64,000 bases of DNA from an uncultured Candidatus Saccharibacteria bacterium. GTDB lineage: Bacteria; Patescibacteriota; Minisyncoccia; Phycocordibacterales; DATDWN01. Location: the NCBI GenBank assembly GCA_964468795.1, contig CAYXWL010000001.1, positions 147,587 to 211,586 of the forward strand, in the 5' to 3' direction. A program made the position numbers and the translations under genes. Below the pieces are notes generated by a model. That model worked only from the letters and a program-made list of their open reading frames with translations. It made no database searches and was not told the origin of the DNA. This document shows, piece after piece, positions 1 through 64,000 of the stretch; positions within the stretch are counted from its first letter, which is position 1, and each line of letters begins with the position of its first letter.

Positions 1-377
1 TTTAGAAGAACCGCCTCAGGCTCTGCATCTGCTCCAGCCTCGTCGGCTTTTAGGAACTTTGGTGATGTTGCAGAGACCTGAAGAGCTATGTCTTTGGCTA
101 GTTTCTTGAACTCTTCGTTGTTAGCAACGAAGTCAGTCTCACACAATAATTCTACCATAGCTCCGATAGTTCCAGTAGAGTGTACGTATGTTGCAATAGT
201 ACCTGCGCCTAGGGCTCGATCGCTCTTTTTGCCAGCAATTTCAGCACTTTTTGACTGTAGAAGCCCCTTTGCCTTTGAGATATCCCCACCTGCCTCATCT
301 AGTGCCTTTCGACACTGCATGATAGACACGCCAGTCTCGTCTCGCAATTGCTTTACAAGTTCCGTTGTGATTTCCAT
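1..377 (-). CDS. tsf: elongation factor Ts, N-terminal part (3' end cut by window edge)
   Basis: Minus-strand ATG at 375-377 translates MEITTELVKQLRDETGVSIMQCRKAL..., the UBA-like N-terminus of EF-Ts; it lies directly downstream of rpsB as in the conserved rpsB-tsf operon; absent from the ORF track because it runs off the window. Confidence 0.8.
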   Translation of the reverse strand, partial: MEITTELVKQLRDETGVSIMQCRKALDEAGGDISKAKGLLQSKSAEIAGKKSDRALGAGTIATYVHSTGTIGAMVELLCETDFVANNEEFKKLAKDIALQVSATSPKFLKADEAGADAEPEAVLL

Positions 378-406
378 ATTTTATTAAATTAAAAGTAGCC
401 TACTAA

Positions 407-1129
407 TTATACAGTAGCAGTTGGTTTCTTCAACTGTCCGGCCTTGTAAGCCTCAACCATTTTTGATAGGAAAAATTCGATGCTTGCTTTTGAAGAATCG
501 TTTCCTGGAATAGCATACTCTACTTCGTTTAGATTGTTGTCAGTTCCGCAAAGTGCAACGACTGGTATGCCCATTTTCTTTGCCTCTTTTACAGCGATAG
601 ACTCCTTCTTTGCATCAACTACGAATATTGCTTCTGGAAGCCTCTTCATTGCAGATAGTCCGAAGAAAAATTCTTTCAGCTTGTTTATCTCTCGATCAAT
701 AAGAAGCCTCTCTTTCTTTGTATACTTTACAAGCTCTCCCTTTTCTTTCTGTGATACCCAAGACTCAAGCTTTTCAACTCGCTTTCGGATCTCTGGGAAG
801 TTAGTCAAAGTTCCGCCGATAAATCTTCCGGCAACATATGGCTGATTTATGCTTTCTGCTGCAGATGTAACAGCTGACTTGGCTTCGTTCTTTCCGCTTA
901 TAAATAGGATTTGTCCGCCTCGAGATGCTACTGATTCTACGTACTCAATAGCTTTTTTTAGATTATCTACTGTCTTTTCTAGATCTAGTATTTCAATCTT
1001 GTTTTTAACACCATAAATAAATGGCTTTACTGAAGGGTGTCGTCTAGATTTTATAAAGCCAAAGTGCGCTCCTGCAGAAAAAAGAGCGTCTACCAAATTA
1101 TTTGAATTATTTGTATCAGTTTTATTCAT
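407..1129 (-). CDS. rpsB: 30S ribosomal protein S2
   Basis: 240-aa ORF with S2-family sequence, followed by tsf. Confidence 0.9.
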   Translation of the reverse strand: MNKTDTNNSNNLVDALFSAGAHFGFIKSRRHPSVKPFIYGVKNKIEILDLEKTVDNLKKAIEYVESVASRGGQILFISGKNEAKSAVTSAAESINQPYVAGRFIGGTLTNFPEIRKRVEKLESWVSQKEKGELVKYTKKERLLIDREINKLKEFFFGLSAMKRLPEAIFVVDAKKESIAVKEAKKMGIPVVALCGTDNNLNEVEYAIPGNDSSKASIEFFLSKMVEAYKAGQLKKPTATV

Positions 1130-1232
1130 TATTGTTTTAAATCAATCCCTATTGGGACAGGCAACTTTCTGTGCCTTGTGATTCCTAATTTTGTTATTTT
1201 TATTAATTATCGCACTTTCTTGCGAGGGTAAA

Positions 1233-1261
1233 AATATACCAAAATATTGGCTTTTTTGCAA
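1233..1261 (-). promoter_or_regulatory. sigma70-like promoter for rpsB (TTGCAA-17nt-TATATT on minus strand)
   Basis: Minus-strand -35 TTGCAA (1261..1256), 17-nt spacer, -10 TATATT (1238..1233), about 100 nt upstream of the rpsB ATG. Confidence 0.35.
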
Positions 1262-1264
1262 TAC

Positions 1265-2239
1265 TTACTCCTCGTCAGCACCTTCTTTTACCTCTCCGTT
1301 AAAATTCTCCATAGCCTCGATAATAGGATCTATTTCACCTGCTAGAATCTTTGTAATGTTATGCCACGACTGCTTTATCCTATGGTCTGTAATCCTGTCC
1401 TGAAGGATGTTGTATGTTCTTATTTTTTCTGACCTATCTGCCGTACCAATTTGCGACTTTCTATCAGCAGAATATTTTGCAGCCTCCTCCTCTTCTTTTT
1501 TTGCCTCAAGCTTTGCAATTAGGATACTCATGGCAGCTTCCCTGTTTTTAAGCTGGCTTCTCTGAGAGGTAGACCTCACATCTATACCAGTAGGTTTGTG
1601 TATGATTCGCACTGCAGTTTCCACCTTGTTTACGTTTTGACCTCCTGCTCCGCCTGAACGCGAGGTTTCAATCTCCAAATCTGATTGAGGTATTACAAGT
1701 TTAGTTTTCTTTCGCAATGGCAAAATAGCTACTGAGGCGGTAGAGGTGTGCACTCGTCCCATTTTCTCCGTAGCAGGAATTCTTTGTACTCTGTGAACTC
1801 CTGTTTCAAATCTAAGTTTTTTGTATACGTCTCTGCCGTGTATTTCAAAGGAAGCCTCTTTATATCCTCCGACAGGACTCAAAGATTCATCAACTTTTAG
1901 AACTGTCCAGCCGTGATCTTCTGCATACTTTGTATACATATGAGCAAGCTCTTCGGCAAAGAGCGAGGCCTCTTCGCCCCCAGCACCCGCACGAACTTCG
2001 AGGATAATCTCGTTGGGAAATTCATCTTCTTTTTCTTCTTGTGCAATAATTTCCTCCATTTGCTTGTATAAAGCATCTTTCTGAACCTTTATTGACTCAA
2101 GCTCTTCTTTAGCCAAATCAGCAAGAGACGGATCGCCAGCAATCATATCCTCTGTAGACTTTTCGTCGCTCAAAAGCTTCTTGTAGCTTTCTGCAAGGTA
2201 AGTAGTCTTTGGATTTTGTAGGAATTTATCTAAGTCCAT
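1265..2239 (-). CDS. prfA: peptide chain release factor 1
   Basis: GGQ motif ([17 protein letters not shown]) and RF1-type PAT tripeptide ([14 protein letters not shown]). Confidence 0.8.
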
Positions 2240-2259
2240 GATGTGTATTATAACAACAA

Positions 2260-2374
2260 AGTCTTGTCGTGGTCATATACATTTTAGAGACTTCGCAGGC
2301 GGGTAGCCGAGGCTTGAGGAAAATCGTACCAACGATTTATCCGTGCTCTAAAATGTATGTGACGAGACAAGACT
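2260..2374. repeat. Family-1 TIR element copy E1 (about 115 nt)
   Basis: About 29-bp terminal inverted repeat (agtcttgtcgtggtcatatacattttagag / ctctaaaatgtatgtgacgagacaagact) enclosing the core gagacttcgcaggcgggtagccgaggcttgagg plus a small hairpin (aaatcgt/acgattt); 82-93% identical to E2 over core and TIRs; starts 20 nt upstream of the prfA ATG. Confidence 0.6.
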
Positions 2375-2390
2375 CGTGAATGTGAAAACG

Positions 2391-2657
2391 TTATTTTGAA
2401 GCTTTTGCTTTGGCCTTTGCAACCTTTGCTCTAAACTTCTCAGCTCGTCCAGCTGTATCTAGAGACTTCTCGTTTCCAGTGTAGAATGGGTGACTTGCTG
2501 AAGAGATTTCTAGTCGAAATACTGGGTATTCCTTTCCATCCTTTGCTTTTGCCTTTTCTGTTGTGTGAACTGTAGACGCAATAATAAACTCGGCACCGTT
2601 TGAGTTGTCGATAAATAGAACTGGTCTGTAGTTTTCTGGGTGAATTTCCTTTTTCAT
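2391..2657 (-). CDS. rpmE: 50S ribosomal protein L31 (type B, no Zn cysteines)
   Basis: 88-aa MKKEIHPENYRP...HPFYTG pattern of L31. Confidence 0.85.
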   Translation of the reverse strand: MKKEIHPENYRPVLFIDNSNGAEFIIASTVHTTEKAKAKDGKEYPVFRLEISSASHPFYTGNEKSLDTAGRAEKFRAKVAKAKAKASK

Positions 2658-2728
2658 TGCCTATGTAAGATACCAAAAAGCCTCCATTTTGGCAAGATAT
2701 CTGCAAAATTCTGCAATTAATTTTGGCT

Positions 2729-4105
2729 TTATCTCCTTGATACTCCGTACTGCGTTAGGTAATCAATATCAGCCTGTATGCTATTTTTTAGATTCATCAC
2801 GCTTCTTCCATATGAACAGCTTGAGCCTCCACTACCGTAATATTTACATGCCGCCCTTATTTCTCCGCTATATGTTTGGCTAGATGCACCCAAGTCTCCT
2901 AGATACATTGCTGAAGCAGTAAAGGCATCTTCTGGAGACCATGGGTTTGGCTCGTGATTTAATGCGGATCTTAGCCTGTCTTCAAACAGCATCCAAGTTG
3001 AAGCGATGAACTGAGCAGGGCCCATGGCTCCTCCATATCCTCCAGCTCCTGCAATAGGACAAGAAACCACAGTTTTCATAGGATCAAAACCAAGTCTTGA
3101 AGTAATATCAAGAAACGGCTGTATATCCCTGCTTGGTTTCATTAGGTTAGGCCATGTCTTCCCAGATGAAACATTTACTCCCGCACCCGTTGTAGTGTCG
3201 GTTAAGTAACACTTGCCCACATTTGCTCCCAGATTAGACTCTTGTGTAAGTATCGCCAATACAAAAGCTGGTGCAACTCCTGTCCGATTGGAAGCCGAGT
3301 TTGCATAATTTAATGCCGTGCCAAAATCAATTGCCGCACTTCCTCCTGCAAGCTTGAAGAGTTTTGCTTTTATTTCCGCTGCTTTTTTTTGCCTTTCAGC
3401 CAGGATTTGAGAATATGTCTTTTCCTGAGTCTTGCTGACCTGGACCAAGTACTCCTTTTCTTTTTCGTTAGTTTGAACTTTTTTTTGTTCAGCTTCTGCA
3501 GAAGCTTTTGTATCCGCTTCCTTATCTTTTTGAAGGGCTAGAGCATTTTTTTCTTTTTCCGTGAGTTCCTTGTTTGCTCTAAGTTCGTTGAAAACTACCT
3601 TTAGCGAGGCATTAACAGACTTAAAAGTATCAATATCGCTGAAGAAATCTGAAATACTCTGATTGCCGAGCATTACTTCAGGCAGACTATAAGAGTCCAG
3701 ATCTTTTGTTTTTCTCAAGAGCTGTGACAGCGAATCCTGCCCAGCTTGTATTTTCTCCTCAAGAGTTGCAATGTGAGCATTCTTGTTTGCTATGTCCTTT
3801 TCGAGCTGAGCAATGGCTATGTTTTTTTGTTTTATAAATGCTTTAGCCTGGGCAATCTTTGCATTCAATTGCGCAACTTCGCTCTGTAGAGATTTAGTAT
3901 TTGCTTTTGTACTATCCAAAATCGCCTGCCACTTTGCTATGTCAGCCTCAGTCTGAGCCAGCTCTGCACGCCACTGAGCCTCCTGTTCAGCGTCAGTAAT
4001 GGCAGAAGCAGAGTTTGGAAGCAAAAGCCCAAGTGATAATGCGATAGAAATGGAAAGTGCTATGACGTAAGCCTTTTTCAAGCACAAAAATAACCGTATA
4101 GGCAT
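2729..4105 (-). CDS. secreted coiled-coil protein with C-terminal lytic transglycosylase (SLT)-like domain
   Basis: N-terminal signal/TM, long Ala/Gln/Lys coiled coil, C-terminal ...LTQESNLG...AMGPAQF motif pattern of SLT-type muramidases. Confidence 0.5.
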   Translation of the reverse strand: MPIRLFLCLKKAYVIALSISIALSLGLLLPNSASAITDAEQEAQWRAELAQTEADIAKWQAILDSTKANTKSLQSEVAQLNAKIAQAKAFIKQKNIAIAQLEKDIANKNAHIATLEEKIQAGQDSLSQLLRKTKDLDSYSLPEVMLGNQSISDFFSDIDTFKSVNASLKVVFNELRANKELTEKEKNALALQKDKEADTKASAEAEQKKVQTNEKEKEYLVQVSKTQEKTYSQILAERQKKAAEIKAKLFKLAGGSAAIDFGTALNYANSASNRTGVAPAFVLAILTQESNLGANVGKCYLTDTTTGAGVNVSSGKTWPNLMKPSRDIQPFLDITSRLGFDPMKTVVSCPIAGAGGYGGAMGPAQFIASTWMLFEDRLRSALNHEPNPWSPEDAFTASAMYLGDLGASSQTYSGEIRAACKYYGSGGSSCSYGRSVMNLKNSIQADIDYLTQYGVSRR

Positions 4106-4200
4106 GGTTGAATTATATCATCAAAAATATTTTCTGTAACTTATTAATAAAGACGGATGCGTGTATTCCATCTTACATTTTTATTACAATATTTAGCTAA

Positions 4201-4250
4201 AAAAATTACCACATGAGTTTGAAAGTCTTTCATGTGGTAATTTTTCTTTA
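4201..4250. terminator. bidirectional hairpin terminator downstream of rplY
   Basis: 13-bp perfect stem aattaccacatga / tcatgtggtaatt (4204..4216 / 4230..4242) flanked by an A-run and a T-run. Confidence 0.5.
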
Positions 4251-4880
4251 TTCTGCTGGGACTTCCTCTTCCTCCTTCTTGCCCTTCTTTTCAACTTCGA
4301 TAGCTGATAGATCAACTGGAACTTCCTCCTTCTCTTCTTGAGGAGCGGCAACTGAAGCCACAACCTCCTCAGCATTCTCGACTAGGTCAACTCCCTTTGG
4401 AAGCTCGATCTGAGAAGCTAGTATGACCATTCCAATCTCTTTTAGAGATGAAATATCTACTTTGATATCATGAGGCAAATTCTGTGGCTCTGCAGAAATC
4501 TTTAGCTCGTGCAAAGTCTTGATAAGGTTTCCTCCAAGATCCTTTACTGCAGCAGATACTCCGACGAAATCGAGCGGAACTGCCACTTCAACTTTCTTAC
4601 CCTTTTCGAATACATAAAAGTCTGCATGTCTTGGGGCGTCTGTAATAGGATCAATATCAACATCCTTTAGGAGAGTATCAAATGAACCGGCTGGAGTGAC
4701 TATAGTTATAACTCCTGACTCTCCAGCTTCTCTCCATGACTTCATAAAATCCTTTTGTGAGATAGAAATAGGTGTAGATTCTGTCTTTTTTCCGTAGAAA
4801 ACAGCAGGCATCTTACCCTCCTTTCTCAAGGCCTCTAGGCTTGCAGTCTTATCTCTTTTTTGTGCTTCTAATTTAATCAT
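4248..4880 (-). CDS. rplY: 50S ribosomal protein L25 / general stress protein Ctc
   Basis: MIKLEAQKRDKTASLEALRKEGKMPAVFYGK... L25 N-domain; start moved to ATG at 4880 (ORF track extends to 4964). Confidence 0.75.
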   Translation of the reverse strand: MIKLEAQKRDKTASLEALRKEGKMPAVFYGKKTESTPISISQKDFMKSWREAGESGVITIVTPAGSFDTLLKDVDIDPITDAPRHADFYVFEKGKKVEVAVPLDFVGVSAAVKDLGGNLIKTLHELKISAEPQNLPHDIKVDISSLKEIGMVILASQIELPKGVDLVENAEEVVASVAAPQEEKEEVPVDLSAIEVEKKGKKEEEEVPAE

Positions 4881-4967
4881 TCGGCCAGTATATCCAAAAT
4901 AATTCAATAAATCAAGCTTTTTATAACGAATTTGCCTGGCCGTCAAAGTGCGACTGCCAGGCAAAAA

Positions 4968-5180
4968 TCAATTCATGACTATATCCTGAAAACTGTCTCC
5001 CAGAAGCATGCTGAGCTCATCGAGGCCAATCGACAGCCTCCTTGCAAGCTCGACCGAGAAATTTCCATTGATGTAACACTGTAGGCGAATGTCCATGAGA
5101 TCGTCCCTGTCTACCGGATTGCCTGCATAAGCAGACTTTAGCACAGCAGTTGCATACTCTATGCAGAAAACACGACTCAT
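4968..5180 (-). CDS. hypothetical small protein (GC-rich, carries a GGAGG-type RBS)
   Basis: About 50% GC ORF (MSRVFCIEYATAVLK...) with AGGAGGGCTC-ATG ribosome-binding site, inserted between rplY and fba, whose genes lack SDs; no recognisable domain. Confidence 0.3.
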   Translation of the reverse strand: MSRVFCIEYATAVLKSAYAGNPVDRDDLMDIRLQCYINGNFSVELARRLSIGLDELSMLLGDSFQDIVMN

Positions 5181-5224
5181 GAGCCCTCCTCTACCACTAT
5201 TGCACAAATGTTACTTTTTTCAAA

Positions 5225-6091
5225 CTAGAAATTATTGAAGAACCTCAGCTTCTTATCTACAACTTCTTGAACTGACTTCACTGAAGTTTTTAGGAATTTG
5301 TATGGTGCTACCTCGTCTGGATTTTCAGACAGGCCTTTCATTAGGCCCTGTTTGTATGCTACTCGTATTTCTGTATTTATATGAACAATAGCTATGCCGT
5401 TTGCAATAGACTGCTTGAAATCATCTTCTGAATTTCCCGAACCTCCATGTAAAACAAGCGGAATACCAGTTATTTCTGCAATTTCCTTTACACGAACAAT
5501 ATTCAGCTTTGGATCAACTCCACCCTTGAGCATTCCATGAAAATTCCCTACTGCAGGCGCAAGCATGTCTATTCCGGTAAGCAAAACAAACTCCTTTGCT
5601 TTTTCTGGATTTGTTAGCGAGCTTTCATCAAGCATAACTCCTTCTGGTATTTCATCTAGCACTTTTGATGACTGGCCTATGTAGCCAAGCTCTGCTTCAA
5701 CCAAGACTTCTTTTCCGGAATTCCTAGCATACTCAACGCACTGCTTGGTCAATTTTACATTTTCCTCAAAGGAAAGCTTCGCACCATCAATGATCACCGA
5801 ATCAAATCCCGCATCAATCGCCTCTTTTACCCTGTCGAAGGAGTAAGTATGGTCAGCATTTAAGTAAATTGGATAATCAAACTCTTCTCTGATGCTTTTG
5901 ACCAAGGCCACTGCCTGCCTAACCCCAACAAAGTCCCTCTCGCCTTCCGAAACTCCAATTATTACTGGAACATTTAGGTTCTGTGCGGCCCTGAATATTC
6001 CCCATAAAGCTTCTAAGTTAGAAATATTAAAATGGCCTATTGCTACTTTTTTCTCTCGTGCTTCCTGCACAGATTGTTTCAGTGTTTTCAT
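5225..6091 (-). CDS. fba: class II fructose-bisphosphate aldolase
   Basis: 288 aa, class II ketose-bisphosphate aldolase pattern (…LHGGSGNSEDD…). Confidence 0.85.
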   Translation of the reverse strand: MKTLKQSVQEAREKKVAIGHFNISNLEALWGIFRAAQNLNVPVIIGVSEGERDFVGVRQAVALVKSIREEFDYPIYLNADHTYSFDRVKEAIDAGFDSVIIDGAKLSFEENVKLTKQCVEYARNSGKEVLVEAELGYIGQSSKVLDEIPEGVMLDESSLTNPEKAKEFVLLTGIDMLAPAVGNFHGMLKGGVDPKLNIVRVKEIAEITGIPLVLHGGSGNSEDDFKQSIANGIAIVHINTEIRVAYKQGLMKGLSENPDEVAPYKFLKTSVKSVQEVVDKKLRFFNNF

Positions 6092-6305
6092 GAAATTTAT
6101 TATAACATATCATTTTTAAGACACGCATATTTGTTTGATAACAAATTGCTACGCTCGGAAATCAAGAAAACAATCTTCTCGTTCCGGTGCCTTCTCGCAA
6201 ACTCGCTATCGCTCAAACAGTGCTCCAGGCACTCTTCCACTCGTCGTTGTTTTCTAATTTCCTGTGCGATGTCTAAAAAATGTTATGTTGTAAGCACTTC
6301 GTTGA

Positions 6306-6398
6306 CCCATATTATTTTAGGAGACTTCGCAAGGCGGGTAGCCGAGACTTGAGGAATTTTTCAGCAGAAAAATATCCGTGCTCCTAAAATGATATGGG
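6306..6398. repeat. Family-1 TIR element copy E2 (93 nt)
   Basis: 18-bp TIR cccatattattttaggag / ctcctaaaatgatatggg around the core gagacttcgcaaggcgggtagccgagacttgagg and an atttttc/gaaaaat hairpin; ends 47 nt upstream of the kinase ATG; flanked by tcgttga (left) and gagaaaga (right), as is E3. Confidence 0.6.
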
Positions 6399-6444
6399 GA
6401 GAAAGAAGTGCGGTAGTTGAGAACAATTTGTTATAATAAATTTT

Positions 6445-7437
6445 ATGAAAAATATTGATATGCTCGCTATCGGAGACGTGGTGATAGATGCTTTTATCAG
6501 ACTAGAAGATGCGGAAGTAAATTGCGATATAGACAAGCAGAACTGCAAGCTTTGCGTGAGATTTGGAGACAAGGTGCCATACGAATCAGTTGAGATCTGC
6601 AACGCGGTGGGAAACAGCGCAAACGCTGCCGTATCAGCATCACGACTTGGACTCAGCTCTGCTCTATTTACATATATTGGAGATGATCAAAACGGAAAAG
6701 ATTGCCTCGAGTCACTTAGAAAAGACGGAGTGCATGTTGATTACATACAGGCCCAAGCCGGAAAGAAGACAAATTATCACTATGTGCTTTGGTACGACGT
6801 TGATAGAACTATTTTAGTAAAGCACGAACATTTCAATTATGACTTTTCGAACGTTGAGCCTCCAAAATGGATATACCTCAGCTCTCTTTCAGAAAACTCT
6901 TTGGACTTCCACATGCAAATTGCAGATTTTTTGGAAAAAAACCCTGATGTAAAACTTGCTTTCCAGCCTGGAACTTTCCAAATGAGAATGGGCAAGGAAA
7001 AACTTTACAGAGTATATAACCGAACAGATATTTTCTTTTGCAATGTTGAAGAGGCACAGCTCATCTTGGGCGAAACGTCTCGAGAATTGCCTGTACTCAT
7101 GAAAGGTATTGCAGCGCTCGGCCCAAAGATCATCGTAATCACCGACGGATTTGCAGGAGCTTACGCAATGAGAGCAGAAAAAGAAGAAGAAATATTGTTC
7201 ATGCCGGTTTACCCACACACTCCATTTGAAAGGACAGGTGCAGGAGATGCTTATGCATCAACAGTTGTTTCAGCACTTGCTATGGGTGAGACTTTGGAGA
7301 CTGCACTAACATGGGCACCAATAAACTCTATGTCTGTAGTACAGCAAGTTGGCGCACAAAAAGGATTGCTTACACTAGAAAAATTAAAAGACTACCTAGC
7401 AAAAGCTCCCGAGGATTATAAACTCGGAAAGTTATAG
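6445..7437 (+). CDS. PfkB-family carbohydrate kinase (ribokinase-like)
   Basis: C-terminal GAGD motif (TGAGDAYASTVVSALAMG) and ribokinase-like N-terminal region; TATAAT 7 nt upstream of ATG (near-leaderless). Confidence 0.8.
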   Translation: MKNIDMLAIGDVVIDAFIRLEDAEVNCDIDKQNCKLCVRFGDKVPYESVEICNAVGNSANAAVSASRLGLSSALFTYIGDDQNGKDCLESLRKDGVHVDYIQAQAGKKTNYHYVLWYDVDRTILVKHEHFNYDFSNVEPPKWIYLSSLSENSLDFHMQIADFLEKNPDVKLAFQPGTFQMRMGKEKLYRVYNRTDIFFCNVEEAQLILGETSRELPVLMKGIAALGPKIIVITDGFAGAYAMRAEKEEEILFMPVYPHTPFERTGAGDAYASTVVSALAMGETLETALTWAPINSMSVVQQVGAQKGLLTLEKLKDYLAKAPEDYKLGKL

Positions 7438-7440
7438 ACG

Positions 7441-7467
7441 AAAGCGCGGGTTCCCCCGCGCTTTTTC
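7441..7467 (+). terminator. rho-independent terminator
   Basis: aaagcgcggg-ttcc-cccgcgcttt hairpin followed by a T-run. Confidence 0.6.
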
Positions 7468-7478
7468 ATTAAAATAAT

Positions 7479-8474
7479 TTATTTTCTTCCTATTACTTTC
7501 TTTACTGTTTTTACAATATCTTCCTCACCCATTCCGTAATGCTCGATAAGTTCATCCTGCGTACCAGACTGCCCGAACAAATCCCTTACACCGATTCTTT
7601 CCATCGGTACTGGCATATTTTCTACTAAAACTTCTGCAACAGCCCCGCCGAGTCCTCCATTTATCTGATGCTCCTCAACAGTTACTATCGCTCCGCAAGT
7701 TTCTGCGATTTTTATTATGCTCTCCTTATCAATAGGTTTTATTGTTGAAATATTTAAAACTTTTGCCGAGATTCCGTCTTTCTTTAGCATCTCTGCACTC
7801 TTTAAAGCTCTGTAAACTAAGGCTCCTGTAGCAATAATCCCAACCTCTGCTTTTCCATTTTCATCACCGTAATAAAGCTGTGCTTTTCCAACCTCGAATG
7901 GAGTTTCGTCTGTTGTGATGACTGGAGTTTTTTCTCGTGCCAGCCTTATATAAACAGGTTTGCCAAGTTTTGCAGAAGCTATTGTGGCTTTGCGTGCCTC
8001 AATATGATCGCACGGAGAAATTACTATCATGTTTGGTATGACACGAGTTATCGCAATGTCTTCTATGGCTTGGTGTGTTCCGCCATCTGGTCCCACCGAA
8101 ACTCCTGCATGGCTTCCAGCAATTATTACTGGCCTATCGTTGTAGCAAATTGTGGTTCGTATCTGCTCCCAGTTTCTTCCAGGAGAAAACATCGCATAGC
8201 TTGAGATAAATGGAATTTTACCCATGGCAGACATGCCACTAGCAACAGATGCCATGTTTTGTTCAGCTATTCCTATTTCAACAAATCGCTCAGGAAATTT
8301 TTCGGCAAACAAGTTCATCTTTGTTGATTCGGTAAGATCTGCGCAAAGACCAACGACTCTAGTGTCATTTTCTCCTGCAATCAAAAGCCCATCACCAAAA
8401 CCCTTTCGGATAGGCGCCTGCTCCACTTTTTTATGAAACAATTTCGAATTTAGTTTTTGATTTGAGTTTATCAT
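7479..8474 (-). CDS. tktB: transketolase, C-terminal subunit
   Basis: Pyrimidine-binding and C-terminal domains of a split transketolase. Confidence 0.85.
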   Translation of the reverse strand: MINSNQKLNSKLFHKKVEQAPIRKGFGDGLLIAGENDTRVVGLCADLTESTKMNLFAEKFPERFVEIGIAEQNMASVASGMSAMGKIPFISSYAMFSPGRNWEQIRTTICYNDRPVIIAGSHAGVSVGPDGGTHQAIEDIAITRVIPNMIVISPCDHIEARKATIASAKLGKPVYIRLAREKTPVITTDETPFEVGKAQLYYGDENGKAEVGIIATGALVYRALKSAEMLKKDGISAKVLNISTIKPIDKESIIKIAETCGAIVTVEEHQINGGLGGAVAEVLVENMPVPMERIGVRDLFGQSGTQDELIEHYGMGEEDIVKTVKKVIGRK

Positions 8475-8475
8475 T

Positions 8476-9378
8476 TTATTCGTGCTCGGAAACTATTTGT
8501 CCTCCCAATGTTCGAAGCTCTCGCAAAGCAATCTTCTCCTGTTCGTCTTTTGGGGGTTCGCCTGGAATCTCTGTGCCTGGAGGATTTCCATGCCACTTGT
8601 AGTCGCGTTCCATGAAAGAAACACCTTTGCCTGGAATAGTTCTCGCAACTATTACGCTTGGGCCATCAAAGACAGCCTGCGCCCTGCCGATAGCGGAAAC
8701 TATTTCTTCGAATGAGTGTCCATTTATTTCCTCTGCATGCCAGCCAAAGCTTTCAAACTTGTGCACCACAGAATCTAAGGGCATAACATCTTCTGTGTAA
8801 CCGTCTATCTGAATATTATTCCTATCCACTATTGCAATTAAATTTCCAAGTCTCTCTTTACCTGCAAGCATTATTGCTTCCCAATTTTGTCCCTCATCAA
8901 GCTCTCCATCGCCCAAAAGACAATAAAAAAATCTATCTGAAGATTTGCCGTTATCCATTCTATCAGCGATAGCCATGCCCACCGCCTGAGAAAGACCTGA
9001 ACCAAGAGGACCTGAAGATGTTTCAAGCATTGGCAAGTATTCCCTGTGCGGGTGACCCTGAAGTCTTGAACCAAATTTTCTCAGAGTTAATAGTTCTGAA
9101 ACAGGAAAATACCCAGCATGTGCCATAGTTGCATACAAAACTGGATTTATATGTCCGTTTGAAAGTATGAGCCTATCCCTATCTTTCCAAAAAGGGTCTT
9201 GAGGATTGTGGCGCATTATAAAAAAGTACAACGCTGTGAAAATATCTGCCATACCAAGGGGTCCTGCCGAGTGGCCTGAACCGGCAGAAACAAGCATTTC
9301 TATTATTGAAATCCTTATCTCGCGCGCTTTTTCTTCGAGGAATTTTATTTTCTCATCAGTGAGATTGTTTGCCATCAA
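8476..9378 (-). CDS. tktA: transketolase, N-terminal (TPP-binding) subunit
   Basis: GDG…E…N TPP-binding motif (CLLGDGELDEGQNWEAIM); adjacent to tktB. Confidence 0.85.
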   Translation of the reverse strand: MMANNLTDEKIKFLEEKAREIRISIIEMLVSAGSGHSAGPLGMADIFTALYFFIMRHNPQDPFWKDRDRLILSNGHINPVLYATMAHAGYFPVSELLTLRKFGSRLQGHPHREYLPMLETSSGPLGSGLSQAVGMAIADRMDNGKSSDRFFYCLLGDGELDEGQNWEAIMLAGKERLGNLIAIVDRNNIQIDGYTEDVMPLDSVVHKFESFGWHAEEINGHSFEEIVSAIGRAQAVFDGPSVIVARTIPGKGVSFMERDYKWHGNPPGTEIPGEPPKDEQEKIALRELRTLGGQIVSEHE

Positions 9379-9426
9379 AATAATTATACCCTACACGCAG
9401 GCAATAACAATATAATTGTTCAGATT

Positions 9427-10095
9427 TTAAAAAGAGAGTTCGTTATAAGCCTCTTCTGGGCTTTGAGATTCCAATATTGCTGATCCTGAAATAAGCTTGT
9501 TTGCCCCTGCTTCTACTAGAATGTCCTTGGTTTCCATGTTTACACCGATATCAATTGCAATTATTTTTTCTGGATATTTTTCTCTAAGAATTTTTATTTT
9601 TTCTATTGCAGATTCATCCAGCTCTACTCCATGGTTGCCCAACGCATTGCTTCCCATCACTTGTATGAAATTCGCTATTCCAGCGACTTCTTCCAGCCTT
9701 TCAACATCGGTCCCAGGTTTTATAGCTACCCCGATTGAAACTTCGTTTTTATCGCAAATTTCTTTTATTTTTCGAAAATCAGAAATTGTTTCAATGTGAC
9801 AGACAACTGCAGATATTCCAGTATGAACCCAATCAAGCAAAACTTCCTCTGGCTTTTCTACCATAAGGTGCAATTCTACATCCACATCCTCCCATTTTGG
9901 CCAGCCAACCTCTTCACTTTTGAGTTTTTCAAAATATTCCTTATCCTGTCCGTTGTATGGCCAAGTTTTTGTCCTTGTAAAAACTCCATCGGAAATATCT
10001 ACCTGAACAGTGTCGGCGAAAGCAGAAACCGTTGAAATCTCTTCTTCAAGCTGGGATTTGTTAAATGGAATGACAGCTGGTACTACTTTTATCAT
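9427..10095 (-). CDS. rpe: ribulose-phosphate 3-epimerase
   Basis: Rpe-like TIM barrel (…DVELHLMVEKPE…, …ISDGVF…). Confidence 0.75.
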   Translation of the reverse strand: MIKVVPAVIPFNKSQLEEEISTVSAFADTVQVDISDGVFTRTKTWPYNGQDKEYFEKLKSEEVGWPKWEDVDVELHLMVEKPEEVLLDWVHTGISAVVCHIETISDFRKIKEICDKNEVSIGVAIKPGTDVERLEEVAGIANFIQVMGSNALGNHGVELDESAIEKIKILREKYPEKIIAIDIGVNMETKDILVEAGANKLISGSAILESQSPEEAYNELSF

Positions 10096-10397
10096 TTTAT
10101 TTTTCTTATTTTAACAATTATGCCTCCTGTTATAGAGCCAATAATTGCATAAAAAACAAATGCTCCAAACAAAGCTCCCCAAAGATTTATAGGAAGGTGC
10201 GGAGCCACTGCTCGTACTAAAACTGAAAGCGCTCCCATTACATACAATGTCGGAAGCGACCAATATGGAAAACATATAAATTCACAATGAGTAGGCGCTC
10301 CGAACGGATAAAGAAATGAACTTATTGATATATAAAATAACACGCCGGCAACTGCTCCAATAAGCATATACTTTTTTACACCTGAAAGTTTAGTCAT
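10092..10397 (-). CDS. small hydrophobic membrane protein (hypothetical)
   Basis: 101-aa ORF with 3 predicted TM helices, overlapping ends with rpe and rpiB. Confidence 0.3.
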   Translation of the reverse strand: MTKLSGVKKYMLIGAVAGVLFYISISSFLYPFGAPTHCEFICFPYWSLPTLYVMGALSVLVRAVAPHLPINLWGALFGAFVFYAIIGSITGGIIVKIRKIK

Positions 10398-10836
10398 AGT
10401 TTTCTATTTTCTTAATTCTTCTTGCATGCCTTTCCTCTTCGGAAAAATTGGTTTTTAACCACAAGAGAACCGCATCTTTTGCTTCCATGGTAGTAATAAA
10501 ATGGGCAGCCAGAGAAAGTATATTTGCATCATTATGTTCTCGCGATAAAGTCAGTATATGCTTGTTCCCTCCATAAAAAACTGCACACCTGACATTTGAA
10601 AATCTGTTGCAAACAATAGCCTCGCCCTGTCCTGAAAATCCCAAGACAATACCCATGGATGCTGGGTCGTTGCTGACCTCCTTTGCTACTAGTGAAATGT
10701 AGTCAGGATAGTCATCATCATGATCATACTTTTTCGGACCGCAATCCTGTACATCGTATCCATTATCCAACAGAAAAGGAACCAAATCCTTTTTCAATAG
10801 ATACCCCGCATGATCTGAGCTAATATAGATTTTCAT
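10390..10836 (-). CDS. rpiB: ribose-5-phosphate isomerase B
   Basis: MKIYISSDHAGYLLKKDL… RpiB/LacAB family; start moved to ATG at 10836 because the longer ORF-track start would read through repeat E3. Confidence 0.8.
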   Translation of the reverse strand: MKIYISSDHAGYLLKKDLVPFLLDNGYDVQDCGPKKYDHDDDYPDYISLVAKEVSNDPASMGIVLGFSGQGEAIVCNRFSNVRCAVFYGGNKHILTLSREHNDANILSLAAHFITTMEAKDAVLLWLKTNFSEEERHARRIKKIENYD

Positions 10837-10879
10837 AAAAATATTATAGCAGAAATAATACGAAAAGAATCTCGTTGAG

Positions 10880-11077
10880 TCATAACTTTTTAGAGACCTC
10901 CGCAGACCTTGAGCTGGTTTAGTCAAGGTATTCTGCCTTGACTAAACCAGCTCAAGGTTGAGGTGAGAAGCGGAGCTTCGCAATACCTTGAGCAAAGTTT
11001 TGCGAAAGGTGTACGGCTCCTGTAAGGAGGAAGTGAGCGTAGCGCTGGCGGAGCGAACGGTCTCTAAAAAGTCATGA
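10880..11077. repeat. Family-1 TIR element copy E3 (198 nt, with a 23-bp internal perfect hairpin)
   Basis: Perfect 18-bp TIR tcataactttttagagac / gtctctaaaaagtcatga; internal perfect palindrome 10906..10958 (accttgagctggtttagtcaagg-tattctg-ccttgactaaaccagctcaaggt); begins 44 nt upstream of the rpiB ATG. Confidence 0.6.
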
Positions 11078-11110
11078 GGAGAAAGAGATTCCTTAGCAAA
11101 GAAAACAAAT

Positions 11111-12130
11111 TTATTTTATTGACTGACCTGTCTTTATCACATGATCGATGAGCATGTACGTATATCCCGCCTCGTTGTCATACCACGCCATAACTTTCAC
11201 AAGATTTCCTCCGACAACTCGCGTCATCTTGAGGTCTGCAATAGATCCATAGTGGCTTCCTAGTATGTCTGAAGAAACAAGCTCTTCATCAGTGGCAGAG
11301 AAAATATTTTTCCACCTATCAGAAGCAGCAGCCTTCCGCAACACGTCATTAACCTCCTCAGCATTAGTTTCTTTCTTTGAAATAAATGTAACATCTACTA
11401 TTGATCCTGCAGGTACTGGCACTCGGATAGAAATACCATCAAAGAGTCCCTCTAGTTTTGTAAAAGCTTTTGTTACAGCTATAGCTGCACCTGTAGATGA
11501 AGGCACAATGTTTTGTGCAGCAGCTCTTCCTTCTCGCAAATCCTTTTTAGATGGACCATCAACAAGAGCTTGTGAAGCTGTGTATCCATGAACAGTGTTC
11601 AAAATAGCTTTTTCAATGCCAAAGTTCTCATCAAGTATAGCGATGAGTGGCGAAGCGGCATTCGTAGTACATGACGCATTCGATGTTACATTGCATGTAC
11701 CAAACTTCTCCTCATTGACGCCCATGAGTATTGTCTCTCCCTTTTCTTCACCCCCTTTAGCTGGAGCAGAAATCACGACTTTCTTTGCACCTGCCTGCAG
11801 GTGTACGGATGCTTTTTCAAAATCCGTAAAAAGTCCTGTTGATTCAACTACGACATCAACTCCCAATTCGCCCCAAGGCAGTTTTGCCGGCTCTTTTTCA
11901 GAAACAAATTTTACTTTCCTACCATCAATTACCAAATCTCCATTATCTACCCTCACATCATGCTTCCATGTCTTGTAGACAGTGTCATACTTCAAAAGAT
12001 ACGCCATGTTATCTACGTTGCCCAAATCATTTACAGCAACAACTTCCATTTCCTCCCTGCCCCACGATTCCTTCAGAAACTGTCGTCCTATTCGTCCAAA
12101 TCCATTAATCGCAACTTTGATCTTCGCCAT
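11111..12130 (-). CDS. gap: glyceraldehyde-3-phosphate dehydrogenase
   Basis: NGFGRIGR NAD-binding motif and SCTTNA active-site motif. Confidence 0.9.
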   Translation of the reverse strand: MAKIKVAINGFGRIGRQFLKESWGREEMEVVAVNDLGNVDNMAYLLKYDTVYKTWKHDVRVDNGDLVIDGRKVKFVSEKEPAKLPWGELGVDVVVESTGLFTDFEKASVHLQAGAKKVVISAPAKGGEEKGETILMGVNEEKFGTCNVTSNASCTTNAASPLIAILDENFGIEKAILNTVHGYTASQALVDGPSKKDLREGRAAAQNIVPSSTGAAIAVTKAFTKLEGLFDGISIRVPVPAGSIVDVTFISKKETNAEEVNDVLRKAAASDRWKNIFSATDEELVSSDILGSHYGSIADLKMTRVVGGNLVKVMAWYDNEAGYTYMLIDHVIKTGQSIK

Positions 12131-12184
12131 TAGTTTGAAAATTTACAAAAGAATAATAAACAAATTATAACATAATATTACTAC

Positions 12185-12211
12185 AAAAAAACCGGTTTAT
12201 CCGGTTTTTTT
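12185..12211. terminator. bidirectional terminator between nrdB and gap
   Basis: A-run, accgg-tttat-ccggt hairpin, T-run. Confidence 0.6.
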
Positions 12212-12213
12212 GC

Positions 12214-13233
12214 TTATTCCATTGTTGGAGATTGTGGAGCTTCTTTTTTGTGTCCGCTGGCATTATTGTCCACTTCGTAGCTTGTGTTCTGAGACTCAAA
12301 GAAGTTTACCAGCTCAAACACATCGGTCGCTGTACTCATCCATTTTGCAGGGTTTGTCACGTTGTAATACTTTGGAAGTCCGAGCTCTGTAAGTCGTCTG
12401 TCAGCTACGTATTGCACGTATTGGTTTACATAGTCAGCATTGAGTCCCAAGATTCCATTTGGGAAAAGGTCTTTATTGTACTGGGTTTCAAGGTCAACAC
12501 CTTCAATGATGATGTTTCGGATCTCTGCTGCGAATTCTTCTGTCAAAAGCTCAGGATTCTCTTCCAAGATATTGTGGACCAAATTTATTCCGAACTTCAA
12601 GTGAAGAGACTCGTCTCGCAGAACCCAGTTTATCATGGATCCAAAGTTTCTTAGCTGATTTCTCTGCCTGAAGGAAAGCATAACCATGAATCCTGAATAG
12701 AACCAAGTTCCTTCCATCACGACATTATATGCAACAAGATTTCTAATGAATTCCTTCTTGCCTTCTACAGTGTCAATATCGAGCCTTTCATCAGTCATCC
12801 TCTTCAGATACCTCATGATATATGCCTCCTTTGCTTTCATTGAAGGCACCTCAAGGTGAGTGTTGTAAACCTTGTTTCTATCGAAAGGAAAAGTTTCAAG
12901 CACATACTCAAAAGCTACACAGTGGTTGGCTTCTTCCCACATCTGCTTTGCCAAGTATAGGTGAGCTTCCGGAGATTTTAGATACGGATATACTCCAAGA
13001 GCCAGAACCCTGTTTACGATAAGCTCGGCAGGGTTAAAGAATGACATGATGAACTCAACTGCGTGCCTTTCATCTTCTGTCATCTTTGAAAAATCCTCCA
13101 AATCCTCCTTTAGGGCGATTTCGTGAGGAAACCAAGTATTTCTTACAGCCTGATTATACAAATCATATGCCCATTGATATTTGATTGGGTGGAGATTAAC
13201 GTCCTCGGGTGAAGCTTTTCCTATAAGTGACAT
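12214..13233 (-). CDS. nrdB: ribonucleotide reductase class I beta subunit
   Basis: Ferritin-like R2 with di-iron ligand motifs (…EANHCVAFEY…). Confidence 0.85.
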   Translation of the reverse strand: MSLIGKASPEDVNLHPIKYQWAYDLYNQAVRNTWFPHEIALKEDLEDFSKMTEDERHAVEFIMSFFNPAELIVNRVLALGVYPYLKSPEAHLYLAKQMWEEANHCVAFEYVLETFPFDRNKVYNTHLEVPSMKAKEAYIMRYLKRMTDERLDIDTVEGKKEFIRNLVAYNVVMEGTWFYSGFMVMLSFRQRNQLRNFGSMINWVLRDESLHLKFGINLVHNILEENPELLTEEFAAEIRNIIIEGVDLETQYNKDLFPNGILGLNADYVNQYVQYVADRRLTELGLPKYYNVTNPAKWMSTATDVFELVNFFESQNTSYEVDNNASGHKKEAPQSPTME

Positions 13234-13406
13234 GTGATTAATTGTTTAGAACTTCCATATTTGGCCAATTTCTTTGTCGGAGTTTAAAAAATAATTCTCA
13301 TCTTATATTTATAAGCCTCGAATTATTTTTCTCCTCCTTCGCGAACTTGGCTCAAATCTGAAAGTTCGTGATTTTGTTATTAATAAATTTTCGACTATTG
13401 TAATTC

Positions 13407-16217
13407 TTACTGACAGCTTATGCAAACGAGTCCTTCATCTTCCGCCGGGTCCTCCGGTCCAACAACTGAACTGCTTGTTTTCTGAACAGGTACTTGTTCA
13501 TGCGAATGAGAAACAGCTTCTACTCTTACTTCTTCCTCCACTCTCTGATAAGCTGGCTCTTCTATCTTATTTGTTGGTGCAGGAGAACGTGTAGCAATAT
13601 TTTCAGCTACTGGGCTTGTAGAGATAATCATCTCCTCGCGAACCATTTCTGTAACCACAGTTGCAGGAGCGGGATCATTTGTGAGAGTTGGCTGGTTTAC
13701 TGTTACAGTTTCCGAAACAATAGTTTCAACCCGTGTCACAGTCTCAGGAGTAGTATGAGCAAAAGTCTGAGCTGGCATATCCATTGTAAGAGATTTTTGC
13801 AATGGAGCAGAAAATGCTGGAGAGTTTGAGAAATTCAAAGCTCCGAATCCAACCTTTCCTATCTTTGCCGCCTTGTTTACGTTTGTTGTCGACTGCTCTG
13901 CGGTATGCCTTGGCTTCATGTGGAGATAGTAAGTGGACTTAAGTCCTTTTTCCCATGCAGTATTGTATATCTTCATTGTCTCATCTATGTCTCTCGTCTC
14001 AAGATACATATTTCTAGACAAGGCTTGGTCAACCCACTTCTGAGCTCTGGCCGCTACTTCTATGTACGCATAAGGTGAAGTGGTAAATGAAGTCTTGTAA
14101 ATATCTTTTATGTGCTGAGGAATACCGGCAATACCGCTGATGTCTCCTTGATTTTCAATAATAGCTTCTTTGACATCATCCCAGATTCCCATGTTCTTTA
14201 GATCCTTTACGAGATTGTGGTTTATGTCTAGATACTTTCCTGAAATTTTATTTCGAGAAAATACTTGAGCAAATCGAGCGTCAATCCCCGGAGTCGTAGC
14301 GGCCACAAGTCCTATGTTTGCATTTGGAGCAACAGCCATGAGAGTAGCATTTCGCATTCCCTTTTTAACTTTTTCTCGCAAGATATCCCAATTAAGCCCC
14401 TTGTGCTTTGATACCTTTGAAACTGTCAGTTCTCTTCCTCTATCTGCCTCAAGTTTTGCGATTGAATCTACCGGAACTTTGCCTTTTGACCACTCAGAAC
14501 CTTGGAAATGAGTATATGAGCCTCTTTCCTGTGCCAAATTTGCCGATTCATCTATCGCCATATATGAAATAAATTCAAATATCCTGTCAGCAAAATCCCA
14601 AGCATGAGGAGAATCGTATGACATTCCAAGCTGTTCGATAGTATCTGAAAATCCCATAACTCCCAGTCCGATTGCGCGATTCTCTTTGTCTGACTTTGCA
14701 GCTTCCGGAATAGGAAGAACGTTTATATCAATGAGGTTATCAAGCTGTCTTATGGCAAGCCTTACAGACTCTTCTAGCTTTGCCCAATTTACTTCTCTGT
14801 TTTTAATATGAGCAGCGAGGTTTAGAGACGCGAGGTTACAAACGGCTACATTGTCCCTGTCCTGAGGCAAGCAGATCTCAGTACACAAGTTGGACATATG
14901 TATTGTTCCAGTGTTGTTGTTCAGAGCTCTTAGGTTTATGGTGTCTTTCCATGTAAGCCAAGGATGTGATGTAGCCTGCAGAGCAACCAAAATCTGCCTG
15001 AACTGTTCTGATGCTGGAACTTTTTTAAAAACTCTAAGTTTTCCAGCTTCCGCCATTTCAATGTACTCTGCATATCTTTTGGCAAAAGCTTGTCCGTAAA
15101 GCTCGTTTAGATCTGGTGTTTCGGCCGGATCGAACATGTACCATTCCTCGCCAGAATTAACTCTTCTCATGAACTCGTCAGACATGAATACAGCCGTGTT
15201 TGCCGTTCTCATTCTCATATAATCGTCGCCAGCATTGTGCTTCCAGTCAATGTATTCAGGAAAATCTATATGCCAGTTCTCCATGTAGAAACAAAGTGCG
15301 CCTTTTTTCTTTCCTCCTCGCTGAATAGCTCGTATAGCAGTATCAATGACTTTTGCGAATGGTGTCGGGCCAGTAGACGTTCCTCCTCCAGAAGTCTTTA
15401 GCGGAGAGCCTGATGCTCTGAGCTTTGTAACAGATGCCCCGATTCCTCCTGATCCTTTTGAAAGCATCATTACGTCTGCTACTGACTTTGCGATATGAGC
15501 CATGTCATCTTGGATTTCCAAAAGATAGCAGTTAGATAGTGCTGGGTTTATTTTTCCTGCAGCAAGATTGGTTGATCCTCCGGCCACATACTCGAGTTTT
15601 GACATCTTATTGTAGAACTTTTTAGCCATCTCTGTCGGATTCTTCTCATGGTAGGACAGTCCCATGGCGATTCGCATGAAAAAATACTGCGGAGTCTCGA
15701 GCGGTTTCTGATTTACATCCTTTATAAGATACCTATTTATCAGCCCATCAAGTCCGGCATACTGAAAAAGCTCATCTCTTTCAAGCTTTAACTCTTTTGA
15801 AAGAGCAGTTAGGTCATATTTTGCCTTCATGTTTGGATGAAGTTTTCCGTTCGCTACATTTTCTTCTATATAAGCGATAAAGCTTGATGCGTGCTTTGCA
15901 GAAAATGTTTCGAACTCGTCGTTTGTGTGGAAATCTTTTACAACCTGCCTGTAAACGGTCTTAAGGAGAAGCCTTTTGGCTACAATATCATATTCTATAT
16001 CCTCTTTTATGTTCTGGACTGCTGCGTTTATCGTAGCCTGATCCATTTCATCAGTAGTGATTCCATCATAAAGGGTAAGTTGAGTTTCAGTAGCAATCTG
16101 AGTCACCTTTGAAACCGGATCAAACAGGCCACGGCAAGCTCTTTCTATGGAGCGGTTAATTTTATCTGCATTAAATGGCTCTCTTTTGCCGTCATGGCGT
16201 GTGACCGTTAGACTCAT
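13407..16217 (-). CDS. nrdA: ribonucleotide reductase class I alpha subunit with long C-terminal tail
   Basis: N-terminal ATP-cone, NLCTEI active-site region, C-terminal CISCQ redox pair; about 170-aa Thr/Val/Pro-rich C-terminal extension. Confidence 0.9.
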   Translation of the reverse strand: MSLTVTRHDGKREPFNADKINRSIERACRGLFDPVSKVTQIATETQLTLYDGITTDEMDQATINAAVQNIKEDIEYDIVAKRLLLKTVYRQVVKDFHTNDEFETFSAKHASSFIAYIEENVANGKLHPNMKAKYDLTALSKELKLERDELFQYAGLDGLINRYLIKDVNQKPLETPQYFFMRIAMGLSYHEKNPTEMAKKFYNKMSKLEYVAGGSTNLAAGKINPALSNCYLLEIQDDMAHIAKSVADVMMLSKGSGGIGASVTKLRASGSPLKTSGGGTSTGPTPFAKVIDTAIRAIQRGGKKKGALCFYMENWHIDFPEYIDWKHNAGDDYMRMRTANTAVFMSDEFMRRVNSGEEWYMFDPAETPDLNELYGQAFAKRYAEYIEMAEAGKLRVFKKVPASEQFRQILVALQATSHPWLTWKDTINLRALNNNTGTIHMSNLCTEICLPQDRDNVAVCNLASLNLAAHIKNREVNWAKLEESVRLAIRQLDNLIDINVLPIPEAAKSDKENRAIGLGVMGFSDTIEQLGMSYDSPHAWDFADRIFEFISYMAIDESANLAQERGSYTHFQGSEWSKGKVPVDSIAKLEADRGRELTVSKVSKHKGLNWDILREKVKKGMRNATLMAVAPNANIGLVAATTPGIDARFAQVFSRNKISGKYLDINHNLVKDLKNMGIWDDVKEAIIENQGDISGIAGIPQHIKDIYKTSFTTSPYAYIEVAARAQKWVDQALSRNMYLETRDIDETMKIYNTAWEKGLKSTYYLHMKPRHTAEQSTTNVNKAAKIGKVGFGALNFSNSPAFSAPLQKSLTMDMPAQTFAHTTPETVTRVETIVSETVTVNQPTLTNDPAPATVVTEMVREEMIISTSPVAENIATRSPAPTNKIEEPAYQRVEEEVRVEAVSHSHEQVPVQKTSSSVVGPEDPAEDEGLVCISCQ

Positions 16218-16464
16218 TTTTTTAATTTATTAAAAAATTGCTAATAATTCCCTTTATTTCCCCACTTTTTAAAAAAATTTGACGATTTTTTCAAAAAAAT
16301 TAGAAAATTTTAAAAAAATCATCAAAAGTCTTAAAATTTGTTTAATCAATTATATGATAGCGAGTATGAAAGATTACTGTGGATAAATAGCAAAAAATCC
16401 ATCAAGAAATAAAAAAATTTTTATGTAAAGTGCGGTGCCAAAATAGGTTTAAAGTGAGGCGTTT

Positions 16465-16923
16465 TTATCGCCTGTTTCTGAAAAAGCTTACTTGGTCGCC
16501 AATTTTAAGTCCGAGATAGTCCGATACTCCAGCATTAACCTCTATAACGTACTTCGAAGGCAGAGTTGAAGAGTACTCCTTTGGATATGTCTCTGGCGCA
16601 AGCCATCTCTCTATATGAGTTATGCGCATATCTTCGCTGACCCATATTATGTCGAGAGGGAAATTCATGTCTTTCATCCAAAACTTGTATATGTCAGGCT
16701 TGTCGAATATAAAAATCATACCCTGATTTAAAGCTAGTGGATTGTGTTCAGATAAACCTTTTTCCCGCAAGAAATCCGTATCTGCAACTTCCATTTGAAA
16801 AACTTTTCCTCCCATTTTTACCGCAAAATCATATCTAAAGAGAGATAGTGCCAATATTATTAGAGCTGAAACTGCAAGGAACAGCCCTCCAATAATAAAA
16901 GGTTTTTTATACTTCATATACAT
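16465..16923 (-). CDS. DUF192 family protein (membrane-anchored)
   Basis: N-terminal TM, conserved DUF192-like M.F.FD...P.D..W core. Confidence 0.55.
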   Translation of the reverse strand: MYMKYKKPFIIGGLFLAVSALIILALSLFRYDFAVKMGGKVFQMEVADTDFLREKGLSEHNPLALNQGMIFIFDKPDIYKFWMKDMNFPLDIIWVSEDMRITHIERWLAPETYPKEYSSTLPSKYVIEVNAGVSDYLGLKIGDQVSFFRNRR

Positions 16924-16941
16924 ATTGTATCATTTCACAGC

Positions 16942-16972
16942 AAAAAACCACAGATTGCTCTGTGGTTTTTTG
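16942..16972. terminator. bidirectional terminator
   Basis: aaaaaaccacag-attgctc-tgtggtttttt. Confidence 0.6.
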
Positions 16973-16991
16973 CGAGATAACTCGGTGAGTA

Positions 16992-17303
16992 TTACCAAGT
17001 TCGGCCTCCTCGGTCGCCTCCATTGCTGAAACCGCCTGTTCGTGGAGCTCGAGGTTCCATAGGTCGTGCTTCATTTACTGTAAGCTTTCGTCCTTCTAGT
17101 TCCTGACCATTCCACATTGAGATTGCAGCATCAGCCTCTGCATCAGAAGACATTTCTACGAAACCGAATCCTTTTGATCGGCCTGTCATCTTGTCCATGA
17201 TGATAGTTGCAGAAACAACTGTTCCTGCCTTAGCGAATGCATCTCTTAGCGCATCCTGTGATGTCGCATAAGCAATTCCTCCAACGTACAACTTCTTTGC
17301 CAT
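16992..17303 (-). CDS. RRM-type RNA-binding protein
   Basis: RNP-2 LYVGGI and RNP-1 KGFGFVEM motifs with a Gly/Arg-rich tail. Confidence 0.8.
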   Translation of the reverse strand: MAKKLYVGGIAYATSQDALRDAFAKAGTVVSATIIMDKMTGRSKGFGFVEMSSDAEADAAISMWNGQELEGRKLTVNEARPMEPRAPRTGGFSNGGDRGGRTW

Positions 17304-17545
17304 TATATTTTACCTAGTCTTTATTTTAAAACTGTAAGGCGACTAGCTCTCTCCTTTTCCCCGCTTGCGCACGAAAACCTATGAGAAACTTACATTAGCA
17401 ATATTATATCACTAAAGTAGATGAGAAGTCAATGAAGATTTTAAGGAGCTCTACGTAGCCACAATTACAGCTAAAAGTGGATAAGTACCGCTATTTTATT
17501 TGATTCCCTAAAGTCTACAGGTGTAAAATTATGAAAGGAGGGTCC

Positions 17546-17752
17546 ATGACGGTTCACGACCTCGACCCCAGCGTTCTCCCCCCACTTCTCTACATCTGGA
17601 CCTCTATGGGCCAGGAAACAATGTGCCACCACGACTACTTCAGAGGCATGCGCACTGATGACAGTGGCAACATGTACCTGGGATCAGCAAAGGTCTACAG
17701 AATCGAGGAGGCTAACGGTTCCTCGAGATGCAGTTTCTGCCCTCGCCAGTAA
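17546..17752 (+). CDS. hypothetical small Cys-containing protein (GC-rich, GGAGG RBS)
   Basis: About 58% GC ORF preceded by AAAGGAGGGTCC-ATG; no homology recognised; followed by a GC-rich hairpin. Confidence 0.3.
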   Translation: MTVHDLDPSVLPPLLYIWTSMGQETMCHHDYFRGMRTDDSGNMYLGSAKVYRIEEANGSSRCSFCPRQ

Positions 17753-17757
17753 CAAAG

Positions 17758-17785
17758 AAGAGCCCCGGCTACAACCGGGGCTCTT
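17758..17785. terminator. GC-rich hairpin (terminator-like)
   Basis: aagagccccgg-ctacaa-ccggggctctt between convergent genes. Confidence 0.4.
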
Positions 17786-17788
17786 AAC

Positions 17789-18472
17789 TTATTTAACTGT
17801 AACTTTTTTCATTACTACAGGACTTACAGGCATATCGTTTGGCCCAGTCTTCACATTTGCAATTGTATCAACTACATCCTGGCCGGAGACGACCTTCCCA
17901 AAAATCGTGTAATTATGCGGAAGCTGGTTATCTTCATGCATTATGAAAAACTGGCTTCCGTTCGTGTTTGGTCCTGCGTTGGCCATTGCAACAACTCCCC
18001 GTTTGTATCCCTGAACATACGAAGGCGTATTTGGATCAAGCTCGTCAGCAAATGTGTAGCCTGGTCCACCTGTTCCATTGCCTTTTGGATCTCCGCCTTG
18101 AATCATAAAACCCTTTATAACCCTGTGAAATGTAAGACCGTTATAGAACCCTTTATTAGCCAAGGTAACAAAATTGCTTACTGTCTTTGGGGCATCATTG
18201 TCGTATGTCTCGATGACTATTTTCCCGTAATTGGTTTCGATGGTGATCATGTGTGATTTTTTATTGTTAGTTGTTGTTACTGTAGAAGTACTGTCTTGCG
18301 TAGTGTTGCCCAAAACATTTTCTGATTTTGTACTAGATGCAGTGCTTGTACTGTATGTATAGCTCGTATCTACCAAGGAGAAATCTTTGTTTGGAGCCTT
18401 GCCAGATAAAAAATAATATAAGCCGACTGAAGCAAGACCGACTAAGACAATGCTGATTATTATATTTTTCAT
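17789..18472 (-). CDS. cyclophilin-type peptidyl-prolyl cis-trans isomerase, membrane-anchored
   Basis: N-terminal TM, Ser/Thr-rich linker, cyclophilin core (HRVIKGFMIQGGDP…GTGG). Confidence 0.85.
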   Translation of the reverse strand: MKNIIISIVLVGLASVGLYYFLSGKAPNKDFSLVDTSYTYSTSTASSTKSENVLGNTTQDSTSTVTTTNNKKSHMITIETNYGKIVIETYDNDAPKTVSNFVTLANKGFYNGLTFHRVIKGFMIQGGDPKGNGTGGPGYTFADELDPNTPSYVQGYKRGVVAMANAGPNTNGSQFFIMHEDNQLPHNYTIFGKVVSGQDVVDTIANVKTGPNDMPVSPVVMKKVTVK

Positions 18473-18619
18473 AATTTAAATATTGTATAGAAACATTATG
18501 AAGCAGGCTTAAAATATTGTCTATTTTCTCAAATAATATTGAATATTGACTTTTTTTTAAAATAGGTTAGTATTGGCCTCTGTATCCCAGATTCCCTGGG
18601 AGGTTCTTTGGGAGGAAAG

Positions 18620-19483
18620 ATGAGACTCAAGTTTGTAATGAAAGTTCTCGCTCTGTTTTTGCTCGTTGTCCTCGTGGACATGAGCCGAGCTGAAGCGACC
18701 GGCATCGACGTGAACGTCTTCACTGCACTGGCACCCAACGCGTACGGCTCGCCGAGCTTTGCGGGCTGGCAGGCGAACGCCGTGACCTCGATGGAAAACG
18801 GCGGGGCCTCTCAGGGCACTGCCGGCACACCGACGTACTTCGAGACTGTCTCGAACATTACGTCGGATCAGGCCATCGTCACGGGCTTCCCGTCATGGAT
18901 GGGATCAGCTGACCCGGGCACGGTCTACGGCCCCGCGTTCGCAAGCGAACTCGGCAACCGCATGACGTTCCCTCTCTGGGTGAACGGCAATGGTAACCAG
19001 TTCGCAATTGGCGACCTCGGATTCGACGCAACCAGCACGGATCCGTTCAACGCACTTGCGTTCTCGTTCGCGCCTGGCGGGTACAACTACTCGTCGGCGT
19101 ACGTCGGACTCGATTACGGTGCTGACGGTGTGAAGGGCACGGCGGATGACAACTGGATCACGAGCGGCTCGAACACCCAACTCGTCAACGAGCTTTACGG
19201 CCGTGGCAGTGGCAATTCGTTTGCTGCCTACTGCCCGCTCTGCAGTCTCTCGAATCAGCAGACCGCAATCAACGATGCTGCGGCATATCCGGGAACGCCG
19301 TTCACGTTCACAGGTATGTACTACCTGTTGTCCGGGAACCAACGTCTCGGACAAGGATCAGCAACCTTCAATATCGGAGTTCCCGGTGGTGAAGGTACGG
19401 CGCCTGTTCCCGAACCGGCATCAATAGTGCTTCTGGGCACTGGCCTCCTCGGCACCTCGTTCCTTCGTCGCAAGAAAAGCTAA
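18620..19483 (+). CDS. PEP-CTERM sorting-signal protein (about 60% GC, compositionally foreign)
   Basis: Signal peptide, Gly/Ala/Thr/Asn-rich body, C-terminal VPEPASIVLLGTGLLGTSFLRRKKS (PEP motif + TM + basic tail); GGGAGGAAAG-ATG RBS; start taken at the second ATG (18620) because of the RBS. Confidence 0.7.
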   Translation: MRLKFVMKVLALFLLVVLVDMSRAEATGIDVNVFTALAPNAYGSPSFAGWQANAVTSMENGGASQGTAGTPTYFETVSNITSDQAIVTGFPSWMGSADPGTVYGPAFASELGNRMTFPLWVNGNGNQFAIGDLGFDATSTDPFNALAFSFAPGGYNYSSAYVGLDYGADGVKGTADDNWITSGSNTQLVNELYGRGSGNSFAAYCPLCSLSNQQTAINDAAAYPGTPFTFTGMYYLLSGNQRLGQGSATFNIGVPGGEGTAPVPEPASIVLLGTGLLGTSFLRRKKS

Positions 19484-19500
19484 GACGCAGGAACCACGCT

Positions 19501-19537
19501 ATGGCGTGCATCCCTCAGGGATGCACGCCATTTTTCA
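19501..19537 (+). terminator. rho-independent terminator of the PEP-CTERM gene
   Basis: 14-bp GC-rich stem atggcgtgcatccc-tca-gggatgcacgccat followed by TTTTT. Confidence 0.7.
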
Positions 19538-19592
19538 TATCCAGACAAAAAATTACAACTACGTTTTATATGTGCGGGATACTGGAATATTG

Positions 19593-19664
19593 TGCGATCG
19601 ATGGGAATCGAACCCATACCCTATGCTTGGGAAGCACAGATTCTACCACTAAACCACGATCGCA
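19593..19664 (-). tRNA. tRNA-Gly (anticodon CCC)
   Basis: Cloverleaf folded by hand: 7-bp acceptor stem, TTCGATT T-loop, anticodon loop TTCCCAA. Confidence 0.7.
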
Positions 19665-19846
19665 TGTGTCTCCTCCATACATTAGCAGTGCACTTTCTGG
19701 ATATAATATCGCCTGACTCAATTATATCTCAAAAAGTTCTTCGTTGGGTCCCAACCCAACTTCAGCCATGGGAAGGAGTATCATGCAACTCAAACAATCC
19801 CGCTTTGACGAATATCATACAACACTTTAATCTATGTATAAATAAC

Positions 19847-19933
19847 GGAGAGTTGGCAGAGTGGTCTAATGCGCCGCACTCGAAACGCGGTTGGGAGCAA
19901 TCCCTCACAGGTTCAAATCCTGTACTCTCCGCA
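19847..19933 (+). tRNA. tRNA-Ser (anticodon CGA), class II with long variable arm
   Basis: GGAGAGT acceptor stem, anticodon loop CTCGAAA, long variable arm, T-arm ACAGG-TTCAAAT-CCTGT, 3' ACTCTCC-G-CA. Confidence 0.7.
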
Positions 19934-19977
19934 GATTGAAACTTCGCGATTTGAAAGCCTTTGATATTTTTTAAATA

Positions 19978-20913
19978 TTACGCCCCGCACAATGACTTTA
20001 ATTCTTTCAAATCTGTTACAGTCGGCTTATCATTGTATCCGTTGTTAAGCCTATACATAATCGCCTTTGGATCATCAACGTGTTCAAGACCCAGTGCGTG
20101 TCCCAGCTCATGAGCCAAAACTCTGACCAGTTTTGATCTGTTATCAAACTGATAGACATCTATTTCCTCACCAGAAATATCGCTTTTGAACAGACCCTCA
20201 TCAAACTCATCACCCAAATTATCCCCGATGGCGTTGTAAACTCTGACGCTTTCATTCACATTTGTAGCCACTTTATTTATTTGCGAAGCTTGTGAATTTA
20301 ATTCCGAAATTTTTCTATTCAGGTCAGATTGCATAGAAGATAGCGAGGCCATTTCAGAATTCAGATAGCTTTTTTCATTGCTAAGCCTAGCATAGGTTGA
20401 CTTGTCGGCACCTCCTTGGGCATTTACTCTTTGAACTTCAGCATCGTATTCTGCTTTTCTTTGATTGAAAGAATTTAACCTAGATTGGAAAACAGCTTTG
20501 GCCGATACGTATTCGGAATTTAAAGAATTATATTTTGCTACAAGCTGGCTATACTCTGATTTTGAATCTTTTACAGCACTTCCGACCTGTTGCAATTGCT
20601 GAGTTGATGCCTGCCTACCATCGTATATTAGATTTATTTTAAGATGGCCTTTTGATGTAAGCTCGAAGAGATTTCTACCGGCAGGCTTTTCCCAAACTGC
20701 CTCGGCCTCTTTCAAAGCTGATGCAAATTCTTCCCGTGATAATCCAAATCTCGTATCAAATTTTTGAATGCTGTACTCTATTGGCGATCTGCAAGGCAAG
20801 TACCTGCTTTTCATTTGATAATAGACCACTGACAGAGGGTCCCAGAATACATACAATACAATGAAGAAAATAACCAAGCTTACGATGTTTCCAAAGTTTT
20901 TATTCATCAACAA
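19978..20913 (-). CDS. membrane-anchored coiled-coil metzincin (matrixin-like Zn metalloprotease)
   Basis: N-terminal TM, long coiled coil, C-terminal HELGHALGLEH zinc-binding motif. Confidence 0.7.
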   Translation of the reverse strand: MLMNKNFGNIVSLVIFFIVLYVFWDPLSVVYYQMKSRYLPCRSPIEYSIQKFDTRFGLSREEFASALKEAEAVWEKPAGRNLFELTSKGHLKINLIYDGRQASTQQLQQVGSAVKDSKSEYSQLVAKYNSLNSEYVSAKAVFQSRLNSFNQRKAEYDAEVQRVNAQGGADKSTYARLSNEKSYLNSEMASLSSMQSDLNRKISELNSQASQINKVATNVNESVRVYNAIGDNLGDEFDEGLFKSDISGEEIDVYQFDNRSKLVRVLAHELGHALGLEHVDDPKAIMYRLNNGYNDKPTVTDLKELKSLCGA

Positions 20914-21049
20914 ATATTATCTCATTAAATATGAATTTCTTACAAACAAGACCCGAAAGCATTTGAAATAAAAAATATTGACTTCTGGCTAAATAAATAA
21001 AGCTGTGCAATACTTTAATCAGAAAACGCATTGCCTAATGGAGGGTTCC

Positions 21050-21571
21050 ATGACTTGGTATGGCAAACTCTTGGCTGTAAATGAGCGTGTGACACTCAAT
21101 TTCTTCTACCTAGAGCTCGTTGAGGCGGCTAATAGACAAATTGACGAAGCTTGCGCGCTTTACGTTGCGAGCATTTTTGCCCATTATGCCCAGGTGTCAA
21201 CCTGCTCAAGCGATCAAATGCCAGCTCCTAATTCTCTTTCAGAAGTATTTGACCACTTTGTGGCAAATACTGATGTAAGGCGAGACGCAGAAATGATGGA
21301 AATAGCTGGCAGCTATTCTCTGCTTCTTACTGGCTTCTTTCGAAACCAAATGAAAAGCAGACATAACATCAATTGGCATTGCGATCGTGGTGCAGATTTC
21401 TTCCTAAAAGCGAGCTACCTACAGGAAACGTGCTCGCCTGGGAGGTCTCGCATGCTGAAAATAATTGGCAAAGATTTCAGACCTCTTTCAGAAATCTGTT
21501 TTGTTCTGGGCAAGAAGCTCATCCGAAACAGCGACGACCAGTATCTAATCAGGATCAGTAAAGAATCCTGA
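21050..21571 (+). CDS. hypothetical protein, possible HEPN-like (Rx6H motif)
   Basis: About 47% GC ORF with GGAGGGTTCC-ATG RBS (start taken at 21050); alpha-helical by composition, contains FFRNQMKSRH (R-x6-H); no confident family. Confidence 0.35.
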   Translation: MTWYGKLLAVNERVTLNFFYLELVEAANRQIDEACALYVASIFAHYAQVSTCSSDQMPAPNSLSEVFDHFVANTDVRRDAEMMEIAGSYSLLLTGFFRNQMKSRHNINWHCDRGADFFLKASYLQETCSPGRSRMLKIIGKDFRPLSEICFVLGKKLIRNSDDQYLIRISKES

Positions 21572-21584
21572 CTTCCAAAAAACA

Positions 21585-21620
21585 CGCTCCGAACATTTTG
21601 TTCGGAGCGTGAGTTTTATT
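21585..21620 (+). terminator. rho-independent terminator
   Basis: cgctccgaac-atttt-gttcggagcg followed by a T-rich tract. Confidence 0.65.
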
Positions 21621-21625
21621 CCTGT

Positions 21626-21650
21626 GGAGGATAGGAGAATTTCGATCCCT
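21626..21650 (+). other. att-like degenerate copy of the tRNA-Ser(GGA) 3' end (candidate attL)
   Basis: ggaggataggaga (13/13 identical to tRNA-Ser 35900..35912) then atttcgatccc vs ttcgaactcc in the tRNA; same orientation as the tRNA copy at the other end of the island. Confidence 0.4.
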
Positions 21651-21926
21651 ATTGGGTCAGTACCCCAGGATATAATATTTCACTTCGCTCATATTATATC
21701 TCAATCGGGCTTCGAATCTCACACAGAGCAATAACATTGCTCTGCTCTATCCTCCTTGTAAAAATTTCATTTTTTGCGGAGGGTATTAGACGAAGTTAGA
21801 ACCTCGTTAATGCTTTCAGATTACACTAAATTCAGCATTGTTAAAAGATGGTAAAAGAAAAATGGGCAAGCAACTTGATGCTCGCCCATCTAGGTTTTAG
21901 TCGAAGACTTTATTAAAGAAAGGGGT

Positions 21927-22739
21927 TCAGTGGTTAGCTGAACCCAGAACCATTTGAAATGCTCTCTTAAGATACAATCGAACCTTTTCGAGGTTAAGCT
22001 TGTCATTTTCGTCCCGGAGCTTTCCTTCGGCGTCAATCGATAGATTAGGAAATTCTTTGACCAACGGCTCGATTAAGCCCAGAGTTTCGCAACACAAACC
22101 GCCAGCGATGCCAATTCCCATTTCCGGGTAATCTCCTCTGACTTCACGCAGGTATTTTGTACCCTTGTTTTGGTCGAATGGTTGGCCTTTGCCACCGCTT
22201 GGGTCGATAAGAACCGCATCAACTAGCCAAGAGCAACAAGCTCTGTGGTCGTAAATCAAATGAATCAAACCTCCGAGATGACCAAGACCGTCAACCTCTG
22301 CGAGAACCCTTCCTCCCATTTGCACGACCAGAAACTTGTCGGGATGGGAGTCTTGGTAATTTCGCAATGCCGTTGCTTCTGGCCATCTAACATTGAGTTG
22401 AAAACCGTCAAAGTTCCCAGACCCAACCAGCTCGGTAATTTCGTAGAGTTCGTTTTGAAGTCGGTCGTGGTGGTCCGTGCTGTAATGAATCAGATTTAAT
22501 GCTCTTTCATTTTTCACGAATATTCCAGACACATCTTCCTTTTTCGGGTATCTGCCTGGATATTTATTGGTCATACCTGCCAGAGTTTTCGAACTCATCA
22601 GCACACCGACCATAAGACGATGTGTAGGTTTTTCTGGAACCATGTTCAACGCTTCAACCACCTCGGCGTTGGACATAAATCCAGTAATCCCTATGTACGG
22701 CCCCGTTTTGGCGACAACCCTGTTTCTTGTAAGGAACAT
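21927..22739 (-). CDS. TrpF-like phosphoribosylanthranilate-isomerase family protein (TIM barrel), orphan
   Basis: C-terminal half matches TrpF (VLIDPSGGKGQPFD…, IGIAGGL…, …IDAEGKLRDENDK…) and N-terminus has IGITGF; no other trp genes nearby; AGGAGG RBS; start taken at ATG 22739. Confidence 0.45.
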   Translation of the reverse strand: MFLTRNRVVAKTGPYIGITGFMSNAEVVEALNMVPEKPTHRLMVGVLMSSKTLAGMTNKYPGRYPKKEDVSGIFVKNERALNLIHYSTDHHDRLQNELYEITELVGSGNFDGFQLNVRWPEATALRNYQDSHPDKFLVVQMGGRVLAEVDGLGHLGGLIHLIYDHRACCSWLVDAVLIDPSGGKGQPFDQNKGTKYLREVRGDYPEMGIGIAGGLCCETLGLIEPLVKEFPNLSIDAEGKLRDENDKLNLEKVRLYLKRAFQMVLGSANH

Positions 22740-22809
22740 TAGAACCTCCTGAAAAGATACTGCAATATTTTCTGTAAAAAAGCAAAAAGAAAACCGAGTT
22801 GCCTCGGTC

Positions 22810-23346
22810 TTAATTTTTGAACAATTCTTCCATTTTATATAATGCCCGGACATTCGGCGGGTCGGTAACCAGCTCTCTGGCTTCGGCAATAGTCGCCCAT
22901 TTGGTGGTATGGAACTCTTTCGGGTCCACATTAAATTCCGAGCCATCAGTCGGAAACCGATACCACAAATCAAGGTGCTCCTTGCAAGGTTGGACCCGAT
23001 TGACGATTGGTGTAATGGTCAGAAGGAATGGTTTGATGTGGTTTTGAATGCGATTAGCCACCCCAAGCTCTTCTTCAATCTCTCGGTTTAAGGTCTGCAT
23101 CAAGGTCTCACCCCGGTCTATGTGACCGCCGGGTGAAAGCCATAGGCCAGATTTCTTGTGATGAACGATGAATACCTGCTTGGTATCTGGATTGTAAGGA
23201 AGAAAATAACAGCAGAAATGGCTCATGTTGCCGTCATCTCTGGTTAGCTGGCCTTGGGCCAGACGAGCTGACCAATAATCTGCAATAGCTTGATTGCAGA
23301 GCGATGGGTTGATTTCAGCCCCAATTTCAGTTTGTAAATTGTCCAT
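22810..23346 (-). CDS. Nudix hydrolase
   Basis: Nudix box GGHIDRGETLMQTLNREIEEELGV; start taken at ATG 23346 (GGAG RBS; the ORF-track start is TTG). Confidence 0.8.
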   Translation of the reverse strand: MDNLQTEIGAEINPSLCNQAIADYWSARLAQGQLTRDDGNMSHFCCYFLPYNPDTKQVFIVHHKKSGLWLSPGGHIDRGETLMQTLNREIEEELGVANRIQNHIKPFLLTITPIVNRVQPCKEHLDLWYRFPTDGSEFNVDPKEFHTTKWATIAEARELVTDPPNVRALYKMEELFKN

Positions 23347-23394
23347 GTTTTTCTCCAAAATTAAGATTACTCAAAATAATTTGTAATGCAACAT

Positions 23395-24375
23395 TTAAAA
23401 AAGAGAATTTCTAAACTCTTCAAAGTGTTCGGAAAGATTTTTAATGCGAGGGAAATCAGTTCCCAAAAACTTATCAACTCTGTGATTATCATTTAGATAA
23501 TGCTCACTTTCTGACCACAATCCGTGGATTGATTTGAGATAATATAACTTTAATCCTCTTGTTAACTCATCTTCGGATATGGGATAAGTTTTTCGGTATG
23601 AATCCATATATAATTTGGCACGGCTTATATTTTCTTCGCTCAAATCATCGCATAGAAAACTATACATCATACATTTAAATAATTCGTGTGTTCGTGGAGA
23701 ATAGCTGGTTTTTTCAAAGTCAAAAACCCACGAAATTTTATCGTTGCCACCAAAGAAAACATTATGGTCGGTGTAATCTCCGTGAATAAGATGGTCGCTT
23801 GATAAGTTCAAATCCTCATAAACAACTGTGTTCTCTTGAACCAGCTGTTTTTTCAGATTAAGGCTTTTCAAAGCCGATTCATCAAAATCGTCAAAATTTG
23901 TTTTCTTTTGAATTTCGTTTATGACCAGTTCTATTTTAGCCAAGCTTTTTTCCTTGTTCCATGGTTTAAATTTGCCTGAAACAGGCAACTTTGCATCTCT
24001 TCCTAACAAATGGATTTTGCCAAGCATTTCTCCAAGCGAGACAATAGCGGTTTCTGTTAATTCCTTTCCGCTCAACTGCTTATCCAACACAAAAGGAAAA
24101 AGTGCATAGCAACCATCTTCAAATGAAAAATATGTGCTTCCTTCTTTGTTGGTTATAGGAAGAATTACAGGAATATTACCGTCAGAAAAATATCTTTTTA
24201 CAGATTGAATTTCCTCCACCTTTTCTTTGGCATCTGGAGCGTATTGTTTGAGAAAATACCTCGTATCTCCATCAATGAGAATATGGTTTTCAGAAAGTGA
24301 ACCCTTCTTCACTTTTTCGTGATATTGAAGGTTTAGACCATATAAGTTGCTGGTATGTTTTAGCAGAGTATCCAT
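23395..24375 (-). CDS. APH/ChoK/FN3K-fold small-molecule kinase
   Basis: Brenner motif HGDYTDHNVFF and downstream VFDFE (DFG-like), 326 aa. Confidence 0.65.
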   Translation of the reverse strand: MDTLLKHTSNLYGLNLQYHEKVKKGSLSENHILIDGDTRYFLKQYAPDAKEKVEEIQSVKRYFSDGNIPVILPITNKEGSTYFSFEDGCYALFPFVLDKQLSGKELTETAIVSLGEMLGKIHLLGRDAKLPVSGKFKPWNKEKSLAKIELVINEIQKKTNFDDFDESALKSLNLKKQLVQENTVVYEDLNLSSDHLIHGDYTDHNVFFGGNDKISWVFDFEKTSYSPRTHELFKCMMYSFLCDDLSEENISRAKLYMDSYRKTYPISEDELTRGLKLYYLKSIHGLWSESEHYLNDNHRVDKFLGTDFPRIKNLSEHFEEFRNSLF

Positions 24376-24376
24376 A

Positions 24377-24778
24377 TTATTTCAAAATTTGAGGTATGAA
24401 ATCACGAGAAATTTTTCTGACTTGGGCCGAGGTTTTTCCTAAAATAGCAGATTTCATCAAGCGGTGTAAGCCATCTAAAATAAGCCAGCGACCTTTGTTT
24501 TCCATTATGTCTATGGGATGCACAAGGTCAGCTTTCATTGTTCTTTCGTATTCCTCCTTATGTGCTTCTGGATTATCTATAACTTCCTGTGGTTTGAGAT
24601 TATAAACCCCATTTTCCCAAAGGAAAGGAATATCAAAATGCCAAGTCAGCTCATCTGTACTGATTTCCTCTGGCCCCACTTCCAAAGCCCAGACTTTTTC
24701 TTCACTCCAGTCAAAATCAAAACCAACATCCTTGATGATTTGTGGAATTTCATTTGAATTGTTTTTTATTTCTTCCAT
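24377..24778 (-). CDS. hypothetical protein with ParB/Srx-like motif
   Basis: 133 aa; C-terminal …GRWLILDGLHRLMKSAILG… resembles the ParB/sulfiredoxin-fold DGxHR signature; translationally coupled to neighbours (TAATG overlap). Confidence 0.3.
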   Translation of the reverse strand: MEEIKNNSNEIPQIIKDVGFDFDWSEEKVWALEVGPEEISTDELTWHFDIPFLWENGVYNLKPQEVIDNPEAHKEEYERTMKADLVHPIDIMENKGRWLILDGLHRLMKSAILGKTSAQVRKISRDFIPQILK

Positions 24779-25311
24779 TATTTTTTATAAAATCCTGTAT
24801 CGGGGCAGGTTATCTGAATGAAAGCGTTTCGCAACGCCTCTTCCAAGCTGACTTCCCGTAGGATTGTTCCACCAGAATATGTGCCCCAAGTATCATTCGG
24901 CAGTTTTCCATATTCTTCTTCAATAATTGTCATCACATCGGAGTGTTCCATTTTGAGTTCGTCCATTTTCTTGAGAATAAAGTCTGGGACCTTTAATCCG
25001 CTTGAATAGCCGTAATACTCCTTGTCCTCAGTAATAATAACAGCCCAAGCTTCCTCATATATGTGCCCATATCGCTCTATAAGGCCACTTTCAAGACCTA
25101 TATAGTAATTTGCATCAGAGTGGCGAGATTTACTGTCCAACGCTCTGTTTTTTGCTCCATCAAAAGTTTGTTTGTCCCACGGAGTGTCTGGCATCAGCGA
25201 TTTGGCTCCGTAACTTTGTATTGAAACATCTTTATCGGCAAAAAACTGCTTGATGATTTTTTCAGCAATTTTTATTTTTCTATCACTTGATGAGCCGATT
25301 ACGAATTTCAT
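24778..25311 (-). CDS. YjjX/DUF84-like non-canonical NTP pyrophosphatase
   Basis: MKFVIGSSSDRKIKIAEKI…GAKNRALDS…YYIGLESGL pattern matching inosine/xanthosine triphosphatase (YjjX) family. Confidence 0.55.
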   Translation of the reverse strand: MKFVIGSSSDRKIKIAEKIIKQFFADKDVSIQSYGAKSLMPDTPWDKQTFDGAKNRALDSKSRHSDANYYIGLESGLIERYGHIYEEAWAVIITEDKEYYGYSSGLKVPDFILKKMDELKMEHSDVMTIIEEEYGKLPNDTWGTYSGGTILREVSLEEALRNAFIQITCPDTGFYKK

Positions 25312-25871
25312 TTTAGTGTCAAATGTTTTTTAAGTTTTTCCAATGCCAATTTTCTCATACTGAATGAGTTTTTTTCTTCGGCAGTCAGTTCACCAAAAGT
25401 TTTGGAATAGCCCTCTGGCTGGAATATAGGGTCCCAACCAAATCCAGTGCCTCTTGGTGATACAGTCGTTCCTTTTACTGCACCTTCAAAAAATTCAATG
25501 TTTCCGTCTAAATCAGAATGACCAATAATCGTTTTTGCTTCTGCGTTAAAATTTCCGAAAACAGTAATCATTTTATACAACCCATCGTTCCCGACAGTTT
25601 TCATAAACCATTTTATAAGAGGACCTGGCAAACCATTCATTGCTTCAAAATACAAAGATGTGTCCTCAACAATAAACTCACCCTTGTGATGTTTCTGGGC
25701 TTCTTCCAGCTTTGCCTTGATGATTTTGTGGGCATCAATTTCCTGTATTTCGGGAAGGTCAATATCCAATCCTTCTATAAAGTCGCCAAGAATTGCCTGA
25801 ACTTCTGCTAGCTTGCCTTTATTGCCAGTGAGAAAATAGAGTGGCGTCATATTAAGAATAATATAACACAA
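25308..25871 (-). CDS. RdgB/Ham1-family dITP/XTP pyrophosphatase
   Basis: LTGNKGKLAEV, EDTSL, NGLPGP, FGWDPIF motifs of Ham1/Maf-like ITPases; probable true start at the MTPLYF ATG (about 25850); 4-nt overlap with the downstream gene. Confidence 0.8.
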   Translation of the reverse strand: MCYIILNMTPLYFLTGNKGKLAEVQAILGDFIEGLDIDLPEIQEIDAHKIIKAKLEEAQKHHKGEFIVEDTSLYFEAMNGLPGPLIKWFMKTVGNDGLYKMITVFGNFNAEAKTIIGHSDLDGNIEFFEGAVKGTTVSPRGTGFGWDPIFQPEGYSKTFGELTAEEKNSFSMRKLALEKLKKHLTLK

Positions 25872-25903
25872 AAATTCATTTTACCCCATTATTCATATTT
25901 TGA

Positions 25904-26221
25904 TTAAGGTAAAAAATTTATTCTTATATAATCCCAAAAACTATATGCATAATCAATTATTTCTACACCAGTACTAGTAGGAGGTTGACCACATTTTGGA
26001 CATAGAAGTGCTTTATCGCTATCATATCTTATTCTACAAGGCTCACAGTAGCAGAGGTTGATACGAGTAGGCTTGTGTCGCATTTTTAAGTCTCTGAAAT
26101 GCTCATATGTATATTTAGACTCAAATTTTAGACCGCATACAGGGCAATTTTCTAGTTTCAATTTATTCTTGAACTCGTCTCTGCAACTAACACATGCTTG
26201 TATAAATCCGATTAGTTCCAT
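25904..26221 (-). CDS. double zinc-ribbon protein (four CxxC pairs), hypothetical
   Basis: C11xxC14, C26xxC29, C58xC60xxC63, C74xxC77. Confidence 0.4.
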   Translation of the reverse strand: MELIGFIQACVSCRDEFKNKLKLENCPVCGLKFESKYTYEHFRDLKMRHKPTRINLCYCEPCRIRYDSDKALLCPKCGQPPTSTGVEIIDYAYSFWDYIRINFLP

Positions 26222-26273
26222 ATTTTGCTATTATGCGTTTAATAATTGAAGGATAAGAAATGGTAGGGTTAAA

Positions 26274-26837
26274 TTATTTTGTAAACTTAAGTGAGGAAAT
26301 GATTATTCCTTCTTCTGTCATTGATTGGGTTCCATTCTCATCCCACATCAAAGAAATGACTATGCGATATTTATTATTTGGTGTATTTACGACAACCCAA
26401 GTACCGCCATCCATAGTAATCGCTTCTTGCCCGTCAATATTTAAAACATTGTAACCCTCTGAGAGGTCTTTCTTCGCATCATTTTTTAGCCATTCAAGAG
26501 GTGTAACACCTTTATTATTTTTAGACATCTCTATATGTATTCCACCATATGGGTCGCTTTTGCTTTCTAAAATTGATTTTGGCCAGATGTATAACTCAAC
26601 GGGTTCAAACTTATTTTCCACAAACATATGAGGCGGATACTGAAATGAAAAACCAACATCGCTTTTATAGGTCAGAAAACTTTTTTCATATTCATAATAT
26701 TCGTCTGAACCAACAATACTAGGTATGGGATTATGAGTTACTTCAGCGATTTTTGTCTCTTTATGTCTACTGTAGTAAAAAGTAAATGATATTACGCATA
26801 GAATGATAACAATTGATATAAGTATTTTTTTATTCAT
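26274..26837 (-). CDS. membrane-anchored secreted hypothetical protein
   Basis: N-terminal TM/signal anchor (MNKKILISIVIILCVISF); start moved to ATG at 26837 to avoid overlap with res. Confidence 0.4.
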   Translation of the reverse strand: MNKKILISIVIILCVISFTFYYSRHKETKIAEVTHNPIPSIVGSDEYYEYEKSFLTYKSDVGFSFQYPPHMFVENKFEPVELYIWPKSILESKSDPYGGIHIEMSKNNKGVTPLEWLKNDAKKDLSEGYNVLNIDGQEAITMDGGTWVVVNTPNNKYRIVISLMWDENGTQSMTEEGIIISSLKFTK

Positions 26838-26866
26838 ATTTTGATTCAGTATGCAACTTATTACTT

Positions 26867-29095
26867 CTACAACTCCAAATGTTCCCAGTCTGTCCAATCA
26901 TTCTCTTTCAAATTTTTACCATCGCCTTTGTAGACCATCCAACGGCCAGAAAAGTGGCTAGGGTCTGTATTAGCAACAATACCACCAAAGAGTTTCTGCT
27001 TCTTGCCAGCTCTGGCTGTGTAGGCCACCAAACCGCTTGATTTGGCTCCAAAATCGGCTAAATAGGCTCCGTGAGGGTCAAAAAGGCCGATACTGCCATC
27101 TTTCATCATTACCACGAAATCAACATAGAACGGAGCCATTTCATCGCCTAATTTATAAGGCACGGCAAAGAAGGTCCCGTCTCTTTCTCCGTTTTTAAAC
27201 CACCATTCCACCTTGTTATTTTTCTTATCCAAAAATTCAATAAACGCTTTTTCAGACTGCCAGCGTTTATCTGAAAAGAATGGCTCCATAACAGATTTAT
27301 TGACCTCCATTTCTTCGTAATTTTCGCCGAAGACCATTTTCTCTGGCACATCCCATTCACTTTGGACCAGCTCGTTGTTGCGTTTTTCCGTAGACGAGAT
27401 ATAGGTGATTTTGGCATCGTCAATGACTGCTTCAAAAAGAGATTTGTTATCCTCGCTCAAAACAGTGTTGATTATCTCTTGGAATTTTTCCAATTTCGGC
27501 ATACCAAGCTCTTTATCAAAAAACTGGTAGATTGACTCTTTGAGACGACCTACTGACCTATCTTCTGGATGAAATGGTGAAAGGTTTCGGTAAATGAAAT
27601 AGTCAAATAGTCTCTGTAAATCAGCATCACTTCCCATATCAACGAGCACCGTAGCTTTAATGTGTTCACCAGCGATAGTGTCTATGTTTTCTGTTCGCCA
27701 ATCGGAAATGAAAGCCGAATGGACTTTCTGATTTTTCAGTTTGATTTTATCCGCCAGTTTTGACTGTTTGGCTTTCTCCAAAAAGAGAGAAGTGAAAAGT
27801 GGGCTCAAGCGGGTCTGCTCACGATGGCGTTTGCTATGGACCGATGAAAGATTTATCGGCTCATATTTTGGCGACCTGTTGCTGATATGGATAACCACAT
27901 AATCCCGCCCGATGTCTTCCTTGATTTCAATGCCTTCAAGGTTGGTGTAAACATAAGCATAATTGAGCATATCGTCCTTGTAGTAGCCGATTTCTGGTTC
28001 TGGCACACGCATAATCCTGCCAATGGTTTGAATAGAGAAAATGGGACTGGACCATTCTCGGAAAAGGACCAAAATTTGAGCTCTTGGGCAATCCCAACCC
28101 AGAGCGATAGCTTGTTTGAAAATAAGGACTTCTACTTCGCTGTCGTTGCGTTTGATATTGTCGGAATTTTCTTTATTCTCTGCCAAGTAGAAAGCTAGCT
28201 TGCCATTTTTGGTGGTGATATTGTGTTTGTCTGCCAGTATCTTTACAAGCATTTCTTGTCTGTCATCATCACCTTGACCACGCCTGTCTGGAAGCTGGAT
28301 TAGGAGAAGTGGATTAACTGAAATTTTACCCGCTTTGTATTTCTTGGCTAGGTCTTCTCGTTTTTTTAAGGCAATGTCCAAAATAACTTCATCAGAGCTG
28401 TTAGCCAGTTCGCTTTTGACTATATCTGAATTGTTTTTCTGGACAACATTTTTGAAATTCTCATTGAGGACCACCGCTTTCTTTATCATCTCCTCGGCTT
28501 TGACCTCGGCAATGTCCACGCTAACAATCTTGTCTGGGTTAGCCATTACAGGAGTAGCGGAAACTTCAATAGTCAAATCCGGCTTGATAGCGGAAATAAG
28601 GTTTTGTGAGGTTTCTGCTTGAGCGTGGAAATGACTCTCGTCTATGATGAGAATAATTTTTCTGTCAGCTTCCCGTGTTCGGCTGATTATATTTGAAAGA
28701 TTGTTGTCTTGCTCGTTATCTCGTATGTAAATGTTGCCGTCCTGTCTGATACTTTCCCAGTTGAAAAAGAGAACCTCGTTTTCATCTATTTGCCTGTCGT
28801 TTAAGTCTTCAAAGAAAGAACATTCCATCGCCCGTGATTTTTCAAAATACAGCTCAATTTTTTCTTTGCTCTGCTCGTGGAGCTGACGAGGAGCGGTCCA
28901 GATGAATGAGCAAGGGGTATGTCTTTTGTCATCGGCAAATCTTGTTAGAAATTCAGCCACCATTATGGTCTTGCCCGAACCAGTAGGAGCTTTGAAAACT
29001 AGCTTTTTCCCATCACTAATTTTCAAAAGACGAACTGCATCATCTAGCAATTCTTGGGTATGTTCATCTTGATATGTTGTTAGCTTAAAAGCCAT
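26867..29095 (-). CDS. res: Type III restriction endonuclease Res subunit (SF2 helicase-like)
   Basis: Walker A KAPTGSGKT and DExH box IIDESH; immediately downstream of mod and translationally coupled (29097/29095). Confidence 0.7.
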   Translation of the reverse strand: MAFKLTTYQDEHTQELLDDAVRLLKISDGKKLVFKAPTGSGKTIMVAEFLTRFADDKRHTPCSFIWTAPRQLHEQSKEKIELYFEKSRAMECSFFEDLNDRQIDENEVLFFNWESIRQDGNIYIRDNEQDNNLSNIISRTREADRKIILIIDESHFHAQAETSQNLISAIKPDLTIEVSATPVMANPDKIVSVDIAEVKAEEMIKKAVVLNENFKNVVQKNNSDIVKSELANSSDEVILDIALKKREDLAKKYKAGKISVNPLLLIQLPDRRGQGDDDRQEMLVKILADKHNITTKNGKLAFYLAENKENSDNIKRNDSEVEVLIFKQAIALGWDCPRAQILVLFREWSSPIFSIQTIGRIMRVPEPEIGYYKDDMLNYAYVYTNLEGIEIKEDIGRDYVVIHISNRSPKYEPINLSSVHSKRHREQTRLSPLFTSLFLEKAKQSKLADKIKLKNQKVHSAFISDWRTENIDTIAGEHIKATVLVDMGSDADLQRLFDYFIYRNLSPFHPEDRSVGRLKESIYQFFDKELGMPKLEKFQEIINTVLSEDNKSLFEAVIDDAKITYISSTEKRNNELVQSEWDVPEKMVFGENYEEMEVNKSVMEPFFSDKRWQSEKAFIEFLDKKNNKVEWWFKNGERDGTFFAVPYKLGDEMAPFYVDFVVMMKDGSIGLFDPHGAYLADFGAKSSGLVAYTARAGKKQKLFGGIVANTDPSHFSGRWMVYKGDGKNLKENDWTDWEHLEL

Positions 29096-29096
29096 A

Positions 29097-30791
29097 TTAT
29101 TTTTTGAAAATACGCCTATATACCCGCAAAATAACTTCGGGTATCGGGGCTACTGTTACTTTTTCTTTGACATCTTCAAATTCTTCTTCAAAGGTGTCAT
29201 CGCCGAGAGAGAAAATGTAAACACTCCATTTTCCGCCAATTTTGGCGATGTCTTTTTTGAGAGACGAGATAGAACCTTCGTCAAAAAGAATGGCTGTATA
29301 TTGCTTTTCATTCTTGAAAATTTTTATGGCCATGGTTTCCTTCACTTCCTCAAAAGTGTTTTCTCTGACACAGAGCATCTCCGTAGCTTCTCTGGTTAGA
29401 GTCTCCTTGTTTTTATCGTTTGGCTCGGCTTCTACGAAAGCCGTGCGGAAGTATTTCAAATTGCTAGGTATGCCAGTTATATCTTTGTAATCTTTATGAC
29501 CAGCGATAACAGATTTAATTCGTGGATAGCATACTTCTGTTGCGATGCCATTTTCATTGTTGGTGCAGAGAATAAATTGGCGTAATCCGTTATCTCTTTT
29601 ATTTAGCAGTGAGACAGCGTGTCCAGTAGTTCCACTTCCAGCAAAAAAGTCCAAAATCACCGCATCCTTTTTATCTTTAGCTGTGGCTAATAGACATTCT
29701 TCAACCGCATATAATGACTTTGGGAAAGGAAACATTGTGCCAGTCAGCCCATTAACCATCTTTGAACCATACTCGTTTGCATCATATTTAGGTCCAACCC
29801 AAACAGTCTTATATGGAGCCTCATCTTTGGAGCGATATATTTCAAACCTGCCTTTAGAAGTCTTCTTTATGTGCAACTCTGAAATTATTTCTTCAACAGT
29901 ATTTCTTGAATAAGACCATTTCCTTTCAATACTGTTTATGTCTATAGGCCAAACCTCAAATACACCCTTTTTTATTTCAGTAGTTTGTTTTTTGGGATGA
30001 AATTTCTCATCTGCCACTTCGCCTACACCAATAATTTTTTCGCCAGATACTATAAATGGGTAAAAACAGGTTTTTGCTGTATGACGAGGGGAATTGCTTC
30101 CGTCAACTCTGAAATTTCTCACCAGAGTTTCTTCACGAAGTGCATTACTTATATATTTTTCCTTGGCATCTGGATAAACAAAAACAGCATACTCGTGATT
30201 ATATGAAAAATTTTTACCCTGAACTCCTCGGGGATTGTGAACCACTGAAATTGAATCAACTTTTTTGCCTACAAAAATTTGTTTAAGCAGGAGTACCAGA
30301 TTAGCGTGTTCGTTTTCATCAATGGCACAAATCAGACAACCATTCTTTTTCAAAAGATTTTTCGCAAGGACCAATCTTCTCTCCATCATGCTCAACCATT
30401 TGCTATGTCTGTATGAGTCATCTTTATCTACATAATTATTGTTATATTTCCAATTTTTTGCTCCCGTATTGTAAGGCGGGTCAATATAAATAACATCAAT
30501 CTTGCCTTTATGTGTGTAGTTTAATACAGAAAGAGCGTGGTAATTATCTCCTTCAATAAGTAGGTTTGTGGGGGTATTTTTATTTTTGAAAATATGCTTA
30601 TTTTTTACCTCTTTCAAAACAGGCAATTCAGTATTGCATTGCTCAACAACATCTTCTATCTTTTCCTCCCAAACCAATCCATATTTTTTGCGTTTTCGTA
30701 AACGCTCAATTTCTGCAACAAATTGCTCTTTGGTCCAATTACCATATTTATCTGTTTCCACCACAATAGGTGATTGTAATTTTTCAGGCAT
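29097..30791 (-). CDS. mod: Type III R-M Mod subunit (beta-class N6-adenine DNA methyltransferase)
   Basis: DPPY motif IV (IYIDPPYNTG) precedes motif I (LDFFAGSGTTGHA), the beta-class order typical of Type III Mod. Confidence 0.8.
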   Translation of the reverse strand: MPEKLQSPIVVETDKYGNWTKEQFVAEIERLRKRKKYGLVWEEKIEDVVEQCNTELPVLKEVKNKHIFKNKNTPTNLLIEGDNYHALSVLNYTHKGKIDVIYIDPPYNTGAKNWKYNNNYVDKDDSYRHSKWLSMMERRLVLAKNLLKKNGCLICAIDENEHANLVLLLKQIFVGKKVDSISVVHNPRGVQGKNFSYNHEYAVFVYPDAKEKYISNALREETLVRNFRVDGSNSPRHTAKTCFYPFIVSGEKIIGVGEVADEKFHPKKQTTEIKKGVFEVWPIDINSIERKWSYSRNTVEEIISELHIKKTSKGRFEIYRSKDEAPYKTVWVGPKYDANEYGSKMVNGLTGTMFPFPKSLYAVEECLLATAKDKKDAVILDFFAGSGTTGHAVSLLNKRDNGLRQFILCTNNENGIATEVCYPRIKSVIAGHKDYKDITGIPSNLKYFRTAFVEAEPNDKNKETLTREATEMLCVRENTFEEVKETMAIKIFKNEKQYTAILFDEGSISSLKKDIAKIGGKWSVYIFSLGDDTFEEEFEDVKEKVTVAPIPEVILRVYRRIFKK

Positions 30792-30794
30792 GAT

Positions 30795-30849
30795 GACTAT
30801 GAGTACCTACACCACATAATGTATCACAAAAATAGTGGTACTCATAGTC
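30795..30849. promoter_or_regulatory. C-box-like operator: perfect 13-bp inverted repeat GACTATGAGTACC…GGTACTCATAGTC
   Basis: Arms at 30795..30807 and 30837..30849 separated by 29 nt, in the mod / C-gene divergent region; GACT…AGTC symmetry as in known controller-protein operators; ends 38 nt upstream of the HTH gene. Confidence 0.45.
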
Positions 30850-30886
30850 CGTCGCCTTATAGACATCAGACCTCTAGGCTTAAGGC

Positions 30887-31108
30887 ATGAGCAAGAGTAG
30901 CCCCATTTTAAAGAAATTTGGAAAGCGAGTAATAGAACTCCGCTTACAAAAAGGCTTCACTTCCCAAATTGCTTTAGCTAATAAAGCCAATATGGACCGA
31001 ACCTATATTGGTGGCATTGAGCGAGGTGAAAGGAATATCTCCTTGGTTAATATTGAAAAGCTGGCAAAGACGCTTGGTATCAGTTTGGAAGAATTGTTCA
31101 GACTCTAA
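30887..31108 (+). CDS. XRE-family HTH protein, controller (C-protein)-like
   Basis: 73 aa, Cro/C1-type HTH (…QIALANKANMDRTYIGGIERGERNISLVNIEKLAKTLGISLEELF). Confidence 0.75.
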   Translation: MSKSSPILKKFGKRVIELRLQKGFTSQIALANKANMDRTYIGGIERGERNISLVNIEKLAKTLGISLEELFRL

Positions 31109-31139
31109 ACAAGGTGTATTCTTAAGTGAAAAGAACGCC

Positions 31140-32354
31140 ATGATTTCTAGCAATCTAGAACGCCATTTTCATAGCTTTATTGAGGAGACAAATCTTCTTA
31201 ATTTTTCTAAAGGTTTAGCCGAATATTTGGAGTATGTATTCAGTGTGCCAGAACTAAAAAATGTTTTTTCACAACAGCTCGGGGAAAGAAATGCTGATTA
31301 TGCAAAATTGAATGAGCTTGCTGAAAAAAATCTTGCTGAAATTAAGGAGGCAAAAACAAAACTTATTAAATGTTTAAAAAAGAGAAAAATTTATATTGAT
31401 GACTTGAATCGTATTTTTACTCACCCCCACAACACAGGAAGGAATTTTTTTGAAGAGCTGGATGCTTTTGAAAAAGGAGATGGTTTGTATTCTAGTATGT
31501 CATTGGCTGATGTAATTGATAATTATCTTTTTGATATGGCAGTAAATTTACTCAATGCTGGTTATCAAGAAGATGTTGAGGAATTTTTAGCTAGACCGGA
31601 CGATTATACTGTGAATAAGGTATGTCGTAATGATTATATTATGATTGATGGTCATCCAGGGTCTTTTGTGTTCTCTAGGGCATATTTTGAGCGTCAAAAT
31701 ATGAAAAAGTTTATTGAACAAGGTAGAGTATTAAAAACTTGGGGAGAATTTGAAAAACTTTATCAATTTAGACAAGGATATAAAGAAAGCTTGGGTATAC
31801 ATGACCCTATGAAAGATTGGGAGCATGGCCCGGGAGAATTTGGTATTGATGAGGATTTGATATATATAGCCAGAATCCATAATGAATTGAATAACTTGGT
31901 AAAAAAACATGGACCATTTCCGCGAGAAGATAACCCCTTGGAATATTTGTCGCAGAGTAAATTTGTCCAACCAGTCAAAACGGTTCACAATATTTTGATG
32001 CTTGTCGCATCAAGTAACAAAAAGGAAGAAAAAAATGAATCCGGTCTTTGGATTTCTAAAAATAAGACCACAGGTGAGTATTATTTTGATGATAACAAAA
32101 TCCATTTTCCTAGCCCAAATGCAAAATATGTAAAAATTTTTGAAACCGTGTATGAAATTATCCCGAAAGGTGGTCGCATTTCTTATTCCCAAATTACTAA
32201 ATATAAGAAGTCAGAAGTGCAGAGGGCGTTGACTGGAGAAAATGCCAACTTTTTTCATTATGTTAAATCGGCAAGACGTACTCCCCAGAAAGGCATCCCA
32301 CTTTTTCATGCATCAAGCGACGGAAAAGAGCTGATTTTCAATAATCAGCGTTAA
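31140..32354 (+). CDS. hypothetical 404-aa protein downstream of the C-protein gene (candidate restriction/abortive-infection effector)
   Basis: No recognisable motifs; start taken at ATG 31140 (the longer ORF-track start overlaps the HTH gene); followed by terminator 32384..32412. Confidence 0.5.
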   Translation: MISSNLERHFHSFIEETNLLNFSKGLAEYLEYVFSVPELKNVFSQQLGERNADYAKLNELAEKNLAEIKEAKTKLIKCLKKRKIYIDDLNRIFTHPHNTGRNFFEELDAFEKGDGLYSSMSLADVIDNYLFDMAVNLLNAGYQEDVEEFLARPDDYTVNKVCRNDYIMIDGHPGSFVFSRAYFERQNMKKFIEQGRVLKTWGEFEKLYQFRQGYKESLGIHDPMKDWEHGPGEFGIDEDLIYIARIHNELNNLVKKHGPFPREDNPLEYLSQSKFVQPVKTVHNILMLVASSNKKEEKNESGLWISKNKTTGEYYFDDNKIHFPSPNAKYVKIFETVYEIIPKGGRISYSQITKYKKSEVQRALTGENANFFHYVKSARRTPQKGIPLFHASSDGKELIFNNQR

Positions 32355-32383
32355 CTCATCTCATCTCGTTTGTGGATTATCTG

Positions 32384-32412
32384 AAAAATCACCGCTCCAG
32401 TGGTGATTTTTT
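32384..32412 (+). terminator. rho-independent terminator
   Basis: aaaatcacc-gctccagt-ggtgatttt followed by a T-run. Confidence 0.6.
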
Positions 32413-32603
32413 GGCTACGAATAAAGAAAAAATATTTAAACAGAAGAATCCAGAGAAGTACAGACGACCTATCAGACTTGAAATAATGGCTTTAAGCCAA
32501 GCTTTTCCTTGTACGACTTGGAACGCCCAAAACATGCAAGCCAATTTTTTGCTTGACCTGTCCCAGGCGTTCGGGATGGTTCAAGCAAAAAGCGGGCTTC
32601 ACT

Positions 32604-32780
32604 ATGTTACCAGAAGAAGCCATTAAAGAATTTAAAATTCTTTACAAAAAAGTTTTTGGTATAGAGCTCACAGATAGTGAGGCAATTTTTCGTGCCAATA
32701 ATCTTTTGAGACTCTACAAAGTCATTTACAAGGCATCTCCTGCGAACATGGTCAAAGGAACGCAAAATGGCCAGGTATGA
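32604..32780 (+). CDS. small hypothetical ORF
   Basis: 58-aa ORF (MLPEEAIKEFKILYKK…) in the island; weak support. Confidence 0.2.
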   Translation: MLPEEAIKEFKILYKKVFGIELTDSEAIFRANNLLRLYKVIYKASPANMVKGTQNGQV

Positions 32781-33177
32781 CCCACGAAAAATTTCTCAAC
32801 ACAAAAGTTACACAATCAAAGAATTGTCAGAGCTTTTGGAAATGAGTGAAAAAACCTGCGGTCGGTGGATTGAGCAGGGGTTGCCGACTGTTCCAGGTAG
32901 CCACAAGCCGATTCTCATACTAGGTGATGATGCAAAAATTTTTATTAGAAACAGGAATATTAAGGTCGTAATTAAGTTAAAACGCCATGAGTTTAATTGT
33001 TTTAAATGTAAGTGCCCGAGACGGGCCAAGAAGGGTTCAATAGGTGTATCCGGGAACATAAAAAGGGGGTTGTGCAGTGTTTGCAACTCAAAAATGTGCA
33101 AGACAATTCACCCTACCAAAAAGGACTATAAGATACCGCCTACTCCTACACAAATGTCCATGTTTAACAATATTTAA
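32767..33177 (+). CDS. HTH + zinc-ribbon DNA-binding protein (excisionase/regulator-like)
   Basis: YTIKELSELLEMSEKTCGRWIEQGLP helix-turn-helix, then CxxC…CxxC; immediately upstream of the recombinase genes. Confidence 0.45.
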   Translation: MARYDPRKISQHKSYTIKELSELLEMSEKTCGRWIEQGLPTVPGSHKPILILGDDAKIFIRNRNIKVVIKLKRHEFNCFKCKCPRRAKKGSIGVSGNIKRGLCSVCNSKMCKTIHPTKKDYKIPPTPTQMSMFNNI

Positions 33178-33190
33178 TCTTATCACTATA

Positions 33191-34288
33191 ATGACAAATT
33201 TCAGCTACAAAAATGAGCAAATTAAGAGGCAGTTTTTTGAGCATCTAAAAGGGGCCGCTGGCTTCGCCGATGAGTCCATAGATAAGTTTGCGGAAGCGGT
33301 TTATCAATGGCAGATTTTCAGCGGAGATGAGGATTTTGAAACTTTCAATAAAGAGAAGGCATCTAAATTCTGTGAATGGCTCAAAACAAAAGAGGCAAAG
33401 ACCAGTTCTGGCAAGCTGTCTTTGCCAACCCAATATAATTATCTCCGTAGAGTTAAGAAGTTTTTCACTTGGCTTACTGAACAACCAGATTACAGAAAAA
33501 GTATTCGTAAAACAGATGTGGATTTTTTGAGATTATCCAAAAAGGATGCTCGTATTGCTACTTCCGGCACAACAAAAAGGATACCGACTTTTGACGAAGC
33601 TAGAAAGGTAATAGAAAGCATAGAAATTGAAAATGAAATTGACCAACGAGATAGGGCCATCCTTTCCTTTGCCCTTATTACTGGTATGCGTATTTCAGCC
33701 ATTTCAACTTTGAGAATGAAGAATTTTGACAGAGAAAGCGAATTGATTGACCAAAATCCTGGCGATGGAGTGCAGACCAAATATTCAAAAAAGATACTCA
33801 CTACTTTTTTCCCGATAGGATGGGATGGACCAAAAAAATACTTTCTTGAATGGTACGACTATCAACTTGCTCGAGGAGCAAAACCAAATGAACCGATTTT
33901 TCCTTCAACTAAAAAAGGATTTTCAGAAAAAAGTTTTAGCAAGACGCTTGTGAGCGAGGATTTTTGGAGCAGTTCCGGTGGTGCAAGAAAAATCTTTGAG
34001 AAAAGGTGTATAGATGCTGAAGTGCCATATTTTCATCCTCACTCTTTCAGACATTTGATTGTGTCTGTAATGAGCAAGACCAGGTTGACGGAAGAAGAAA
34101 AGAAAGCAGTCAGTATGAATCTTGGCCATGACAATGTGGGCACCACTTTCGGCTCGTATGGCTATGGTGGTATGAGTTTGCATGATGCTGTAAATATCGT
34201 TAAAAAAATCACTTTAAACCAAAATGACGATATTCAGATTTCATCGGACGAAAGAGATGTTTTGCTAAAACTATTGAAGAAATTATGA
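33191..34288 (+). CDS. tyrosine-type site-specific recombinase / integrase
   Basis: C-terminal catalytic region with HPHSFRHL (HxxR) and LGH…Y; SAM-like N-domain. Confidence 0.8.
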   Translation: MTNFSYKNEQIKRQFFEHLKGAAGFADESIDKFAEAVYQWQIFSGDEDFETFNKEKASKFCEWLKTKEAKTSSGKLSLPTQYNYLRRVKKFFTWLTEQPDYRKSIRKTDVDFLRLSKKDARIATSGTTKRIPTFDEARKVIESIEIENEIDQRDRAILSFALITGMRISAISTLRMKNFDRESELIDQNPGDGVQTKYSKKILTTFFPIGWDGPKKYFLEWYDYQLARGAKPNEPIFPSTKKGFSEKSFSKTLVSEDFWSSSGGARKIFEKRCIDAEVPYFHPHSFRHLIVSVMSKTRLTEEEKKAVSMNLGHDNVGTTFGSYGYGGMSLHDAVNIVKKITLNQNDDIQISSDERDVLLKLLKKL

Positions 34289-34305
34289 TATAATTAAGTA
34301 TCACT

Positions 34306-35925
34306 ATGAACGCCACACCAAAACTCATTTATGGTAATTATTGCAGAAAATCCACGGAGTCGGAAGACCGTCAGATGCTTTCTATTGATTCACAAATTGA
34401 TGAAGGGAAAAAGATTGCTGATACGCTGGGCATAAAAATTGCTCCAAATCATCTCCTCACTGAATCTAAATCAGCTAAAACCACAGGAAAGAGGGCTAAA
34501 TTTGAGGAGATGTTGAGAATGATTGAAAAAGGTGAAATAAACGCCATCATCGCCTGGCATCCAGACAGACTTTCAAGAAATTCCATTGATGCCGCTCGGC
34601 TTATTGAACAGATGGATAAAGGCAACCTTATAGAAATAGTAACTCCCGGCCAGGCCTACAAAAATACTCCGATTGATAAGTTTATGCTCATGCTCCAATG
34701 CAGTCAGGCCAAAATGGAAAATGACAAAAAGGGCGTTGATGTAAGAAGAGGATTGCATAAAAAAGCCAGTCTTGGAAAGTATCCAGGACCGGCCCCTATC
34801 GGCTATAAAAATGATAAATATGCAGAAAAGGGAGATAAGGTTCCTCTGCCGGACGAAGAAAGATTTCCACTTGTCCGAAAAATGGTAGACCTTATTCTCA
34901 CGGGAAATTACACAGTTGCCCAAGTCTGGAGGATGGCAAAAGATGAATGGGGTGTAACTATGCCAAGCGGAAAGAAAATCGGCAGGGCTACTGTTTACAG
35001 AATTTTTTCAAATCCTTTTTATTACGGAAAATATGAGTACCCTCTAAAAAGCGGAAATTGGTATGACGGAGTTCACACCAAATTGATGGAGCCAGAAGAA
35101 TACGACAAAATCCAGTTTCTCCTTGGTAAAAAAGGAAAACCTCGCCCAAAATCTCACATCTTTGATTTTACTGGCATGATGCGATGCGGAGAATGCGGAG
35201 CGGCTATCACTGCCGAGTTGAAAATTAAAAAACAGAAAAACGGCAATATTCATTCCTATATCTATTACCACTGCACCAAACGGGTAAATCCAAATTGCTC
35301 GCAAGGGTCCATAGAAGAAACGGAGTTGAAGAAACAAATCATTAAGGAAATTCAAAGCATAGAAATTCCGTCTGAATTTCACAGCTTTGCTATGAAGTGG
35401 TTCAAAAAAGAAAACGAAAAAGAATCCAAGGAGCAAAACTCAATCGTTGATAGCCAGCAAAGATCATATAAAGCTTGTCTTGCGAAGATTAGTGGTCTTA
35501 CCGATATGAGAGCCGGTGGAGAAATTTCAGCAGACGAATTTGCTGAAAAACGGTCCGTACTTTTGTCTGAAAAGAAAAAACTAGAGGACTTGTTTGCCCA
35601 GACCGGTAAGCGAGTAGACAAATGGGTTGAGACTGGAGACAGGATGTTTGATTTTATTGAGAACGCCAAATTCAAATTTGAAAATGGTCCGATTGAAACA
35701 AGACGGGAGATTCTTTCTACATTAGGTTCGGACCTCATCTTGAAAGACAAAATATTGAGTATTGATATAGACAATTCACTCTTTACATTAAAAAGAGTCT
35801 CAAAAACCTTGCACGGCATAAAGAAACGGTTAGAACCTGTAAAAAATGGCGATAAACAAAAAGAATTTGACCGTTTGTGCAGTCAAAATCTCGTAATGCG
35901 GAGGATAGGAGATTCGAACTCCTGA
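34306..35925 (+). CDS. large serine recombinase
   Basis: N-terminal resolvase domain (YCRKSTESEDRQ…), recombinase domain and zinc ribbon (CGECGAAIT…YYHCTKR); its last 27 nt overlap tRNA-Ser. Confidence 0.8.
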   Translation: MNATPKLIYGNYCRKSTESEDRQMLSIDSQIDEGKKIADTLGIKIAPNHLLTESKSAKTTGKRAKFEEMLRMIEKGEINAIIAWHPDRLSRNSIDAARLIEQMDKGNLIEIVTPGQAYKNTPIDKFMLMLQCSQAKMENDKKGVDVRRGLHKKASLGKYPGPAPIGYKNDKYAEKGDKVPLPDEERFPLVRKMVDLILTGNYTVAQVWRMAKDEWGVTMPSGKKIGRATVYRIFSNPFYYGKYEYPLKSGNWYDGVHTKLMEPEEYDKIQFLLGKKGKPRPKSHIFDFTGMMRCGECGAAITAELKIKKQKNGNIHSYIYYHCTKRVNPNCSQGSIEETELKKQIIKEIQSIEIPSEFHSFAMKWFKKENEKESKEQNSIVDSQQRSYKACLAKISGLTDMRAGGEISADEFAEKRSVLLSEKKKLEDLFAQTGKRVDKWVETGDRMFDFIENAKFKFENGPIETRREILSTLGSDLILKDKILSIDIDNSLFTLKRVSKTLHGIKKRLEPVKNGDKQKEFDRLCSQNLVMRRIGDSNS

Positions 35926-35985
35926 AGGGATTGCTCCCTTACCCGCTTTCCAAGCGAGCGCACTAGACCACTATGCGAACCCTCC
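35899..35985 (-). tRNA. tRNA-Ser (anticodon GGA), class II
   Basis: GGAGGGT/ATCCTCC acceptor stem, anticodon loop TTGGAAA, long variable arm, T-arm AGGAG-TTCGAAT-CTCCT. Confidence 0.7.
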
Positions 35986-36027
35986 GTTTCTATATCATGT
36001 TATAGAAATACAAAATTATTTCAAATA

Positions 36028-36474
36028 CTAATACTCGTCTATCACTATCTTCTTTTGTTTCATCATTACATTCCAACCATTTGGTTTTGCCAAAAGCTCA
36101 CCTAAATTTTTTGGAATTACCTGCCATCTTAGACCGTATTTATCTATACACCATCCGCACTGAACCTCCTTCCCTTCCTTTGTAAAATAATTCCAATAAT
36201 TATCAATCTCATTCTGATCATCGCATTCTATAGTCAAAGCAAAAGCATCGTTAAAGCTGTCATGCGGAATTTCAGTATTCATTATTGAATACTTTTGGCT
36301 AAATATGTGTGCTTCGCATATTTGTGTTTTACCGCTAGGAGTTTCTCCTATATTCTGAACATTTCCTGCAGTAAAAACTTCCCCAAAAACTTCTTTATAA
36401 TACTCAAGAATATTTGAAATATCTCCTCCGTCCACAGAAAACCACAATGATGGAACGATTTTATTTTGATTCAT
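36028..36474 (-). CDS. PhnB-like VOC (glyoxalase-fold) protein
   Basis: IVPSLWFSVDGG… and DKYGLRWQV signatures of the PhnB/3-demethylubiquinone-MT-like family. Confidence 0.55.
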   Translation of the reverse strand: MNQNKIVPSLWFSVDGGDISNILEYYKEVFGEVFTAGNVQNIGETPSGKTQICEAHIFSQKYSIMNTEIPHDSFNDAFALTIECDDQNEIDNYWNYFTKEGKEVQCGWCIDKYGLRWQVIPKNLGELLAKPNGWNVMMKQKKIVIDEY

Positions 36475-36504
36475 ATTGATATTATATTATCACTGATCAT
36501 ACCT

Positions 36505-36542
36505 CAGACAAAACAAAAGGAGAGTGGCTGTCCCACTCTCCT
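36505..36542 (-). terminator. terminator of the GC-rich Nudix gene
   Basis: aggagagtgg-ctgtc-ccactctcct stem followed on the minus strand by a U-rich tract. Confidence 0.55.
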
Positions 36543-36555
36543 ACTAAATCTATTT

Positions 36556-37071
36556 CTACTGCGCCAAGATGCCGATCTTCACCTTCCCAACAAGTTCTCT
36601 CTGCCCTGGCCCATATGTAGCCTGAATACTCATTGGATAGACCGAGTAGTATTCGATACTCGAAAGGATCTTTGGCAACCATTCCTTATCTCCAGGCAAA
36701 AGAAGCTCTGGAGGAAATTTGGGAATGTCGCTCCATGAGTACTGCTTGGGATTTGTCATGGTGCTGGTTGGCCTTATCTTGCCGAACCATGCCAATGCAA
36801 GAAGGATGTGAACCTTCCAGGCAGAAGTCGTACCGTCCTGCTCTTGGTTATTGAAAATTCCGCGAGCAACGTACAGAAGATCGTTTGGACGCACTTCTGC
36901 CCCAGCCGTTTCCTCTTTGAACTCTCGACATGTGGCACTAATCGGATTTTCTCCGACCTCCATCTTGCCACCATAGCCGTTGAGCCTACCACTTCCCACC
37001 TTGCCAACTTTCTTGGCAAGCCAGATCTTTTTCTTTACTTTGTCTATCGGAAAAACCAGAACTGCTTCCAT
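36556..37071 (-). CDS. Nudix hydrolase (about 50% GC cassette with its own RBS and terminator)
   Basis: Nudix box GGKMEVGENPISATCREFKEETA; GGAGGAGG RBS. Confidence 0.75.
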   Translation of the reverse strand: MEAVLVFPIDKVKKKIWLAKKVGKVGSGRLNGYGGKMEVGENPISATCREFKEETAGAEVRPNDLLYVARGIFNNQEQDGTTSAWKVHILLALAWFGKIRPTSTMTNPKQYSWSDIPKFPPELLLPGDKEWLPKILSSIEYYSVYPMSIQATYGPGQRELVGKVKIGILAQ

Positions 37072-37097
37072 ATCTGCCTCCTCCGTAAGATAGACTA

Positions 37098-37694
37098 CTA
37101 TACTAAAATTGAAAATGCTACAACCTTGTTTCTGCCGGAGTTTTTTGCCCTGTACATGGACTCATCTGCATTTTTTATCAATTCATCGTATGAAATATCG
37201 GAGTTAGAGCAGGCCACACCACAGCTCAGAGTAACACGAAGTTCCGGATCAAAATCAAAACTTAGCTCTCCTACTTTTGAGCGGATCTGCTCTGCTTTTT
37301 CTATGGCATCCTTTTCAGTTGCCCCTACAAGCGAAACCACCATCTCCTCTCCTCCCCAGCGAGCAACCGTGTCTCCGTCCCTCACAGAATCTTTTATTGT
37401 TTTTGCAATAGACTTTAATACCAAGTCGCCATTGTCATGGCCGTACGTATCATTTATCTTTTTGAAATGATCTATGTCAATAAATAAAATACTCAAGTTT
37501 ATGAATCCAAACCAGTTCTGCCTGTTGCCCTTTTTTACGCCTTCAATAGCTGAAATGTACGTCTTTGTTTCTTCCTCGAAAAAAGCCCGAGTCTTGAGAT
37601 TTGTCAGCGAATCGTGCACCAAATCTCTTTCAAGTTCTCTGACTCTCTTTTCCAGTTCTGCTATTTTTTCTAAATAAGCTTTTTCGTCTTCCAT
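37098..37694 (-). CDS. coiled-coil GGDEF-domain protein (diguanylate cyclase-like, GGEEM variant)
   Basis: GGDEF domain with RWGGEEM active-site variant preceded by a short coiled coil. Confidence 0.75.
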   Translation of the reverse strand: MEDEKAYLEKIAELEKRVRELERDLVHDSLTNLKTRAFFEEETKTYISAIEGVKKGNRQNWFGFINLSILFIDIDHFKKINDTYGHDNGDLVLKSIAKTIKDSVRDGDTVARWGGEEMVVSLVGATEKDAIEKAEQIRSKVGELSFDFDPELRVTLSCGVACSNSDISYDELIKNADESMYRAKNSGRNKVVAFSILV

Positions 37695-37748
37695 TAAATT
37701 ATATTACCACGAAAGTTAAACACTGCAGATAAATCAATTTTGCTTGTT

Positions 37749-38618
37749 TTACCAACTCCCAGATGACCCGCCTCCACCAGAAGAACCACCGCCAAATCCG
37801 CCGAATCCCCCTCCACCTCCGAACCCTCCGCCTCCGCCTCTCATCCACCAAGGATAACTACCAGTAGATCGCATGCGACTGTAAGATTTTGAAACTACAT
37901 AGTCGAGGAATAATCCGAAAACAATCAAGGCAATAATTACAGGAATAGCCAATGCTATGGTAGCAATGAAAAAATGCCAAAGTACGAGACCGAACACTCC
38001 TCCCACCACCCCACCACCCCACCATGATTTAGATTGGGCAAGAATAGTGGTAATAACCTGAATTCCAAAAATAAACATTACAAACAAGACATCCCACGGG
38101 ATACTTTTCCCACTTGTAGAATAGTTTTCAGGCACTATGTCTGTTCCTCCAAGTGCCTCAATCATTTTATCCAGTGCACCGCTTATTCCTCCATAGTAAT
38201 CACCATTTCGAAAAGCTGGTGTTATAACCTCGCTTTGAATGTAAGAAGTTCCAATATCAGTTAGTTTGTCTTCAACTCCATATCCAGTATGAATTCTAGT
38301 TTTTCTGTCTTGCAGAGAAATAAGTAGAAGCGCACCGTTGTCTTTCCCTTTTTTTCCAATACCCCACTGTGTAAATATTTCCTGCGCTACATTTTCTATC
38401 GTATCACCATCGAGCGATGGAATGGTGACTATCGCGATCTCGTTTGTCGTATTTCGCTCATAATTCTCGAGCTTTGTCTCAAGAGATTGCCTTTGCTCTG
38501 CCGTGAGTATTTGAGCATAGTCCTGCACAAAACCTGTCGGACGTGTAGGCACAGTAAAAGCTCCGGCTATTGCTGGAAGAAAGAGGAATGCACTTAAAAT
38601 TGCTAGGAGTTTTTTCAT
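37749..38618 (-). CDS. TPM-domain protein (TM + Gly-rich tail)
   Basis: Signal peptide, TPM/DUF477 phosphatase-like domain, 2 TM, GGGFGGGG tail; ATG at 38618 preferred over the ORF-track GTG at 38642. Confidence 0.65.
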   Translation of the reverse strand: MKKLLAILSAFLFLPAIAGAFTVPTRPTGFVQDYAQILTAEQRQSLETKLENYERNTTNEIAIVTIPSLDGDTIENVAQEIFTQWGIGKKGKDNGALLLISLQDRKTRIHTGYGVEDKLTDIGTSYIQSEVITPAFRNGDYYGGISGALDKMIEALGGTDIVPENYSTSGKSIPWDVLFVMFIFGIQVITTILAQSKSWWGGGVVGGVFGLVLWHFFIATIALAIPVIIALIVFGLFLDYVVSKSYSRMRSTGSYPWWMRGGGGGFGGGGGFGGFGGGSSGGGGSSGSW

Positions 38619-38649
38619 ATGACTATGAATGTAAACTTTCACAATTTGA

Positions 38650-38745
38650 GTGAAATTCGACGTGAGAATTTGAAAATGTGAGAAGCTTTATTTAAAATAA
38701 AGTGACGAACATTTTCAAATTGGGAACGAGAAGTTCACCAAATTT
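38650..38745 (+). repeat. Family-2 intergenic hairpin repeat, copy A
   Basis: About 85% identical to the reverse complement of 41898..41994; internal perfect 13-bp stem aatttgaaaatgt/acattttcaaatt (38667..38679 / 38709..38721). Confidence 0.6.
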
Positions 38746-38751
38746 GGAAGT

Positions 38752-39330
38752 TTAGAAGTTAACTTTAGGAGCCTCTTGGTTCGCCTGTGGCACATTAAAG
38801 TAAGCATGCTCTCCAAAACCTGAAAGTTTTGCAATCAGAGCTGATGGAAATCTTTTTACTCCAGTATTGTATGTTTGTACAAGTTGATTATATTTCATTC
38901 TTTCAACAGAAATCCTGTTCTCCGTTCCTTCTAGAGAAACCATTAGATCTTTAAAGTTTTGGCTAGACTGTAGCTGAGGGTAATTTTCCGTAATTACAAG
39001 CAATCTTCCTAGAGCTGATTCAACTTGTGATGCAGCAGCCGCCTTTTCGTCAGCTGTTCTTGCTCCGGAATATCTCGTCCTAGCTTCAGCTATCTGACCA
39101 AATACTGTCTGCTCTTGAGTAGCAAATCCCTTCACTGTGTTTACAAGGTTAGGAATGAGATCGAATCGCCTCTGATATTGGTTTTCAACCTGAGCCCACT
39201 GACCTGTAATAGCCTCGTTCTGAGATACAAATGAATTGTATTGTCCAAAACCCCAAATAAACAATAGACCTAAAACCGCAAGTACAACCACCCACTTCAT
39301 ATTCCTTTGAAAAAAGTTCTGTTCTTCCAT
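38752..39330 (-). CDS. lemA: LemA family protein
   Basis: N-terminal TM + LemA domain; TPM partner gene adjacent. Confidence 0.8.
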   Translation of the reverse strand: MEEQNFFQRNMKWVVVLAVLGLLFIWGFGQYNSFVSQNEAITGQWAQVENQYQRRFDLIPNLVNTVKGFATQEQTVFGQIAEARTRYSGARTADEKAAAASQVESALGRLLVITENYPQLQSSQNFKDLMVSLEGTENRISVERMKYNQLVQTYNTGVKRFPSALIAKLSGFGEHAYFNVPQANQEAPKVNF

Positions 39331-39416
39331 GTTTTCAGATTAAGCTTTATAACTACAGTATTATACCAGAAAAAAGCGCTTAGTACATAAGACTACATGC
39401 CTTTGGTAATTAAATT

Positions 39417-41081
<1,665 letters not shown>

Positions 41082-41147
41082 TTATCTAGTACTTAGTAAG
41101 TTAAAATTTTTGATTTACTTGGTACTAGTTACTCGGTACTATCAAGT

Positions 41148-41516
41148 TTATTTTAATATTGCTAATATATTTTCCTCCTTAATCAAAAACAATTCTTCTC
41201 CATCAACTGTGATTTCTTCGTACCCGTATTTAGAGAAAGCCACCTTGTCGCCCACATTCAATCTAATGGAAACAAGCTTTCCATCCTTATATTCGCCAGG
41301 GCCAACAGCTAAAACTACGCCTTGCTCTGATTTATCTTTTGATCCAGAGTCTGGCAGGATGATCCCAAAATTATTTTTAGGCATAAGCTCTTCTTTAGTA
41401 AAAGGTCTTATCAAAACCCGGCTACCTAGAGGTAGTACTTTAGAAGAATCATTTTCTGCCACTTCTTTCCTTACAGAACCAGTTTTTTTAGAAACCTTTT
41501 TTGCAGTTTTCTTCAT
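41148..41516 (-). CDS. groS: co-chaperonin GroES (with about 25-aa Lys-rich N-terminal extension)
   Basis: GroES fold (…LPLGSRVLIRP…AVGPG…). Confidence 0.8.
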   Translation of the reverse strand: MKKTAKKVSKKTGSVRKEVAENDSSKVLPLGSRVLIRPFTKEELMPKNNFGIILPDSGSKDKSEQGVVLAVGPGEYKDGKLVSIRLNVGDKVAFSKYGYEEITVDGEELFLIKEENILAILK

Positions 41517-41622
41517 ATATATGTATTACCTTAACCAATAATATGTACTCGGATATTACAATATATTTAGCTTGCCGGTCAATTATATTTAAGCCTGATT
41601 ATAGCCGTCTTTTGGCATAATA

Positions 41623-41650
41623 TTGCAAAATCAGGCATTTCTGATATGAT
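41623..41650 (+). promoter_or_regulatory. sigma70-like promoter of secG (TTGCAA-16-TATGAT), near-leaderless
   Basis: -10 box ends about 10 nt before the secG ATG. Confidence 0.35.
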
Positions 41651-41660
41651 ATAGCCCAAC

Positions 41661-41891
41661 ATGAGTATGACTGAAATGATTCCGTATATTCAGATTGTAT
41701 TGGCAGTCCTCCTTATCGGAGGCATTCTCCTACAAAGATCAGAAGCTGCTCTAGGTAGCGCTTTTGGTGGCGGAGACGCATTCTCTACTGGATATCATAC
41801 AAAGCGAGGCGCAGAGAAGACGCTATTTGTAGCGACAATTGTTGTTGCTGTTTTATTCGTCTCTACCTCTTTCGCCCTCCTACTCATCTAA
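41661..41891 (+). CDS. secG: preprotein translocase subunit SecG
   Basis: 76 aa, two TM helices with Gly-rich loop (LGSAFGGGDAFSTGY). Confidence 0.7.
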   Translation: MSMTEMIPYIQIVLAVLLIGGILLQRSEAALGSAFGGGDAFSTGYHTKRGAEKTLFVATIVVAVLFVSTSFALLLI

Positions 41892-41897
41892 ATCTTT

Positions 41898-41994
41898 AAA
41901 TTTGGCGAACTTCTCGTTCCCAGTTTAGAAATGCTCGTTAACTTATATCTAAATAAGGCTCCTCGCATTTCTAAACTCTCACGTCGAATTTCGC
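41898..41994 (-). repeat. Family-2 intergenic hairpin repeat, copy B (inverted)
   Basis: Reverse complement aligns to 38650..38745; internal 11-bp stem gtttagaaatg/catttctaaac with compensatory changes relative to copy A. Confidence 0.6.
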
Positions 41995-42035
41995 ACAAAT
42001 TAAAAGATTTCACATATTAAGATAAACCTAATCTC

Positions 42036-43784
42036 GTGAAAGAATTTTTCAAAAATCTAGCTAAGAAAGAATGGAGAGTTCCATATTCTGAAAAGCTTTT
42101 AAATATAATCAAATCTTTTTCACTGACAGAAAAAGCCATCTTTTCCGTATTCTCATTTATTTTCATAGTGACTGGCCTCACTCTGCTTTTCCAAGTAAAC
42201 AAGCTTTTCTTGGTGCAAGTGCCAGAGTACGGCGGAAGCCTGACAGAAGGTATAGTGGGTTCTCCTAGGTTCGTAAACCCTCTGCTCGCATCAAGCGACA
42301 TAGACAAGGATCTAACTTCTCTCATTTACTCGGGACTAATAAAAGTAAACTCGAGCGGAGAGCTAGTGCCTGATCTTGCAGAAAGCTACAGCATATCGGA
42401 TGACGGGCTTACATATACATTTGTACTCAAGGACAATATTTATTTTCACGACGGCGTAAAAGTTACAGTTGATGATGTTATTTTTACAATAGAAAAAGCT
42501 CAGGATCCTTCACTGAAAAGCCCAAGAGAATCGAACTGGAGCGGAGTTAGGGTAAACAGGATTAATGACAAGACAGTTTCGTTTACGCTAAAACAGCCCT
42601 ATTCGCCTTTTATACAAAATGCAACATTAGGAATTCTTCCTAAGCACATATGGAAAACGGCAAGCATAGAAGAGTTTCCTTTTAGCCAATATAATACAAA
42701 ACCGATTGGCTCCGGACCATACAAAGTAAATTCAATCGCATATACCGGAAGCGGGCTTCCTTCTGAATATGAGCTCAAGTCTTTTAAAAAATACAGCCTC
42801 GGCCAGCCTTATATAACCACCCTTACGATTAAGTCGTATCAAAATGAAAACGACCTTATTCAGGCTTATAAAAATGGCGACATAGAAAGCGTCGGTGGTG
42901 TCAGTCCAAAACAAATGACTGAATTAAAATCAAAGAAGAACCAAGAAACTGTCTTGTCTCCTTTGCCAAGAATATTCGGGGTATTCTTTAATCAAAATAC
43001 CGCTCAGGTATTTGTTAATAAGGAAGTAAGACAGGCTCTCGATACAGCCATAGACAAGCAAAAGATAGTAGAGACCATACTCGGAGGATACGGCATGGTT
43101 ATAGACGGACCAGTTCCTGTGAAAACTCTTTCGCAGAAAACCAGCACGACAACCGAAGAAGCAAGAATAGATGCCGCCAAAAAAATCCTTGAAAAGAATG
43201 GCTGGAAGCTAAACTCTAGCGGTATCATGGAAAAAAGAGACAAGAAATCAGCTACCACCCTTTCCTTCTCGATTTCAACCGGAAATGCACCTGAATTGAA
43301 AGAGACGGCTTATATGCTTCAGAAAGAATGGCAGAAAATCGGAGCTCTGGTTGAAGTCAAGATATTTGAGATTGGAGACTTGAACCAGAATATAATAAAG
43401 CCTAGAAAGTATGACGCTCTGCTATTCGGAGAGGTCGTGGGAAGAGACATGGACCTTTATCCGTTCTGGCACTCATCTGAAAGAACTAATCCTGGACTCA
43501 ATATCGCCCTTTACACAAACCTAAAGACAGACAAAATTCTTGAGAGCATCAGAAAAACATCTGACCCAGACGATCAAAAACAGCTATTCGAAAATTTCAG
43601 CAAAGAAGTAAAAAATGACATGCCTGCTGTATTTACATACTCTCCTTACTACATCTATCTTGTTCCTTCGAAAGTTGAAAACCTCAAGGTGGGAACAATA
43701 GATACGCCTTCGGAAAGGTTCAGCGACATAAGTTCCTGGTACATAGAGACAAATAATGTATGGAGCGTATTTGCAAGAAAATAA
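42036..43784 (+). CDS. ABC transporter substrate-binding protein, family 5 (oligopeptide/nickel type), membrane-anchored
   Basis: 582 aa, SBP_bac_5-like with N-terminal TM. Confidence 0.7.
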   Translation: MKEFFKNLAKKEWRVPYSEKLLNIIKSFSLTEKAIFSVFSFIFIVTGLTLLFQVNKLFLVQVPEYGGSLTEGIVGSPRFVNPLLASSDIDKDLTSLIYSGLIKVNSSGELVPDLAESYSISDDGLTYTFVLKDNIYFHDGVKVTVDDVIFTIEKAQDPSLKSPRESNWSGVRVNRINDKTVSFTLKQPYSPFIQNATLGILPKHIWKTASIEEFPFSQYNTKPIGSGPYKVNSIAYTGSGLPSEYELKSFKKYSLGQPYITTLTIKSYQNENDLIQAYKNGDIESVGGVSPKQMTELKSKKNQETVLSPLPRIFGVFFNQNTAQVFVNKEVRQALDTAIDKQKIVETILGGYGMVIDGPVPVKTLSQKTSTTTEEARIDAAKKILEKNGWKLNSSGIMEKRDKKSATTLSFSISTGNAPELKETAYMLQKEWQKIGALVEVKIFEIGDLNQNIIKPRKYDALLFGEVVGRDMDLYPFWHSSERTNPGLNIALYTNLKTDKILESIRKTSDPDDQKQLFENFSKEVKNDMPAVFTYSPYYIYLVPSKVENLKVGTIDTPSERFSDISSWYIETNNVWSVFARK

Positions 43785-43812
43785 TTAAAAATTAAAAGAA
43801 ATAAAAATAATC

Positions 43813-45639
43813 ATGGATACAGAACACAAATCAGAACACAGAAGCGAGACGAAAAGATCTCCTCTGCACAGAAGAAGAGATACCGGAAAGAGATCTTATT
43901 CTCGACGAGACATTCCTTTGAAGATGACCAAAAAAGTAGATGACGTCATCCCTCCTATCGGAGACAATATTAGAATCATACCTCTTGGAGGAGTAGAGGA
44001 AATCGGAAAAAACATGACAGCAGTAGAATTCGGAAACGATATAATAGTTCTCGATATGGGTTTTGCGTTCAAGGACGACGATACTCCAGGAATAGATTAT
44101 ATTCTGCCGAATACCAAATATCTCGAAGACAGGAAAGACAAGATACGAGGAGTTATCATAACTCACGGACACTTGGATCACATTGGCGGAATTCCATACA
44201 TCATGGACAGAATAGGCAATCCTCCAATGTATACGAGGGCGCTTTCTAGTATCATGATCAAGAAAAGGCAGGATGAGTTCCCTCACCTCCCAGCTCTAGA
44301 CATAAGGGTTGTTGAAAAAGACGACACAATTACTTTAGGAAACCTGAAGGTAAGATTCTTCAACGTAACTCACACGATTCCTGATTCAATGGGAGTTATT
44401 ATCGATACGCCATACGGTTCAGTCGTTACTCCTGGAGACATCAAACTTGATCACGTTGACGGAGTGCCAACAGAAGCTGAAGAAAAAGAATTCAATAAAT
44501 TCAAGAAAGAAAATGTGCTTCTTCTTATGATGGATTCAACGAACGTTGATAACCCAGGCTTCTCTACGCCAGAAAGGATAGTTCATGATAACTTGGACAA
44601 TATTATAAAAAATACAAAAGGCAGGCTTGTCATCGGTACTTTCGCATCACAGCTCGAGCGAGTAATGAAAATTATTCAAATTGCTGAAAAGTACGGAAAG
44701 AAAGTGGTAGTCGAAGGCCGAAGCATGAAGAACAACATAGAAATAGTGCTTCACATGGGAATGCTAAAAGTGAAAGATGATACTATCATCACAAATGCTG
44801 AAATGGAGAACTACCCTCCAGATAGGATAATTGTTCTCGCAACTGGAGCTCAGGGAGATGAGTTCGCAGCTTTGATGAGAATGTCTAACAAGACGCACAA
44901 ATACTTCAGGCTTACACCTAGGGACACAGTCCTGCTTTCATCATCTATTATTCCCGGAAATGAAAAAGCTGTGCAGAAGCTGAAAGACAATCTCGCAAGG
45001 CAGGGAGCAAAGATTATCCACTACAGAACTTCTGATGTTTACATCCACTCGACAGGACACGGAAACAGAGGTGAATTGGAATGGATACACAAGAAAGTCG
45101 GGGCAAAATTCTTTATGCCGATTCACGGAACTCACTATATGCTTAGAGTGCATGAGGACTTGGCTGAAAATATTATAGGAATGCCAAAAGACCACATCAT
45201 CGTTCCGGATAACGGATCAATACTTGAAATTCAGGATCATGGAAACAAGTTTGTACGGCTAAAGGAGTCTGCACCTGGTGCGGGCATGATGGTTGACGGC
45301 TTCTCTATCGGAGACGTGCAGGAAATGGTTATGCGAGACCGAAAAATGCTTGCTCAGGACGGAATATTCCTCATCGTAGTGTCTATAAACACTAAAACGG
45401 GAAAGTTAAAAAAATCTCCTGACATCATTTCCAGAGGATTCGTCTACTTGCGAGAATCTCAAGAACTCCTAAACCAGGCCAGAATGATAATAAAGAAGAC
45501 AGTCGAAGAAACTACAAAGGGCATGAACCCGATAAACTTCGATTTCGTAAAATCACAGCTTTCAGACGATATCGGCAGATTCCTATTCCAAAAAACAGCA
45601 AAGAAGCCTATCGTTATCCCAGTTATACTTGGAGTTTAA
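43813..45639 (+). CDS. rnj: ribonuclease J
   Basis: Metallo-beta-lactamase HxHxDH (ITHGHLDHIGG), beta-CASP and RNase J C-domain; basic N-terminal extension. Confidence 0.85.
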   Translation: MDTEHKSEHRSETKRSPLHRRRDTGKRSYSRRDIPLKMTKKVDDVIPPIGDNIRIIPLGGVEEIGKNMTAVEFGNDIIVLDMGFAFKDDDTPGIDYILPNTKYLEDRKDKIRGVIITHGHLDHIGGIPYIMDRIGNPPMYTRALSSIMIKKRQDEFPHLPALDIRVVEKDDTITLGNLKVRFFNVTHTIPDSMGVIIDTPYGSVVTPGDIKLDHVDGVPTEAEEKEFNKFKKENVLLLMMDSTNVDNPGFSTPERIVHDNLDNIIKNTKGRLVIGTFASQLERVMKIIQIAEKYGKKVVVEGRSMKNNIEIVLHMGMLKVKDDTIITNAEMENYPPDRIIVLATGAQGDEFAALMRMSNKTHKYFRLTPRDTVLLSSSIIPGNEKAVQKLKDNLARQGAKIIHYRTSDVYIHSTGHGNRGELEWIHKKVGAKFFMPIHGTHYMLRVHEDLAENIIGMPKDHIIVPDNGSILEIQDHGNKFVRLKESAPGAGMMVDGFSIGDVQEMVMRDRKMLAQDGIFLIVVSINTKTGKLKKSPDIISRGFVYLRESQELLNQARMIIKKTVEETTKGMNPINFDFVKSQLSDDIGRFLFQKTAKKPIVIPVILGV

Positions 45640-45675
45640 AATTACAAAAAGTTTTTTTAGGGTATAATATTTAGC

Positions 45676-46851
45676 ATGGATAGATTGCTAATACCCTTTA
45701 AACAAAATGTTCTTTTGAACACTCTGTTTTTTTCGAACTTCTTTCTCTCTCTACATTACGCTCTTATCATATACATAAACTCCTCTTTCCTTTCTGTGTT
45801 TTTCAAGGAAACACAGGTTTCTGCCCTATTCATGATAGGGTCTATTGTGGGAACTGCTGTGCTGATAATCGCTTCGCGAATTCTAGACGGAGTCGGAGTG
45901 TACAGATTTACCCGTGGCACGATAGTTATAGAGGCTTTAGCCACTTTGGGCATGGCAGTATCAACATCAGCTTCGCTATCAGCGATATTCTTTGTCATAC
46001 ACATGGCAAATATCGGGTTGGTTCTGTTCAATATGGATGTCTTGGTTGAAAGCATACCTCTTGATGGCAATATTATGGGAGAAATAAGGGCAACTTACCT
46101 TACAATAACAAACTTAACTATAGTTCTGGCCCCACTCCTAATTTCACTTATTCTGACGGACAGCATGTATGGCTACATTTACCTTTTATCATCACTCTCC
46201 CTTTTGCCCATGTATTTACTTACAAAGAGATTTAGAGACATAAAAGAAGACAAAATACAGCACATAAGCGTTAGAGATACTGTATCGGCATACACAAAAA
46301 ACGCTGACCTATTTAATATTTATATATGCCATCAGTTGCTCCAGCTTTTCTATGCTTTCATGACTGTTTATACCCCGATTTACCTGCACAAATATATGGG
46401 CTTTAGTTGGACAGAAATCGGAGGAATATTTACCATCATGCTTCTGCCTTTCGTCCTTTTCGAGCTTCCCTTAGGCGAACTGTCAGATGAAAAGTACGGA
46501 GAATCTGAGTTTCTTACAATCGGATTTATAATCATGGGAATATCCACCCTCTTTATGAGCTTTGTAACCATTAAGTCCTTTTGGATCTGGGCCACTATAC
46601 TTTTTATAACCAGAACAGGCGCGAGCTTCGTCGAAATAAGTAGCGAAAGCTACTTCTTCAAGAAAGTTAAACGTGAAGAAACGGATGTAATTAGCTTTTT
46701 TAGAATCAGCAGACCTCTTTCATTTATAATAGCTCCTATACTTGCAACTATTGCGTTAGAGTTCGTGCCATTTGAGTATATTTTTATAGCAATTGGTTCA
46801 ATAATGATCGTTGGAACCCACTACAGCATGACGCTTAAAGATACTAAGTAG
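45676..46851 (+). CDS. MFS-type transporter (about 12 TM)
   Basis: Hydropathy pattern and length; TATAAT 9 nt upstream of ATG. Confidence 0.6.
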   Translation: MDRLLIPFKQNVLLNTLFFSNFFLSLHYALIIYINSSFLSVFFKETQVSALFMIGSIVGTAVLIIASRILDGVGVYRFTRGTIVIEALATLGMAVSTSASLSAIFFVIHMANIGLVLFNMDVLVESIPLDGNIMGEIRATYLTITNLTIVLAPLLISLILTDSMYGYIYLLSSLSLLPMYLLTKRFRDIKEDKIQHISVRDTVSAYTKNADLFNIYICHQLLQLFYAFMTVYTPIYLHKYMGFSWTEIGGIFTIMLLPFVLFELPLGELSDEKYGESEFLTIGFIIMGISTLFMSFVTIKSFWIWATILFITRTGASFVEISSESYFFKKVKREETDVISFFRISRPLSFIIAPILATIALEFVPFEYIFIAIGSIMIVGTHYSMTLKDTK

Positions 46852-47239
46852 TCTTCTTTTTTGCTCTTCTTTTAGGCTTATCTTCCAGCCCCTTCTCAGA
46901 TTTTTCTTTTCTCGCATCAATATATTTTTTTATGTTACCCCAATGTTTTCTTAAATCTTTGACCAAGTCTTCGACATCTGCCCTGTCTATATTTTTAAGG
47001 CTTGAATACTTCTTGAGAACTTTATCTATGATCTCATTGTATCTTTGCTCGTCTATATCCCTTAGAGTTTCAATTTTTTCCAGAACTTCTCCTTTTGCCC
47101 TCAGCATCCATCCTCGGACTTTTGCTCTATTTTTAGGACCTTCTTTTGATCCATACAAGTAATATGCACCAGCAATGCCAGCCACTATCATCCCAATTCC
47201 CAAACCAACTGGAATCTTTCCATTTTTATTTTTGTCCAT
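46844..47239 (-). CDS. YtxH-like membrane protein
   Basis: N-terminal TM followed by a charged helical region. Confidence 0.4.
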   Translation of the reverse strand: MDKNKNGKIPVGLGIGMIVAGIAGAYYLYGSKEGPKNRAKVRGWMLRAKGEVLEKIETLRDIDEQRYNEIIDKVLKKYSSLKNIDRADVEDLVKDLRKHWGNIKKYIDARKEKSEKGLEDKPKRRAKKKTT

Positions 47240-47256
47240 AATATTAAAAAATTAGA

Positions 47257-47544
47257 TTATAATTCCTCTTCCTTTTTTCGGCTCCTAGGCTTTGTCTTTC
47301 TCTGAACAAAGCTCGATATAAGGTTCAAAACAAACAATCCTCTATTTTTGGTTTCTTGCCTCATGTATTCGATATCATCTAGTAGGAGCTCGCCCTCTTT
47401 TTTTGCTTTTTCCATTAAATCTCTCACATCTCTCAGTATCAAAATCACATAGTACACAACAATTATAATTCCAATTGATATAATTGTGATGAAAACCGTG
47501 GTTACTACAAAAAATATGTCTGCTTTTAGTATGCTTGTGTCCAT
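47257..47544 (-). CDS. small membrane protein (hypothetical)
   Basis: TM helix + charged tail. Confidence 0.3.
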   Translation of the reverse strand: MDTSILKADIFFVVTTVFITIISIGIIIVVYYVILILRDVRDLMEKAKKEGELLLDDIEYMRQETKNRGLFVLNLISSFVQRKTKPRSRKKEEEL

Positions 47545-47562
47545 ACCTGCATACTACCACAC

Positions 47563-49467
47563 CTAGATTAAGCTTTCGAGTAGTTTTTTTAATGAAATAG
47601 AGGCAACGCTGATAACTGAGTCTGCTCCGCCGTAATAAATAATCAATTCATCCTTGTTTAGCACCGCTCCGCACGGGAATACAACATAGTTCACCTGTCC
47701 TTCAATTTCGTACGCATCCTTTGGCTCAAACAAAGCATCTGTTGTCCTGGCTATAACTTTTGTAGGGTCATTCAAGTCAAGAAGTGCGGCTCCAACCCTG
47801 TATCTAGATCTGTTTGATACTCCGTGATAAATAAGTAACCAGCCTTTTGAAGTTTTTATTGGCTGAGTTGAAATTCCTACTTTTACTGAATCCCACATGC
47901 CTTTTCTCGGCCTAAGGATCGGGATATTCTGAAAATTATTCTTCTCTCTAAACTCAGGGGTAGAGCCGAAATCTCCGCAAATATAATTATTGACTCTGTG
48001 GTACAAAAAGTATTTTCCATTTATCTTTTCTGGGTGCAAACATCCGTCTTTATCATCTACTCCGTCTCGAGTAACCAAAACAGGCTTTTTCCATATCCAT
48101 TTTTTAGCAATAAAATTCTTTTCTGATATGGAAGTAATGGCGACTGCGGGAGGAGTGATGCCGTTGTAAGCCGTATAGCACATATATATCGTGTCTCCTA
48201 TCTGAGTGAGGCGAGGATCTTCGCATCCAGAATTTCCTCCAGGCACTCTCTTTTCCTCAAATGATTCTCTCGGAACATAAATCGGCTTGTCGTACCTCGC
48301 GGAAATATTATATCCGTCATTGCTCTCTGCCAATCCCAGAGTAGAAGTATTGTCATCCGACATAGCACGATAGACGATATAAGTTGTATTGCCTAATTTT
48401 ATCGAGGCAGGGTTAAATATAGCCTTTGATTCCCAGGAAAATTCTTTTCGTGGCAAAAGTATCGGATTCAAATGGATTCTCTTGAAGCCGTCCTCTATTC
48501 TTGGCTCTTTCATGCTAGTTAAAAGAGCATCAAGGTTAACTTCTGCAACAGCACAAGTGGTATCGGTAGCTCCATAGTAAATCATGAGCTTGTCTTTTTT
48601 TATCAAAGCTCCGCTTGGAAAAACAATATTTTCTGCTTGGCCGAATTTCTCATATGATTCCTCGGGTACAAGCAAAGATCCTCTTGTGCTTCCAATTACT
48701 TTCTTTGGATTTTTAGAATCTAGGAGCAATGCTCTTACGCCAAATATCTTATTATTCGAGAAATAATCGTTTATATGTGAGTAAACAAGAAGCCATCCAT
48801 CCTTTGTCTTTACTGGCGTTGCGCCTACCTCCACCTGATCACCTGAAACCACTAGAGGAACCTCGAGTATATGCTTGCCCAGTTCCTTATACCATTTGTT
48901 CCAATACTTCTCATCCCACATTTGTTCAATATCTGAAAATTCTGCAATGGCAATTTTTGACGGAGGTCTGTCAGTATTGACTGCAAGTATAGCTACAAAT
49001 TTTCCGTTAATTTTTTCAGGAAAAAGTGTCATGGCTTTGGCATTGAAAGGGGTGATAAGGTGCTTTTCAGAAATTGTTTTCATGTCCTTGCTTATGGCAA
49101 GACCTACTTTTATTCCATCCCCGCTAAATGGAAACGTTGAAAGCGCAGTATAGAAAATATAATATTTACCACCAATCTTCGTTACTCTGGGGTCCTCGCA
49201 CCCGAATCTTTCCCAAAAATGCTCTGGGTAAATAAATTTTTCTCGCTTGTTAAAATTTATGCCGTCCTTGCTTGTCGCCTTTCCGACAACCGACATTGAA
49301 AAGCTCCCGCCTTCAAATTTTTCAGGCATAGACTGTGCACGGTAAACTATATCTATATTATTCCCCACTTCTATAGGATTCGGATTGAAAGCAGAATAGC
49401 TTTCGAAAGCGTGTTCTTTGATTGGAGATAATATTGGATTCTTGGGAGATCTTTTTACAACAAACAT
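47563..49467 (-). CDS. tandem-duplicated GH130-like (DUF377) glycoside phosphorylase
   Basis: Two repeats of a GH130/beta-propeller-like domain (…CEDPR…, …GATDT…); 634 aa. Confidence 0.55.
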   Translation of the reverse strand: MFVVKRSPKNPILSPIKEHAFESYSAFNPNPIEVGNNIDIVYRAQSMPEKFEGGSFSMSVVGKATSKDGINFNKREKFIYPEHFWERFGCEDPRVTKIGGKYYIFYTALSTFPFSGDGIKVGLAISKDMKTISEKHLITPFNAKAMTLFPEKINGKFVAILAVNTDRPPSKIAIAEFSDIEQMWDEKYWNKWYKELGKHILEVPLVVSGDQVEVGATPVKTKDGWLLVYSHINDYFSNNKIFGVRALLLDSKNPKKVIGSTRGSLLVPEESYEKFGQAENIVFPSGALIKKDKLMIYYGATDTTCAVAEVNLDALLTSMKEPRIEDGFKRIHLNPILLPRKEFSWESKAIFNPASIKLGNTTYIVYRAMSDDNTSTLGLAESNDGYNISARYDKPIYVPRESFEEKRVPGGNSGCEDPRLTQIGDTIYMCYTAYNGITPPAVAITSISEKNFIAKKWIWKKPVLVTRDGVDDKDGCLHPEKINGKYFLYHRVNNYICGDFGSTPEFREKNNFQNIPILRPRKGMWDSVKVGISTQPIKTSKGWLLIYHGVSNRSRYRVGAALLDLNDPTKVIARTTDALFEPKDAYEIEGQVNYVVFPCGAVLNKDELIIYYGGADSVISVASISLKKLLESLI

Positions 49468-49469
49468 GA

Positions 49470-51395
49470 TTATGCCTTATTTAAATGAAAGTCCTTAGCA
49501 CTTCCGGTAACCAAATAATTTAGGAATTTTTCTAGCGGAGTTGTGGCAACACACACAACCTTGTCTGCTCCTCCATAATATATGTACAAATCTTCTCCGC
49601 GTATAATAGCTCCTGACGCATATATCACGCCCGGCTTGCCATTATTTTCATAATCCATATCTGGAGAAAGAATCGGATGCTTTGATCTATACAAAACTTT
49701 TGTTGGATCCTTGCTGTCCAAGATCATTGCCCCAAGCTTGTACCTGCCGTGATCATTTTTTTCGAGAGCGTGATATAGAAGCAGCCACCCAATCTGTGTT
49801 TTTATTGGAGGAGGGCCTCCTCCTCGGAGAAACTCGTCCCAGGCATTTTTTCGCCCTGGCTGAGGTCCCCACTTTCTTGGGCTGTCTATGTACTCATTTA
49901 TATTATCCAGATCATTTATGTAATCAACCGATATCTTTGGAACAATGCTGTGAAGCACTGCATACTTGCCATTGATTTTTTCAGGAAATAGAAGCCAGTT
50001 CTTATGTACTTCGCCCGGAGGAGAAAGATGTACTGGTTTTTTCCATTTCCAATTGCCTTTTTTAAAATCTTCTAGGGTGATAGAGGTGAGGGCTATGCGA
50101 ATCGAATTCCAGCCTTCAAAAGCAACATATGTCATATAAATTTTCTTTCCTATTTTTACCGTTCGCGGATCTTCTGATCCGGCCCATCCTCCGCCAGAAG
50201 TATAAATTGCAGGATGATATCCTACTGGTCCAGTTATTTTTGCTGGGTCAGGCATGCCAAAACCCATACCCGGCTCAAATACTGGATATGTAGTTCGGTA
50301 ATCAAACTTTTTTCCATCTTTGCTTTTTGCATGGCCAACTCTTGAAACTCCGTCTCTTCCGACTGCTCTATATAAAACATGGATTACACCCTCATCGTCT
50401 TCTATTACTGCCGGATTAAATGTCCCTTCAGCTTCCCAATCGTGATGATGTATTGGCTCCAATATCGGGTTGCCATGGAATCTTGTCAGAACTTTTGGAT
50501 GATATTTTGCATCCTCAAGCTCCCTGAACATTAACGGCACGACTGAAACCACGATGTCTCCGTCGTTTGTCAGCCAATATATGTAATGATGATTATTTAA
50601 AGGAACAAAGCCTAACGGAGATAAAGGCAATGATTGGCTTTTCGCATGTACGACTCCTTGCCATATAGGCCCTGGACTTCTCCAAATAATATGCCTATGA
50701 TTTTTCTTATCTACCAAAACTGCTCCTACTTGCAACAATACTTTTGACTCGTGCTCAACTGAAGCGTCATACATTACTAAAGTACCATCCTCAACCGTTG
50801 CCGATCCGATAAGAGATATTTTTTCGGAATCAAAGTGATTGTTTCTTGAAGTAAACAAAAGTCCAGGACTATTTCTCCAGACTGAAAGAGTCTTTGAGGT
50901 GTGCTGTCTCACAAACAAACCGCAGGTATAAAGATCGAAGTCATCAGTCTCATTTCTATAAGCCACAGTTGTCCTACCTATATCATCAGTTTGGATTTCA
51001 CCCTTCTCTGTCCATGAATATAGATCGCTGGATTTTGATACCACCAGCTTTCTTTCTTTCTTTTTTCCTAGCTCTCTAAAATAAGTTAAAACATAGCTGG
51101 ACTTTGTTCGAGAAAGGCTGAAATCTGAACACTCGGCTAATTTCACAGGCTTACCTTTACCATCAAAAAGGTTTACCTCCTTACTGTCAGTTATGAACTC
51201 CAAGCCATCAATACTCCAAGATAGAAACAATTTCTTGTCTTTCTTCGACTTTGACATTTCTAGCATGCATATTCCTCCGCTTACTGAAACAACAGCGAGC
51301 GGAATACCGCTAGTTTTTTTTATTTTCTTAGCCTTTGGAGCTGAAACCTTTTTAGATTTTGACTTGGCTGCTTTTTTAGGAACTTTCTTTTTCAT
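49470..51395 (-). CDS. GH130-like (DUF377) paralog with Lys-rich N-terminus
   Basis: C-terminal half aligns with the GH130-like domain of the neighbouring gene (GSEDPR…, YYGGADK…). Confidence 0.5.
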   Translation of the reverse strand: MKKKVPKKAAKSKSKKVSAPKAKKIKKTSGIPLAVVSVSGGICMLEMSKSKKDKKLFLSWSIDGLEFITDSKEVNLFDGKGKPVKLAECSDFSLSRTKSSYVLTYFRELGKKKERKLVVSKSSDLYSWTEKGEIQTDDIGRTTVAYRNETDDFDLYTCGLFVRQHTSKTLSVWRNSPGLLFTSRNNHFDSEKISLIGSATVEDGTLVMYDASVEHESKVLLQVGAVLVDKKNHRHIIWRSPGPIWQGVVHAKSQSLPLSPLGFVPLNNHHYIYWLTNDGDIVVSVVPLMFRELEDAKYHPKVLTRFHGNPILEPIHHHDWEAEGTFNPAVIEDDEGVIHVLYRAVGRDGVSRVGHAKSKDGKKFDYRTTYPVFEPGMGFGMPDPAKITGPVGYHPAIYTSGGGWAGSEDPRTVKIGKKIYMTYVAFEGWNSIRIALTSITLEDFKKGNWKWKKPVHLSPPGEVHKNWLLFPEKINGKYAVLHSIVPKISVDYINDLDNINEYIDSPRKWGPQPGRKNAWDEFLRGGGPPPIKTQIGWLLLYHALEKNDHGRYKLGAMILDSKDPTKVLYRSKHPILSPDMDYENNGKPGVIYASGAIIRGEDLYIYYGGADKVVCVATTPLEKFLNYLVTGSAKDFHLNKA

Positions 51396-51736
51396 TAGAC
51401 TCGGTTGTATTTGTCTTCCAACCTGACAATATCGTTTTCGTCGAATTCGCCCGTAGAAACTTCTAAGATTATGACATCATCATCTGGAGCAGATACTCTG
51501 TGGTTTGTTCCTCTCTCGACAAAAAACTCATCTCCCTCATGAGCAGACTCGACCTTATCTCCTATTGTTACATCAGGATTGCCTTTCATCACTTTCCAAA
51601 ATTCATCCCGATTATCGTGGTACTGAAGACTAAATTCTTCTCCCTGACTCACATATAAAAGCTTTACTGTACATTTTTCATTTTCAGCAAATGTAGTAAA
51701 CGACCCCCAAGGCCTTTTTACAGTGGTAGGATTCAT
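51395..51736 (-). CDS. cupin protein (phosphomannose isomerase type II C-terminal-like)
   Basis: KRPWGSF…SLQYHDNRDEFWKVMKG… cupin_2/PMI-like. Confidence 0.55.
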   Translation of the reverse strand: MNPTTVKRPWGSFTTFAENEKCTVKLLYVSQGEEFSLQYHDNRDEFWKVMKGNPDVTIGDKVESAHEGDEFFVERGTNHRVSAPDDDVIILEVSTGEFDENDIVRLEDKYNRV

Positions 51737-51779
51737 ACTTAAATATTAACACAGATTTCATATAAGCAAGCTCGGAAAT

Positions 51780-52529
51780 TCACATATACCGGCTTAAAAA
51801 CTCGAGGGTTTGATTGGGGTTATCCTCTTGGATAAAGTCTATTCCGGTTGTTTTTACGGATTCGTCATTTCCACCTTTATACAGAGCGTCTCCGACGAAA
51901 ATCATATCTGGCTCCTTAACTTTTAAAATCTCCTTTATTTTCCTAATAGCAAAGGCTTTGTTTATGCCTTTTTGGGTAATATCTATAGAAGAAATACCGC
52001 CTAGATTCGCGTCGAACTCTGGAATTTTCTTTTTTAGTATCTGAATTATCTTTTTTCTTTTGCTCTGATCTGGATCCCATTTTTCCTTTACGCTATAAGG
52101 CGCCTCCTGACCCTTTCCTGAAAAGGTAACCTGACTTCCCCTTTTTTCAATTATTTCTCCATAATTACCAGACAGATCAATTTTGAGCTCGCTAACTGCT
52201 TCGCCGAGTGCCTTGATAATTTTATTCATTTCTTTGTCTGAAAGCCTTTCCTCGTACAAAACCTTCCAACCTTTCTTTTCCGCATCGTAAACGTAACAAG
52301 CACCGCCCATTGTCGGGAAAAGTATTAAATTCTTGAGCCTTTCAGGACTATTATCCAGCTTTGCAATAAGCTGTTTTTGGAATTGAGGAAATGCCCCTCC
52401 GGATATGACTGCCACATATTGTCTTGCCAAGACATGATTCAGCACTTCTGCCATATCAGGAGAGATAGAAGCCTTGCTTGGCGCAAGTGTCCCATCGAGG
52501 TCGCAGACAATAACTTTTTTAGAGTTCAT
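51780..52529 (-). CDS. HAD-IIB family hydrolase (phosphomannomutase-like)
   Basis: DLDGTL motif I, about 250 aa cap-type IIB. Confidence 0.55.
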   Translation of the reverse strand: MNSKKVIVCDLDGTLAPSKASISPDMAEVLNHVLARQYVAVISGGAFPQFQKQLIAKLDNSPERLKNLILFPTMGGACYVYDAEKKGWKVLYEERLSDKEMNKIIKALGEAVSELKIDLSGNYGEIIEKRGSQVTFSGKGQEAPYSVKEKWDPDQSKRKKIIQILKKKIPEFDANLGGISSIDITQKGINKAFAIRKIKEILKVKEPDMIFVGDALYKGGNDESVKTTGIDFIQEDNPNQTLEFLSRYM

Positions 52530-52578
52530 AATATGGTAATATTATATTATCACTAATTTCAAATTAAGATAATCGCAC

Positions 52579-52965
52579 ATGAGGAAAAGTATTATTGGAT
52601 TTTTCGATAAAATGGAAGACAAGATACGAGGCAAGCTTAGCCGGCTCCCTATTCTCTATGCTTTAATCGGAGGGGTAGGTGTGGTTCTATTTTGGAGAGG
52701 AGTTTGGCATATTGCAGACGACCTTAACCTGCACTCTGCACTTTCCTTAATTTTAGGAACGATAATACTTCTCTCAACCGGAGTTTTTGTTTCAGCCTTT
52801 GTAGGAAATCGTCTCATTATCACTGGATTAAGCGGAGAAAAAAAGCTTTCTGATAAAACCGTAGAAGAAATAGAAACAGAAGAAGCTCAGCTGGCAAAAC
52901 TGCAAAAGACAGTCGAAAAAATAGAGAGTGAAATTAGCATTCTCGAATCGGAGTTGAAAAAATAA
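52579..52965 (+). CDS. membrane protein with C-terminal coiled coil (hypothetical)
   Basis: 2 TM + EIETEEAQLAKLQKTVEKIESEISILESELKK. Confidence 0.35.
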   Translation: MRKSIIGFFDKMEDKIRGKLSRLPILYALIGGVGVVLFWRGVWHIADDLNLHSALSLILGTIILLSTGVFVSAFVGNRLIITGLSGEKKLSDKTVEEIETEEAQLAKLQKTVEKIESEISILESELKK

Positions 52966-53406
52966 TTACTTTATTTTTTCCATTATCTGCCTCATCATCT
53001 CATCCTGATTTTCTAGGTGTATTAGGATTGATTCAATTTCCTCCTCAGCTTTCATGTTTACCTCAAAATCTGCCTCCGCCCGAGCTTCGGCGTGCTTGCC
53101 CTGAAGATTTTGACCGATCAAAAGCAACGGCATCAGGAATATCTGAATCATATTGGATATAAATAGCCACAAGACAAAAGCAGGATAGGGATCAAAATGA
53201 TACTCTTGAGGACCTAGCATATTCCAGCCAAGCCATACAATAGTCCAAAAGAATATTATTAGGAAAAAACCCATAGTGCCGACATGCTCGGTTATCCACA
53301 TGGCAAAAATATCAAGCGAGCTCAAATTTTCTCTTCTTAGATCATTTACATTTCTTATCGGCTTTCTGCTTCTAAGCTCTCCTGAATTAAGAGGTACTTT
53401 TTTCAT
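52966..53406 (-). CDS. DUF1003 membrane protein
   Basis: FGSW…2 TM…QNLQ pattern typical of DUF1003. Confidence 0.5.
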   Translation of the reverse strand: MKKVPLNSGELRSRKPIRNVNDLRRENLSSLDIFAMWITEHVGTMGFFLIIFFWTIVWLGWNMLGPQEYHFDPYPAFVLWLFISNMIQIFLMPLLLIGQNLQGKHAEARAEADFEVNMKAEEEIESILIHLENQDEMMRQIMEKIK

Positions 53407-53428
53407 AGCTTTATTATAAACAATTCAA

Positions 53429-53983
53429 TTACAAAGCTCTAGCCACTAGTCCTATTAGATAGATTCCGATAAAGTTAAAAATAAAAGAGATCGGAACAAA
53501 AAGTCTTGTTTTCATTTTAGATGCTCCCAAAAGGCCGATGCCGAGCTCGTCTGGAAGTGGAGAGGCAATTATTGCTCCTCCGATAAGGAAAGTTATCCAT
53601 CTGAAATATTTTAATTTAAAAAGAACTTTCATTCTTTTCCAAACGCTGTTGTGAGTCATCAATTCAGCAAAATGAACTGACAGCTGATCTTTTACAAACT
53701 GAAAAATAATTAAGTCTCCTATCACTGCCCCTACGGCTCCAAAAAAAGAAACCTCGATAATATTGGCCGAGGTTGCGATTTGTCCCAATGTCACTATGGC
53801 AGGAGCAGTAGTAAAAAGTGAAGTAAAAAATAATCCTGCGATAAAACTGCCGATAAACTTTAGATTTGAAGTGGAAGAAAGCAGGTCTGAAAGGACATTG
53901 GACTTTACAAGAAGAACTGCAACTATGATGCTGAGAGCAATGAGGGAAATATCGTGTTGTATGCCATACTTTGCTTTGGTCAT
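53429..53983 (-). CDS. polytopic membrane protein (DedA/small-export-like), hypothetical
   Basis: 4-5 TM, PLPDELG loop. Confidence 0.35.
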   Translation of the reverse strand: MTKAKYGIQHDISLIALSIIVAVLLVKSNVLSDLLSSTSNLKFIGSFIAGLFFTSLFTTAPAIVTLGQIATSANIIEVSFFGAVGAVIGDLIIFQFVKDQLSVHFAELMTHNSVWKRMKVLFKLKYFRWITFLIGGAIIASPLPDELGIGLLGASKMKTRLFVPISFIFNFIGIYLIGLVARAL

Positions 53984-53985
53984 AT

Positions 53986-54525
53986 TTAAACTTTTCTGCA
54001 GATATAAAAGAAAGCCGGTGGCGTGTTAAGAAAAGTAAATCTCATCTTTACGGATCCAAAAAAAGTTCTAAGCAGGCTGAGAGACTCAGGCAGATATTGG
54101 AACTGCAAGAATATTCCTCCAAAACGCAAATTTTCTACAGCTCCGCTTATAATGCCTTCTTTTACTCTGTCATTAAGGTTAGATAATGGTATGCCGGAAA
54201 TAATGTAATCAGAATTTCGATTTACATATTTTGAGACATTTTCAGCGGAATCCTTTATGAGAATCATTCTTTCATCCCTTATTTTGGACAACCTCCTGTA
54301 AAAAACCTCATCAATTTCAAATACATATAAAACAGCATCCTTCCTCATTTTTTTTAGAATCTCTTTTGTAAAAGATCCGCTACCTGCGCCCAATTCCACT
54401 ATTATTTTTGCTGTCTGAAAATCAACTTCGTCGAGCATATCCTCGACTAAAAAAATAGAGCTGGGCGATATAGCACCAACCTGTTTCCACTTTTTTATGA
54501 ATTGAACGATAAAAGAGTCACCCAT
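53986..54525 (-). CDS. class I SAM-dependent methyltransferase
   Basis: Motif I VELGAGSGSFT. Confidence 0.7.
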   Translation of the reverse strand: MGDSFIVQFIKKWKQVGAISPSSIFLVEDMLDEVDFQTAKIIVELGAGSGSFTKEILKKMRKDAVLYVFEIDEVFYRRLSKIRDERMILIKDSAENVSKYVNRNSDYIISGIPLSNLNDRVKEGIISGAVENLRFGGIFLQFQYLPESLSLLRTFFGSVKMRFTFLNTPPAFFYICRKV

Positions 54526-54550
54526 TTACTTGTATAATAACATTTTTTTG

Positions 54551-54925
54551 AATAAGAAAAAAGCCCGACGGACCGACGGCGAACGACATACGCGACGACG
54601 ACTGTTGACGAGCTTTTCCGGGCAAACGCCCGCTAAAACCAGTATAGAATGAACTAGTGAGGCCGTGGGCTGGGAAAACCACGGCGGTCGAAAAGGTGGG
54701 ACTAACGAGCCTGACTTGCTCCGTATCTTACGCCAGTCTTTGCGACTGGCATTGCCTGAAGTTGCCTTTCTGGGAGCGGTTTCCCGCAAATGCTGGTGCA
54801 GTTCCTCTGACCCCTGTCAGGTTGCTTCATGTGGCAATGCGGGCAAACGATCTCGCTGGTGGGACGTGCACTCGCCTTGTGGGGACCTGCCTCATGAATC
54901 TTGACCATACTAGCCTCCGAGTAAA
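54551..54925 (-). ncRNA. unclassified GC-rich structured RNA candidate (RNase P RNA-like?)
   Basis: About 375 nt at about 57% GC with no ORF in any frame; perfect hairpins GCAUUGCC…GGCAAUGC and GCCAGUC-GCAAAGA-GACUGGC; ends in a U-run on the minus strand; weak resemblance to RNase P CR-I (UCAUGAGGCAGG) and CGGAGCAAG; no tRNA-like T-arm. Confidence 0.4.
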
Positions 54926-55006
54926 ATAATACACCGAAAATAAATTTTTAGTCAAGTTTGGGGATTATGGCAATTAATAAAGCTTGCTATCTGATAAAAT
55001 GTCATT

Positions 55007-56659
55007 ATGGATTCAAACATTTTGAACGACTTGCGAAAAACTTTTCAAGGAGAAATAGATTATTCAGAAGATACTTTAAAAACATACTCCAGAGACGCCA
55101 GTCTTTTTGAAGTGAAGCCTTCGGTAGTCATATTCCCTCGCGATGTCGAAGACGTAAAATGCGCAGTGAGATGGGTAAACGAAAACAAAAAACAATTTCC
55201 TCATCTTTCTATAACCGCAAGGTCCGCAGGAACAGACATGAGCGGAGGCCCATTATCGCAGTCTGTAGTAATGGATTTTACAAGGTACATGAATAAAGTT
55301 GTGTCAGTAAATGACGAATATTCAGTTGTACAGCCAGGTTGCTATTACAGAGATTTCGACAAAGAGACACGAAAAAAAAGCAGGATAATGCCAGCATACA
55401 CTGCTTCTAGAGAAATTTGCGCTGTCGGTGGCATGGTTTCCAATAACAGCGGAGGCGAAAAAAGCGTAAAATACGGAAAAGTAGAAAACTATATAAAGAA
55501 GCTGAAGGTTGTTTTTTCCGATGGAAATGAATATGAAGTCATCCCCATGACTTTAGCGGAAATCGAAGAAAAAATTCCCAAGGGAGGCTTTGAGGCAAAC
55601 CTCTATTCAAAAATATACGATCTTGTTAAAGACAACTACAAGGATCTTGCAGATGCCAAGCCTGATGTTTCAAAAAATTCCTCTGGCTATTATCTATGGA
55701 ACGTATATGACAAGGATAAAAAAACTTTTGATCTCTGCCAACTGATAGTTGGCTCCCAAGGAACTCTCGGCATAGTGACGGAGATAACATTCAAGCTGGT
55801 GCCAATTCCAAAATACTCAAATCTTCTTGTAGTTTTTCTTCCCTCCCTAGATAAGGTCAGCGAACTGGTAAACAGGATACTGCCGTACAAGCCCGAAAGC
55901 TTGGAAACGTATGACGACAAGAGCATGATCTTGGCTGTAAGGTTCTTTTTTGATTTCTTTAAACAGCTTGGATTTTTTGGAGCACTTAGACTTGGCCTTC
56001 AGTTCATACCGGAGACGTTCATGATAATGACTGGCGGAGTGCCAAAACTCATCTTGATGGTGGAATTTACTGGAAACACCGAAGAAGAAGTATTTAAAAA
56101 GCTTGTCGAAGTAAAAGATCACATAACCGACTTTCATTTTAAAATGCACATTGCAAAAAATAGCGAGGAAGCTGAAAAATATTGGGACATAAGGCACGAA
56201 AGCTTCAATCTCTTGAGAAAACATGTTCACGGCAAGAGAACTGCGCCATTCATTGACGATATAATTGTTAAGCCTCAATACCTGCCGGAATTTTTACCAC
56301 AGCTAAAAGCCCTGCTTGATGAATACAAGCTCGACTACACAGTTCAAGGGCATTTGGGCAATGGCAATTTTCATATTATTCCGCTTATGGACCTTAACTC
56401 CCCTTTTTCTGCAGATGTAATCCTAGAGCTTGGCGGAAAAGTGTATTCGCTGGTTAAAAAATACAAGGGTTCCAACAGTGCGGAACATAACGATGGAATA
56501 ATCAGGACGCCATATCTTCTCGAGCAGTTCGGTCCGAAGATTAACGGATTATTTGAAGAGACAAAAAAGATTTTTGATCCGCAAAATATCTTTAACCCAG
56601 GCAAGAAAGTTGGCGGAAGCTTTGAAGACATAAAAAAGTGGCTGATGAAAAAGAACTAG
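55007..56659 (+). CDS. FAD-linked oxidase (GlcD/D-lactate dehydrogenase family)
   Basis: PCMH-type FAD-binding domain (…ITARSAGTDMSGG…) plus C-terminal oxidase domain. Confidence 0.8.
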   Translation: MDSNILNDLRKTFQGEIDYSEDTLKTYSRDASLFEVKPSVVIFPRDVEDVKCAVRWVNENKKQFPHLSITARSAGTDMSGGPLSQSVVMDFTRYMNKVVSVNDEYSVVQPGCYYRDFDKETRKKSRIMPAYTASREICAVGGMVSNNSGGEKSVKYGKVENYIKKLKVVFSDGNEYEVIPMTLAEIEEKIPKGGFEANLYSKIYDLVKDNYKDLADAKPDVSKNSSGYYLWNVYDKDKKTFDLCQLIVGSQGTLGIVTEITFKLVPIPKYSNLLVVFLPSLDKVSELVNRILPYKPESLETYDDKSMILAVRFFFDFFKQLGFFGALRLGLQFIPETFMIMTGGVPKLILMVEFTGNTEEEVFKKLVEVKDHITDFHFKMHIAKNSEEAEKYWDIRHESFNLLRKHVHGKRTAPFIDDIIVKPQYLPEFLPQLKALLDEYKLDYTVQGHLGNGNFHIIPLMDLNSPFSADVILELGGKVYSLVKKYKGSNSAEHNDGIIRTPYLLEQFGPKINGLFEETKKIFDPQNIFNPGKKVGGSFEDIKKWLMKKN

Positions 56660-57823
56660 ATGAAAAAGAATCCAAAAAATTTCAACATTAAAGCTCTAGT
56701 ATTATCTTCGTTGGTTACCATAGGCATGATTTCCTATCTAAGCTGGGGCGGAGAGGAAAAAACCCTAGCAACAAAAGAAAGCCGAGAACCCGCCTTTTAT
56801 CCTAAGCAATATTCCGACGATCACATAACTGCAAATGCCATTGTCACTGATCCGAAATATAAAAACCTAGCTACTGTAAGAAGCGACGCTATGCTCGCTA
56901 ATGTTGTCAGTTCGTTTCAGACTAGCAGTGGTGGTGTAGCATCAAGCGAGATGGAGAAAGGGACATGGCTTTGGACACCAATTTTGGACCAAACAAGTGC
57001 ATATCAGCAAAAAATAATTGCCCAGTCGAAAAGAAATGGTATAAAGAACATTTATCTTTCCATAGACTCGTATCTTGATATATACATAATGGCGGACGGA
57101 GAGGAAAAAGCTTCAAGAAAAAAGCAGTTTGATCAAAAAGTTTCTGATTTTATATCACTGGCAGAAAAAAATGGAATGACTGTAGATGCAGAGGCTGGAT
57201 GGCGAAACTGGTCTGAACCAGGCAATTCATACAAGGCATTTGCCATTTTGGATTATGCAATAAAATTTAACAGGTCACATACGGAGAAACTCAGAGGGTT
57301 GCAACTCGATGTAGAGCCATACTTATTGCCTGCCTACAAGGATAACAAGGCAAAAGTTTTATTCAACTTCGTTAATTTTATAGACGAGACAGTTGCCAGA
57401 CTTGATAAAAGCGACCTTAGCCTTTCAGTTGTCATACCAGAATTTTATGACGGAGAAAACGATATGACTCCAAAGTTTACATACAATGGCCAGAAAAATT
57501 ATGCGATCAGCCACTTATTAAGAGTGCTGGACAAGAGAGAGGGTAGCAAAATTATTGTGATGTCTTATAGGAACAAAAGCGAAGGAAAAGATGGAGCAAT
57601 AGAAATATCAAAAGGAGAAATAAGTGTAGCAGAAAAATTTAAGACTAAAATCGTACTAGCAGAGGAAACTGGCGATGTAGAACCACCATATATAACTTTT
57701 CACAATACCAGCAAATCATACTACTTGAAGCAAGTCTCTCTCCTTGAAAAAGCATTTTCTAAAAACAAAAGTTACAACGGTATTGCCATTCATTATGTAA
57801 ATTCTTTTTTGGATCTTAAATAG
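56660..57823 (+). CDS. membrane-anchored secreted hypothetical protein
   Basis: N-terminal TM; no family recognised. Confidence 0.4.
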   Translation: MKKNPKNFNIKALVLSSLVTIGMISYLSWGGEEKTLATKESREPAFYPKQYSDDHITANAIVTDPKYKNLATVRSDAMLANVVSSFQTSSGGVASSEMEKGTWLWTPILDQTSAYQQKIIAQSKRNGIKNIYLSIDSYLDIYIMADGEEKASRKKQFDQKVSDFISLAEKNGMTVDAEAGWRNWSEPGNSYKAFAILDYAIKFNRSHTEKLRGLQLDVEPYLLPAYKDNKAKVLFNFVNFIDETVARLDKSDLSLSVVIPEFYDGENDMTPKFTYNGQKNYAISHLLRVLDKREGSKIIVMSYRNKSEGKDGAIEISKGEISVAEKFKTKIVLAEETGDVEPPYITFHNTSKSYYLKQVSLLEKAFSKNKSYNGIAIHYVNSFLDLK

Positions 57824-57831
57824 CCAATGAC

Positions 57832-57857
57832 AAGATGATGAATAATCATCTTTTTTC
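57832..57857 (+). terminator. rho-independent terminator
   Basis: aagatgat-gaata-atcatctt followed by TTTTTT. Confidence 0.6.
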
Positions 57858-58025
57858 TTGCATTTTTAAGGCAAGGTAAGTACATATTTCACCAGTAGTT
57901 TATATCTACTGTGATAGGCTAGTGTGTCTTCTAGCACACAGCCTTATTCGGCTAGAAGAAATTTGAGAATTATTCATTAAAAGAAAGTCATTATTACTAG
58001 CATTTATTAAATAATATAATTATTC

Positions 58026-59360
58026 ATGAATATTAAAAATAATAAGATAATGCCAGCAACTGGAGTTATTGTTGGGTTGGCGCTCGCGATAGCAAGCTTT
58101 GCTCCTATCGCCTTCGCACAAACTTCAGGAACTGGAACAACTGGAAGTGGCGCCACAACTTCTGGCACCACAGGCACAACCGGTAACACCGGCACTGGAA
58201 CAGGCACCTCTGGTACCGGAAGCACAAATAATACAGGATCAGGTACTAGTACAGGCACAACAAATAGTGGATCAAGTGGATCAGTAACAGGAGGAACAGA
58301 CAATACTGGCTCAGGAAGTAGTACGACAAGCTCTGGCACTACAGGTACAACTGGCACAACCGGTAACACTGGTACTGGAACAGGTACTGGAAGCACAGGA
58401 AACACGTCTGGAACTGGAACCAATACTTCTACTTCGACAGGAACAGGTACTGGAAGCAATACAAATGAAAATTCTTCAGGATCTACTCAGGCTTCAACTT
58501 CGCCAGTACAGATAAGAGTGATGAACCATCTATGTAATACAAACATAAGAAACATGGATGATTTCAGAAATATGCAGCAAGGAAAGGGTTCTGTTCAAGC
58601 CTTTGCTGAAGCAGAGGCAAACTGTCCTAACTCAGTTTTGCCAGGAAATCAGCCTGTTTCCGGAACAGTTTCTGCTCCAAAGACAGTGTTCGATTATTCC
58701 CTAATGGCTCCTAACGGAAGCGTTAGCACCCTGAATAATGCTACGTTTATGAACAAGTCAGTATGTGAAAACGAATTCAATACAGACTTTAATCATAGTG
58801 GCAACATATCATCAAGTACATGTTTAGATGCATCGGAATACGTATTTCCTGCTATCGCATCAAGCAGTGCTGGATGGAATGTAACATTGACTGAGACATC
58901 AGCACCTGCAGGATACCACTTCGGTACTGTACTGTTTACCCCAAGAGAGTTAGATCAGAACAATGACGCAAGCTCACTAGTGTCATCGTCTACAAATTCA
59001 AGCAATGGACAGTCAACGATAACATTGAATGTTTCAGGAGACAATGACAGAGTTGTAACTCTTCACGTCTTCAATTTCCTAAACGGAACGACAGGAACAA
59101 CAACAAACAATGGAGGTAACAACAATGGTGGCAACACAGGTGGAAACAATAACAATAATGGTGGTAATACTGGAAATAACAACGGAGGAAACACAGGAAC
59201 TACTACAAATGCAACTACAACACCATTTATGGATAGAGAGATAACTTTAGCTAGACTAAATGCAATAGTTAACATATTGCAGAGAGTACAGGATATACAG
59301 TCAAGAATTGTAGATATAGTAGCGTCTTTAGCATCTACAAACTGGATGATGGGAAGATAA
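58026..59360 (+). CDS. secreted Thr/Gly/Ser/Asn-repeat surface protein
   Basis: Signal peptide, (T/S)G(T/N) low-complexity repeats, NNGGN repeats near the C-terminus. Confidence 0.6.
   Translation: MNIKNNKIMPATGVIVGLALAIASFAPIAFAQTSGTGTTGSGATTSGTTGTTGNTGTGTGTSGTGSTNNTGSGTSTGTTNSGSSGSVTGGTDNTGSGSSTTSSGTTGTTGTTGNTGTGTGTGSTGNTSGTGTNTSTSTGTGTGSNTNENSSGSTQASTSPVQIRVMNHLCNTNIRNMDDFRNMQQGKGSVQAFAEAEANCPNSVLPGNQPVSGTVSAPKTVFDYSLMAPNGSVSTLNNATFMNKSVCENEFNTDFNHSGNISSSTCLDASEYVFPAIASSSAGWNVTLTETSAPAGYHFGTVLFTPRELDQNNDASSLVSSSTNSSNGQSTITLNVSGDNDRVVTLHVFNFLNGTTGTTTNNGGNNNGGNTGGNNNNNGGNTGNNNGGNTGTTTNATTTPFMDREITLARLNAIVNILQRVQDIQSRIVDIVASLASTNWMMGR
58120..58460 (+). repeat. in-frame tandem repeat (about 170-nt period) encoding TGTTGNTGTGTG units
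   Basis: Near-duplicate blocks at about 58161..58215 and about 58331..58400. Confidence 0.6.
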
Positions 59361-59393
59361 TCTACTCAGTAAAAAGTATATTATGCTAAGTAT

Positions 59394-59418
59394 AAAAGAC
59401 CGCACATGCGGTCTTTTA
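59394..59418. terminator. bidirectional terminator
   Basis: aaaagaccgca-ca-tgcggtctttt. Confidence 0.65.
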
Positions 59419-60297
59419 TACTGACATTCTTTTCAATTCGGCTATTCTCTGCTCGATAGGTGGATGGGTCATAAATAAGCCTTTCCAAGAAGTCCCTTTG
59501 AAGGGGTTCTCAATCCACATATGTGCAGTTGATGATTTTGCCGATAGCATAGGCGTATTATCATTTTTAATTTTTTCCAAAGCAGAAATAAGCCCTGCAT
59601 TGTTATGTGCCAGTTCCACTCCAGAGACATCGGCCAGAGATTCTCTTTTGCGAGATATTGCTAGTTGAATAAGCATTGTTCCGATGGGAGCTAAAATAGA
59701 CAAAATGATTCCAAATATAAAAATCATTCCTCCATTTTCATCTCTTCTGTTACCACCAAACATTTGAGATCTCAAAAATATATCAGCAACCAATGTAACC
59801 ACCCCAGCAAGCACTGCTGCTACTGTTGATACCAATATGTCTCTGTTTTTAACATGAGAAAGTTCATGGGCCAAAACACCCTCGAGCTCTTTTTCTCCCA
59901 GCTTTTGCAAAGCACCTTCTGTAACTGCGACCGCTGCATTGTTGGGATTCCTTCCTGTAGCAAAAGCATTTATCTGCATTTCTGGTGTTATGTATAGCCG
60001 TGGCATTGGCATTTTTGCCACTTGAGAAAGCCTGGAAACCATATCAAAAAGCATGGCATTATCTTCCCTTTTTATTTGCTTTGCCTTAGCCATGCTTAGA
60101 GCTATGCTGGCAGACATGAAATAGCTTATGAAAGAATAGGCTATGCTGAATATAACTGCATACAAAAGAAAGCTAGGATCTCCGTAAACCTGCGAAATTA
60201 TCCACCCTAAACCGCATACGATGAGAAAAAATATTCCGAACAGCACCCATGTATGCCTGATATTCTGCTTTCCGTAATCTCCTGGTCTTATTGCCAT
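59416..60297 (-). CDS. htpX: M48 zinc metalloprotease HtpX
   Basis: HELSHV zinc motif, 4 TM topology. Confidence 0.85.
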   Translation of the reverse strand: MAIRPGDYGKQNIRHTWVLFGIFFLIVCGLGWIISQVYGDPSFLLYAVIFSIAYSFISYFMSASIALSMAKAKQIKREDNAMLFDMVSRLSQVAKMPMPRLYITPEMQINAFATGRNPNNAAVAVTEGALQKLGEKELEGVLAHELSHVKNRDILVSTVAAVLAGVVTLVADIFLRSQMFGGNRRDENGGMIFIFGIILSILAPIGTMLIQLAISRKRESLADVSGVELAHNNAGLISALEKIKNDNTPMLSAKSSTAHMWIENPFKGTSWKGLFMTHPPIEQRIAELKRMSV

Positions 60298-60334
60298 AAT
60301 ATTTACTTATATTACATACGAGATGAATATTTAA

Positions 60335-60835
60335 TTACATTTTCCTTGAGTCGTATGCCCAGTGGAGCAGAGCTTGTCTTTGTTTTGTATGGCAGGAATA
60401 ATCGCCAACTCTACAGTTTTTATGGATTTGAGCAATATGCCTTGTCATAGCTTTCCATCTTTTTATCTGCCTTTTATCTTCTTCCGGCAACCTTCTACCC
60501 ATGTAGTACCGACAATACCACTGAAACCATCCTCTAGGATCATCCTTGTATATCCACCCTTTTTTCCTCCAGACAGATAAGGGTTGTGAGGCATTGACGC
60601 CAAAAAAATTCAATTTTGGATCATGCTTTTCCTTGCACAGTTTCGCCTCTTTATACCAATCCTTTGGAAATTCTTTATCGCAGTCAGTCATATATTTTCC
60701 TCCAAACGCTCCGAGCTTTAGTATTTCTTTTGGGGTTAAATCCGGCTTGAATTCTGGATCAAAATTTTTTCCCACAGGCTCAGTACATTCATACGTATAG
60801 CCCTTCTGCATTTTATCGTTTACCACTATTTTCAT
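60335..60835 (-). CDS. hypothetical aromatic-rich protein (unclassified)
   Basis: 166 aa with W/Y/R-rich core (…GWFQWYCRYYMGRR…); no family recognised. Confidence 0.4.
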   Translation of the reverse strand: MKIVVNDKMQKGYTYECTEPVGKNFDPEFKPDLTPKEILKLGAFGGKYMTDCDKEFPKDWYKEAKLCKEKHDPKLNFFGVNASQPLSVWRKKGWIYKDDPRGWFQWYCRYYMGRRLPEEDKRQIKRWKAMTRHIAQIHKNCRVGDYSCHTKQRQALLHWAYDSRKM

Positions 60836-60850
60836 AACATTATTAGTATA

Positions 60851-60872
60851 GCAAAAAACCGCTTTCGCGGTT
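60851..60872 (-). terminator. terminator hairpin
   Basis: aaaccgc-tttc-gcggttt with a U-run on the minus strand. Confidence 0.45.
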
Positions 60873-60922
60873 TAAGCATTTTACGTCATAAGGACATTAT
60901 AATGTGACCAAAAAATTTAAAA

Positions 60923-61411
60923 TTAATTAGATGGCGGATAGCCTGCAAAGCTAGTTATAAGCCAAGCGTTGTTTCTGCTTTCAAGAACGATATTTACCGG
61001 ATAAGAACCGGAATTGGATCCGGGCTGATCAGTGCTAGAAGTTTCTATCACCCTGCCATTTACTGCATACTCATCATTATTTTTTTTAACAACGGAATAT
61101 ATTTCTATTCTGTCTGGCGACGGACTCGATGTAAGTCTGCCTGGTGAATGCATAGGATCATTTTTCCACTTTGCAAGGAGTTCCGGAGCCACAAAAGAAG
61201 CATAGCTCTCATCCATAGTCTTTGAAACTGTTGTTGTTGGCGCAAGGATAGAAACCATCTTGAGACTCTCGCCAAATTGAGTGACTTGATTTCTAACAAT
61301 TGATTCTGTCTGGATATCTGACACCGGAGAATTATGTCTTGTCATGATTAACCCGGATATGCCGAGTAAGATGATAATTCCAAGAATAATATTTGATATT
61401 TTTGGATGCAT
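60923..61411 (-). CDS. secreted hypothetical protein
   Basis: N-terminal signal anchor. Confidence 0.4.
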   Translation of the reverse strand: MHPKISNIILGIIILLGISGLIMTRHNSPVSDIQTESIVRNQVTQFGESLKMVSILAPTTTVSKTMDESYASFVAPELLAKWKNDPMHSPGRLTSSPSPDRIEIYSVVKKNNDEYAVNGRVIETSSTDQPGSNSGSYPVNIVLESRNNAWLITSFAGYPPSN

Positions 61412-61450
61412 CTCTTTATTTTATTTAGTAGGCTGTGAAGCACAAGTGAA

Positions 61451-61822
61451 TTACTTTCTCCTGTGCAAGCCTATTACATTGCCTTCGCTGTCAGTTATCC
61501 ATGCTATATAGCCGTATGCTCCGAGATCTTTTTTCGGCAACACGATCTTGTTTCCCATTGTCTCTGCCTGAGATATTGTTTTGTCTATATCTGGACAAGT
61601 AAAATATATTATATTGCCCGTCTCACCAGGCTTATACCCTTGACCTTTCATAAGAGCACCTGAAATTCCTTTTACACTTGGATCATTGGGAAACCAAACC
61701 GTGTTATATCCTTCAAGATCCTCTCTTCTCATTTCAAAACCGAATAGCGATTCATAAAAAACTTTTGCTCTATCTATATCTTCAACTGGGATCTCGAACC
61801 ATCCTACTGGGTTATTGTTCAT
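61451..61822 (-). CDS. VOC/glyoxalase-family protein
   Basis: WFEIPVEDIDRAKVFY… glyoxalase-fold. Confidence 0.65.
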   Translation of the reverse strand: MNNNPVGWFEIPVEDIDRAKVFYESLFGFEMRREDLEGYNTVWFPNDPSVKGISGALMKGQGYKPGETGNIIYFTCPDIDKTISQAETMGNKIVLPKKDLGAYGYIAWITDSEGNVIGLHRRK

Positions 61823-61867
61823 GTTTATGCGGATTAACTTTCAAATAATATTAACACTGTCTTATAT

Positions 61868-62416
61868 TTATCCCGAAATTACTATTGTTTTTACAATCTT
61901 ATCAATCAGCAAATCCGGATTAAATTTTGCCTGCTCCTGCTTGCAAAGAGATTGCTCCGGCTCCTCATAATTTAGGCATTGGCTTTTGTGAACACTGAAC
62001 GCAAGGGTCACACCTTGCCCGCCGACTACTGTTTGGTAACGGTAATCTGTATATATATTTCCTGCCGCCCCTTGGGTTTGAGAAGTGATGCAATATGCCT
62101 GACCACCTATTACCCGAGCTTCCGTTACTGTAGGCAACCCAGAGGTACTAGTTGCCTCTGTTTTACACAATAGTGGTGCCCTGAAGATAGAAAGCTTTGG
62201 GGGCCAATCAACGAATCCCATGTATTTCATAGAATTTTCGTCAGAATACTTATATGAGATACCTGTTTTCTGATCTGAAAATGTAAGTTCTGTGCTGGTA
62301 GCACTAGTAGTGCCTGTCGGAATGTTTCCAACATTTTTCCGCTTACTTAGTCCGACAAGCAAAATAATAACTAATATTATAAGCAATATGATTATCCATG
62401 CGTTTTTTGATTTCAT
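61868..62416 (-). CDS. membrane-anchored hypothetical protein
   Basis: Start taken at MKSKNAWIIILLII. Confidence 0.35.
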   Translation of the reverse strand: MKSKNAWIIILLIILVIILLVGLSKRKNVGNIPTGTTSATSTELTFSDQKTGISYKYSDENSMKYMGFVDWPPKLSIFRAPLLCKTEATSTSGLPTVTEARVIGGQAYCITSQTQGAAGNIYTDYRYQTVVGGQGVTLAFSVHKSQCLNYEEPEQSLCKQEQAKFNPDLLIDKIVKTIVISG

Positions 62417-62461
62417 GGTATAAATATATACCAATTGGCGTGAGGAAGATATTAAAAACAA

Positions 62462-62833
62462 TCAACTCTCGTTTTTTCTACTGCGAAAAAGATGAAATCC
62501 TAAAATTATTGCAATTACAAGCTCAGCTCCAAAATCTGCCCAGAAAGGCACAGTTGTACCGCCATTTACAAGATAATAATAATCAACTATTGCCAAAAGA
62601 AGAGCAGTTGAACATCCGAAGATTATAATTGGACCATCAATTCTTTTTGCATACCAAGAATATAAAAGGTATGCTCCAATAGTAAAAAACAGGACACCAT
62701 TAGCCTCAGTTTTAAATGGACTTTCGAAGTTTCTTGTAAAAGCCATGAAACTAGATACATGGATAATTGCCCAAGCCCCAGTTACTGAATACAAAAGGCT
62801 TTGAACCAAGACGACTGCACGAATGATTTTCAT
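62462..62833 (-). CDS. 4-TM membrane protein (hypothetical)
   Basis: Hydropathy. Confidence 0.35.
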   Translation of the reverse strand: MKIIRAVVLVQSLLYSVTGAWAIIHVSSFMAFTRNFESPFKTEANGVLFFTIGAYLLYSWYAKRIDGPIIIFGCSTALLLAIVDYYYLVNGGTTVPFWADFGAELVIAIILGFHLFRSRKNES

Positions 62834-62881
62834 GTCTTAAATTTTATCAGCCTATCTTATGATTTATATGAACAAAACTTC

Positions 62882-63256
62882 CTATTTTTTTGCTTTTTCC
62901 TCTTTGACTCTGAATTTAATTATCTTTGTTATAAGAGGTATCGGAAGACGTGCCTCATAAGGAAACCTGATGCACCCCTTTGAAAAACTGATGCCTTTCT
63001 TGAGTAGCTCGCTTTCATATGCTTGTACTCCCGAAGGCGTCGGATAAAAGCCAAGATGCCCCTTCATTGCTGCAAAATGAATGAGATTCTTCCCTCTCAG
63101 AGTAATTGTAGGCATTCCATACGCTATTGCCTCTTCTCCTTTCGGTACAAGCTTTTTTGCAAGAGCTCTCATTTCTTTTAAATGAGGTACGTATTCCTTT
63201 GCTATATGCTTGATGTATTCGTCTATAGTCTTATATTGTTTCATATATTTCTTCAC
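62882..63256 (-). CDS. DUF1801 (YdhG-like) protein
   Basis: …YGMPTITLRGKNLIHFAAMKGHLGFYP…. Confidence 0.5.
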   Translation of the reverse strand: MKKYMKQYKTIDEYIKHIAKEYVPHLKEMRALAKKLVPKGEEAIAYGMPTITLRGKNLIHFAAMKGHLGFYPTPSGVQAYESELLKKGISFSKGCIRFPYEARLPIPLITKIIKFRVKEEKAKK

Positions 63257-63389
63257 TAGAAAGTATTAGTTACCTATTTCATTGCAGACACACACCCTCT
63301 GTTTTCGATTGGACCCCATCACAAACGATGGCTTGCTTATTTTGGAACTGATAGACATAATTATTGTGTATATAAATTATACACATAAT

Positions 63390-63965
63390 ATGAAATATTA
63401 CCTGCTTGATTTTTCTATGTGTGAAGCAAAATATTGTTTTGTTAGAGGAAATTTCAGTTTCGACACGACACTTATGAGAGGTGGTAAAGAAATTTTACCG
63501 GAAATGAAAGCAGATGGAATCGAGGTTCTTGATTACCACATAGACGAAGCCGAGGGTGGATTGGTATCTGGTGATTATTTCACCACCACTGAGAATCATC
63601 TCACGGTAAGCTCTAGGTTCGCTGACATGGTCCGCACACAATACAATACGGGAAGGTGTGAATACTTGCCCGCTCAAGTGTTAGACTCTAAGGGTAATGT
63701 GATTGTCCCTGACATGGTCGTTATAAATCCGATAGATCCAATAGAATGCTTAGACAGACAGAATTCTGAAATGGACAATGACTCAGACGATCCGATGGTA
63801 CAAGTATTTGGAAAATTTTTTCTACTCAAAAATCATATTCCTGAGGACCTAGATGTATTTCGAGTCCCCGGCTTGTTGTACTATATATTTAGTGAACGCT
63901 TAGTAAGGTCAATTAATGAACGAGGATACACCAATTTCCATTTTAAGGAAGTCCTCCTGCACTAA
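63390..63965 (+). CDS. hypothetical protein
   Basis: Start at MKYYLLDF (TATAAAT just upstream); no family recognised. Confidence 0.35.
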   Translation: MKYYLLDFSMCEAKYCFVRGNFSFDTTLMRGGKEILPEMKADGIEVLDYHIDEAEGGLVSGDYFTTTENHLTVSSRFADMVRTQYNTGRCEYLPAQVLDSKGNVIVPDMVVINPIDPIECLDRQNSEMDNDSDDPMVQVFGKFFLLKNHIPEDLDVFRVPGLLYYIFSERLVRSINERGYTNFHFKEVLLH

Positions 63966-64000
63966 AACTGTAGTGCTTCCCCTATTGACTCTATCTCATT

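What the first reader, a model, noticed from the sequence alone, without database searches (positions are those of the whole stretch)
21626..35985. About 14 kb integrated element at tRNA-Ser(GGA) with dual recombinases and defence/nucleotide cargo
tRNA-Ser(GGA) (35899..35985, minus) is overlapped by the last 27 nt of a large serine recombinase gene; a tyrosine recombinase and an HTH/Zn-ribbon Xis-like gene lie just upstream. About 14 kb away, immediately after a strong terminator, the 13-mer ggaggataggaga recurs exactly (21626..21638) followed by a degenerate continuation (atttcgatccc vs ttcgaactcc in the tRNA), in the same orientation, as expected for an attL/attR pair created by integration into the tRNA 3' end. 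A 9-bp inverted copy (ctatcctcc, 21747..21755) lies 100 nt further on. Everything between is cargo: nucleotide operon, Zn-ribbon gene, Type III R-M, C-protein module.
Basis: partly seen in the sequence, partly recalled or inferred. Interest (0 to 1): 0.7.

Follow-up and report, generated by a model that had tools for sequence, protein, structure and literature searches.

The report
Serine-integrase island at a tRNA gene
A 14.1-kb mobile element sits in the last bases of a tRNA-Ser gene of an uncultivated Patescibacteria (CPR) bacterium; it was put there by a large serine recombinase whose own gene runs across the insertion site, an enzyme class that was thought not to use tRNA genes.

Summary
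Two metagenomic contigs, 100% identical to both flanks, lack the element and join window 21782 directly to the tRNA. The element is 14,122 bp and is bounded by an 8-bp direct repeat TGCGGAGG (21775-21782 and 35897-35904), the last bases of tRNA-Ser(GGA). The 13-mer at 21626 and its inverted 9-mer belong to a ~130-nt palindromic, tRNA-end-like stretch that is already present in the empty site.

The integrase is the large serine recombinase, not the tyrosine recombinase:
- Its reading frame crosses the crossover point, so integration replaces its conserved last 23 residues.
- At least 521 relatives exist in species-representative genomes, nearly all Patescibacteria. In 55-64 of the best 80 loci the gene ends antisense in a tRNA 3' end, mostly with no tyrosine recombinase nearby.
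- One relative is a 9,885-bp circle carrying the full-length gene.
- A T-loop-like heptamer lies 5 bp further from the core in attP than in attB, as in characterised serine integrases.

The role of the tyrosine recombinase remains open.

The parts
21626..21755 (.). Pre-existing palindromic stretch that resembles the tRNA-Ser 3' end. It is NOT part of the island.
   Evidence: Present unchanged in the empty sites L001 and L002. Folds with z = -5.6 on either strand. No Rfam hit and no other copy in the window or about 100 loci. An independent attL flank (L114) has the same layout.
21775..21782 (+). attL core TGCGGAGG (left copy of the 8-bp direct repeat)
   Evidence: The alignments of the empty-site contigs to the window switch flanks exactly here.
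21783..21854 (+). P' arm of attP. It is the orphaned coding segment for the last 23 residues of the serine recombinase (VLDEVRTSLMLSDYTKFSIVKRW*) and holds the TTAGAAC heptamer.
   Evidence: Joining 35904 to 21783 restores a 556-aa ORF whose tail matches the conserved tail of relatives. The same orphan segment is found at 11 other attL junctions. The heptamer lies 5 bp further out than in attB.
21783..35896 (.). Island-specific DNA. The element is 14,122 bp when one core copy is counted.
   Evidence: Absent from L001 and L002, present in L004 and L005, and the flanks are 100% identical. GC 38.5% against 40.3% for the rest of the window.
21927..26221 (-). Cargo operon: unknown 348 aa (21927..22973), NUDIX (22810..23358), APH-like kinase (23395..24375), 133-aa protein (24377..24778), NTPase_I-T (24778..25311), Ham1/RdgB XTP/dITP diphosphatase (25308..25871), Zn-ribbon protein (25904..26221). 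Some start codons are uncertain.
   Evidence: Pfam and NCBIfam. Ham1, the NTPase and the 133-aa protein are 88%, 84% and 77% identical to cargo of the related island in L009.
26274..26897 (-). 207-aa protein with a weak, sub-threshold PsbP_2-like match; function unknown
   Evidence: Pfam E = 1.8e-5, below the curated cut-off.
26867..30791 (-). Type III restriction-modification genes: Res 26867..29095 and Mod 29097..30791
   Evidence: ResIII/DEAD/Helicase_C and N6_N4_Mtase domains. A Mod-Res pair is also carried by the related island L009, by L015 and by the 9,885-bp circle.
30887..32354 (+). HTH_3 regulator (30887..31108) followed by a 404-aa protein of unknown function (31140..32354)
32538..32599 (.). 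Imperfect palindrome (27-nt arms, 8-nt spacer) just upstream of the recombinase operon; candidate operator or tyrosine-recombinase site
   Evidence: the repeat finder I4. A comparable palindrome sits at the same place in L012. Function not tested.
32604..33177 (+). Conserved 58-aa ORF (32604..32780) and the HTH_17 + C4 zinc-ribbon protein (32767..33177)
   Evidence: Both are conserved in L009 and in the circle, at 50-56% and 46-50% identity. Weak HTH_17 match.
33191..34288 (+). Tyrosine recombinase, 365 aa, with catalytic residues intact and no arm-binding domain
   Evidence: Phage_integrase domain. R167, K197, H284, R287, H313 and Y323 are near-invariant in 23 homologues. A homologue sits next to the serine recombinase gene in 17 of 20 close loci but in only 4 of 60 distant loci.
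34306..35925 (+). Large serine recombinase in its integrated form (539 aa). The last 7 codons and the stop are supplied by the antisense strand of the tRNA.
   Evidence: Pfam. Catalytic-site residues are invariant in the family. The AF2 model shows catalytic, recombinase and Zn-ribbon domains plus a long coiled coil. C-terminal classes were compared.
35897..35904 (+). attR core TGCGGAGG. It is the last 5 bases of the acceptor stem, the discriminator base and 2 more nt of tRNA-Ser(GGA), read antisense.
35898..35985 (-). tRNA-Ser(GGA), left intact by the insertion. It forms the B' half of attB, with the T-loop heptamer TTCGAAC at core position 17-23.

Best explanation
Window 21783..35904 is a 14.1-kb integrative element of a Patescibacteria (CPR) bacterium. 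A large serine recombinase (LSR) inserted it into the extreme 3' end of tRNA-Ser(GGA).

Shown:
- The same chromosome exists with and without the element.
- The junctions are an 8-bp core, TGCGGAGG.
- The tRNA stays intact.
- The LSR reading frame runs across the crossover. The free (attP) form would encode 556 aa ending in VLDEVRTSLMLSDYTKFSIVKRW. The integrated form encodes 539 aa ending in IGDSNS, read from the antisense tRNA.
- This arrangement recurs through a large, mostly CPR family that targets Ser, Gln, Asn, Glu, Gly and other tRNAs.
- A relative exists as a 9,885-bp circle.

Inferred:
- The LSR, not the neighbouring tyrosine recombinase, catalyses attP x attB.
- Its zinc-ribbon domain reads the T-loop heptamer of the tRNA gene in attB and a TTAGAAC copy placed 5 bp further out in attP.
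- The acceptor-end core sets which tRNA is used.
- The tail swap, and the absence here of the 60-aa HTH_17 gene that precedes the LSR in all close relatives (a candidate directionality factor), probably bias this copy towards staying integrated.
- The tyrosine recombinase is an accessory of one subclade. It most likely resolves multimers of the circular form or gives a second integration route.
- The Type III R-M genes act as defence or addiction cargo. The Ham1/NTPase/NUDIX/kinase genes act as nucleotide-pool cargo.
For: Empty and occupied sites:
- L002 (ENA) and L001 (Logan) are 100% identical to both flanks and join 21782 to the tRNA. L004 and L005 carry the element. L003 and L008 break exactly at 35897.

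LSR identity:
- Domains, invariant catalytic residues, AF2 architecture with a long coiled coil, and a distant match to the SPbeta integrase structure 9dxh.

The ORF spans attP:
- The reconstructed 556-aa tail equals the conserved tail of P0002, P0007, P0011, P0025 and P0028, and resembles that of relatives only 51-54% identical.
- Differences in the tail fall mainly at third codon positions, and synonymous changes are at least as frequent as non-synonymous ones.

The family:
- At least 521 relatives in species-representative genomes. The best 80 are almost all Patescibacteria MAGs.
- In 55 of 80 the LSR 3' end overlaps an antisense tRNA 3' end: Gln 25, Asn 19, Ser 4 and others. Nine more show a T-loop motif at a contig end.

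Elements without a tyrosine recombinase integrate the same way:
- L079, L083 and L101 have core repeats, an orphan tail at attL and LSR-tRNA at attR.
- A tyrosine recombinase is adjacent in only 4 of 60 distant loci.

Other evidence:
- A second complete element of the tRNA-Ser clade lies on one contig, L116. Eleven further attL junctions exist.
- Free circle: five assemblies give the same 9,885-bp circle in different rotations, with a full-length LSR.
- The heptamer is at core+17 in attB (6 of 6) and core+22 in attP (12 of 12, counting synonymous variants of its first base). It is at +16 against +21 in four other clades.
- That 5-bp shift is the zinc-ribbon-domain motif offset described for serine integrases (PMC3783163).
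Against: - No experiment supports any of this, and no read-level evidence for excision of this particular copy was available.
- An exact search for its attP junction in JGI metagenomes and IMG/VR found nothing.
- A catalytically intact tyrosine recombinase sits next door, and tyrosine recombinases are the classical tRNA integrases.
- The P arm shows no clear mirror image of the TTAGAAC motif, and the left arm of attB is not conserved between hosts.
- The AF2 confidence for the tail is low (pLDDT 40-58), so a structural role for it is not shown.
- The conserved DEVRT codons coincide with the DNA motif, so part of the tail's conservation may act at the DNA level.
- No replication or transfer genes were recognised.
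Confidence: 0.85

Rival explanations
1. The tyrosine recombinase (33191..34288), helped by the HTH_17 'Xis-like' protein, is the integrase that put the element into the tRNA. The serine recombinase does something else, such as resolution or inversion.
For: - Tyrosine integrases are the known tRNA-targeting class (PMC4383910 and PMC7192596).
- The gene is intact, with all catalytic residues.
- It sits near the tRNA-proximal end with an HTH_17 gene upstream.
- The pair is conserved in the closest relatives.
Against: - The crossover lies inside the serine recombinase ORF and splits a conserved protein tail.
- Fifty-six of 60 more distant loci have no adjacent tyrosine recombinase yet keep the LSR-tRNA junction.
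- Three such elements are fully delimited by core repeats.
- The att arms show the 5-bp motif offset typical of serine integrases (PMC3783163).
- Identity between attP and attB is only 8 bp, and the element restores no longer tRNA fragment.
- The protein has no arm-binding domain.
Confidence: 0.07
2. One reading: the 13-mer at 21626..21638 is attL and the element spans 21626..35912.
For: The 13-mer is an exact, non-random direct repeat of the tRNA 3' end, followed by a degenerate T-arm. That is the classical signature of a displaced tDNA fragment.
Against: Two independent empty-site contigs contain 21626..21782 unchanged, directly next to the tRNA. Their alignments switch flanks at 21775..21782. 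The DNA just right of 21782 is the conserved P' arm found at 11 other attL junctions.
Confidence: 0.02
3. The element is a decayed, fixed remnant that can no longer move. The presence/absence polymorphism reflects only one old insertion, or a deletion by other means.
For: - This copy lacks the 60-aa HTH_17 gene that overlaps the LSR start in all close relatives.
- No attP junction of this element was found.
- The integrated LSR lacks its native tail.
Against: - The flanks of empty and occupied contigs are 100% identical over kilobases, so the event is recent.
- All ORFs of the recombination module are intact, as is the orphan tail ORF at attL.
- The empty site is precise to the base, as expected of site-specific recombination.
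Confidence: 0.2
4. It is a prophage or a phage satellite.
For: It integrates at a tRNA with an integrase, and it carries small ORFs of unknown function.
Against: - No capsid, tail, terminase or replication families in Pfam or PHROGs.
- 14 kb with about 4 kb of R-M genes.
- LSR relatives in INPHARED phages are at most 26% identical.
- No hit in IMG/VR for the attP pattern.
Confidence: 0.03

Closest known systems
Serine-integrase (LSR) integrative elements and phages: A118/LI, Bxb1, phiC31, SPbeta, SCCmec Ccr
   Same: - Same enzyme architecture: catalytic, recombinase and zinc-ribbon domains plus a coiled coil.
- Short att sites with only a few bp of identity.
- The zinc-ribbon-domain motif lies 5 bp further out in attP than in attB (PMC3783163).
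- The integrase gene sits at the element end.
   Different: - The target is the 3' end of tRNA genes, across a whole family and several tRNA species. Characterised LSRs use protein-coding or intergenic sites.
- attP lies inside the integrase ORF.
- At most 26% identity to any phage or plasmid LSR in the curated collections.
- The hosts are Patescibacteria.
tRNA-integrated genomic islands driven by tyrosine integrases (Islander-type)
   Same: Site-specific insertion at a tRNA 3' end that leaves the tRNA functional, an integrase gene next to the tRNA, and variable cargo.
   Different: - The enzyme family differs.
- Only 8 bp are duplicated, rather than a tDNA fragment of tens of bp.
[quoted passage not shown]
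- TIGER found 14 of 297 S-Int elements at t(m)RNA genes and asked for experimental proof (PMC7192596).
Mx8 IntP/IntX and SSV-type 'suicidal' integrases
   Same: attP lies within the integrase ORF, so integration changes (Mx8) or splits (SSV) the integrase gene. Both use tRNA genes (PMC4383910 references 24 and 25; PMC7253208).
   Different: Those are tyrosine recombinases. Here a serine recombinase loses only its last 23 residues, and the orphan coding segment is kept intact at attL.
Elements that carry more than one recombinase, such as SCCmec CcrA/CcrB or Tn554 TnpA/TnpB (from my own knowledge, not tested here)
   Same: Two recombinase genes in one operon at the element end.
   Different: Here the two belong to different superfamilies (tyrosine + serine), and the serine enzyme works alone in most of the family.

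Membership tests
Large serine recombinase / serine integrase | N-terminal resolvase catalytic domain with the nucleophilic serine and conserved Arg residues | tested here: met
   PF00239 at residues 12-158. Y12, R14, S16, R63, R88 and R91 are invariant in 24 family members.
Large serine recombinase / serine integrase | Recombinase domain and zinc-ribbon domain with an inserted coiled coil | tested here: met
   PF07508 and PF13408. The AF2 model of the homologue P0002 (78% identical) has helices 359-404 and 410-461 between zinc-ribbon strands.
Large serine recombinase / serine integrase | Short att sites with a few bp of identity around the crossover | tested here: met
   An 8-bp core in the window and cores of 7-10 bp in five other delimited elements.
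Large serine recombinase / serine integrase | Zinc-ribbon-domain DNA motif shifted 5 bp outward in attP relative to attB (PMC3783163) | tested here: met
   For the tRNA-side arm, the heptamer is at +17 against +22 (Ser clade) and +16 against +21 (four other clades). The opposite arms show no clear motif.
Large serine recombinase / serine integrase | Catalyses attP x attB on its own and needs a directionality factor for excision | not testable with these tools
   A candidate factor is the 60-aa HTH_17 gene that overlaps the LSR start in close relatives. It is absent here.
Islander-type tRNA genomic island (tyrosine integrase) | A tyrosine integrase mediates the insertion | tested here: not met
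   The junction lies in the serine recombinase ORF, and relatives without a tyrosine recombinase integrate identically.
Islander-type tRNA genomic island (tyrosine integrase) | A displaced tDNA fragment marks the far end of the island | tested here: not met
   Only the 8-bp core is repeated at the true end. The longer 13-mer fragment at 21626 lies outside the island and is present in the empty site.
SSV/Mx8-type integrase gene spanning attP | attP lies inside the integrase ORF, so integration alters the gene product | tested here: met
   556-aa free form against 539-aa integrated form. The same holds across the family.
SSV/Mx8-type integrase gene spanning attP | Tyrosine recombinase chemistry | tested here: not met
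   The gene that spans attP is a serine recombinase.
Type III restriction-modification system | Adjacent mod (N6/N4 methyltransferase) and res (ResIII helicase-nuclease) genes | tested here: met
   PF01555 in 29097..30791 and PF04851/PF00271 in 26867..29095. Activity not tested.
Integrative conjugative or mobilisable element | Relaxase, oriT or type IV secretion genes | tested here: not met
   None appears among the Pfam, NCBIfam or PHROG matches of the island ORFs.
Prophage | Virion structural and packaging genes | tested here: not met
   No such families, and the element is only 14 kb.
Plasmid (autonomous replicon) | Circular form | tested here: inconclusive
   A relative forms a 9,885-bp circle in five assemblies. 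No circle was seen for this element.
Plasmid (autonomous replicon) | Replication initiator | tested here: not met
   No Rep family was detected. The unknown 404-aa protein has no convincing sequence or fold match.

The most novel reading that the evidence does not exclude
This is a Patescibacteria-wide family of serine integrases specialised on tRNA genes. The zinc-ribbon domain reads the near-universal T-loop sequence. The few codons of the enzyme's own C-terminus that overlie the core set which tRNA is hit, so retargeting needs only those codons to change. Integration swaps the conserved 23-residue tail and so acts as a built-in sensor of the integrated state that controls directionality or re-integration. 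The partner tyrosine recombinase gives the same element a second pathway, either resolution of the circle or integration at another site. That second pathway may also have left the tRNA-end palindromes seen beside attB here and in L114.
Probability: 0.3. Interest if true: 0.8.

Novelty: new variant of a known kind. Interest (0 to 1): 0.66.

Why it matters
Two papers state that serine integrases were not known to target tRNA genes (PMC4383910), or that the few computational cases need proof (PMC7192596). This window belongs to a family of hundreds of such enzymes that consistently end in tRNA 3' ends. The family comes with empty sites, fully delimited elements and a free circle, so the claim can be tested directly with short DNA substrates.

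Serine integrases need no host factors and are widely used as genome-engineering tools. Enzymes that recognise conserved tRNA sequence could offer landing sites already present in many organisms. They would also be a natural tool for Patescibacteria, which are hard to manipulate.

The integrase gene that rewrites its own C-terminus on integration is a serine-recombinase counterpart of the Mx8 and SSV cases. It offers a simple system for asking how such elements sense their own state.

Tried and rejected
- Rfam (E up to 10) and ARAGORN on 21600-21800 found no tRNA or known RNA in the 130-nt stretch.
- nhmmer and blastn of that stretch against the window and about 100 loci found no other copy, so it is not a repeated miniature element in the sampled data.
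- Orthologous tRNA-Ser(GGA) loci of related species (L103, L105, L107) lack the stretch and the island, so it is not a conserved RNA gene.
- A scan of 115 other tRNAs for an inverted copy of their acceptor 9-mer downstream found none.
- Exact attP-junction searches in JGI metagenomes and IMG/VR found nothing. The relaxed pattern returned attL junctions, not circles.
- PADLOC gave only a NUDIX-like PDC-S07 hit and a weak mad1 hit. No known defence system beyond the R-M genes was found.
- The tyrosine recombinase has no PDB relative by phmmer.
- The AF2 model of the long-form LSR gives low confidence for the tail, so it says nothing about what the tail does.
- Rfam and an ORF scan upstream of the tyrosine recombinase in L013 showed no tRNA or att signature. 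In L013 the LSR tail is unrecombined and the context looks chromosomal.
- The AFDB fold library was not available.
- Literature searches found no description of this family.

Full report
**Observation**

The window has tRNA-Ser(GGA) on the minus strand at 35898..35985. The ORF 34306..35925 is a large serine recombinase (LSR) with Resolvase, Recombinase and Zn_ribbon_recom domains, and its last 27 nt overlap the tRNA.

Directly upstream lie a tyrosine recombinase (33191..34288) and an HTH_17 protein with a C4 zinc ribbon (32767..33177).

The 13-mer GGAGGATAGGAGA is exact at 21626 and 35900, which is not a chance result. The degenerate continuation, the inverted CTATCCTCC at 21747..21755 and the 13-bp bidirectional terminator at 21583..21611 are all present.

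**The true boundaries**

I looked up the exact proteins of the two flanking genes in public assemblies. This returned contigs from several metagenomes that are 99.9-100% identical to the window.
- L002 (ENA ERZ27283013, 14.4 kb) aligns to window 44012..35897 and then continues at 21782..15455.
- L001 (Logan SRR13612670) runs from 20708 to 21782 and continues straight into the tRNA.
- L004 and L005 carry the element.
- L003 and L008 end exactly at 35897, as assemblies do at a polymorphic junction.

The empty site reads ...CTATCCTCCTTGTAAAAATTTCATTTTT-TGCGGAGG-ATAGGAGATTCGAACTCC.... The element is therefore 14,122 bp. It is bounded by TGCGGAGG at 21775..21782 and 35897..35904. This core is the last five acceptor-stem bases, the discriminator base and two more bases of the tRNA. 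The tRNA itself is untouched.

They were not made by this insertion.

**Host**

GroEL of the window is 80-82% identical to proteins of Zambryskibacteria, Paceibacterota and Minisyncoccia MAGs. The host is an uncultivated member of the Patescibacteria (CPR). Island GC (38.5%) is close to that of the rest of the window (40.3%).

**Which recombinase acts**

*The LSR frame runs across the crossover.* Joining 35904 to 21783, as in the excised circle, gives a 556-aa protein ending MRR-VLDEVRTSLMLSDYTKFSIVKRW. The integrated gene gives 539 aa ending MRR-IGDSNS, read from the antisense tRNA.

*The tail is conserved in relatives.* Among 120 homologues (50-79% identity) the C-termini fall into three classes:
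- the same conserved tail, present in P0002, P0007, P0011, P0025 and P0028 and recognisable in relatives only 51-54% identical;
- short ends such as MRRR*;
- tails such as ...DSNQDTLLQRQMSYH, which are antisense tRNA translated.

Codon comparison of the three long-form genes for which I have DNA shows that tail differences fall mainly at third positions, with synonymous changes at least as frequent as non-synonymous ones. The tail is therefore real coding sequence.

*The junction with a tRNA recurs across the family.* A scan of one genome per species found at least 521 relatives. The best 80 are almost all Patescibacteria MAGs.
- In 55 of the 80 the LSR 3' end overlaps the 3' end of an antisense tRNA: Gln 25, Asn 19, Ser 4, Glu 2, Gly 2, and Arg, Lys and Asp 1 each.
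- Nine more show a T-loop motif where the contig ends.
- The closest clade (75-78% identity) always reads ...AATCTCGTAAT|GCGGAGG... into a tRNA-Ser, whatever the anticodon.

*The tyrosine recombinase is dispensable for this.* It is adjacent in 17 of 20 loci with LSR identity of 55% or more, but in only 4 of 60 below that. Elements without it are delimited in the same way, with a 7-10-bp core plus an orphan tail segment at attL and LSR-tRNA at attR:
- L079 (tRNA-Gln);
- L083 (tRNA-Asn, in an Omnitrophota MAG);
- L101 (tRNA-Gly).

L116 holds a whole 8.2-kb tRNA-Ser element on one contig. Eleven further attL junctions with diverse chromosomal flanks carry TGCGGAGG followed by the orphan tail segment, which stays open through the W-stop in most of them.

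*The att arms behave as LSR sites.* The T-loop heptamer (TTCGAAC) lies at core position 17 in attB in 6 of 6 tRNA-Ser sites. A TTAGAAC-like heptamer lies at position 22 in the P' arm in 12 of 12 attL junctions, counting synonymous variants of its first base. Four other clades show +16 against +21. This 5-bp outward shift of the zinc-ribbon-domain motif in attP relative to attB is what Rutherford et al. described for the Listeria integrase and several other serine integrases (PMC3783163).

I conclude that the LSR is the integrase (confidence about 0.85). I infer that its zinc-ribbon domain reads the T-loop sequence.

**The free form**

Five Logan assemblies give contigs of 9,915 nt with 30-nt terminal overlaps. 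They are the same 9,885-bp circle in five rotations. The circle encodes a tyrosine recombinase, a 60-aa HTH_17 protein, a full-length LSR (66% identical, long tail), Res, Mod and small ORFs.

The genes shared by this circle, the related island in L009/L010 and the window are:
- a 58-66-aa ORF;
- the HTH_17/zinc-ribbon protein;
- the tyrosine recombinase;
- the LSR;
- Res and Mod.

No replication, transfer or virion genes were recognised. No close relative exists in curated plasmid or phage collections.

**The tyrosine recombinase**

It has the full catalytic set: R167, K197, H284, R287, H313 and Y323 are near-invariant in 23 homologues. It has a SAM-like core-binding domain but no arm-binding domain. 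It scores far below the Xer cut-offs.

Its role is not settled. The options are:
- resolution of multimers of the circle;
- a second integration route. L013, L014 and L026 carry an LSR with an unrecombined tail in what looks like chromosomal context with no tRNA;
- inversion.

An imperfect palindrome with 27-nt arms and an 8-nt spacer at 32538..32599, just upstream of the operon, is a candidate site. L012 has a counterpart.

**State of this copy**

All close relatives have a 60-aa HTH_17 gene overlapping the LSR start, a plausible directionality factor. The window has only 17 nt between the two recombinase genes and no trace of that gene. Together with the truncated tail, this suggests that the copy is biased towards staying integrated. 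The perfect identity of the flanks shows that the insertion is recent.

**Cargo**

Type III Mod and Res are carried by most close relatives. Ham1, NTPase_I-T and the 133-aa protein are 88%, 84% and 77% identical to cargo of the L009 island. That is more than the recombinases share (78% and 61%), so cargo modules are exchanged between elements.

I read them as nucleotide-pool 'house-cleaning' functions that would be useful to bacteria living on scavenged nucleotides. This is inference only.

The HTH_3 gene is followed by a 404-aa protein with only six homologues and no convincing fold match.

**The 130-nt stretch at 21626..21755**

On the + strand it consists of, in order:
- an antisense copy of the tRNA 3' end (acceptor strand, T-stem and a degenerate T-loop);
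- about 60 nt;
- a sense-orientation copy, TTCGAATCTCAC, then a 22-nt hairpin, then CTCTATCCTCC.

The core follows 19 nt later. The stretch folds strongly on either strand (z = -5.6).

It is absent from orthologous loci of related species. It has no Rfam match and no other copy. None of 115 other tRNAs has anything similar downstream.

Yet the attL flank of an independent element in another host has the same layout at the same distances from the core, written in that host's own tRNA-Ser letters (L114). It may be the scar of an older integration that duplicated a longer piece of the tRNA. I could not resolve it.

**Comparison with what is known**

The closest families are:
- serine-integrase elements, which share the enzyme and the att logic but not the target;
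- tyrosine-integrase tRNA islands, which share the target but not the enzyme or the way the tRNA gene is restored;
- Mx8 IntP and the SSV 'suicidal' integrases, which also have attP inside the integrase ORF but use tyrosine chemistry (PMC4383910, PMC7253208).

[quoted passage not shown] The TIGER paper found 14 of 297 serine-integrase elements at t(m)RNA genes and called for experimental proof. The large LSR survey of Durrant et al. does not mention tRNA. I found no description of this family in the searchable library.

**Verdict**

The finding is real and its gist is right, but the att sites were misplaced. The element belongs to a large, apparently undescribed, mostly Patescibacteria family of tRNA-targeting serine integrases whose gene spans attP. 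I rate it a new variant of a known kind, with interest 0.66.

Noticed in passing
window 21626..21755: A ~130-nt palindromic stretch built from an antisense and a sense copy of the tRNA-Ser 3' end. The sense copy is interrupted by a 22-nt hairpin. It is present in the empty site, folds with z = -5.6 on both strands, has no Rfam hit and has no other copy. It may be the scar of an older integration or a tRNA-end mimic.
   Followed up: partly
L114 4553..4706: An independent attL flank from another host has the same three-part layout at the same distances from the core (-153, -71 and -32 nt). The acceptor letters match that host's own tRNA-Ser. The interior cannot be aligned with the window's stretch.
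   Followed up: partly
window 32538..32599: An imperfect palindrome (27-nt arms, 8-nt spacer, centre GGCGTTC) lies directly upstream of the 58-aa ORF that opens the recombinase operon. L012 has a comparable one. L009 and the circle have only a short hairpin there.
   Followed up: partly
window 34289..34305: Only 17 nt separate the tyrosine and serine recombinase genes. All relatives at 75-78% identity have a 60-aa HTH_17 gene here that overlaps the LSR start, a candidate directionality factor. It is missing from this copy.
   Followed up: partly
L017-L021 (whole loci): Five assemblies from runs ERR12387302, ERR12387303, ERR12387307, ERR12387308 and ERR12387309 give the same 9,885-bp circular element in different rotations. 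It carries the long-tail LSR, a tyrosine recombinase and a Type III R-M system.
   Followed up: yes
window 24377..25871; L009 687..2465; L117 2370..2891; L118 4308..4847: The Ham1, NTPase_I-T and 133-aa (ASCH-associated) genes recur as cargo in related elements at 77-88% identity. That is higher than the identity of the recombinases, so the module moves between elements.
   Followed up: partly
[not shown]
   Followed up: yes
L013 8684..11653; L014; L026; L027: An LSR variant with a third tail type (...VLNEVRMYFELNPDDQ) whose attP is not recombined. It lies with its tyrosine recombinase next to chromosomal-looking genes (TruB, NifS-like, UvrD) and no tRNA. It may be integrated by another route.
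   Followed up: partly
L108-L118 (attL junctions): The orphan 23-codon tail segment left at attL stays an intact ORF, as far as its W-stop end, in most of 12 independent junctions. This suggests recent insertions or selection to keep excision possible.
   Followed up: partly
window 35897..35985: The tRNA-Ser(GGA) gene encodes no CCA. After integration it loses its native downstream region and the terminator at 21583..21611. Read-through from the tRNA would be antisense to the 3' end of the LSR gene.
   Followed up: no
window 21860..21891 and 21923..21945 (minus strand): Two terminator-like hairpins lie just inside the island's left end, after the last gene of the minus-strand cargo operon.
   Followed up: no
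L048, L053, L057, L059, L060, L075 and other loci: Several MAG records titled 'uncultured Gammaproteobacteria' carry this otherwise Patescibacteria-typical LSR next to a tRNA-Gln or tRNA-Asn gene. The labels may be wrong, or the host range may be wider.
   Followed up: no

Follow-up and report, generated by a model that had tools for sequence, protein, structure and literature searches.

A strain-variable integrative island of an uncultured Saccharibacteria bacterium carries a mosaic of enzyme genes that are each widespread

Results

The window, the 64,000-nucleotide stretch of DNA that was analysed, contains a 14.1-kb insertion (positions 21783–35896) at the 3′ end of a tRNA-Ser(GGA) gene. 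Its borders were defined by comparison with a contig representing the empty site (L094), which lacks the island, matches each flank with 100% identity and joins window position 21782 straight to 35897; two other contigs, L096 and L097, carry the island. The left border is formed by the attL core, an 8-bp direct repeat (TGCGGAGG, 21775–21782). The second identical 8-mer, the attR core (35897–35904), lies inside the 3′ end of the tRNA-Ser(GGA) gene, which ARAGORN placed at 35898–35985 on the minus strand, so that core and gene together occupy 35897–35985. About 70 nt and the att core were also found at the end of another element, L008. The empty site and the att repeats show that the island is strain-variable and mobile, the latter as the preliminary description of this DNA had proposed, whereas its left boundary is position 21782 and not the tRNA pair at ~19.6–19.9 kb.

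This arrangement resembles that of tRNA-targeting integrative islands with restriction-modification (R-M) systems, which likewise are inserted at a tRNA 3′ end, are flanked by a short direct repeat, have integrase genes adjoining the tRNA, vary between strains with an empty site seen, and carry mosaic cargo of deviating GC content. The present island differs from them in its Patescibacteria (CPR) host, in combining a tyrosine integrase with a large serine recombinase, and in its cargo, which consists mostly of small nucleotide-hydrolase and kinase genes as opposed to the classical virulence, resistance or defence cassettes.

The recombination module (32767–35925, plus strand) encodes an HTH_17 protein (32767–33177), the tyrosine integrase (33077–34288; Phage_integrase, 9.3e-14 in the profile search) and the large serine recombinase (34306–35925; Resolvase, Recombinase and Zn_ribbon_recom domains, 3.2e-21). 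On the same strand, profile matches identified a C-protein-like HTH protein (30887–31108; HTH_3, 2.6e-13) and an uncharacterised ORF of 408/448 aa (the pair spanning 30887–32354), whose sole domain match is a weak one to RNase_HII (2e-4); neither PADLOC nor PHROG gave a match for these two. A Type III R-M system (26867–30791, minus strand; Res 26867–29095, Mod 29097–30791) starts a co-directional array. PADLOC recovered both subunits (REase_III, 6.4e-18; MTase_III, 6.1e-72). The empty site and the att repeats confirmed the earlier placement of the six genes below on a mobile island beside this system. A Zn-ribbon ORF of 105 aa and a 207-aa ORF (25904–26897, minus strand) form a secondary insertion that separates Res from the Ham1 gene. 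The pair is bracketed by an imperfect 50-nt repeat (25889–25938 and 26830–26879) and is found in neither L008 nor L102, two related elements in which Res adjoins Ham1.

Six further minus-strand genes encode a Ham1/RdgB protein (25308–25850), a DUF84/YjjX-type protein (24778–25311), a 133-aa protein (24377–24778), a kinase (23395–24375), a Nudix hydrolase (22810–23346) and a 270-aa protein (21927–22739). All were present where they had previously been located, except for the start of Ham1, which had been put at 25871; this is an upstream TTG, and the metagenome gene calls use the ATG at 25850. The coupling described for the first four genes was borne out, with an ATGA overlap between Ham1 and DUF84, TAATG between DUF84 and the 133-aa ORF, and a 1-nt spacer ahead of the kinase gene. 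The ribosome-binding sites of genes 5 and 6 were also seen upstream, as GGAG and AGGAGG. The module is mosaic: the GC contents of the last two genes are 0.465 and 0.466 (the latter for Nudix), against 0.35–0.40 in the first four. Terminator-like hairpins followed by T-runs lie on the minus strand between the Nudix and 270-aa genes (22790–22811, 9-pair stem) and 3′ of the 270-aa gene (21860–21891, 13-pair stem). No minus-strand terminator was found from the Mod start (30791) down to the Nudix end (22811). Because of this terminator-free stretch and the hairpin before the 270-aa gene, the array is described as nine genes plus one, reaching upstream into the R-M system, and not as the discrete six-gene operon proposed before.

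Pfam searches, AF2 models and fold searches assigned the six products to the Ham1, DUF84/YjjX, ParB/Srx, APH-fold, Nudix and TrpF-like groups, in agreement with the original calls; only the FN3K flavour attributed to the kinase was not upheld. Ham1, DUF84 and the 133-aa protein belong to the island backbone, and the other three to a variable slot. Ham1 is a non-canonical purine NTP pyrophosphatase by family (PF01725, 4.5e-41; TIGR00042, 131.9 bits, below the cut-off of 145.35), and DUF84 is of the inosine/xanthosine triphosphatase type (PF01931, 6.9e-25). The catalytic motifs are intact, including TGNKGK, EDT, FGWDPIF and SMR in Ham1, and the Nudix box (GHIDRGETLMQTLNREIEEELGV at residue 74) in the Nudix hydrolase (PF00293, 9.6e-15). 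The kinase is an APH/ePK-like small-molecule kinase (PF01636, 3.3e-17) with the motifs HGDYTDHN and DFE. It scored 13 bits against the fructosamine-kinase (FN3K) model, below the cut-off of 22.4, and its nearest named models, type II homoserine kinase, CotI/YtaA and SrkA, were each far under their cut-offs. Two of its 212 homologues are fused to a Nudix domain; some pairwise coupling of kinase and Nudix may therefore exist.

Pfam, NCBIfam and PDB sequence searches with the 270-aa protein gave no match. It has 605 homologues; among the 120 listed, none had a precomputed Pfam domain and the source names were those of Patescibacteria lineages. Its AF2 model (pLDDT 92) is a (βα)8 TIM barrel of an uncharacterised family, with the TrpF structures 1v5x and 1nsj as top fold matches (E 8e-8, TMt 0.79). 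The protein shares with TrpF the phosphate-binding loops at β7 (GIAGGL) and β8 (SIDAEG) and an invariant Asp following β6 (LIDPSGG). Unlike TrpF, it lacks the catalytic Cys, is ~65 residues longer, shows no sequence-level match and has no trp genes nearby; no invariant Cys was found across 31 sequences of the family. Organisms carrying this family generally lack tryptophan biosynthesis.

The 133-aa protein had no Pfam match, and its AF2 model together with the fold search supports a ParB/Srx fold. Like members of the DGxHR branch (the free serine kinase SerK, the N-domain of SbnI and sulfiredoxin), it has a D-G-x-H-R motif at the predicted nucleotide-binding strand–helix junction, its DGLHR aligning with DGVHR of SbnI. 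It differs from them in its small size (127–133 aa in the family), in lacking an HTH, a C-terminal domain and the ParB GERRxRA box, and in a conserved N-terminal half peculiar to the family (GFDFxWSExKVW, WHFDIPFLWE). Among the loci retrieved, the family is confined to CPR and DPANN.

The gene set is not conserved. The six-gene order was found solely in contigs of the same organism, and each of 80 ParB-like loci contained at most two of the five remaining families, at variance with the 'unusually complete' nucleotide-centric system that had been envisaged. Elements L008 and L102 share with the island the serine recombinase, tyrosine integrase, Mod, Res, Ham1, DUF84, the ParB-like gene, the terminal ~70 nt and the att core (the Ham1–DUF84 stretch being 80.8% identical in nucleotides to that of L008), and their variable slot instead holds an AAA_18 kinase, an ANT(2″)-like nucleotidyltransferase, an NDT-like gene and a second DUF84. 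Homologues of three of the genes are solitary in housekeeping contexts, a finding that the preliminary description itself had named as counting against it. This applies to the nearest DUF84 homologues (L101, L103 and L104; 79–84% identity), to the kinase, and to the TrpF-like protein, whose homologues lie beside DnaJ, SecDF, TsaDE or IF3.

Discussion

Each of the six enzyme genes is widespread in its own right, and together they form a patchwork, not a conserved new nucleotide-based defence system. The reading that we favour, with a probability of roughly 0.6, is that they are cargo of a strain-variable integrative island, providing independent nucleotide house-cleaning or salvage functions and accessory enzymes. 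The backbone consists of the recombination module, the Type III R-M system and then Ham1, DUF84 and the ParB/Srx-fold mini-protein, and the distal end is a variable cargo slot, filled here by the APH-fold kinase, the Nudix hydrolase and, behind a terminator, the TrpF-like barrel. The genes make up no single pathway or immune system, and the enzymes, whose family matches and intact motifs support their being active, most likely act independently of one another. Ham1 and DUF84 would hydrolyse purine NTPs that have undergone deamination (ITP/XTP), the Nudix protein presumably hydrolyses another nucleoside-diphosphate-X substrate, and the kinase would phosphorylate some small molecule; their joint benefit may be to sanitise or recycle scavenged nucleotides and metabolites in a salvage-dependent organism. 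The pyrophosphatases belong to the same Pfam families as the house-cleaning enzymes RdgB/Ham1/ITPA, YjjX/DUF84 and MutT-type Nudix, with signatures intact. They differ in scoring under the NCBIfam equivalog cut-offs and in clustering on a mobile element, whereas in well-studied bacteria such genes are chromosomal and scattered.

The earlier view, that all six genes belong to a single undescribed defence system based on nucleotide-signal processing, is largely refuted by the comparative data, and we consider it highly improbable. The genes do run in one direction and lie close together on a mobile island next to R-M, and the Nudix protein weakly matches the PADLOC candidate PDC-S07 (7.4e-10). 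They also share domain types with nucleotide-centric conflict and CBASS-like systems, of which Nudix, ParB/Srx, kinase and NTPase domains are reportedly accessory parts in the framework of Burroughs et al. 2015. However, profile and PADLOC searches found no nucleotide synthase or cyclase as signal generator and no effector domain, and a sensor, a conserved neighbourhood and a PADLOC model match are likewise absent; at this locus PADLOC returned R-M and the weak Nudix match only. Moreover, the gene set is confined to one organism, sister elements fill the slot differently, every family is scattered, and gene 6 is preceded by a terminator. Still less credible is the proposed Amadori route, in which the kinase and the TrpF-like barrel would convert a ribosylamine to a ketosamine and then to a ketosamine phosphate. 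TrpF is the top fold match of the barrel and the kinase is a member of the APH/ChoK/FN3K superfamily, but the FN3K score and those of the other named kinase models are sub-cut-off, and the barrel family does not conserve the catalytic Cys of TrpF. In addition, the two genes have the Nudix gene and a terminator between them, and they were never together in the other contexts examined.

A narrower conflict-related role, in which the Ham1–DUF84–ParB-like trio serves the Type III R-M system or the mobile element, is unlikely in our view. The trio might be an accessory that senses or degrades NTPs, or the ParB-like protein could be an NTP-regulated nuclease for exclusion, anti-defence or maintenance. 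A functional tie may exist, because the trio stands behind Res in three related elements (the window, after the secondary insertion; L008; L102) and L021 is similar (Res, two genes, ParB-like, RIO kinase); the terminator-free Mod-to-Nudix stretch points the same way. However, the three elements are related by descent and are therefore not independent co-occurrences, neither R-M nor recombinase genes are near most of the ParB-like loci, and SecA lies within three genes upstream in eight loci, immediately so in six. The two closest ParB-like homologues adjoin serine recombinases, one of them also a Dam-type MTase, and a recombinase lies within 10 kb in 14 of 77 loci, an enrichment that is not significant. 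ParB/Srx domains in conflict systems have been reported as NTPases and DNases (PMC5512222), and the C-terminal half of the ParB-like protein is matched by the phage family phrog_17560 (6e-9), but IMG/VR contained no relatives and PADLOC gave no match. That the ParB/Srx-like gene is semi-autonomous and spreads horizontally, as a putative selfish nuclease or promiscuous partner domain with incidental neighbours, is quite unlikely. It would fit the 55–85% identity between CPR bacteria and DPANN archaea, with archaeal sequences intermixed with bacterial ones (archaeal–bacterial identity 0.59, bacterial–bacterial 0.61), although binning errors in metagenome-assembled genomes could inflate this interdomain spread. 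It would also fit the lack of a ParB-like gene downstream of the closest DUF84 homologues and the highly heterogeneous neighbours and fusion partners, of which the fusion partners (GNAT, ATP-grasp, SDR, S51 peptidase, MGMT, ASCH, deaminase and Nudix) give no specific pointer to nucleotide metabolism. Against it, the 43 invariant positions of the 127–133-aa core, a sign of strong purifying selection, suggest a cellular enzymatic role. Enrichment of nearby Nudix, kinase and phosphatase genes suggests functional neighbourhoods (nucleotide-type enzyme genes within ±4 genes, 41/549 versus 15/891, odds ratio 4.7, with families chosen partly post hoc), and the same enrichment agrees with the favoured reading.

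Under the favoured reading, in which the six genes are independently acting cargo of the island, what is left of most interest is the ParB/Srx-like family, which is uncharacterised. Our guess is that the protein might bind NTPs or take part in phosphotransfer through its DGLHR motif. Kinases recur beside the ParB-like gene, though they are non-orthologous (APH, RIO and P-loop).

Island borders and integration site

The six genes had been described as lying in a mobile island beside a Type III restriction-modification (R-M) system, and this context was borne out by an empty-site contig, direct repeats and recombinase genes. The empty-site contig (L094), found via the flanking 148-aa gene, joins window positions 44012-35897 directly to 21782-15455, with 100% identity in both stretches. 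This comparison shows that 14.1 kb, corresponding to window positions 21783-35896, has been inserted; the insertion is present in two contigs from sister samples (L096 and L097). An 8-bp direct repeat, TGCGGAGG, occurs at both borders (21775-21782 and 35897-35904), and the latter copy falls within the 3′ end of tRNA-Ser(GGA). The tRNA-adjacent genes encode a large serine recombinase (34306-35925; Resolvase, Recombinase and Zn_ribbon_recom domains, 3.2e-21), a tyrosine integrase (33077-34288; Phage_integrase, 9.3e-14) and an HTH_17 protein. The element has a recombinase at one end, a tRNA site with direct repeats and an empty site in a close relative, the features by which an integrative genomic island is recognized, and all six genes fall within its borders. 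As a whole it belongs to an already known type, the genomic island that targets a tRNA gene and brings along R-M and accessory genes. Being sharply delimited and polymorphic in the population, with empty and occupied sites in related samples, it is useful for studies of gene flow in CPR bacteria.

Gene organization and transcription units

All six minus-strand ORFs are present, encoding Ham1 (25308-25850), DUF84 (24778-25311), a 133-aa ParB-like protein (24377-24778), a 326-aa kinase (23395-24375), a Nudix protein (22810-23346) and a 270-aa TrpF-like protein (21927-22739). For Ham1, the gene itself stood and its start did not: independent metagenome gene calls begin at an ATG at 25850, and the 25871 given in the preliminary description is an upstream TTG. 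The proposed coupling of the first four genes is visible in the sequence as an ATGA overlap, a TAATG overlap and a 1-nt spacer, and GGAG and AGGAGG ribosome-binding sites precede genes 5 and 6, as had been noted. The mosaic base composition is equally evident: GC content lies between 0.35 and 0.40 in genes 1-4 and rises to 0.465 and 0.466 in genes 5 and 6.

A terminator-like hairpin (22811-22790) lies between the Nudix and 270-aa genes and another lies 3′ of the 270-aa gene; no convincing minus-strand terminator was found between the start of Mod (30791) and the end of the Nudix gene. These positions define an array of Mod-Res-p207-Zn ribbon-Ham1-DUF84-ParB-like-kinase-Nudix, followed by one gene with a terminator of its own. 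Drawing the boundary at six genes is arbitrary. The adjacent Mod and Res genes constitute the Type III R-M system (PADLOC MTase_III, 6.1e-72; REase_III, 6.4e-18).

The interval between Res and Ham1 (25889-26897) holds a Zn-ribbon 105-aa ORF and a 207-aa ORF with a weak PsbP_2 match, both of which are missing in two sister elements (L008 and L102), where Ham1 comes directly after Res. The pair lies between the two copies of an imperfect 50-nt direct repeat (25889-25938 and 26830-26879), suggesting that it represents a secondary insertion. At 30887-32354, a C-protein-like HTH_3 gene, transcribed divergently from Mod, overlaps the 408/448-aa ORF that comes after it. PADLOC and PHROG had no counterpart for this ORF, whose one match, to RNase_HII, was weak (2e-4). 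Similarity between this ORF and the 461-aa ORF at the corresponding position of L102 was undetectable; it may encode a variable, C-controlled nuclease.

Comparison with sister elements and other loci

The six-gene order is not conserved: in the neighbourhoods that we examined (80 genome loci, 6 metagenome loci and 9 further contexts), the set was confined to this organism. In each of the 80 genome loci, at most two of the other five families lay within 10 kb of the ParB-like gene, and a kinase of the window type was never among them. The order Mod-Res-Ham1-DUF84-ParB-like recurred in a single one of these loci, L008, which, together with the metagenome contig L102, represents a sister element of the window island. 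Common to all three elements are the serine recombinase, the tyrosine integrase, Mod, Res, Ham1-DUF84 (80.8% nucleotide identity) and the ParB-like gene, the last being fused to ASCH in L008 and L102. At the L008 end, the one compared, the terminal ~70 nt and the att core match the left end of the window island. In the stretch from the ParB-like gene to the end of the element, L008 and L102 encode an AAA_18 P-loop kinase, an ANT(2'')-like nucleotidyltransferase and an NDT-like protein, and L008 also has a second DUF84 gene in this interval; beyond the element, L008 runs into the core genes RuvX and PilM. The comparison of the sister elements thus resolves the window module into three backbone genes (Ham1, DUF84 and ParB-like) and three variable-slot genes (kinase, Nudix and TrpF-like), a split that agrees with the GC step.

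DUF84 homologues with 79-84% identity are solitary in three further loci (L101, L103 and L104). The preliminary description had itself named scattering of the families as counting against a single six-gene unit, and scattered is how we found them, with DUF84, kinase and TrpF-like genes each occurring alone elsewhere.

Ham1, DUF84, Nudix and kinase proteins

Pfam and NCBIfam profile searches upheld the calls for four of the six proteins, namely Ham1, DUF84, the APH-fold kinase and Nudix. Ham1 matched PF01725 (4.5e-41, 141.2 bits; cut-off 22.5) with its TGNKGK, EDT, FGWDPIF and SMR motifs intact, and scored below the cut-off of the NCBIfam equivalog TIGR00042 (131.9 versus 145.35 bits). The DUF84/NTPase_I-T protein matched PF01931 (6.9e-25, 88.2 bits; cut-off 25) and was under the NCBIfam equivalog cut-offs (60 versus 175). 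The Nudix protein matched PF00293 (9.6e-15, 55.2 bits; cut-off 21.1) and has a complete Nudix box, GHIDRGETLMQTLNREIEEELGV, at residue 74, as tested with the consensus GX5EX7REUXEEXGU.

The kinase matched PF01636 (3.3e-17, 63.5 bits; cut-off 23.2), with HGDYTDHN at residue 198 as the HxDxxxxN catalytic loop and DFE at 219 as the DFx metal-binding motif. Its nearest named relatives, the type II homoserine kinase, SrkA and CotI/YtaA models, all scored far under their cut-offs. An antibiotic-kinase reading was rejected, the APH(9) AMR model scoring 17 of the 680 bits required. Among 212 kinase homologues, those whose contexts were examined stand alone near RecJ/RuvX/PilM or trigger factor/ClpP. 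Two of the 212 (P0285 and P0356) carry an N-terminal Nudix fusion, 24-37% identical to the window Nudix protein, which hints at occasional kinase-Nudix coupling.

The TrpF-like barrel

The 270-aa protein had no Pfam or NCBIfam match, PRAI included. Sequence and profile searches against the PDB gave nothing meaningful, and no TrpF appeared in the profile search at E<=10. Its model (pLDDT 92) is a (βα)8 barrel, the closest folds to which are those of TrpF (1v5x, E 8e-8, TMt 0.79; 1nsj, E 2.9e-7, TMt 0.74). In TrpF, the catalytic Cys at the end of β1 acts as the general base. Among 31 family members of the 270-aa protein, no Cys is invariant or nearly invariant, and β1 reads YIGVTGF; the TrpF catalytic Cys is therefore missing. 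By the family alignment and the model, an invariant D179, in LIDPSGG, lies after the sixth strand and may correspond to the catalytic Asp that follows β6 in TrpF. There are 605 homologues, the examined ones standing alone near DnaJ, SecDF, TsaDE/RNase Y or IF3/L20. The earlier domain calls were thus for the most part correct, the exceptions being the FN3K flavour of the kinase and any suggestion that the barrel is a genuine TrpF.

The ParB/Srx mini-protein

The 133-aa protein had no Pfam match, including ParBc, at E<=0.1, and its sole NCBIfam match was to SbnI (3.2e-3, 16.9 bits; cut-off 350). A profile of its family also matched SbnI (3e-3), with DGLHR aligned to DGVHR; in this motif D102, H105 and R106 are invariant and G103 is nearly so. 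In a Foldseek search with the AF2 model (pLDDT 87), the top 50 matches were all ParB/Srx proteins, and the predicted α+β core fold, combined with the conserved Arg-containing motif that binds nucleotides in this superfamily, agrees with the ParB/Srx-like call. As to canonical ParB traits, the protein has no GERRxRA CTP box and no HTH or further domain, and no ParA gene is adjacent. The DGxHR motif, which it has in common with SerK/SbnI and Srx, suggests that the ParB-like protein might bind NTP or carry out phosphotransfer. ParB/Srx domains in conflict contexts are reported to have NTPase and DNase activity (PMC5512222). Our literature search for ParB/Srx with ASCH, or for Patescibacteria with Ham1, Nudix and salvage genes, found nothing specific, the yield being limited to general remarks on NTPase and DNase roles of ParB/Srx.

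The family comprises 812 homologues (the best 120 listed being 66-99% identical), and its core is strongly constrained, with 43 invariant positions. The 80 genome loci come from many CPR phyla and DPANN archaea. In a neighbour-joining tree of these copies (L007-L086), the archaeal sequences, from MAGs of Nano-, Woese-, Pace-, Aenigm- and Micrarchaeota, branch among those of CPR bacteria, which implies repeated interdomain transfer or MAG mis-binning. Archaeal-bacterial identity (0.59) equals bacterial-bacterial identity (0.61) within error. From this interspersion and these identities, the family would be an accessory gene that moves horizontally and keeps its core under strong constraint. A scan of IMG/VR for relatives returned none.

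The two closest non-identical homologues (L107:150-5289 and L108:30-4078) both lie beside large serine recombinases. In one, a HIT-Nudix-ParB-like arrangement adjoins a Dam-type methyltransferase and DUF6996/6997; in the other, the gene is preceded by an APH kinase without significant similarity to the window kinase. SecA lies three or fewer genes upstream of the ParB-like gene in 8 loci and directly upstream in 6.

Fusion partners of the ParB-like domain are very heterogeneous: ASCH, cytidine/dCMP-type deaminase, Nudix, GT4, serine hydrolase, GNAT, ATP-grasp, SDR, S51 peptidase, MGMT, SET, HD, ANT-like nucleotidyltransferase, transposase and others. The diversity that emerged in a wider survey weakened the idea, drawn from early ASCH, deaminase and Nudix fusions, that they point to cytidine or modified-nucleoside salvage. 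We also compared genes within ±4 of the ParB-like gene with more distant genes of the same loci. Nudix genes were over-represented nearby (OR 3.3, p 0.005), as were histidine phosphatases (OR 3.8), small P-loop kinases (6 versus 0) and the pooled nucleotide-type families (41/549 versus 15/891, OR 4.7). These statistics are suggestive only, because the choice of families was partly post hoc, its seeds being neighbours already observed, and because related elements do not count as independent.

Explanations for the gene array

We favour, at a probability of roughly 60%, the reading in which an integrative island carries the region as mosaic cargo, consisting of independent house-cleaning/salvage and accessory enzymes rather than of a pathway or an immune system. 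The variable slot and the solitary homologues are consistent with it, and islands of this kind seem to move enzymes of nucleotide house-cleaning and salvage between organisms reliant on scavenged nucleotides. The order shared with the sister elements would also fit a functional tie of the backbone trio to R-M or to the element; we regard such a tie as unlikely. The interspersed tree would suit a semi-autonomous or selfish ParB-like gene; we hold this to be quite improbable. More speculative, and distinctly unlikely, is that the strongly conserved ParB/Srx-fold protein (127-133 aa), moving between CPR and DPANN and carried on serine-recombinase islands behind R-M, is an NTP-using enzyme or NTP-gated nuclease. 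With interchangeable partners (non-orthologous kinases, Nudix, HIT, Ham1 and DUF84 hydrolases, ASCH), it would then lie at the centre of an undescribed module of fluid composition that serves nucleotide-dependent modification or conflict in ultra-small symbionts.

That all six genes form a conflict system processing a nucleotide signal, as first proposed, is very improbable. The R-M neighbourhood fits such a role, and PADLOC recognized, in the six genes and their neighbours, the Type III R-M system together with a weak match of Nudix to the candidate PDC-S07. Pfam and PADLOC gave no nucleotide cyclase, synthase or effector domain in any of the island ORFs scanned, and matches to PHROGs were confined to Nudix families and one family of unknown function (the C-terminal half of the ParB-like protein). 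The proposal thus has neither a nucleotide-generating enzyme with an effector nor a conserved neighbourhood across unrelated genomes. A new multi-gene nucleotide-based immune system would, if true, be of large import; the comparative evidence does not support it. The Amadori route, joining an FN3K-type kinase to TrpF, is hardly credible: the barrel does resemble TrpF in fold, and the FN3K flavour of the kinase was not sustained, PF03881 scoring below its cut-off (13 versus 22.4 bits, E 0.06) and matching an N-terminal stretch only. The modest value of the locus lies in three things: an island cleanly shown to be polymorphic in a CPR genome, the ParB/Srx mini-protein, and the barrel resembling TrpF. 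Two sizeable uncharacterized families, the CPR/DPANN mini-protein with its interdomain spread and the barrel without the TrpF Cys, are here placed structurally and are tractable biochemical targets.

Chromosomal surroundings

A 16-nt tRNA-like repeat at 21623-21638 was considered as attL and dropped, as it lies outside the insertion in the empty-site contig, the true border being the 8-bp repeat at 21775-21782. It is a degenerate copy (15/16 nt) of the tRNA-Ser(GGA) 3′ end, ~140 bp beyond the left border, and also occurs in L094; an element that once integrated at this same site and was then excised probably left it as a scar. Just beyond the right border, the chromosome carries a 3-dmu-9_3-mt/glyoxalase-like gene (36028-36474) and a second Nudix gene (36556-37071), so the host already has island-independent Nudix functions. 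In the chromosome flanking the sister element, a LAGLIDADG_3-domain ORF (L008:18548-19225) lies beside tRNA-Leu. In the window, a gene for a PEP-CTERM-motif protein (18608-19483; 9.5e-7), unusual for a Patescibacteria-like genome, adjoins a tRNA-Gly/tRNA-Ser pair within a stretch of locally high GC (0.51).

Follow-up and report, generated by a model that had tools for sequence, protein, structure and literature searches.

A controller gene divergent from a Type III-like operon

The window (the whole stretch of 64,000 nucleotides that was analysed) carries two abutting restriction–modification (R-M) genes on its reverse strand. The first gene of this operon, mod (29097..30791), encodes a Type III-like N6/N4 DNA methyltransferase of 564 aa (Pfam N6_N4_Mtase, 1e-27; PADLOC MTase_III, 6e-72), and its start at position 30791 is backed by homologues beginning with MPQKL or MPEKL. 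The second, res (26867..29095), encodes a Type III-like restriction subunit with an SF2 helicase and a putative nuclease (Pfam ResIII, 1e-18; PADLOC REase_III, 6e-18). With a Type III-type methyltransferase and an SF2 helicase both present and both genes matching Type III profiles, the mod–res pair recognized in a preliminary description of this DNA stands. Res is short (742 aa) and carries no canonical PD-(D/E)xK motif; its residues E615, D659 and K665 are invariant in eight relatives, and comparison of Res with the PDB gave no sequence match.

Divergent from mod, on the forward strand, lies a gene (30887..31108) for a 73-aa protein that matches the profiles HTH_3 (2.6e-13) and PADLOC Control_protein (1.2e-22). 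Among characterized controller (C) proteins it resembles C.AhdI (9.7e-16), which is also its best solved relative, C.BclI (4.9e-13) and C.Esp1396I (2.2e-10). Residues 36–43 read MDRTYIGG and contain a DRTY recognition helix, one form of the motif defined as HRTY or DR(T/S)Y (PMC2175313). The initial impression of a C-protein-like XRE-type HTH protein was therefore correct, and by its sequence the protein is a bona fide C-family member of the PvuII/AhdI class. It does not head a C–R operon, since the gene that follows it, for a protein of 404 aa, does not look like a nuclease gene and res lies behind mod on the other strand; Kpn2I is among the exceptions to C–R co-transcription (PMC12707154).

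Between the divergent genes lies a perfect inverted repeat with 13/13 complementary arms, GACTATGAGTACC (30795–30807) and GGTACTCATAGTC (30837–30849), and a 29-nt spacer, as first described; the C reading frame starts 37 nt past the right arm by our count, rather than 38. In Markov-1 simulations, 0.15 perfect inverted repeats with arms of 13 bp or more and spacers of up to 60 nt are expected per window, and the repeat is kept in seven independent loci from elsewhere. Its GACT/AGTC symmetry had been taken for that of a controller-protein operator, and at the level of sequence this reading holds, each arm holding one full C-box of the PvuII/AhdI type, TACTCATAGTC. The arm on the right runs on into a canonical two-box operator, O_L–CGTC–O_R = TACTCATAGTC-CGTC-GCCTTATAGAC (30839–30864), in which C-box 1 (O_L, 30839..30849, inside the arm) is identical with native PvuII box 1 (PMC2175313) and is followed by the CGTC spacer and C-box 2 (O_R; together 30850..30864). 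The double box agrees with the published consensus GACT-N3-AGTC-N4-GACT-N3-AGTC (PMC2175313) at 13 of the 16 half-box positions and has the central GT which, with CGTG, is typical of DR(T/S)Y helices (PMC2175313). The left arm supplies a third box, which stands alone and resembles O_M (GACTATGAGTA, the reverse complement of TACTCATAGTC; 30795..30805), 3 nt off the mod start codon.

Across seven loci the double box is invariant, including CGTCGCCTTATAG in the stretch of spacer and C-box 2, and so is GATGAC.AT..GTA at the lone box. The geometry is nevertheless not rigid, because the boxes lie between 35 and 45 bp apart, depending on the locus, a range that led us to reject a fixed helical phasing of the two arms, and because the lone box of loci L061 and L064 is separated from the start of the methyltransferase gene by about 50 nt, as against 3–5 nt elsewhere. 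A scan of viral contigs with the operator pattern returned no match.

Two candidate promoters lie within this region. Between the boxes, a leftward extended −10 element, TGATACATT (TGnTAnnnT; 30818..30826, reverse strand), is predicted for mod–res; its TG, TA and final T are invariant in the alignment of the seven loci (A4). On the forward strand, T90, A91, C94 and T95 of a −10-like hexamer, TAGGCT (30875..30880; TAnnCT conserved), are invariant in the same alignment. Since only 6 nt separate this hexamer from the start codon of C, the C mRNA is predicted to be leaderless or nearly so, and leaderless C genes are on record (PMC2632904). A rightward sigma-70-like promoter, ATGACT-16-CATAAT, was set aside, being only partly conserved in relatives.

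The gene behind the controller

The 404-aa gene (31140..32354, forward strand) is followed by a terminator-like hairpin and T-run (about 32387..32412), both features having been noted before. Its start lies 31 nt behind the C gene, and no terminator is predicted in this gap, so that the gene is probably read from the C promoter and, judging from the sequence, probably rides on the C transcript; it could also have its own promoter inside the C reading frame. On another view the juxtaposition is incidental: C would regulate only itself and mod–res, and the 404-aa gene, with a promoter of its own, would have come to abut it after module shuffling. In favour of this, a tight and unique 21-nt junction (31109–31129) separates two independently conserved blocks, members of the 404-aa family normally do without C for their expression, and C in L061 needs no downstream gene. 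Nonetheless, in L001, the closest relative without C, homology begins only 10 nt before the 404-aa ATG, leaving C, mod and res outside, so that no conserved promoter travels with the gene. In L001, too, a co-oriented regulator of the TrmB family stands ahead of the slot, with a gap of 48 nt. Together with the missing terminator, these observations make incidental juxtaposition unlikely in our estimation.

The preliminary description had instead cast the 404-aa protein as a payload gated by C, either an orphan nuclease that shares the methylation by Mod or an effector, toxic or of the abortive-infection kind, with delayed expression. The arrangement lends this idea some appeal: the gene occupies the position of the restriction enzyme in classical C–R operons, is probably co-transcribed with C, and fills a slot that shares the hypervariability of restriction enzyme genes. 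A defence-type reverse transcriptase (PADLOC RT_UG19, 4e-51) sits in this slot in L057, and P0122 is a reverse transcriptase fused to a C-terminal domain of the 404-aa type.

The protein itself speaks against a nuclease. It has no PADLOC, Pfam, NCBIfam or PHROG family match, and its AF2 model (pLDDT 87) comprises an all-alpha N-terminal domain (residues 1–298), for which the fold search gave no significant match, and a C-terminal OmpR-like winged helix (residues 301–404) with OmpR/PhoB topology and structural similarity to known domains. Neither a nuclease fold nor a conserved acidic/lysine catalytic set was found; the check for PD-(D/E)xK, HNH or other nuclease folds gave no fold match, and these assignments were rejected. 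The family, which forms 211 clusters at 50% identity, has L6, Y29, G141, F178, W201 and H283 as its sole invariant residues. A HEPN RNase was dismissed because the Rx4-6H motif is not conserved: the R/K position seven residues before H283 (Rx6H-like) is V in the 404-aa protein and varies in the family. A Pfam RNase_HII match below the cut-off (E 2e-4) is spurious, since the matched residues are predicted to form one long helix.

The genomic company of the family argues in the same direction. Homologues, sought also with a profile built from a six-sequence alignment, head a module that ends in a large serine recombinase, and most lie in loci with neither a methyltransferase nor a C gene: among about ten distinct loci read, mod–res is found near a homologue only in the window and in L044, and a C gene only in the window. 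The survey thus failed to bear out the expected association with C proteins or methyltransferases. Conversely, mod–res is self-contained in relatives without any gene of the 404-aa type. The 404-aa gene is accordingly outside the R-M system and fills the variable 'X domain plus winged helix' slot, the first in the core of a mobile element, and we regard a gated payload as improbable. Most likely, the product binds DNA and serves this element in a regulatory or accessory role; an unrecognized enzymatic activity of the N-terminal region is possible, as is a non-nuclease effector under delayed C control.

A portable cassette in an integrative element

Downstream of the variable slot, the element core continues on the forward strand with genes assigned by means of Pfam and PHROGs: a small protein (32553–32780), a 136-aa HTH_17 plus Zn-ribbon protein (32767–33177), a tyrosine recombinase (33194–34288) and a large serine recombinase with Resolvase, Recombinase and Zn_ribbon_recom domains (34306–35925). 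This core (32553..35925) is collinear with L001 at 72% DNA identity. A tRNA-Ser(GGA) gene (35898..35985, reverse strand) overlaps the serine recombinase gene at its 3′ end; it marks the right junction of the integrated element and was the only hit of an Rfam scan over 20–38 kb. The same overlap occurs at other tRNAs in L002, L010, L014, L015, L050 and L053. A tentative attL at 21626..21638 (forward strand) repeats the 3′ end of tRNA-Ser directly at 13/13 positions, with T-arm-like sequence after it, although a match of 13 nt (E 0.12) is weak alone. As no tRNA fragment was found at 31100–31140, attL cannot lie directly before the 404-aa gene; base composition gives no boundary for the element. 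A conserved inverted pair, GAACGCC...GGCGTTC (32521..32572), is intergenic after the slot, and direct GAACGCC copies occur at 31133 and 31158. The C cassette sits between R-M cargo and the core genes of a tRNA-Ser-integrated element, whose host is likely a bacterium of the candidate phyla radiation (CPR).

The cassette, consisting of the three C-boxes and the 73-aa C gene (about 310 bp), recurs in at least seven other CPR loci at 71–74% DNA identity, the homology beginning at the mod start codon and ending at the stop codon of C. In all eight distinct loci read, the divergent neighbour of C is a methyltransferase gene: a Type III-like Mod in the window, L053, L057 and L061, a D12 methyltransferase accompanied by a HaeIII-family nuclease in L050, a Type IIG fusion in L065, an N6_Mtase in L056 and a decayed methyltransferase in L064. 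What follows C varies by locus, from the 404-aa protein to proteins of 402 aa (L050) and 361 aa (L053), in neither of which hhalign detected a relationship to the 404-aa family (probability below 1%), an XRE plus M78 peptidase pair (L056), the UG19-type reverse transcriptase (L057), a pair of 98 and 348 aa, or no gene at all. Sequence comparison thereby establishes that the cassette is conserved as a unit beside different methyltransferase genes, and its constant partner, as read from these loci, is the divergent methyltransferase gene and not the downstream gene. The proposal that the 404-aa gene is the designed target of C is hard to maintain on this evidence.

The same loci bear on another view, in which C is mainly a cI-like, immunity-type repressor of the element core operon, recombinases included, the link with R-M being secondary. 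C proteins do belong to the XRE/cI family, and their homologues have been found near mobile-element genes before (PMC2632904). A serine-recombinase core follows C in six of the eight loci (window, L050, L053, L056, L057 and L065), and the pair directly after C in L056 is CapH/CapP- or ImmR/ImmA-like. Against this, L061 to L064 carry the cassette beside a methyltransferase with the element core absent downstream, the cassette homology does not extend past C, the core relatives L001, L045 and L048 have no C, and the terminator-like hairpin separates the 404-aa gene from the recombinase genes. We hold such a primary role to be quite unlikely.

Proposed circuit and comparison with known systems

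Taken together, the data make it likely that this is a C cassette of the PvuII/AhdI class which represses mod–res and regulates itself, the 404-aa gene being an element gene carried on the C transcript. By analogy with AhdI, PvuII and Esp1396I, repression of mod–res by C and autoregulation of its own gene is the most likely mode of action. The extended −10 promoter that points leftward from between the boxes would drive the mod–res operon. Repression would come from C sitting both on the lone box, at about +6 to +16 of the mod–res transcript, and on O_L, over the −35 region of the same promoter. From its own weak and probably leaderless promoter, C would be activated by binding at O_L and repressed by binding at O_R, as in AhdI and PvuII. 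If C represses mod–res, then in a naive host mod–res would fire first and be throttled as C builds up.

It is tempting to extend this scheme to a two-way timer shared by CPR elements, which would switch R-M cargo off after entry and the GAACGCC-bounded slot on with a delay, although we think it unlikely to be correct. Were it so, the genes of the hypervariable slot, among them the 404-aa family and the UG19-type reverse transcriptase, would make up a new C-controlled class with accessory or defence functions, and the slot might be a site-specific cassette-exchange locus served by the tyrosine recombinase of the element.

C proteins are the textbook case of how Type II R-M systems control timing. 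In the AhdI and PvuII systems, C acts on a two-box operator, O_L/O_R, and the C–R operon is activated and then repressed. The present cassette shares with them a similar C protein and recognition helix, a matching O_L/O_R operator down to the native PvuII box, a weak −35 overlapping box 2A and a probably leaderless mRNA. It differs in that no restriction enzyme gene follows C, res being part of the divergent operon; in the extra lone box abutting the methyltransferase start; in its partner, a Type III-like system here and Type II or Type IIG systems in relatives; and in its location, within an integrative element whose host is likely a CPR bacterium.

The lone box finds its counterpart in the C.Esp1396I system, where the methyltransferase promoter carries a third operator, O_M; repression of the M promoter is also known for C.Kpn2I and C.EcoRV. 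Common to these systems and ours are divergent or overlapping promoters and a separate single-dimer site at the methyltransferase promoter or leader, through which C would repress M. Here, repression of M would repress R as well and, because M and R appear to share one operon, C presumably cannot produce an M-before-R delay; the circuit would therefore be a burst-then-throttle device on mobile elements. A 2025 review lists C proteins for Type II systems and one Type I case only (PMC12707154), while here C proteins and operators of this class are coupled to operons in which M comes first, belonging to Type III-like, Type II and Type IIG systems.

The winged helix of the 404-aa protein departs from those of OmpR and PhoB in having no receiver domain and no sequence-level match, and the preceding 300 residues form an orphan all-alpha fold. 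An uncharacterized two-domain family and a variable gene slot are thus defined in integrative elements of largely uncultured and poorly understood bacteria.

Finally, the survey of Sorokin, Severinov and Gelfand (2009; PMC2632904) likewise reported a C-family gene with a PvuII-like double box beside recombinase or mobile-element reading frames, and explained these arrangements as remnants left by insertions into R-M systems. In the loci described here, by contrast, the order R-M, C, element core recurs with four kinds of R-M, and the carrying elements integrate at several different tRNAs, the module of about 310 bp being shuffled among closely related element cores.

Controller family membership and operator anatomy

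By all the sequence tests at hand, the 73-aa HTH protein encoded at 30887–31108 (+) is a controller protein (C), as the preliminary description of this locus had supposed. The PADLOC Control_protein model hits it at 1.2e-22, the solved proteins closest to it are C.AhdI (9.7e-16), C.BclI and C.Esp1396I, and it carries a DRTY recognition helix; it belongs to the PvuII/AhdI class of C proteins. A search at E ≤ 1e-8 yielded 609 relatives, many of them 73 aa long and 63–80% identical; the lineages named at source belong to the candidate phyla radiation (CPR), namely Yanofskybacteria, Gracilibacteria, Taylorbacteria and Patescibacteria.

The perfect 13-bp inverted repeat reported ahead of the C gene is present, with arms GACTATGAGTACC (30795–30807) and GGTACTCATAGTC (30837–30849) and a 29-nt spacer. 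First-order Markov simulation of the window (100 runs) gave on average 0.15 perfect inverted repeats with arms of 13 bp or more and a spacer of at most 60 nt. The order of genes also stands as described, the C gene being followed by the 404-aa ORF (31140–32354, +) and a hairpin with a T-run at ~32387–32412 (+), found by sequence and scan; both ORFs are as read from the sequence. On the minus strand, mod starts at 30791, 3 nt from the left arm, a start backed by homologues with an MPQKL N-terminus.

The proposal that this repeat forms a GACT...AGTC controller operator is supported. The published PvuII-family operator reads GACT-N3-AGTC-N4-GACT-N3-AGTC, with a conserved central GT and the spacer CGTG typical for DR(T/S)Y proteins (PMC2175313). 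Comparison with it indicates that the arms are not half-sites: each contains one complete 11-bp C-box, the two boxes standing in opposite orientation. The right arm contains TACTCATAGTC, identical to native PvuII box 1; with CGTC and a second box, GCCTTATAGAC, behind it, this box makes up what is on sequence grounds a canonical O_L/O_R pair (30839–30864). In the left arm, the right-arm box recurs inverted, as a single copy adjoining the mod start. The C start codon is preceded by a conserved TAnnCT hexamer whose end is 6 nt away, in agreement with the leaderless C mRNAs of Sorokin et al. (PMC2632904). Invariant in the alignment of regulatory regions are the lone box (GATGAC.AT..GTA), O_L-CGTC-O_R, the TAnnCT hexamer and, between the boxes, a minus-strand TGnTAnnnT (extended −10); spacer length varies among loci, the boxes lying 35–45 bp apart, start to start.

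Cassette conservation and constant methyltransferase linkage

The C cassette, a portable unit, was surveyed in the window and in seven further distinct loci, designated here by L numbers. At the DNA level, these loci are homologous to the window over ~310 bp (71–74% identity), between the start codon of the divergent gene and the C stop codon, and the homology stops at both limits. In all loci read, the gene divergent from C encodes a DNA methyltransferase: a Type III-like Mod in L053, L057, L061 and the window (there followed by Res), a D12 methyltransferase followed by a HaeIII-family nuclease in L050, an N6_Mtase in L056, a Type IIG fusion in L065 and a decayed methyltransferase in L064. 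Downstream of C, the window has the 404-aa protein, L050 and L053 have proteins of 402 and 361 aa, respectively, neither related to the 404-aa family by hhalign, L056 has a CapH/CapP-like XRE protein and an M78 peptidase, L057 a 763-aa reverse transcriptase (PADLOC RT_UG19, 4e-51) and L065 proteins of 98 and 348 aa; L061 and L064 have none. Since the divergent methyltransferase is constant and the downstream gene variable, C has its conserved functional partner in the methyltransferase promoter rather than in the gene behind it.

In L061–L064, the cassette (C gene at 5001–5222 in L061) lies beside an operon of Type III-like mod, two small genes and res, and the mobile-element core is absent downstream of it. 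The methyltransferase of L064 has shrunk to 262 aa, yet C and its boxes are kept. The L057 reverse transcriptase (5348–7639) is of the defence-associated UG19 type, has a winged helix at its C-terminus and fills the slot directly after C.

The 404-aa protein and the mobile element

Only six relatives of the 404-aa protein were found by word-indexed search, and exhaustive HMMER search gave 211 clusters at 50% identity. Members of the family are built from two domains: the N-terminal region covers residues 1 to about 300, and the C-terminal domain (about 290–404) is also found behind unrelated N-termini, as in P0122, a reverse transcriptase fused to it. In the AF2 model (pLDDT 86.8, pTM 0.65), residues 1–298 are all-alpha and 301–404 adopt a sheet, three-helix and wing topology. 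The suggestion that the protein is an orphan nuclease finds no support: Foldseek searches of PDB and BFVD gave no fold match at E ≤ 0.001, and the invariant residues L6, Y29, G141, F178, W201 and H283 are no nuclease signature.

In about ten distinct loci, the family gene heads a module that continues with a small DUF5659 or s75-like protein, a ~400–530 aa protein or tyrosine recombinase, an HTH_17 protein and a large serine recombinase. The preliminary description had raised the question of whether homologues accompany C proteins or methyltransferases elsewhere; among these loci, mod-res adjoins the family gene only in the window and L044, and C only in the window. L001, the closest relative, aligns collinearly with 31130–35901 of the window (72% identity), so that homology begins 10 nt 5′ of the 404-aa ATG and leaves out C, mod and res. 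There, the place of C is taken by a TrmB-family regulator (L001 779–1543). Its gene lies 48 nt ahead of the one for the 404-aa homologue and has a strong sigma-70-like promoter, TTGACA-N17-TAATAT.

The serine recombinase gene ends within tRNA-Ser(GGA) (35898–35985), which overlaps its stop, and those of relatives end likewise in tRNA-His, -Asn, -Ala and -Asp. Relatives of mod-res occur in CPR genomes (Mod 50–63% identical, Res mostly 62–70%), and in five loci (L014, L015, L017, L022 and L026) they lie divergent from a serine-recombinase module, without C. Because this layout of R-M beside the core recurs at different tRNAs, the R-M pair is best interpreted as element cargo. The sole candidate for the left end (attL), at 21626–21638, lies in an intergenic gap, repeats the tRNA 3′ end directly in 13/13 positions and is followed by T-arm-like sequence; if it is attL, the element would span ~14.3 kb, and its cargo would include NUDIX, kinase-like and ITPase/Ham1 genes.

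Within the core, the tyrosine recombinase (33194–34288) and the large serine recombinase (34306–35925) are neighbours, the former being replaced in other family branches by the ~400–530 aa protein or by a Toprim protein. Six of the window's eight GAACGCC heptamers fall within the 4.5-kb core (31133–31139, 31158–31164, 32521–32527 (+), 32566–32572 (−), 34308 and 35661). One or two direct copies lie at the slot gene start and an inverted pair, GAACGCC-N38-46-GGCGTTC, just 3′ of that gene, a layout common to L001, L065, L045 and L048, even with different slot genes; these sites are candidates for an operator or a cassette-boundary site. With 742 aa, Res (26867–29095) falls below the usual length of a Type III restriction subunit, and no PDB entry matches its sequence; E615, D659 and K665 are invariant in its relatives, and a canonical PD-(D/E)xK motif is absent.

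Putative circuit and relation to known C proteins

The conserved leftward extended −10 (30818–30826) would drive mod-res, and C may repress this promoter, because the lone box would lie at ~+6 to +16 of the transcript and O_L over the −35 region. Such repression would resemble that at O_M of Esp1396I, and the Kpn2I and EcoRV cases. At the promoter of its own gene, C would activate from O_L and repress from O_R. With mod and res in a single operon, such a circuit could not hold R back until after M; instead, R-M may be expressed in a burst on entry and be throttled later. The 404-aa gene is probably transcribed together with C, because the gap is 31 nt, no terminator is predicted within it and the gene is not accompanied by a conserved upstream promoter; if so, its expression would be delayed and C-dependent. 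That the C-driven variable slot holds a non-nuclease effector is conceivable, but we regard it as rather unlikely.

That C homologues can be associated with mobile-element genes was recognised already in 2009 (PMC2632904), and in a 2025 review C proteins are recorded for Type II systems and a single Type I case, Type III not being listed (PMC12707154). Of the classical features of the PvuII/AhdI class, the locus lacks one, the C-R operon. Taken together with this earlier record, the locus thus appears as a variant within the known C class.

Follow-up and report, generated by a model that had tools for sequence, protein, structure and literature searches.

The GC-rich segment at positions 54551–54925 of the 64,000-nucleotide stretch of DNA analysed here (the window) is very probably one self-contained small gene, read from the minus strand and complete with promoter, Shine-Dalgarno sequence, coding region and terminator. 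Its transcript would be ~365 nt long, would run from roughly 54919 to 54555, and would encode a protein of 68 residues. The coding region is followed by a conserved 3' module of ~150 nt (54701–54553, minus strand). This is for the most part an ordinary case of a small gene that was mis-called, with a lineage-specific 3'-UTR motif of modest interest. The initial annotation, made from the raw sequence, had described the segment as free of ORFs and as an unclassified structured RNA of ~375 nt.

The segment is flanked by a gene for an RrnaAD-like methyltransferase (53986–54525, minus strand) and, divergent from it, a gene for an FAD-linked oxidase (55007–56659, plus strand). In 100-nt windows spanning 54550–54900 the GC content is 53–58%, compared with 31–40% in the flanks and ~39% in the window overall, so the high GC reported initially is real. 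It had also been called the only long non-coding stretch of this kind, which is not the case. A GC content of at least 52% over 375 nt is reached at two places only in the 64-kb window, the segment itself and a PEP-CTERM gene at 18.5–19.3 kb, and the segment is not non-coding, since a 68-amino-acid ORF lies inside it. The second GC-rich patch (18608–19483) was considered as a related element and rejected, as it is the PEP-CTERM protein gene.

A promoter-like site found by consensus scan (TTGACT, an 18-nt spacer and TATTAT; 54926–54955, minus strand) precedes the gene. A -35 element TTGAC and a -10 element (TATTAT, TAGTAT or TATGAT) are equally placed in nine related loci (L006, L015, L133, L004, L005, L110, L137, L138 and L139). 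On reading the sequence, a Shine-Dalgarno GGAGG (54914–54918, minus strand) is seen 5 nt ahead of the ATG at 54908. Every relative that carries the segment has a small ORF led by a Shine-Dalgarno sequence, either GGAGG or GGAG, and the same -35/-10 elements together with GGAGG and ATG were found in >10 relatives. At the other end, the U-run that had been noted at the minus-strand 3' end is present (54562–54557) and has a hairpin before it. The segment is bounded exactly by the promoter-like site and the terminator-like one, which was counted in favor of a single transcription unit, and a discrete minus-strand unit of about 365 nt with a U-run at its end is retained from the earlier description.

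For comparison with relatives, 61 loci around homologs of the oxidase were taken from species-representative genomes, and several further loci from assemblies. The oxidase homologs carry the names Parcubacteria, Paceibacteria, Minisyncoccia and Zambryskibacteria, which places the source of the window in the candidate phyla radiation. Among the closest relatives, with oxidases 75–81% identical to that of the window, many have a GC-rich segment of 300–400 nt directly upstream of this gene; their genomes have a GC content of 33–40%. Comparison of the window segment with those of the relatives by nhmmer gave weak similarity. As this weak similarity falls at the same place, the position of the segment is conserved and its sequence has strongly diverged.

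The 68-amino-acid ORF (MVKIHEAGPHKASARPTSEIVCPHCHMKQPDRGQRNCTSICGKPLPERQLQAMPVAKTGVRYGASQAR; 54702–54908, minus strand, with a TAG stop at 54704–54702) appears in the ORF list, and gene finders call it on three other contigs that are 100% identical. With GGAGG 5 nt before its ATG, it contradicts the earlier statement that the segment is 'ORF-free'. The encoded protein has the cysteine pattern CxxC...CxxxC with the spacing CxxC-x11-CxxxC. ORFs of the same type occur in L006, L015, L010, L007, L011 and L138, where the cysteines, a QP dipeptide and a CGKPLP-like motif are kept, and most of these ORFs share an RWFxGxAPxR-like tail. Over a 26-codon core the window and L015 differ at 5, 7 and 18 sites in codon positions 1, 2 and 3, respectively, with 10 synonymous codon changes, which is half of the changed codons. 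The three pairwise core comparisons made (5/7/18, 11/6/16 and 11/6/14, with 4–10 synonymous codon changes) are a small sample.

When 1.84 billion representative proteins were searched exhaustively with a profile, only six clusters came out below E = 1e-10. Marginal matches to other small proteins in this search share the pattern [IV]VCxxCxxxQP...CxxCGKxL. In comparisons with curated families, the window ORF passed no family threshold. The AlphaFold model shows a beta-hairpin knuckle at residues 20–50 (pLDDT about 74–84) with disordered tails, and a Foldseek search of this model against the PDB gave generic zinc ribbons only (best E = 0.41). We conclude from these comparisons that 54908–54702 encodes a predicted small zinc-ribbon protein of a narrow, uncharacterised family. 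Its 68 residues would comprise a four-cysteine core that may bind zinc, with disordered basic tails on both sides. The conserved Shine-Dalgarno sequence and ATG, the third-position bias, the conserved cysteine motif and the presence of a DksA/TraR gene in the same slot in the closest relatives together identify the 5' two-thirds of the segment as a protein gene.

The contrary reading, in which the ~365-nt transcript as a whole is a structured RNA that does not code and the ORF is a chance product of GC-rich sequence, appears extremely improbable. It is true that the segment stands out by its GC content from an AT-rich genome and that a promoter and a terminator of its own enclose it. An open frame of 68 codons is also not rare at 56% GC (other frames give ORFs of 87–90 amino acids), and GC is equally high at all codon positions. 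However, the full segment folds no better than shuffled sequences. Over the entire 396 nt, the minimum free energy cannot be told apart from that of dinucleotide shuffles (z = -0.6 on the minus strand and -1.3 on the plus strand), and only the 3' ~150-nt module is more stable than shuffles (z = -2.15 in the window and -1.6 to -3.6 in the relatives). The picture of a segment highly structured over its whole length is thus not borne out; conserved RNA structure is restricted to the ~150-nt 3' part. Further, the hairpins that can be drawn within the ORF are not kept in the relatives, whereas the cysteine codons, the Shine-Dalgarno sequence and the ATG are, substitutions are concentrated at codon position 3, and the closest relatives have a recognisable DksA/TraR gene at the locus.

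Searches against known RNA families also speak against a non-coding RNA of the full length. The 4227 covariance models of Rfam release 15 were used in a scan at gathering score and in a permissive scan at E<=10. At gathering score, the whole window gave three tRNAs only. In the permissive scan of both strands of 54400–55050, nothing was found within 54551–54925, and the sole match in the scanned region was a meaningless 11.8-bit hit to STnc410 outside the segment. Loci from 14 relatives gave no relevant match to Rfam, and the complete unit of L110 gave noise only (E>5). ARAGORN reports three tRNAs and no tmRNA in the window. Conserved P4 regions of RNase P RNA read GAGGAAAGUCC...ACAGAAxxCGGCUUA. 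RNase P RNA (RF00010/RF00011) was rejected on the basis of the Rfam results for the segment and for the 14 relatives' loci, and a search by eye for it and for tmRNA was also blank. A tmRNA, which would combine a tRNA-like acceptor and T-arm domain with a tag reading frame, was rejected since there was neither an ARAGORN call nor a match to an Rfam tmRNA family, and SRP RNA and 6S RNA were rejected with no Rfam model matched.

To the extent that covariance models allow a decision, RNase P, SRP, 6S and tmRNA are excluded. This agrees with the initial annotation in that no tRNA-like part is detected at the segment and no known RNA family is matched; the covariance-model scan that it had suggested found no standard family. 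Its proposal of a ~375-nt housekeeping RNA (RNase P, a long SRP RNA or similar) fails, as the 5' two-thirds code for protein and structure is restricted to a 3'-UTR and terminator of ~150 nt. The unit is also absent or deleted in the close relatives L008, L013 and L017, which is a poor fit to an essential housekeeping RNA.

A similar outcome has been described for searches for non-coding RNAs in GC-rich intergenic regions: of the 'unknown' regions, ~1/3 proved to be protein genes that had not been annotated, and short ORFs were present in about one quarter (Stav et al. 2019, PMC6429828). Such ORFs and genes were recognised by a ribosome-binding site and a terminator stem (PMC6429828). The search logic of the initial annotation, a long GC-rich gap in an AT-rich genome, was the same, and the present case is the usual kind of false positive that such searches give. 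The present case differs in that the 3'-UTR has covarying structure beyond a plain terminator and that GC is high at synonymous sites. To call a structured RNA it is not enough that an AT-rich genome has a long GC-rich gap; here, a reading of the raw sequence missed a small gene.

In many relatives the slot between promoter and 3' module is occupied by an ORF of a second type, a DksA/TraR-type C4 zinc finger (L004, L005, L009, L012, L014, L110, L133, L137, L139 and L142). The ORFs of L004 and L012 pass the PF01258 cutoff of 24.9 bits with 45.5 and 33 bits, respectively, and PF01258 assignments are precomputed for the ORFs of L133, L137, L139 and L142. The window ORF has no match to PF01258. 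Its only NCBIfam matches are weak ones to DksA/TraR-family models (yteA/TraR; E = 0.017 and 0.033, 15 bits compared with cutoffs of 60–134), and hhalign of ribbon-type against DksA/TraR-type profiles aligns the cysteine pairs (E = 0.004, probability 8.6%). The window protein resembles the DksA/TraR family (PF01258) in its CxxCGxx(I/L)P knuckle, its small size, and the slot, promoter and 3' module that it shares with family genes in relatives. It differs in cysteine spacing (CxxC-x17-CxxC in the family). DksA proper has an N-terminal coiled coil with a DxxDxA tip. The window protein lacks both the coiled-coil N-terminal half and the tip, and only 20 residues, predicted to be disordered, precede its first cysteine; the DxxDxA motif is visible in the ORFs of L005, L009 and L014. 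By sequence, the window gene represents a new, narrow putative zinc-ribbon family at a site where relatives have a DksA/TraR gene. It may descend from such a gene, with strong remodelling.

A more extreme version of this relationship would make the window ORF a decaying pseudogene of the relatives' DksA/TraR gene, with only the 3' module functional. In the closest relative, L133, the promoter (AAACTTGAC...GGTGTATTAT) and the 3' module are the same as in the window, but a 132-amino-acid DksA/TraR gene lies between them, and the weak NCBIfam matches and the aligned cysteine pairs also speak for decay. Nevertheless, decay is very unlikely. The start codon, the Shine-Dalgarno sequence, the four cysteines and the QP/CGKPLP motif are kept in six lineages, with synonymous changes, and unrelated small proteins elsewhere share the motif, which indicates a functional fold rather than decay.

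The 3' module begins directly 3' of the stop codon with a C-rich box, UCCCACC (54695–54701, minus strand), that was recognised by its conservation, is predicted to be unpaired and forms part of a covariance model (R1) of the module. It is kept as (U/A)(U/C)CCCACCU in L004, L006, L010, L015, L110, L133, L137 and L139. The box was considered as an intramolecular pairing partner of the gene's own Shine-Dalgarno sequence and rejected, as the two do not covary. Next comes a hairpin (H1; 54662–54685, minus strand), seen in folds and in the covariance model, with the stem GCCGUGG/CCACGGC and the loop UUUUCCCAGC. This stem is one of the perfect short hairpins that had been pointed out initially (54685–54662). 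Perfect stems of 5–8 bp are formed in 12 of 12 sequences, with at least five different stem sequences, and the loop contains an invariant motif, UCCCAGC in the window and (U/C)CCCAGC across sequences. These C-rich motifs are more conserved than the coding region.

R1 was built from seven relatives with the window left out, and finds the H1 copy of the window with 34 bits (E = 1.4e-5). It also finds copies outside its seed in L137, L004 and L009; over about 600 kb, the model finds nothing else convincing. A weak match in L051 (E = 0.039) was rejected as an unrelated terminator beside the antisense of a ribosome-binding site. A MAFFT alignment of H1 was out of register, and the covariance-model alignment was used in its place. 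On this alignment, which is fitted to the model and so favors pairing, 95% of cells are paired and four of the seven pairs have changed on both sides. None of 500 shuffles reached the covariation score, and slid registers are 28–47% paired. H1 is followed by a variable spacer (54619–54657, minus strand) for which a single-sequence fold predicts two small hairpins specific to the window (CUAGUU.../...ACUGGU and CGGGC-GUUU-GCCCG). In the relatives this spacer is 0–70 nt long and is not conserved.

The module ends in a predicted terminator (54553–54618, minus strand) identified by a terminator scan and by folding. It consists of a closing helix (GAAAAGCUCG/CGGGCUUUUU) around an A-poor (UCG)n interior of 41 nt. 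The helix has 10 bp in the window, directly followed by UUUUUU, and is A-rich on its 5' side and U-rich on its 3' side. It pairs in 16 of 16 copies despite differing sequence, with at least seven helix sequences (GCUC/GAGC, GCUCG/CGGGC, GCCCU/AGGGC, GCCCCU/AGGGGC, GCUU/AAGC, ACCCCA/UGGGGU and GGCCA/UGGCC). These pairings come from per-sequence folds, which were used as RNAalifold on a MAFFT alignment of the terminator gave no structure, with the 5' strands misaligned. Across the 16 copies the interior is 16–56 nt long, UCG-rich and 0–11% A, and it folds as 2-bp C-G steps with mismatches between them, in which it is like triplet-repeat hairpins. The relatives' 3' modules thus contain covarying hairpins, the kind of conserved structure in homologous regions by which the initial annotation would have had its RNA judged. 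Both H1 and the terminator hairpin include G-U pairs that would be A-C mismatches on the other strand, which assigns the structures to the minus-strand transcript.

The terminator resembles other intrinsic (Rho-independent) terminators in having a covarying stem next to a U-run, and its 5' A-tract makes it look bidirectional. In contrast to ordinary intrinsic terminators, which have short loops and unconserved sequence, it encloses 35–56 nt of conserved A-poor (UCG)n sequence, and interiors of 41–55 nt are unusual for terminators of this kind. The 3'-UTR motif is absent from Rfam, and the terminator is an unusual triplet-repeat variant of the intrinsic terminator. The terminal hairpin and U-run would end transcription just before the separately promoted methyltransferase gene, and H1 together with the terminal hairpin would shield the short mRNA from 3' exonucleases. 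Judging from the aligned copies, the interior is more conserved than a plain terminator needs and probably does more than terminate. For the invariant C-rich motifs and the (UCG)n interior alike, conservation goes beyond what roles in termination or stability would account for, which suggests an extra function.

Several other roles for the module were considered. A coding leader peptide within the (UCG)n stretch was rejected, since the ORF frames across it differ between species. A leader or riboswitch of the methyltransferase gene was rejected as well, since a separate conserved -10 box (TGTGCTATAGT-like) serves that gene, placed after the U-run and before the ATG. The module lies 3' of the small gene even where the downstream gene is a different one (MscL in L138, and others in L011, L012 and L142). 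A general repeat or a genome-wide type of terminator was likewise rejected; each locus has a single copy of the module, and the window holds no other.

The distribution of the module is narrow. A 23-base pattern was used to scan for the (UCG)n module in a viral collection and in a JGI metagenome set. The viral collection gave one match (L065), a chance occurrence in GC-rich coding DNA. The metagenome set gave 67, of which L110 alone is real and the other 66 are chance occurrences in GC-rich coding DNA. A (UCG)n match in L062 was rejected because it is antisense to an Asp-rich coding stretch. The 3' module is confined to a narrow Zambryskibacteria-like clade. Within the related loci it is not universal: in L008 only a terminator stub is left between the two flanking genes, in L007 a ribbon-type ORF is followed by an ordinary terminator in the same position, and in L013, L017 and L018 the unit is missing. 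From these cases the module is dispensable. Where present, the 3'-UTR is lineage-specific and covarying, and stays constant while the zinc-finger gene ahead of it changes type.

One proposal for the extra function takes the gene as real and the 3' module as additionally a trans-acting, 3'-UTR-derived small RNA, whose two unpaired UCCCA motifs would pair with the G-rich Shine-Dalgarno regions of targets. This is unlikely. In the staphylococcal small RNAs RsaE and RNAIII, unpaired UCCC motifs pair with Shine-Dalgarno regions (PMC2790875). The module has the architecture of the Rsa RNAs, with two invariant C-rich motifs, the first in a linker and the second in a hairpin loop, that are both predicted to be unpaired, and a terminator after them (PMC2790875). 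As in the C-rich RNAs of Staphylococcus and Bacillus (RsaE/RoxS and RNAIII), these motifs are the most conserved part, here more so than the coding region. A single anecdote may be added: the 5' leader of the PEP-CTERM gene has CUGGGAGG overlapping its Shine-Dalgarno sequence and complementary to the H1 loop.

However, an exact 7-nt complementary site is present in none of the 61 ribosome-binding windows of the 64-kb window, and GGGA is not enriched in them (3 observed compared with 3.7 expected, a test of low power). No internal promoter or processing site is known, and there is no match in Rfam, which would include any RsaE model. Since most genes seemingly lack a Shine-Dalgarno sequence, few targets would exist. 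The module further differs from the RsaE/RoxS-type RNAs in having no sequence or model similarity to them, in its location in the 3'-UTR of a coding gene, in its candidate-phyla-radiation host, and in that no target was found among the 61 ribosome-binding windows.

In a broader and equally speculative form, to which we would assign a low probability, the module would be a regulatory RNA element of a new class, found in candidate-phyla-radiation bacteria. It would be either a small RNA controlling the few Shine-Dalgarno-led, GC-rich genes of a largely leaderless genome, or a platform bound through its triplet-repeat hairpin by the zinc-finger protein encoded upstream (autoregulation). The slot between promoter and module would in that case accept interchangeable zinc-finger genes. 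Post-transcriptional control in candidate-phyla-radiation bacteria is almost unexplored, and the 3' module would be a defined example if a regulatory role is true. Whatever its further roles, the preferred description is of a small protein gene with a conserved 3'-UTR.

The composition of this small gene is unusual. GC at codon positions 1, 2 and 3 is 0.58, 0.52 and 0.58, respectively, and the third-position value (GC3) lies >4 SD above that of the other 59 ORFs of the window (0.363 +/- 0.052). In the relatives, ORFs of both types have GC3 of 0.44–0.74. High GC at all codon positions is not accounted for by protein coding alone, and either an RNA-level constraint or a foreign origin is possible. 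The second of these would make the unit a moron-like cassette that came in by horizontal transfer, with a promoter, a small ORF, a terminator and a deviant composition of its own, and that has no conserved role in its host. In line with it, GC and GC3 are far from host values, the Shine-Dalgarno sequence is canonical, unlike those of most host genes, the unit is missing or deleted in some close relatives (the L008 stub, L013, L017 and L018), and two ORF types occupy one slot.

Despite these features, foreign DNA is an unlikely explanation. The promoter, the 3' module and the position are common to >12 relatives with oxidases 75–81% identical, and the ORFs have diverged more than the host genes. 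The shared position and the divergence of the ORFs point to long residence and vertical inheritance of the unit, and since the relatives in which the unit is orthologous are diverged to saturation, its high GC is not accounted for by a recent transfer. The composition has also not drifted towards that of the host, which argues for selection. Real copies were found neither in the viral collection nor, apart from one, in the JGI metagenome set.

High GC at synonymous sites persists in the small gene and in two other Shine-Dalgarno-led genes of the window, a compositional pattern of note. Most genes in the window are seemingly without a Shine-Dalgarno sequence; a canonical GGAGG is seldom seen at real gene starts, and its occurrence goes with the GC-richest genes.

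The slot upstream of the FAD-linked oxidase gene accommodates two types of small zinc-finger ORF, each preceded by a conserved promoter and followed by a conserved 3' module. Among relatives' loci surrounding homologs of the oxidase gene (L-numbers), the ORF is of the DksA/TraR type in L004, L005, L009, L012, L014, L110, L133, L137 and L139, and of the ribbon type in L006, L007, L010, L011, L015 and L138, as it is in the window. The two types are interleaved across relatives at similar distance. Their occurrence in one slot is due either to the gene having been replaced repeatedly or to a single gene having been remodelled rapidly. Locus L008 carries a deletion allele (about 3880–3950, read as the reverse complement), in which a terminator stub, GGCTCGTCCTTGTCAGGCTTTTTCCTTATAT, is all that is left between the oxidase and methyltransferase genes. 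This allele indicates that the locus can lose the small gene along with most of the 3' module.

Another small unit, similar in style to that of the zinc-ribbon gene, lies at 17546–17790 (plus strand). It consists of a 68-aa ORF (17546–17752; GC 0.55, GC3 0.70) with a GGAGG Shine-Dalgarno sequence; downstream of the ORF, GAGCCCCGG-CUACAA-CCGGGGCUC forms a perfect terminator hairpin. The product contains several Cys/His residues and has no Pfam match. A 103-aa glycine-rich RRM-type RNA-binding protein is encoded at 16992–17303 (minus strand; PF00076, 71.9 bits), and would be a candidate partner for those of the organism's RNAs that are structured or contain repeats.

The sole other GC-rich patch of the window (18608–19483, plus strand; about 60% GC, GC3 0.69) encodes a secreted protein of 287–291 aa whose sorting signal is of the PEP-CTERM type (PF07589, 29.1 bits). 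This gene adjoins tRNA-Gly and tRNA-Ser genes, and was probably acquired horizontally. Its 5' leader contains UCCCAG...CUGGGAGG, possibly a hairpin masking the Shine-Dalgarno sequence, and the UCCCAG hexamer is also found in the loop of hairpin H1 of the 3' module.

In a crude census using mechanically chosen starts, 54 of the window's 61 ORFs lack a Shine-Dalgarno motif. At the start of the methyltransferase gene (54523–54542, minus strand), an extended -10 box (TGT-TATTAT, 54542–54534) lies only 8 nt upstream of the ATG, a spacing which suggests leaderless mRNAs. Where a canonical GGAGG precedes a real gene start, the gene is among the GC-richest (18620, 37071, 54908 and 17546); that at 37071 encodes a NUDIX protein.
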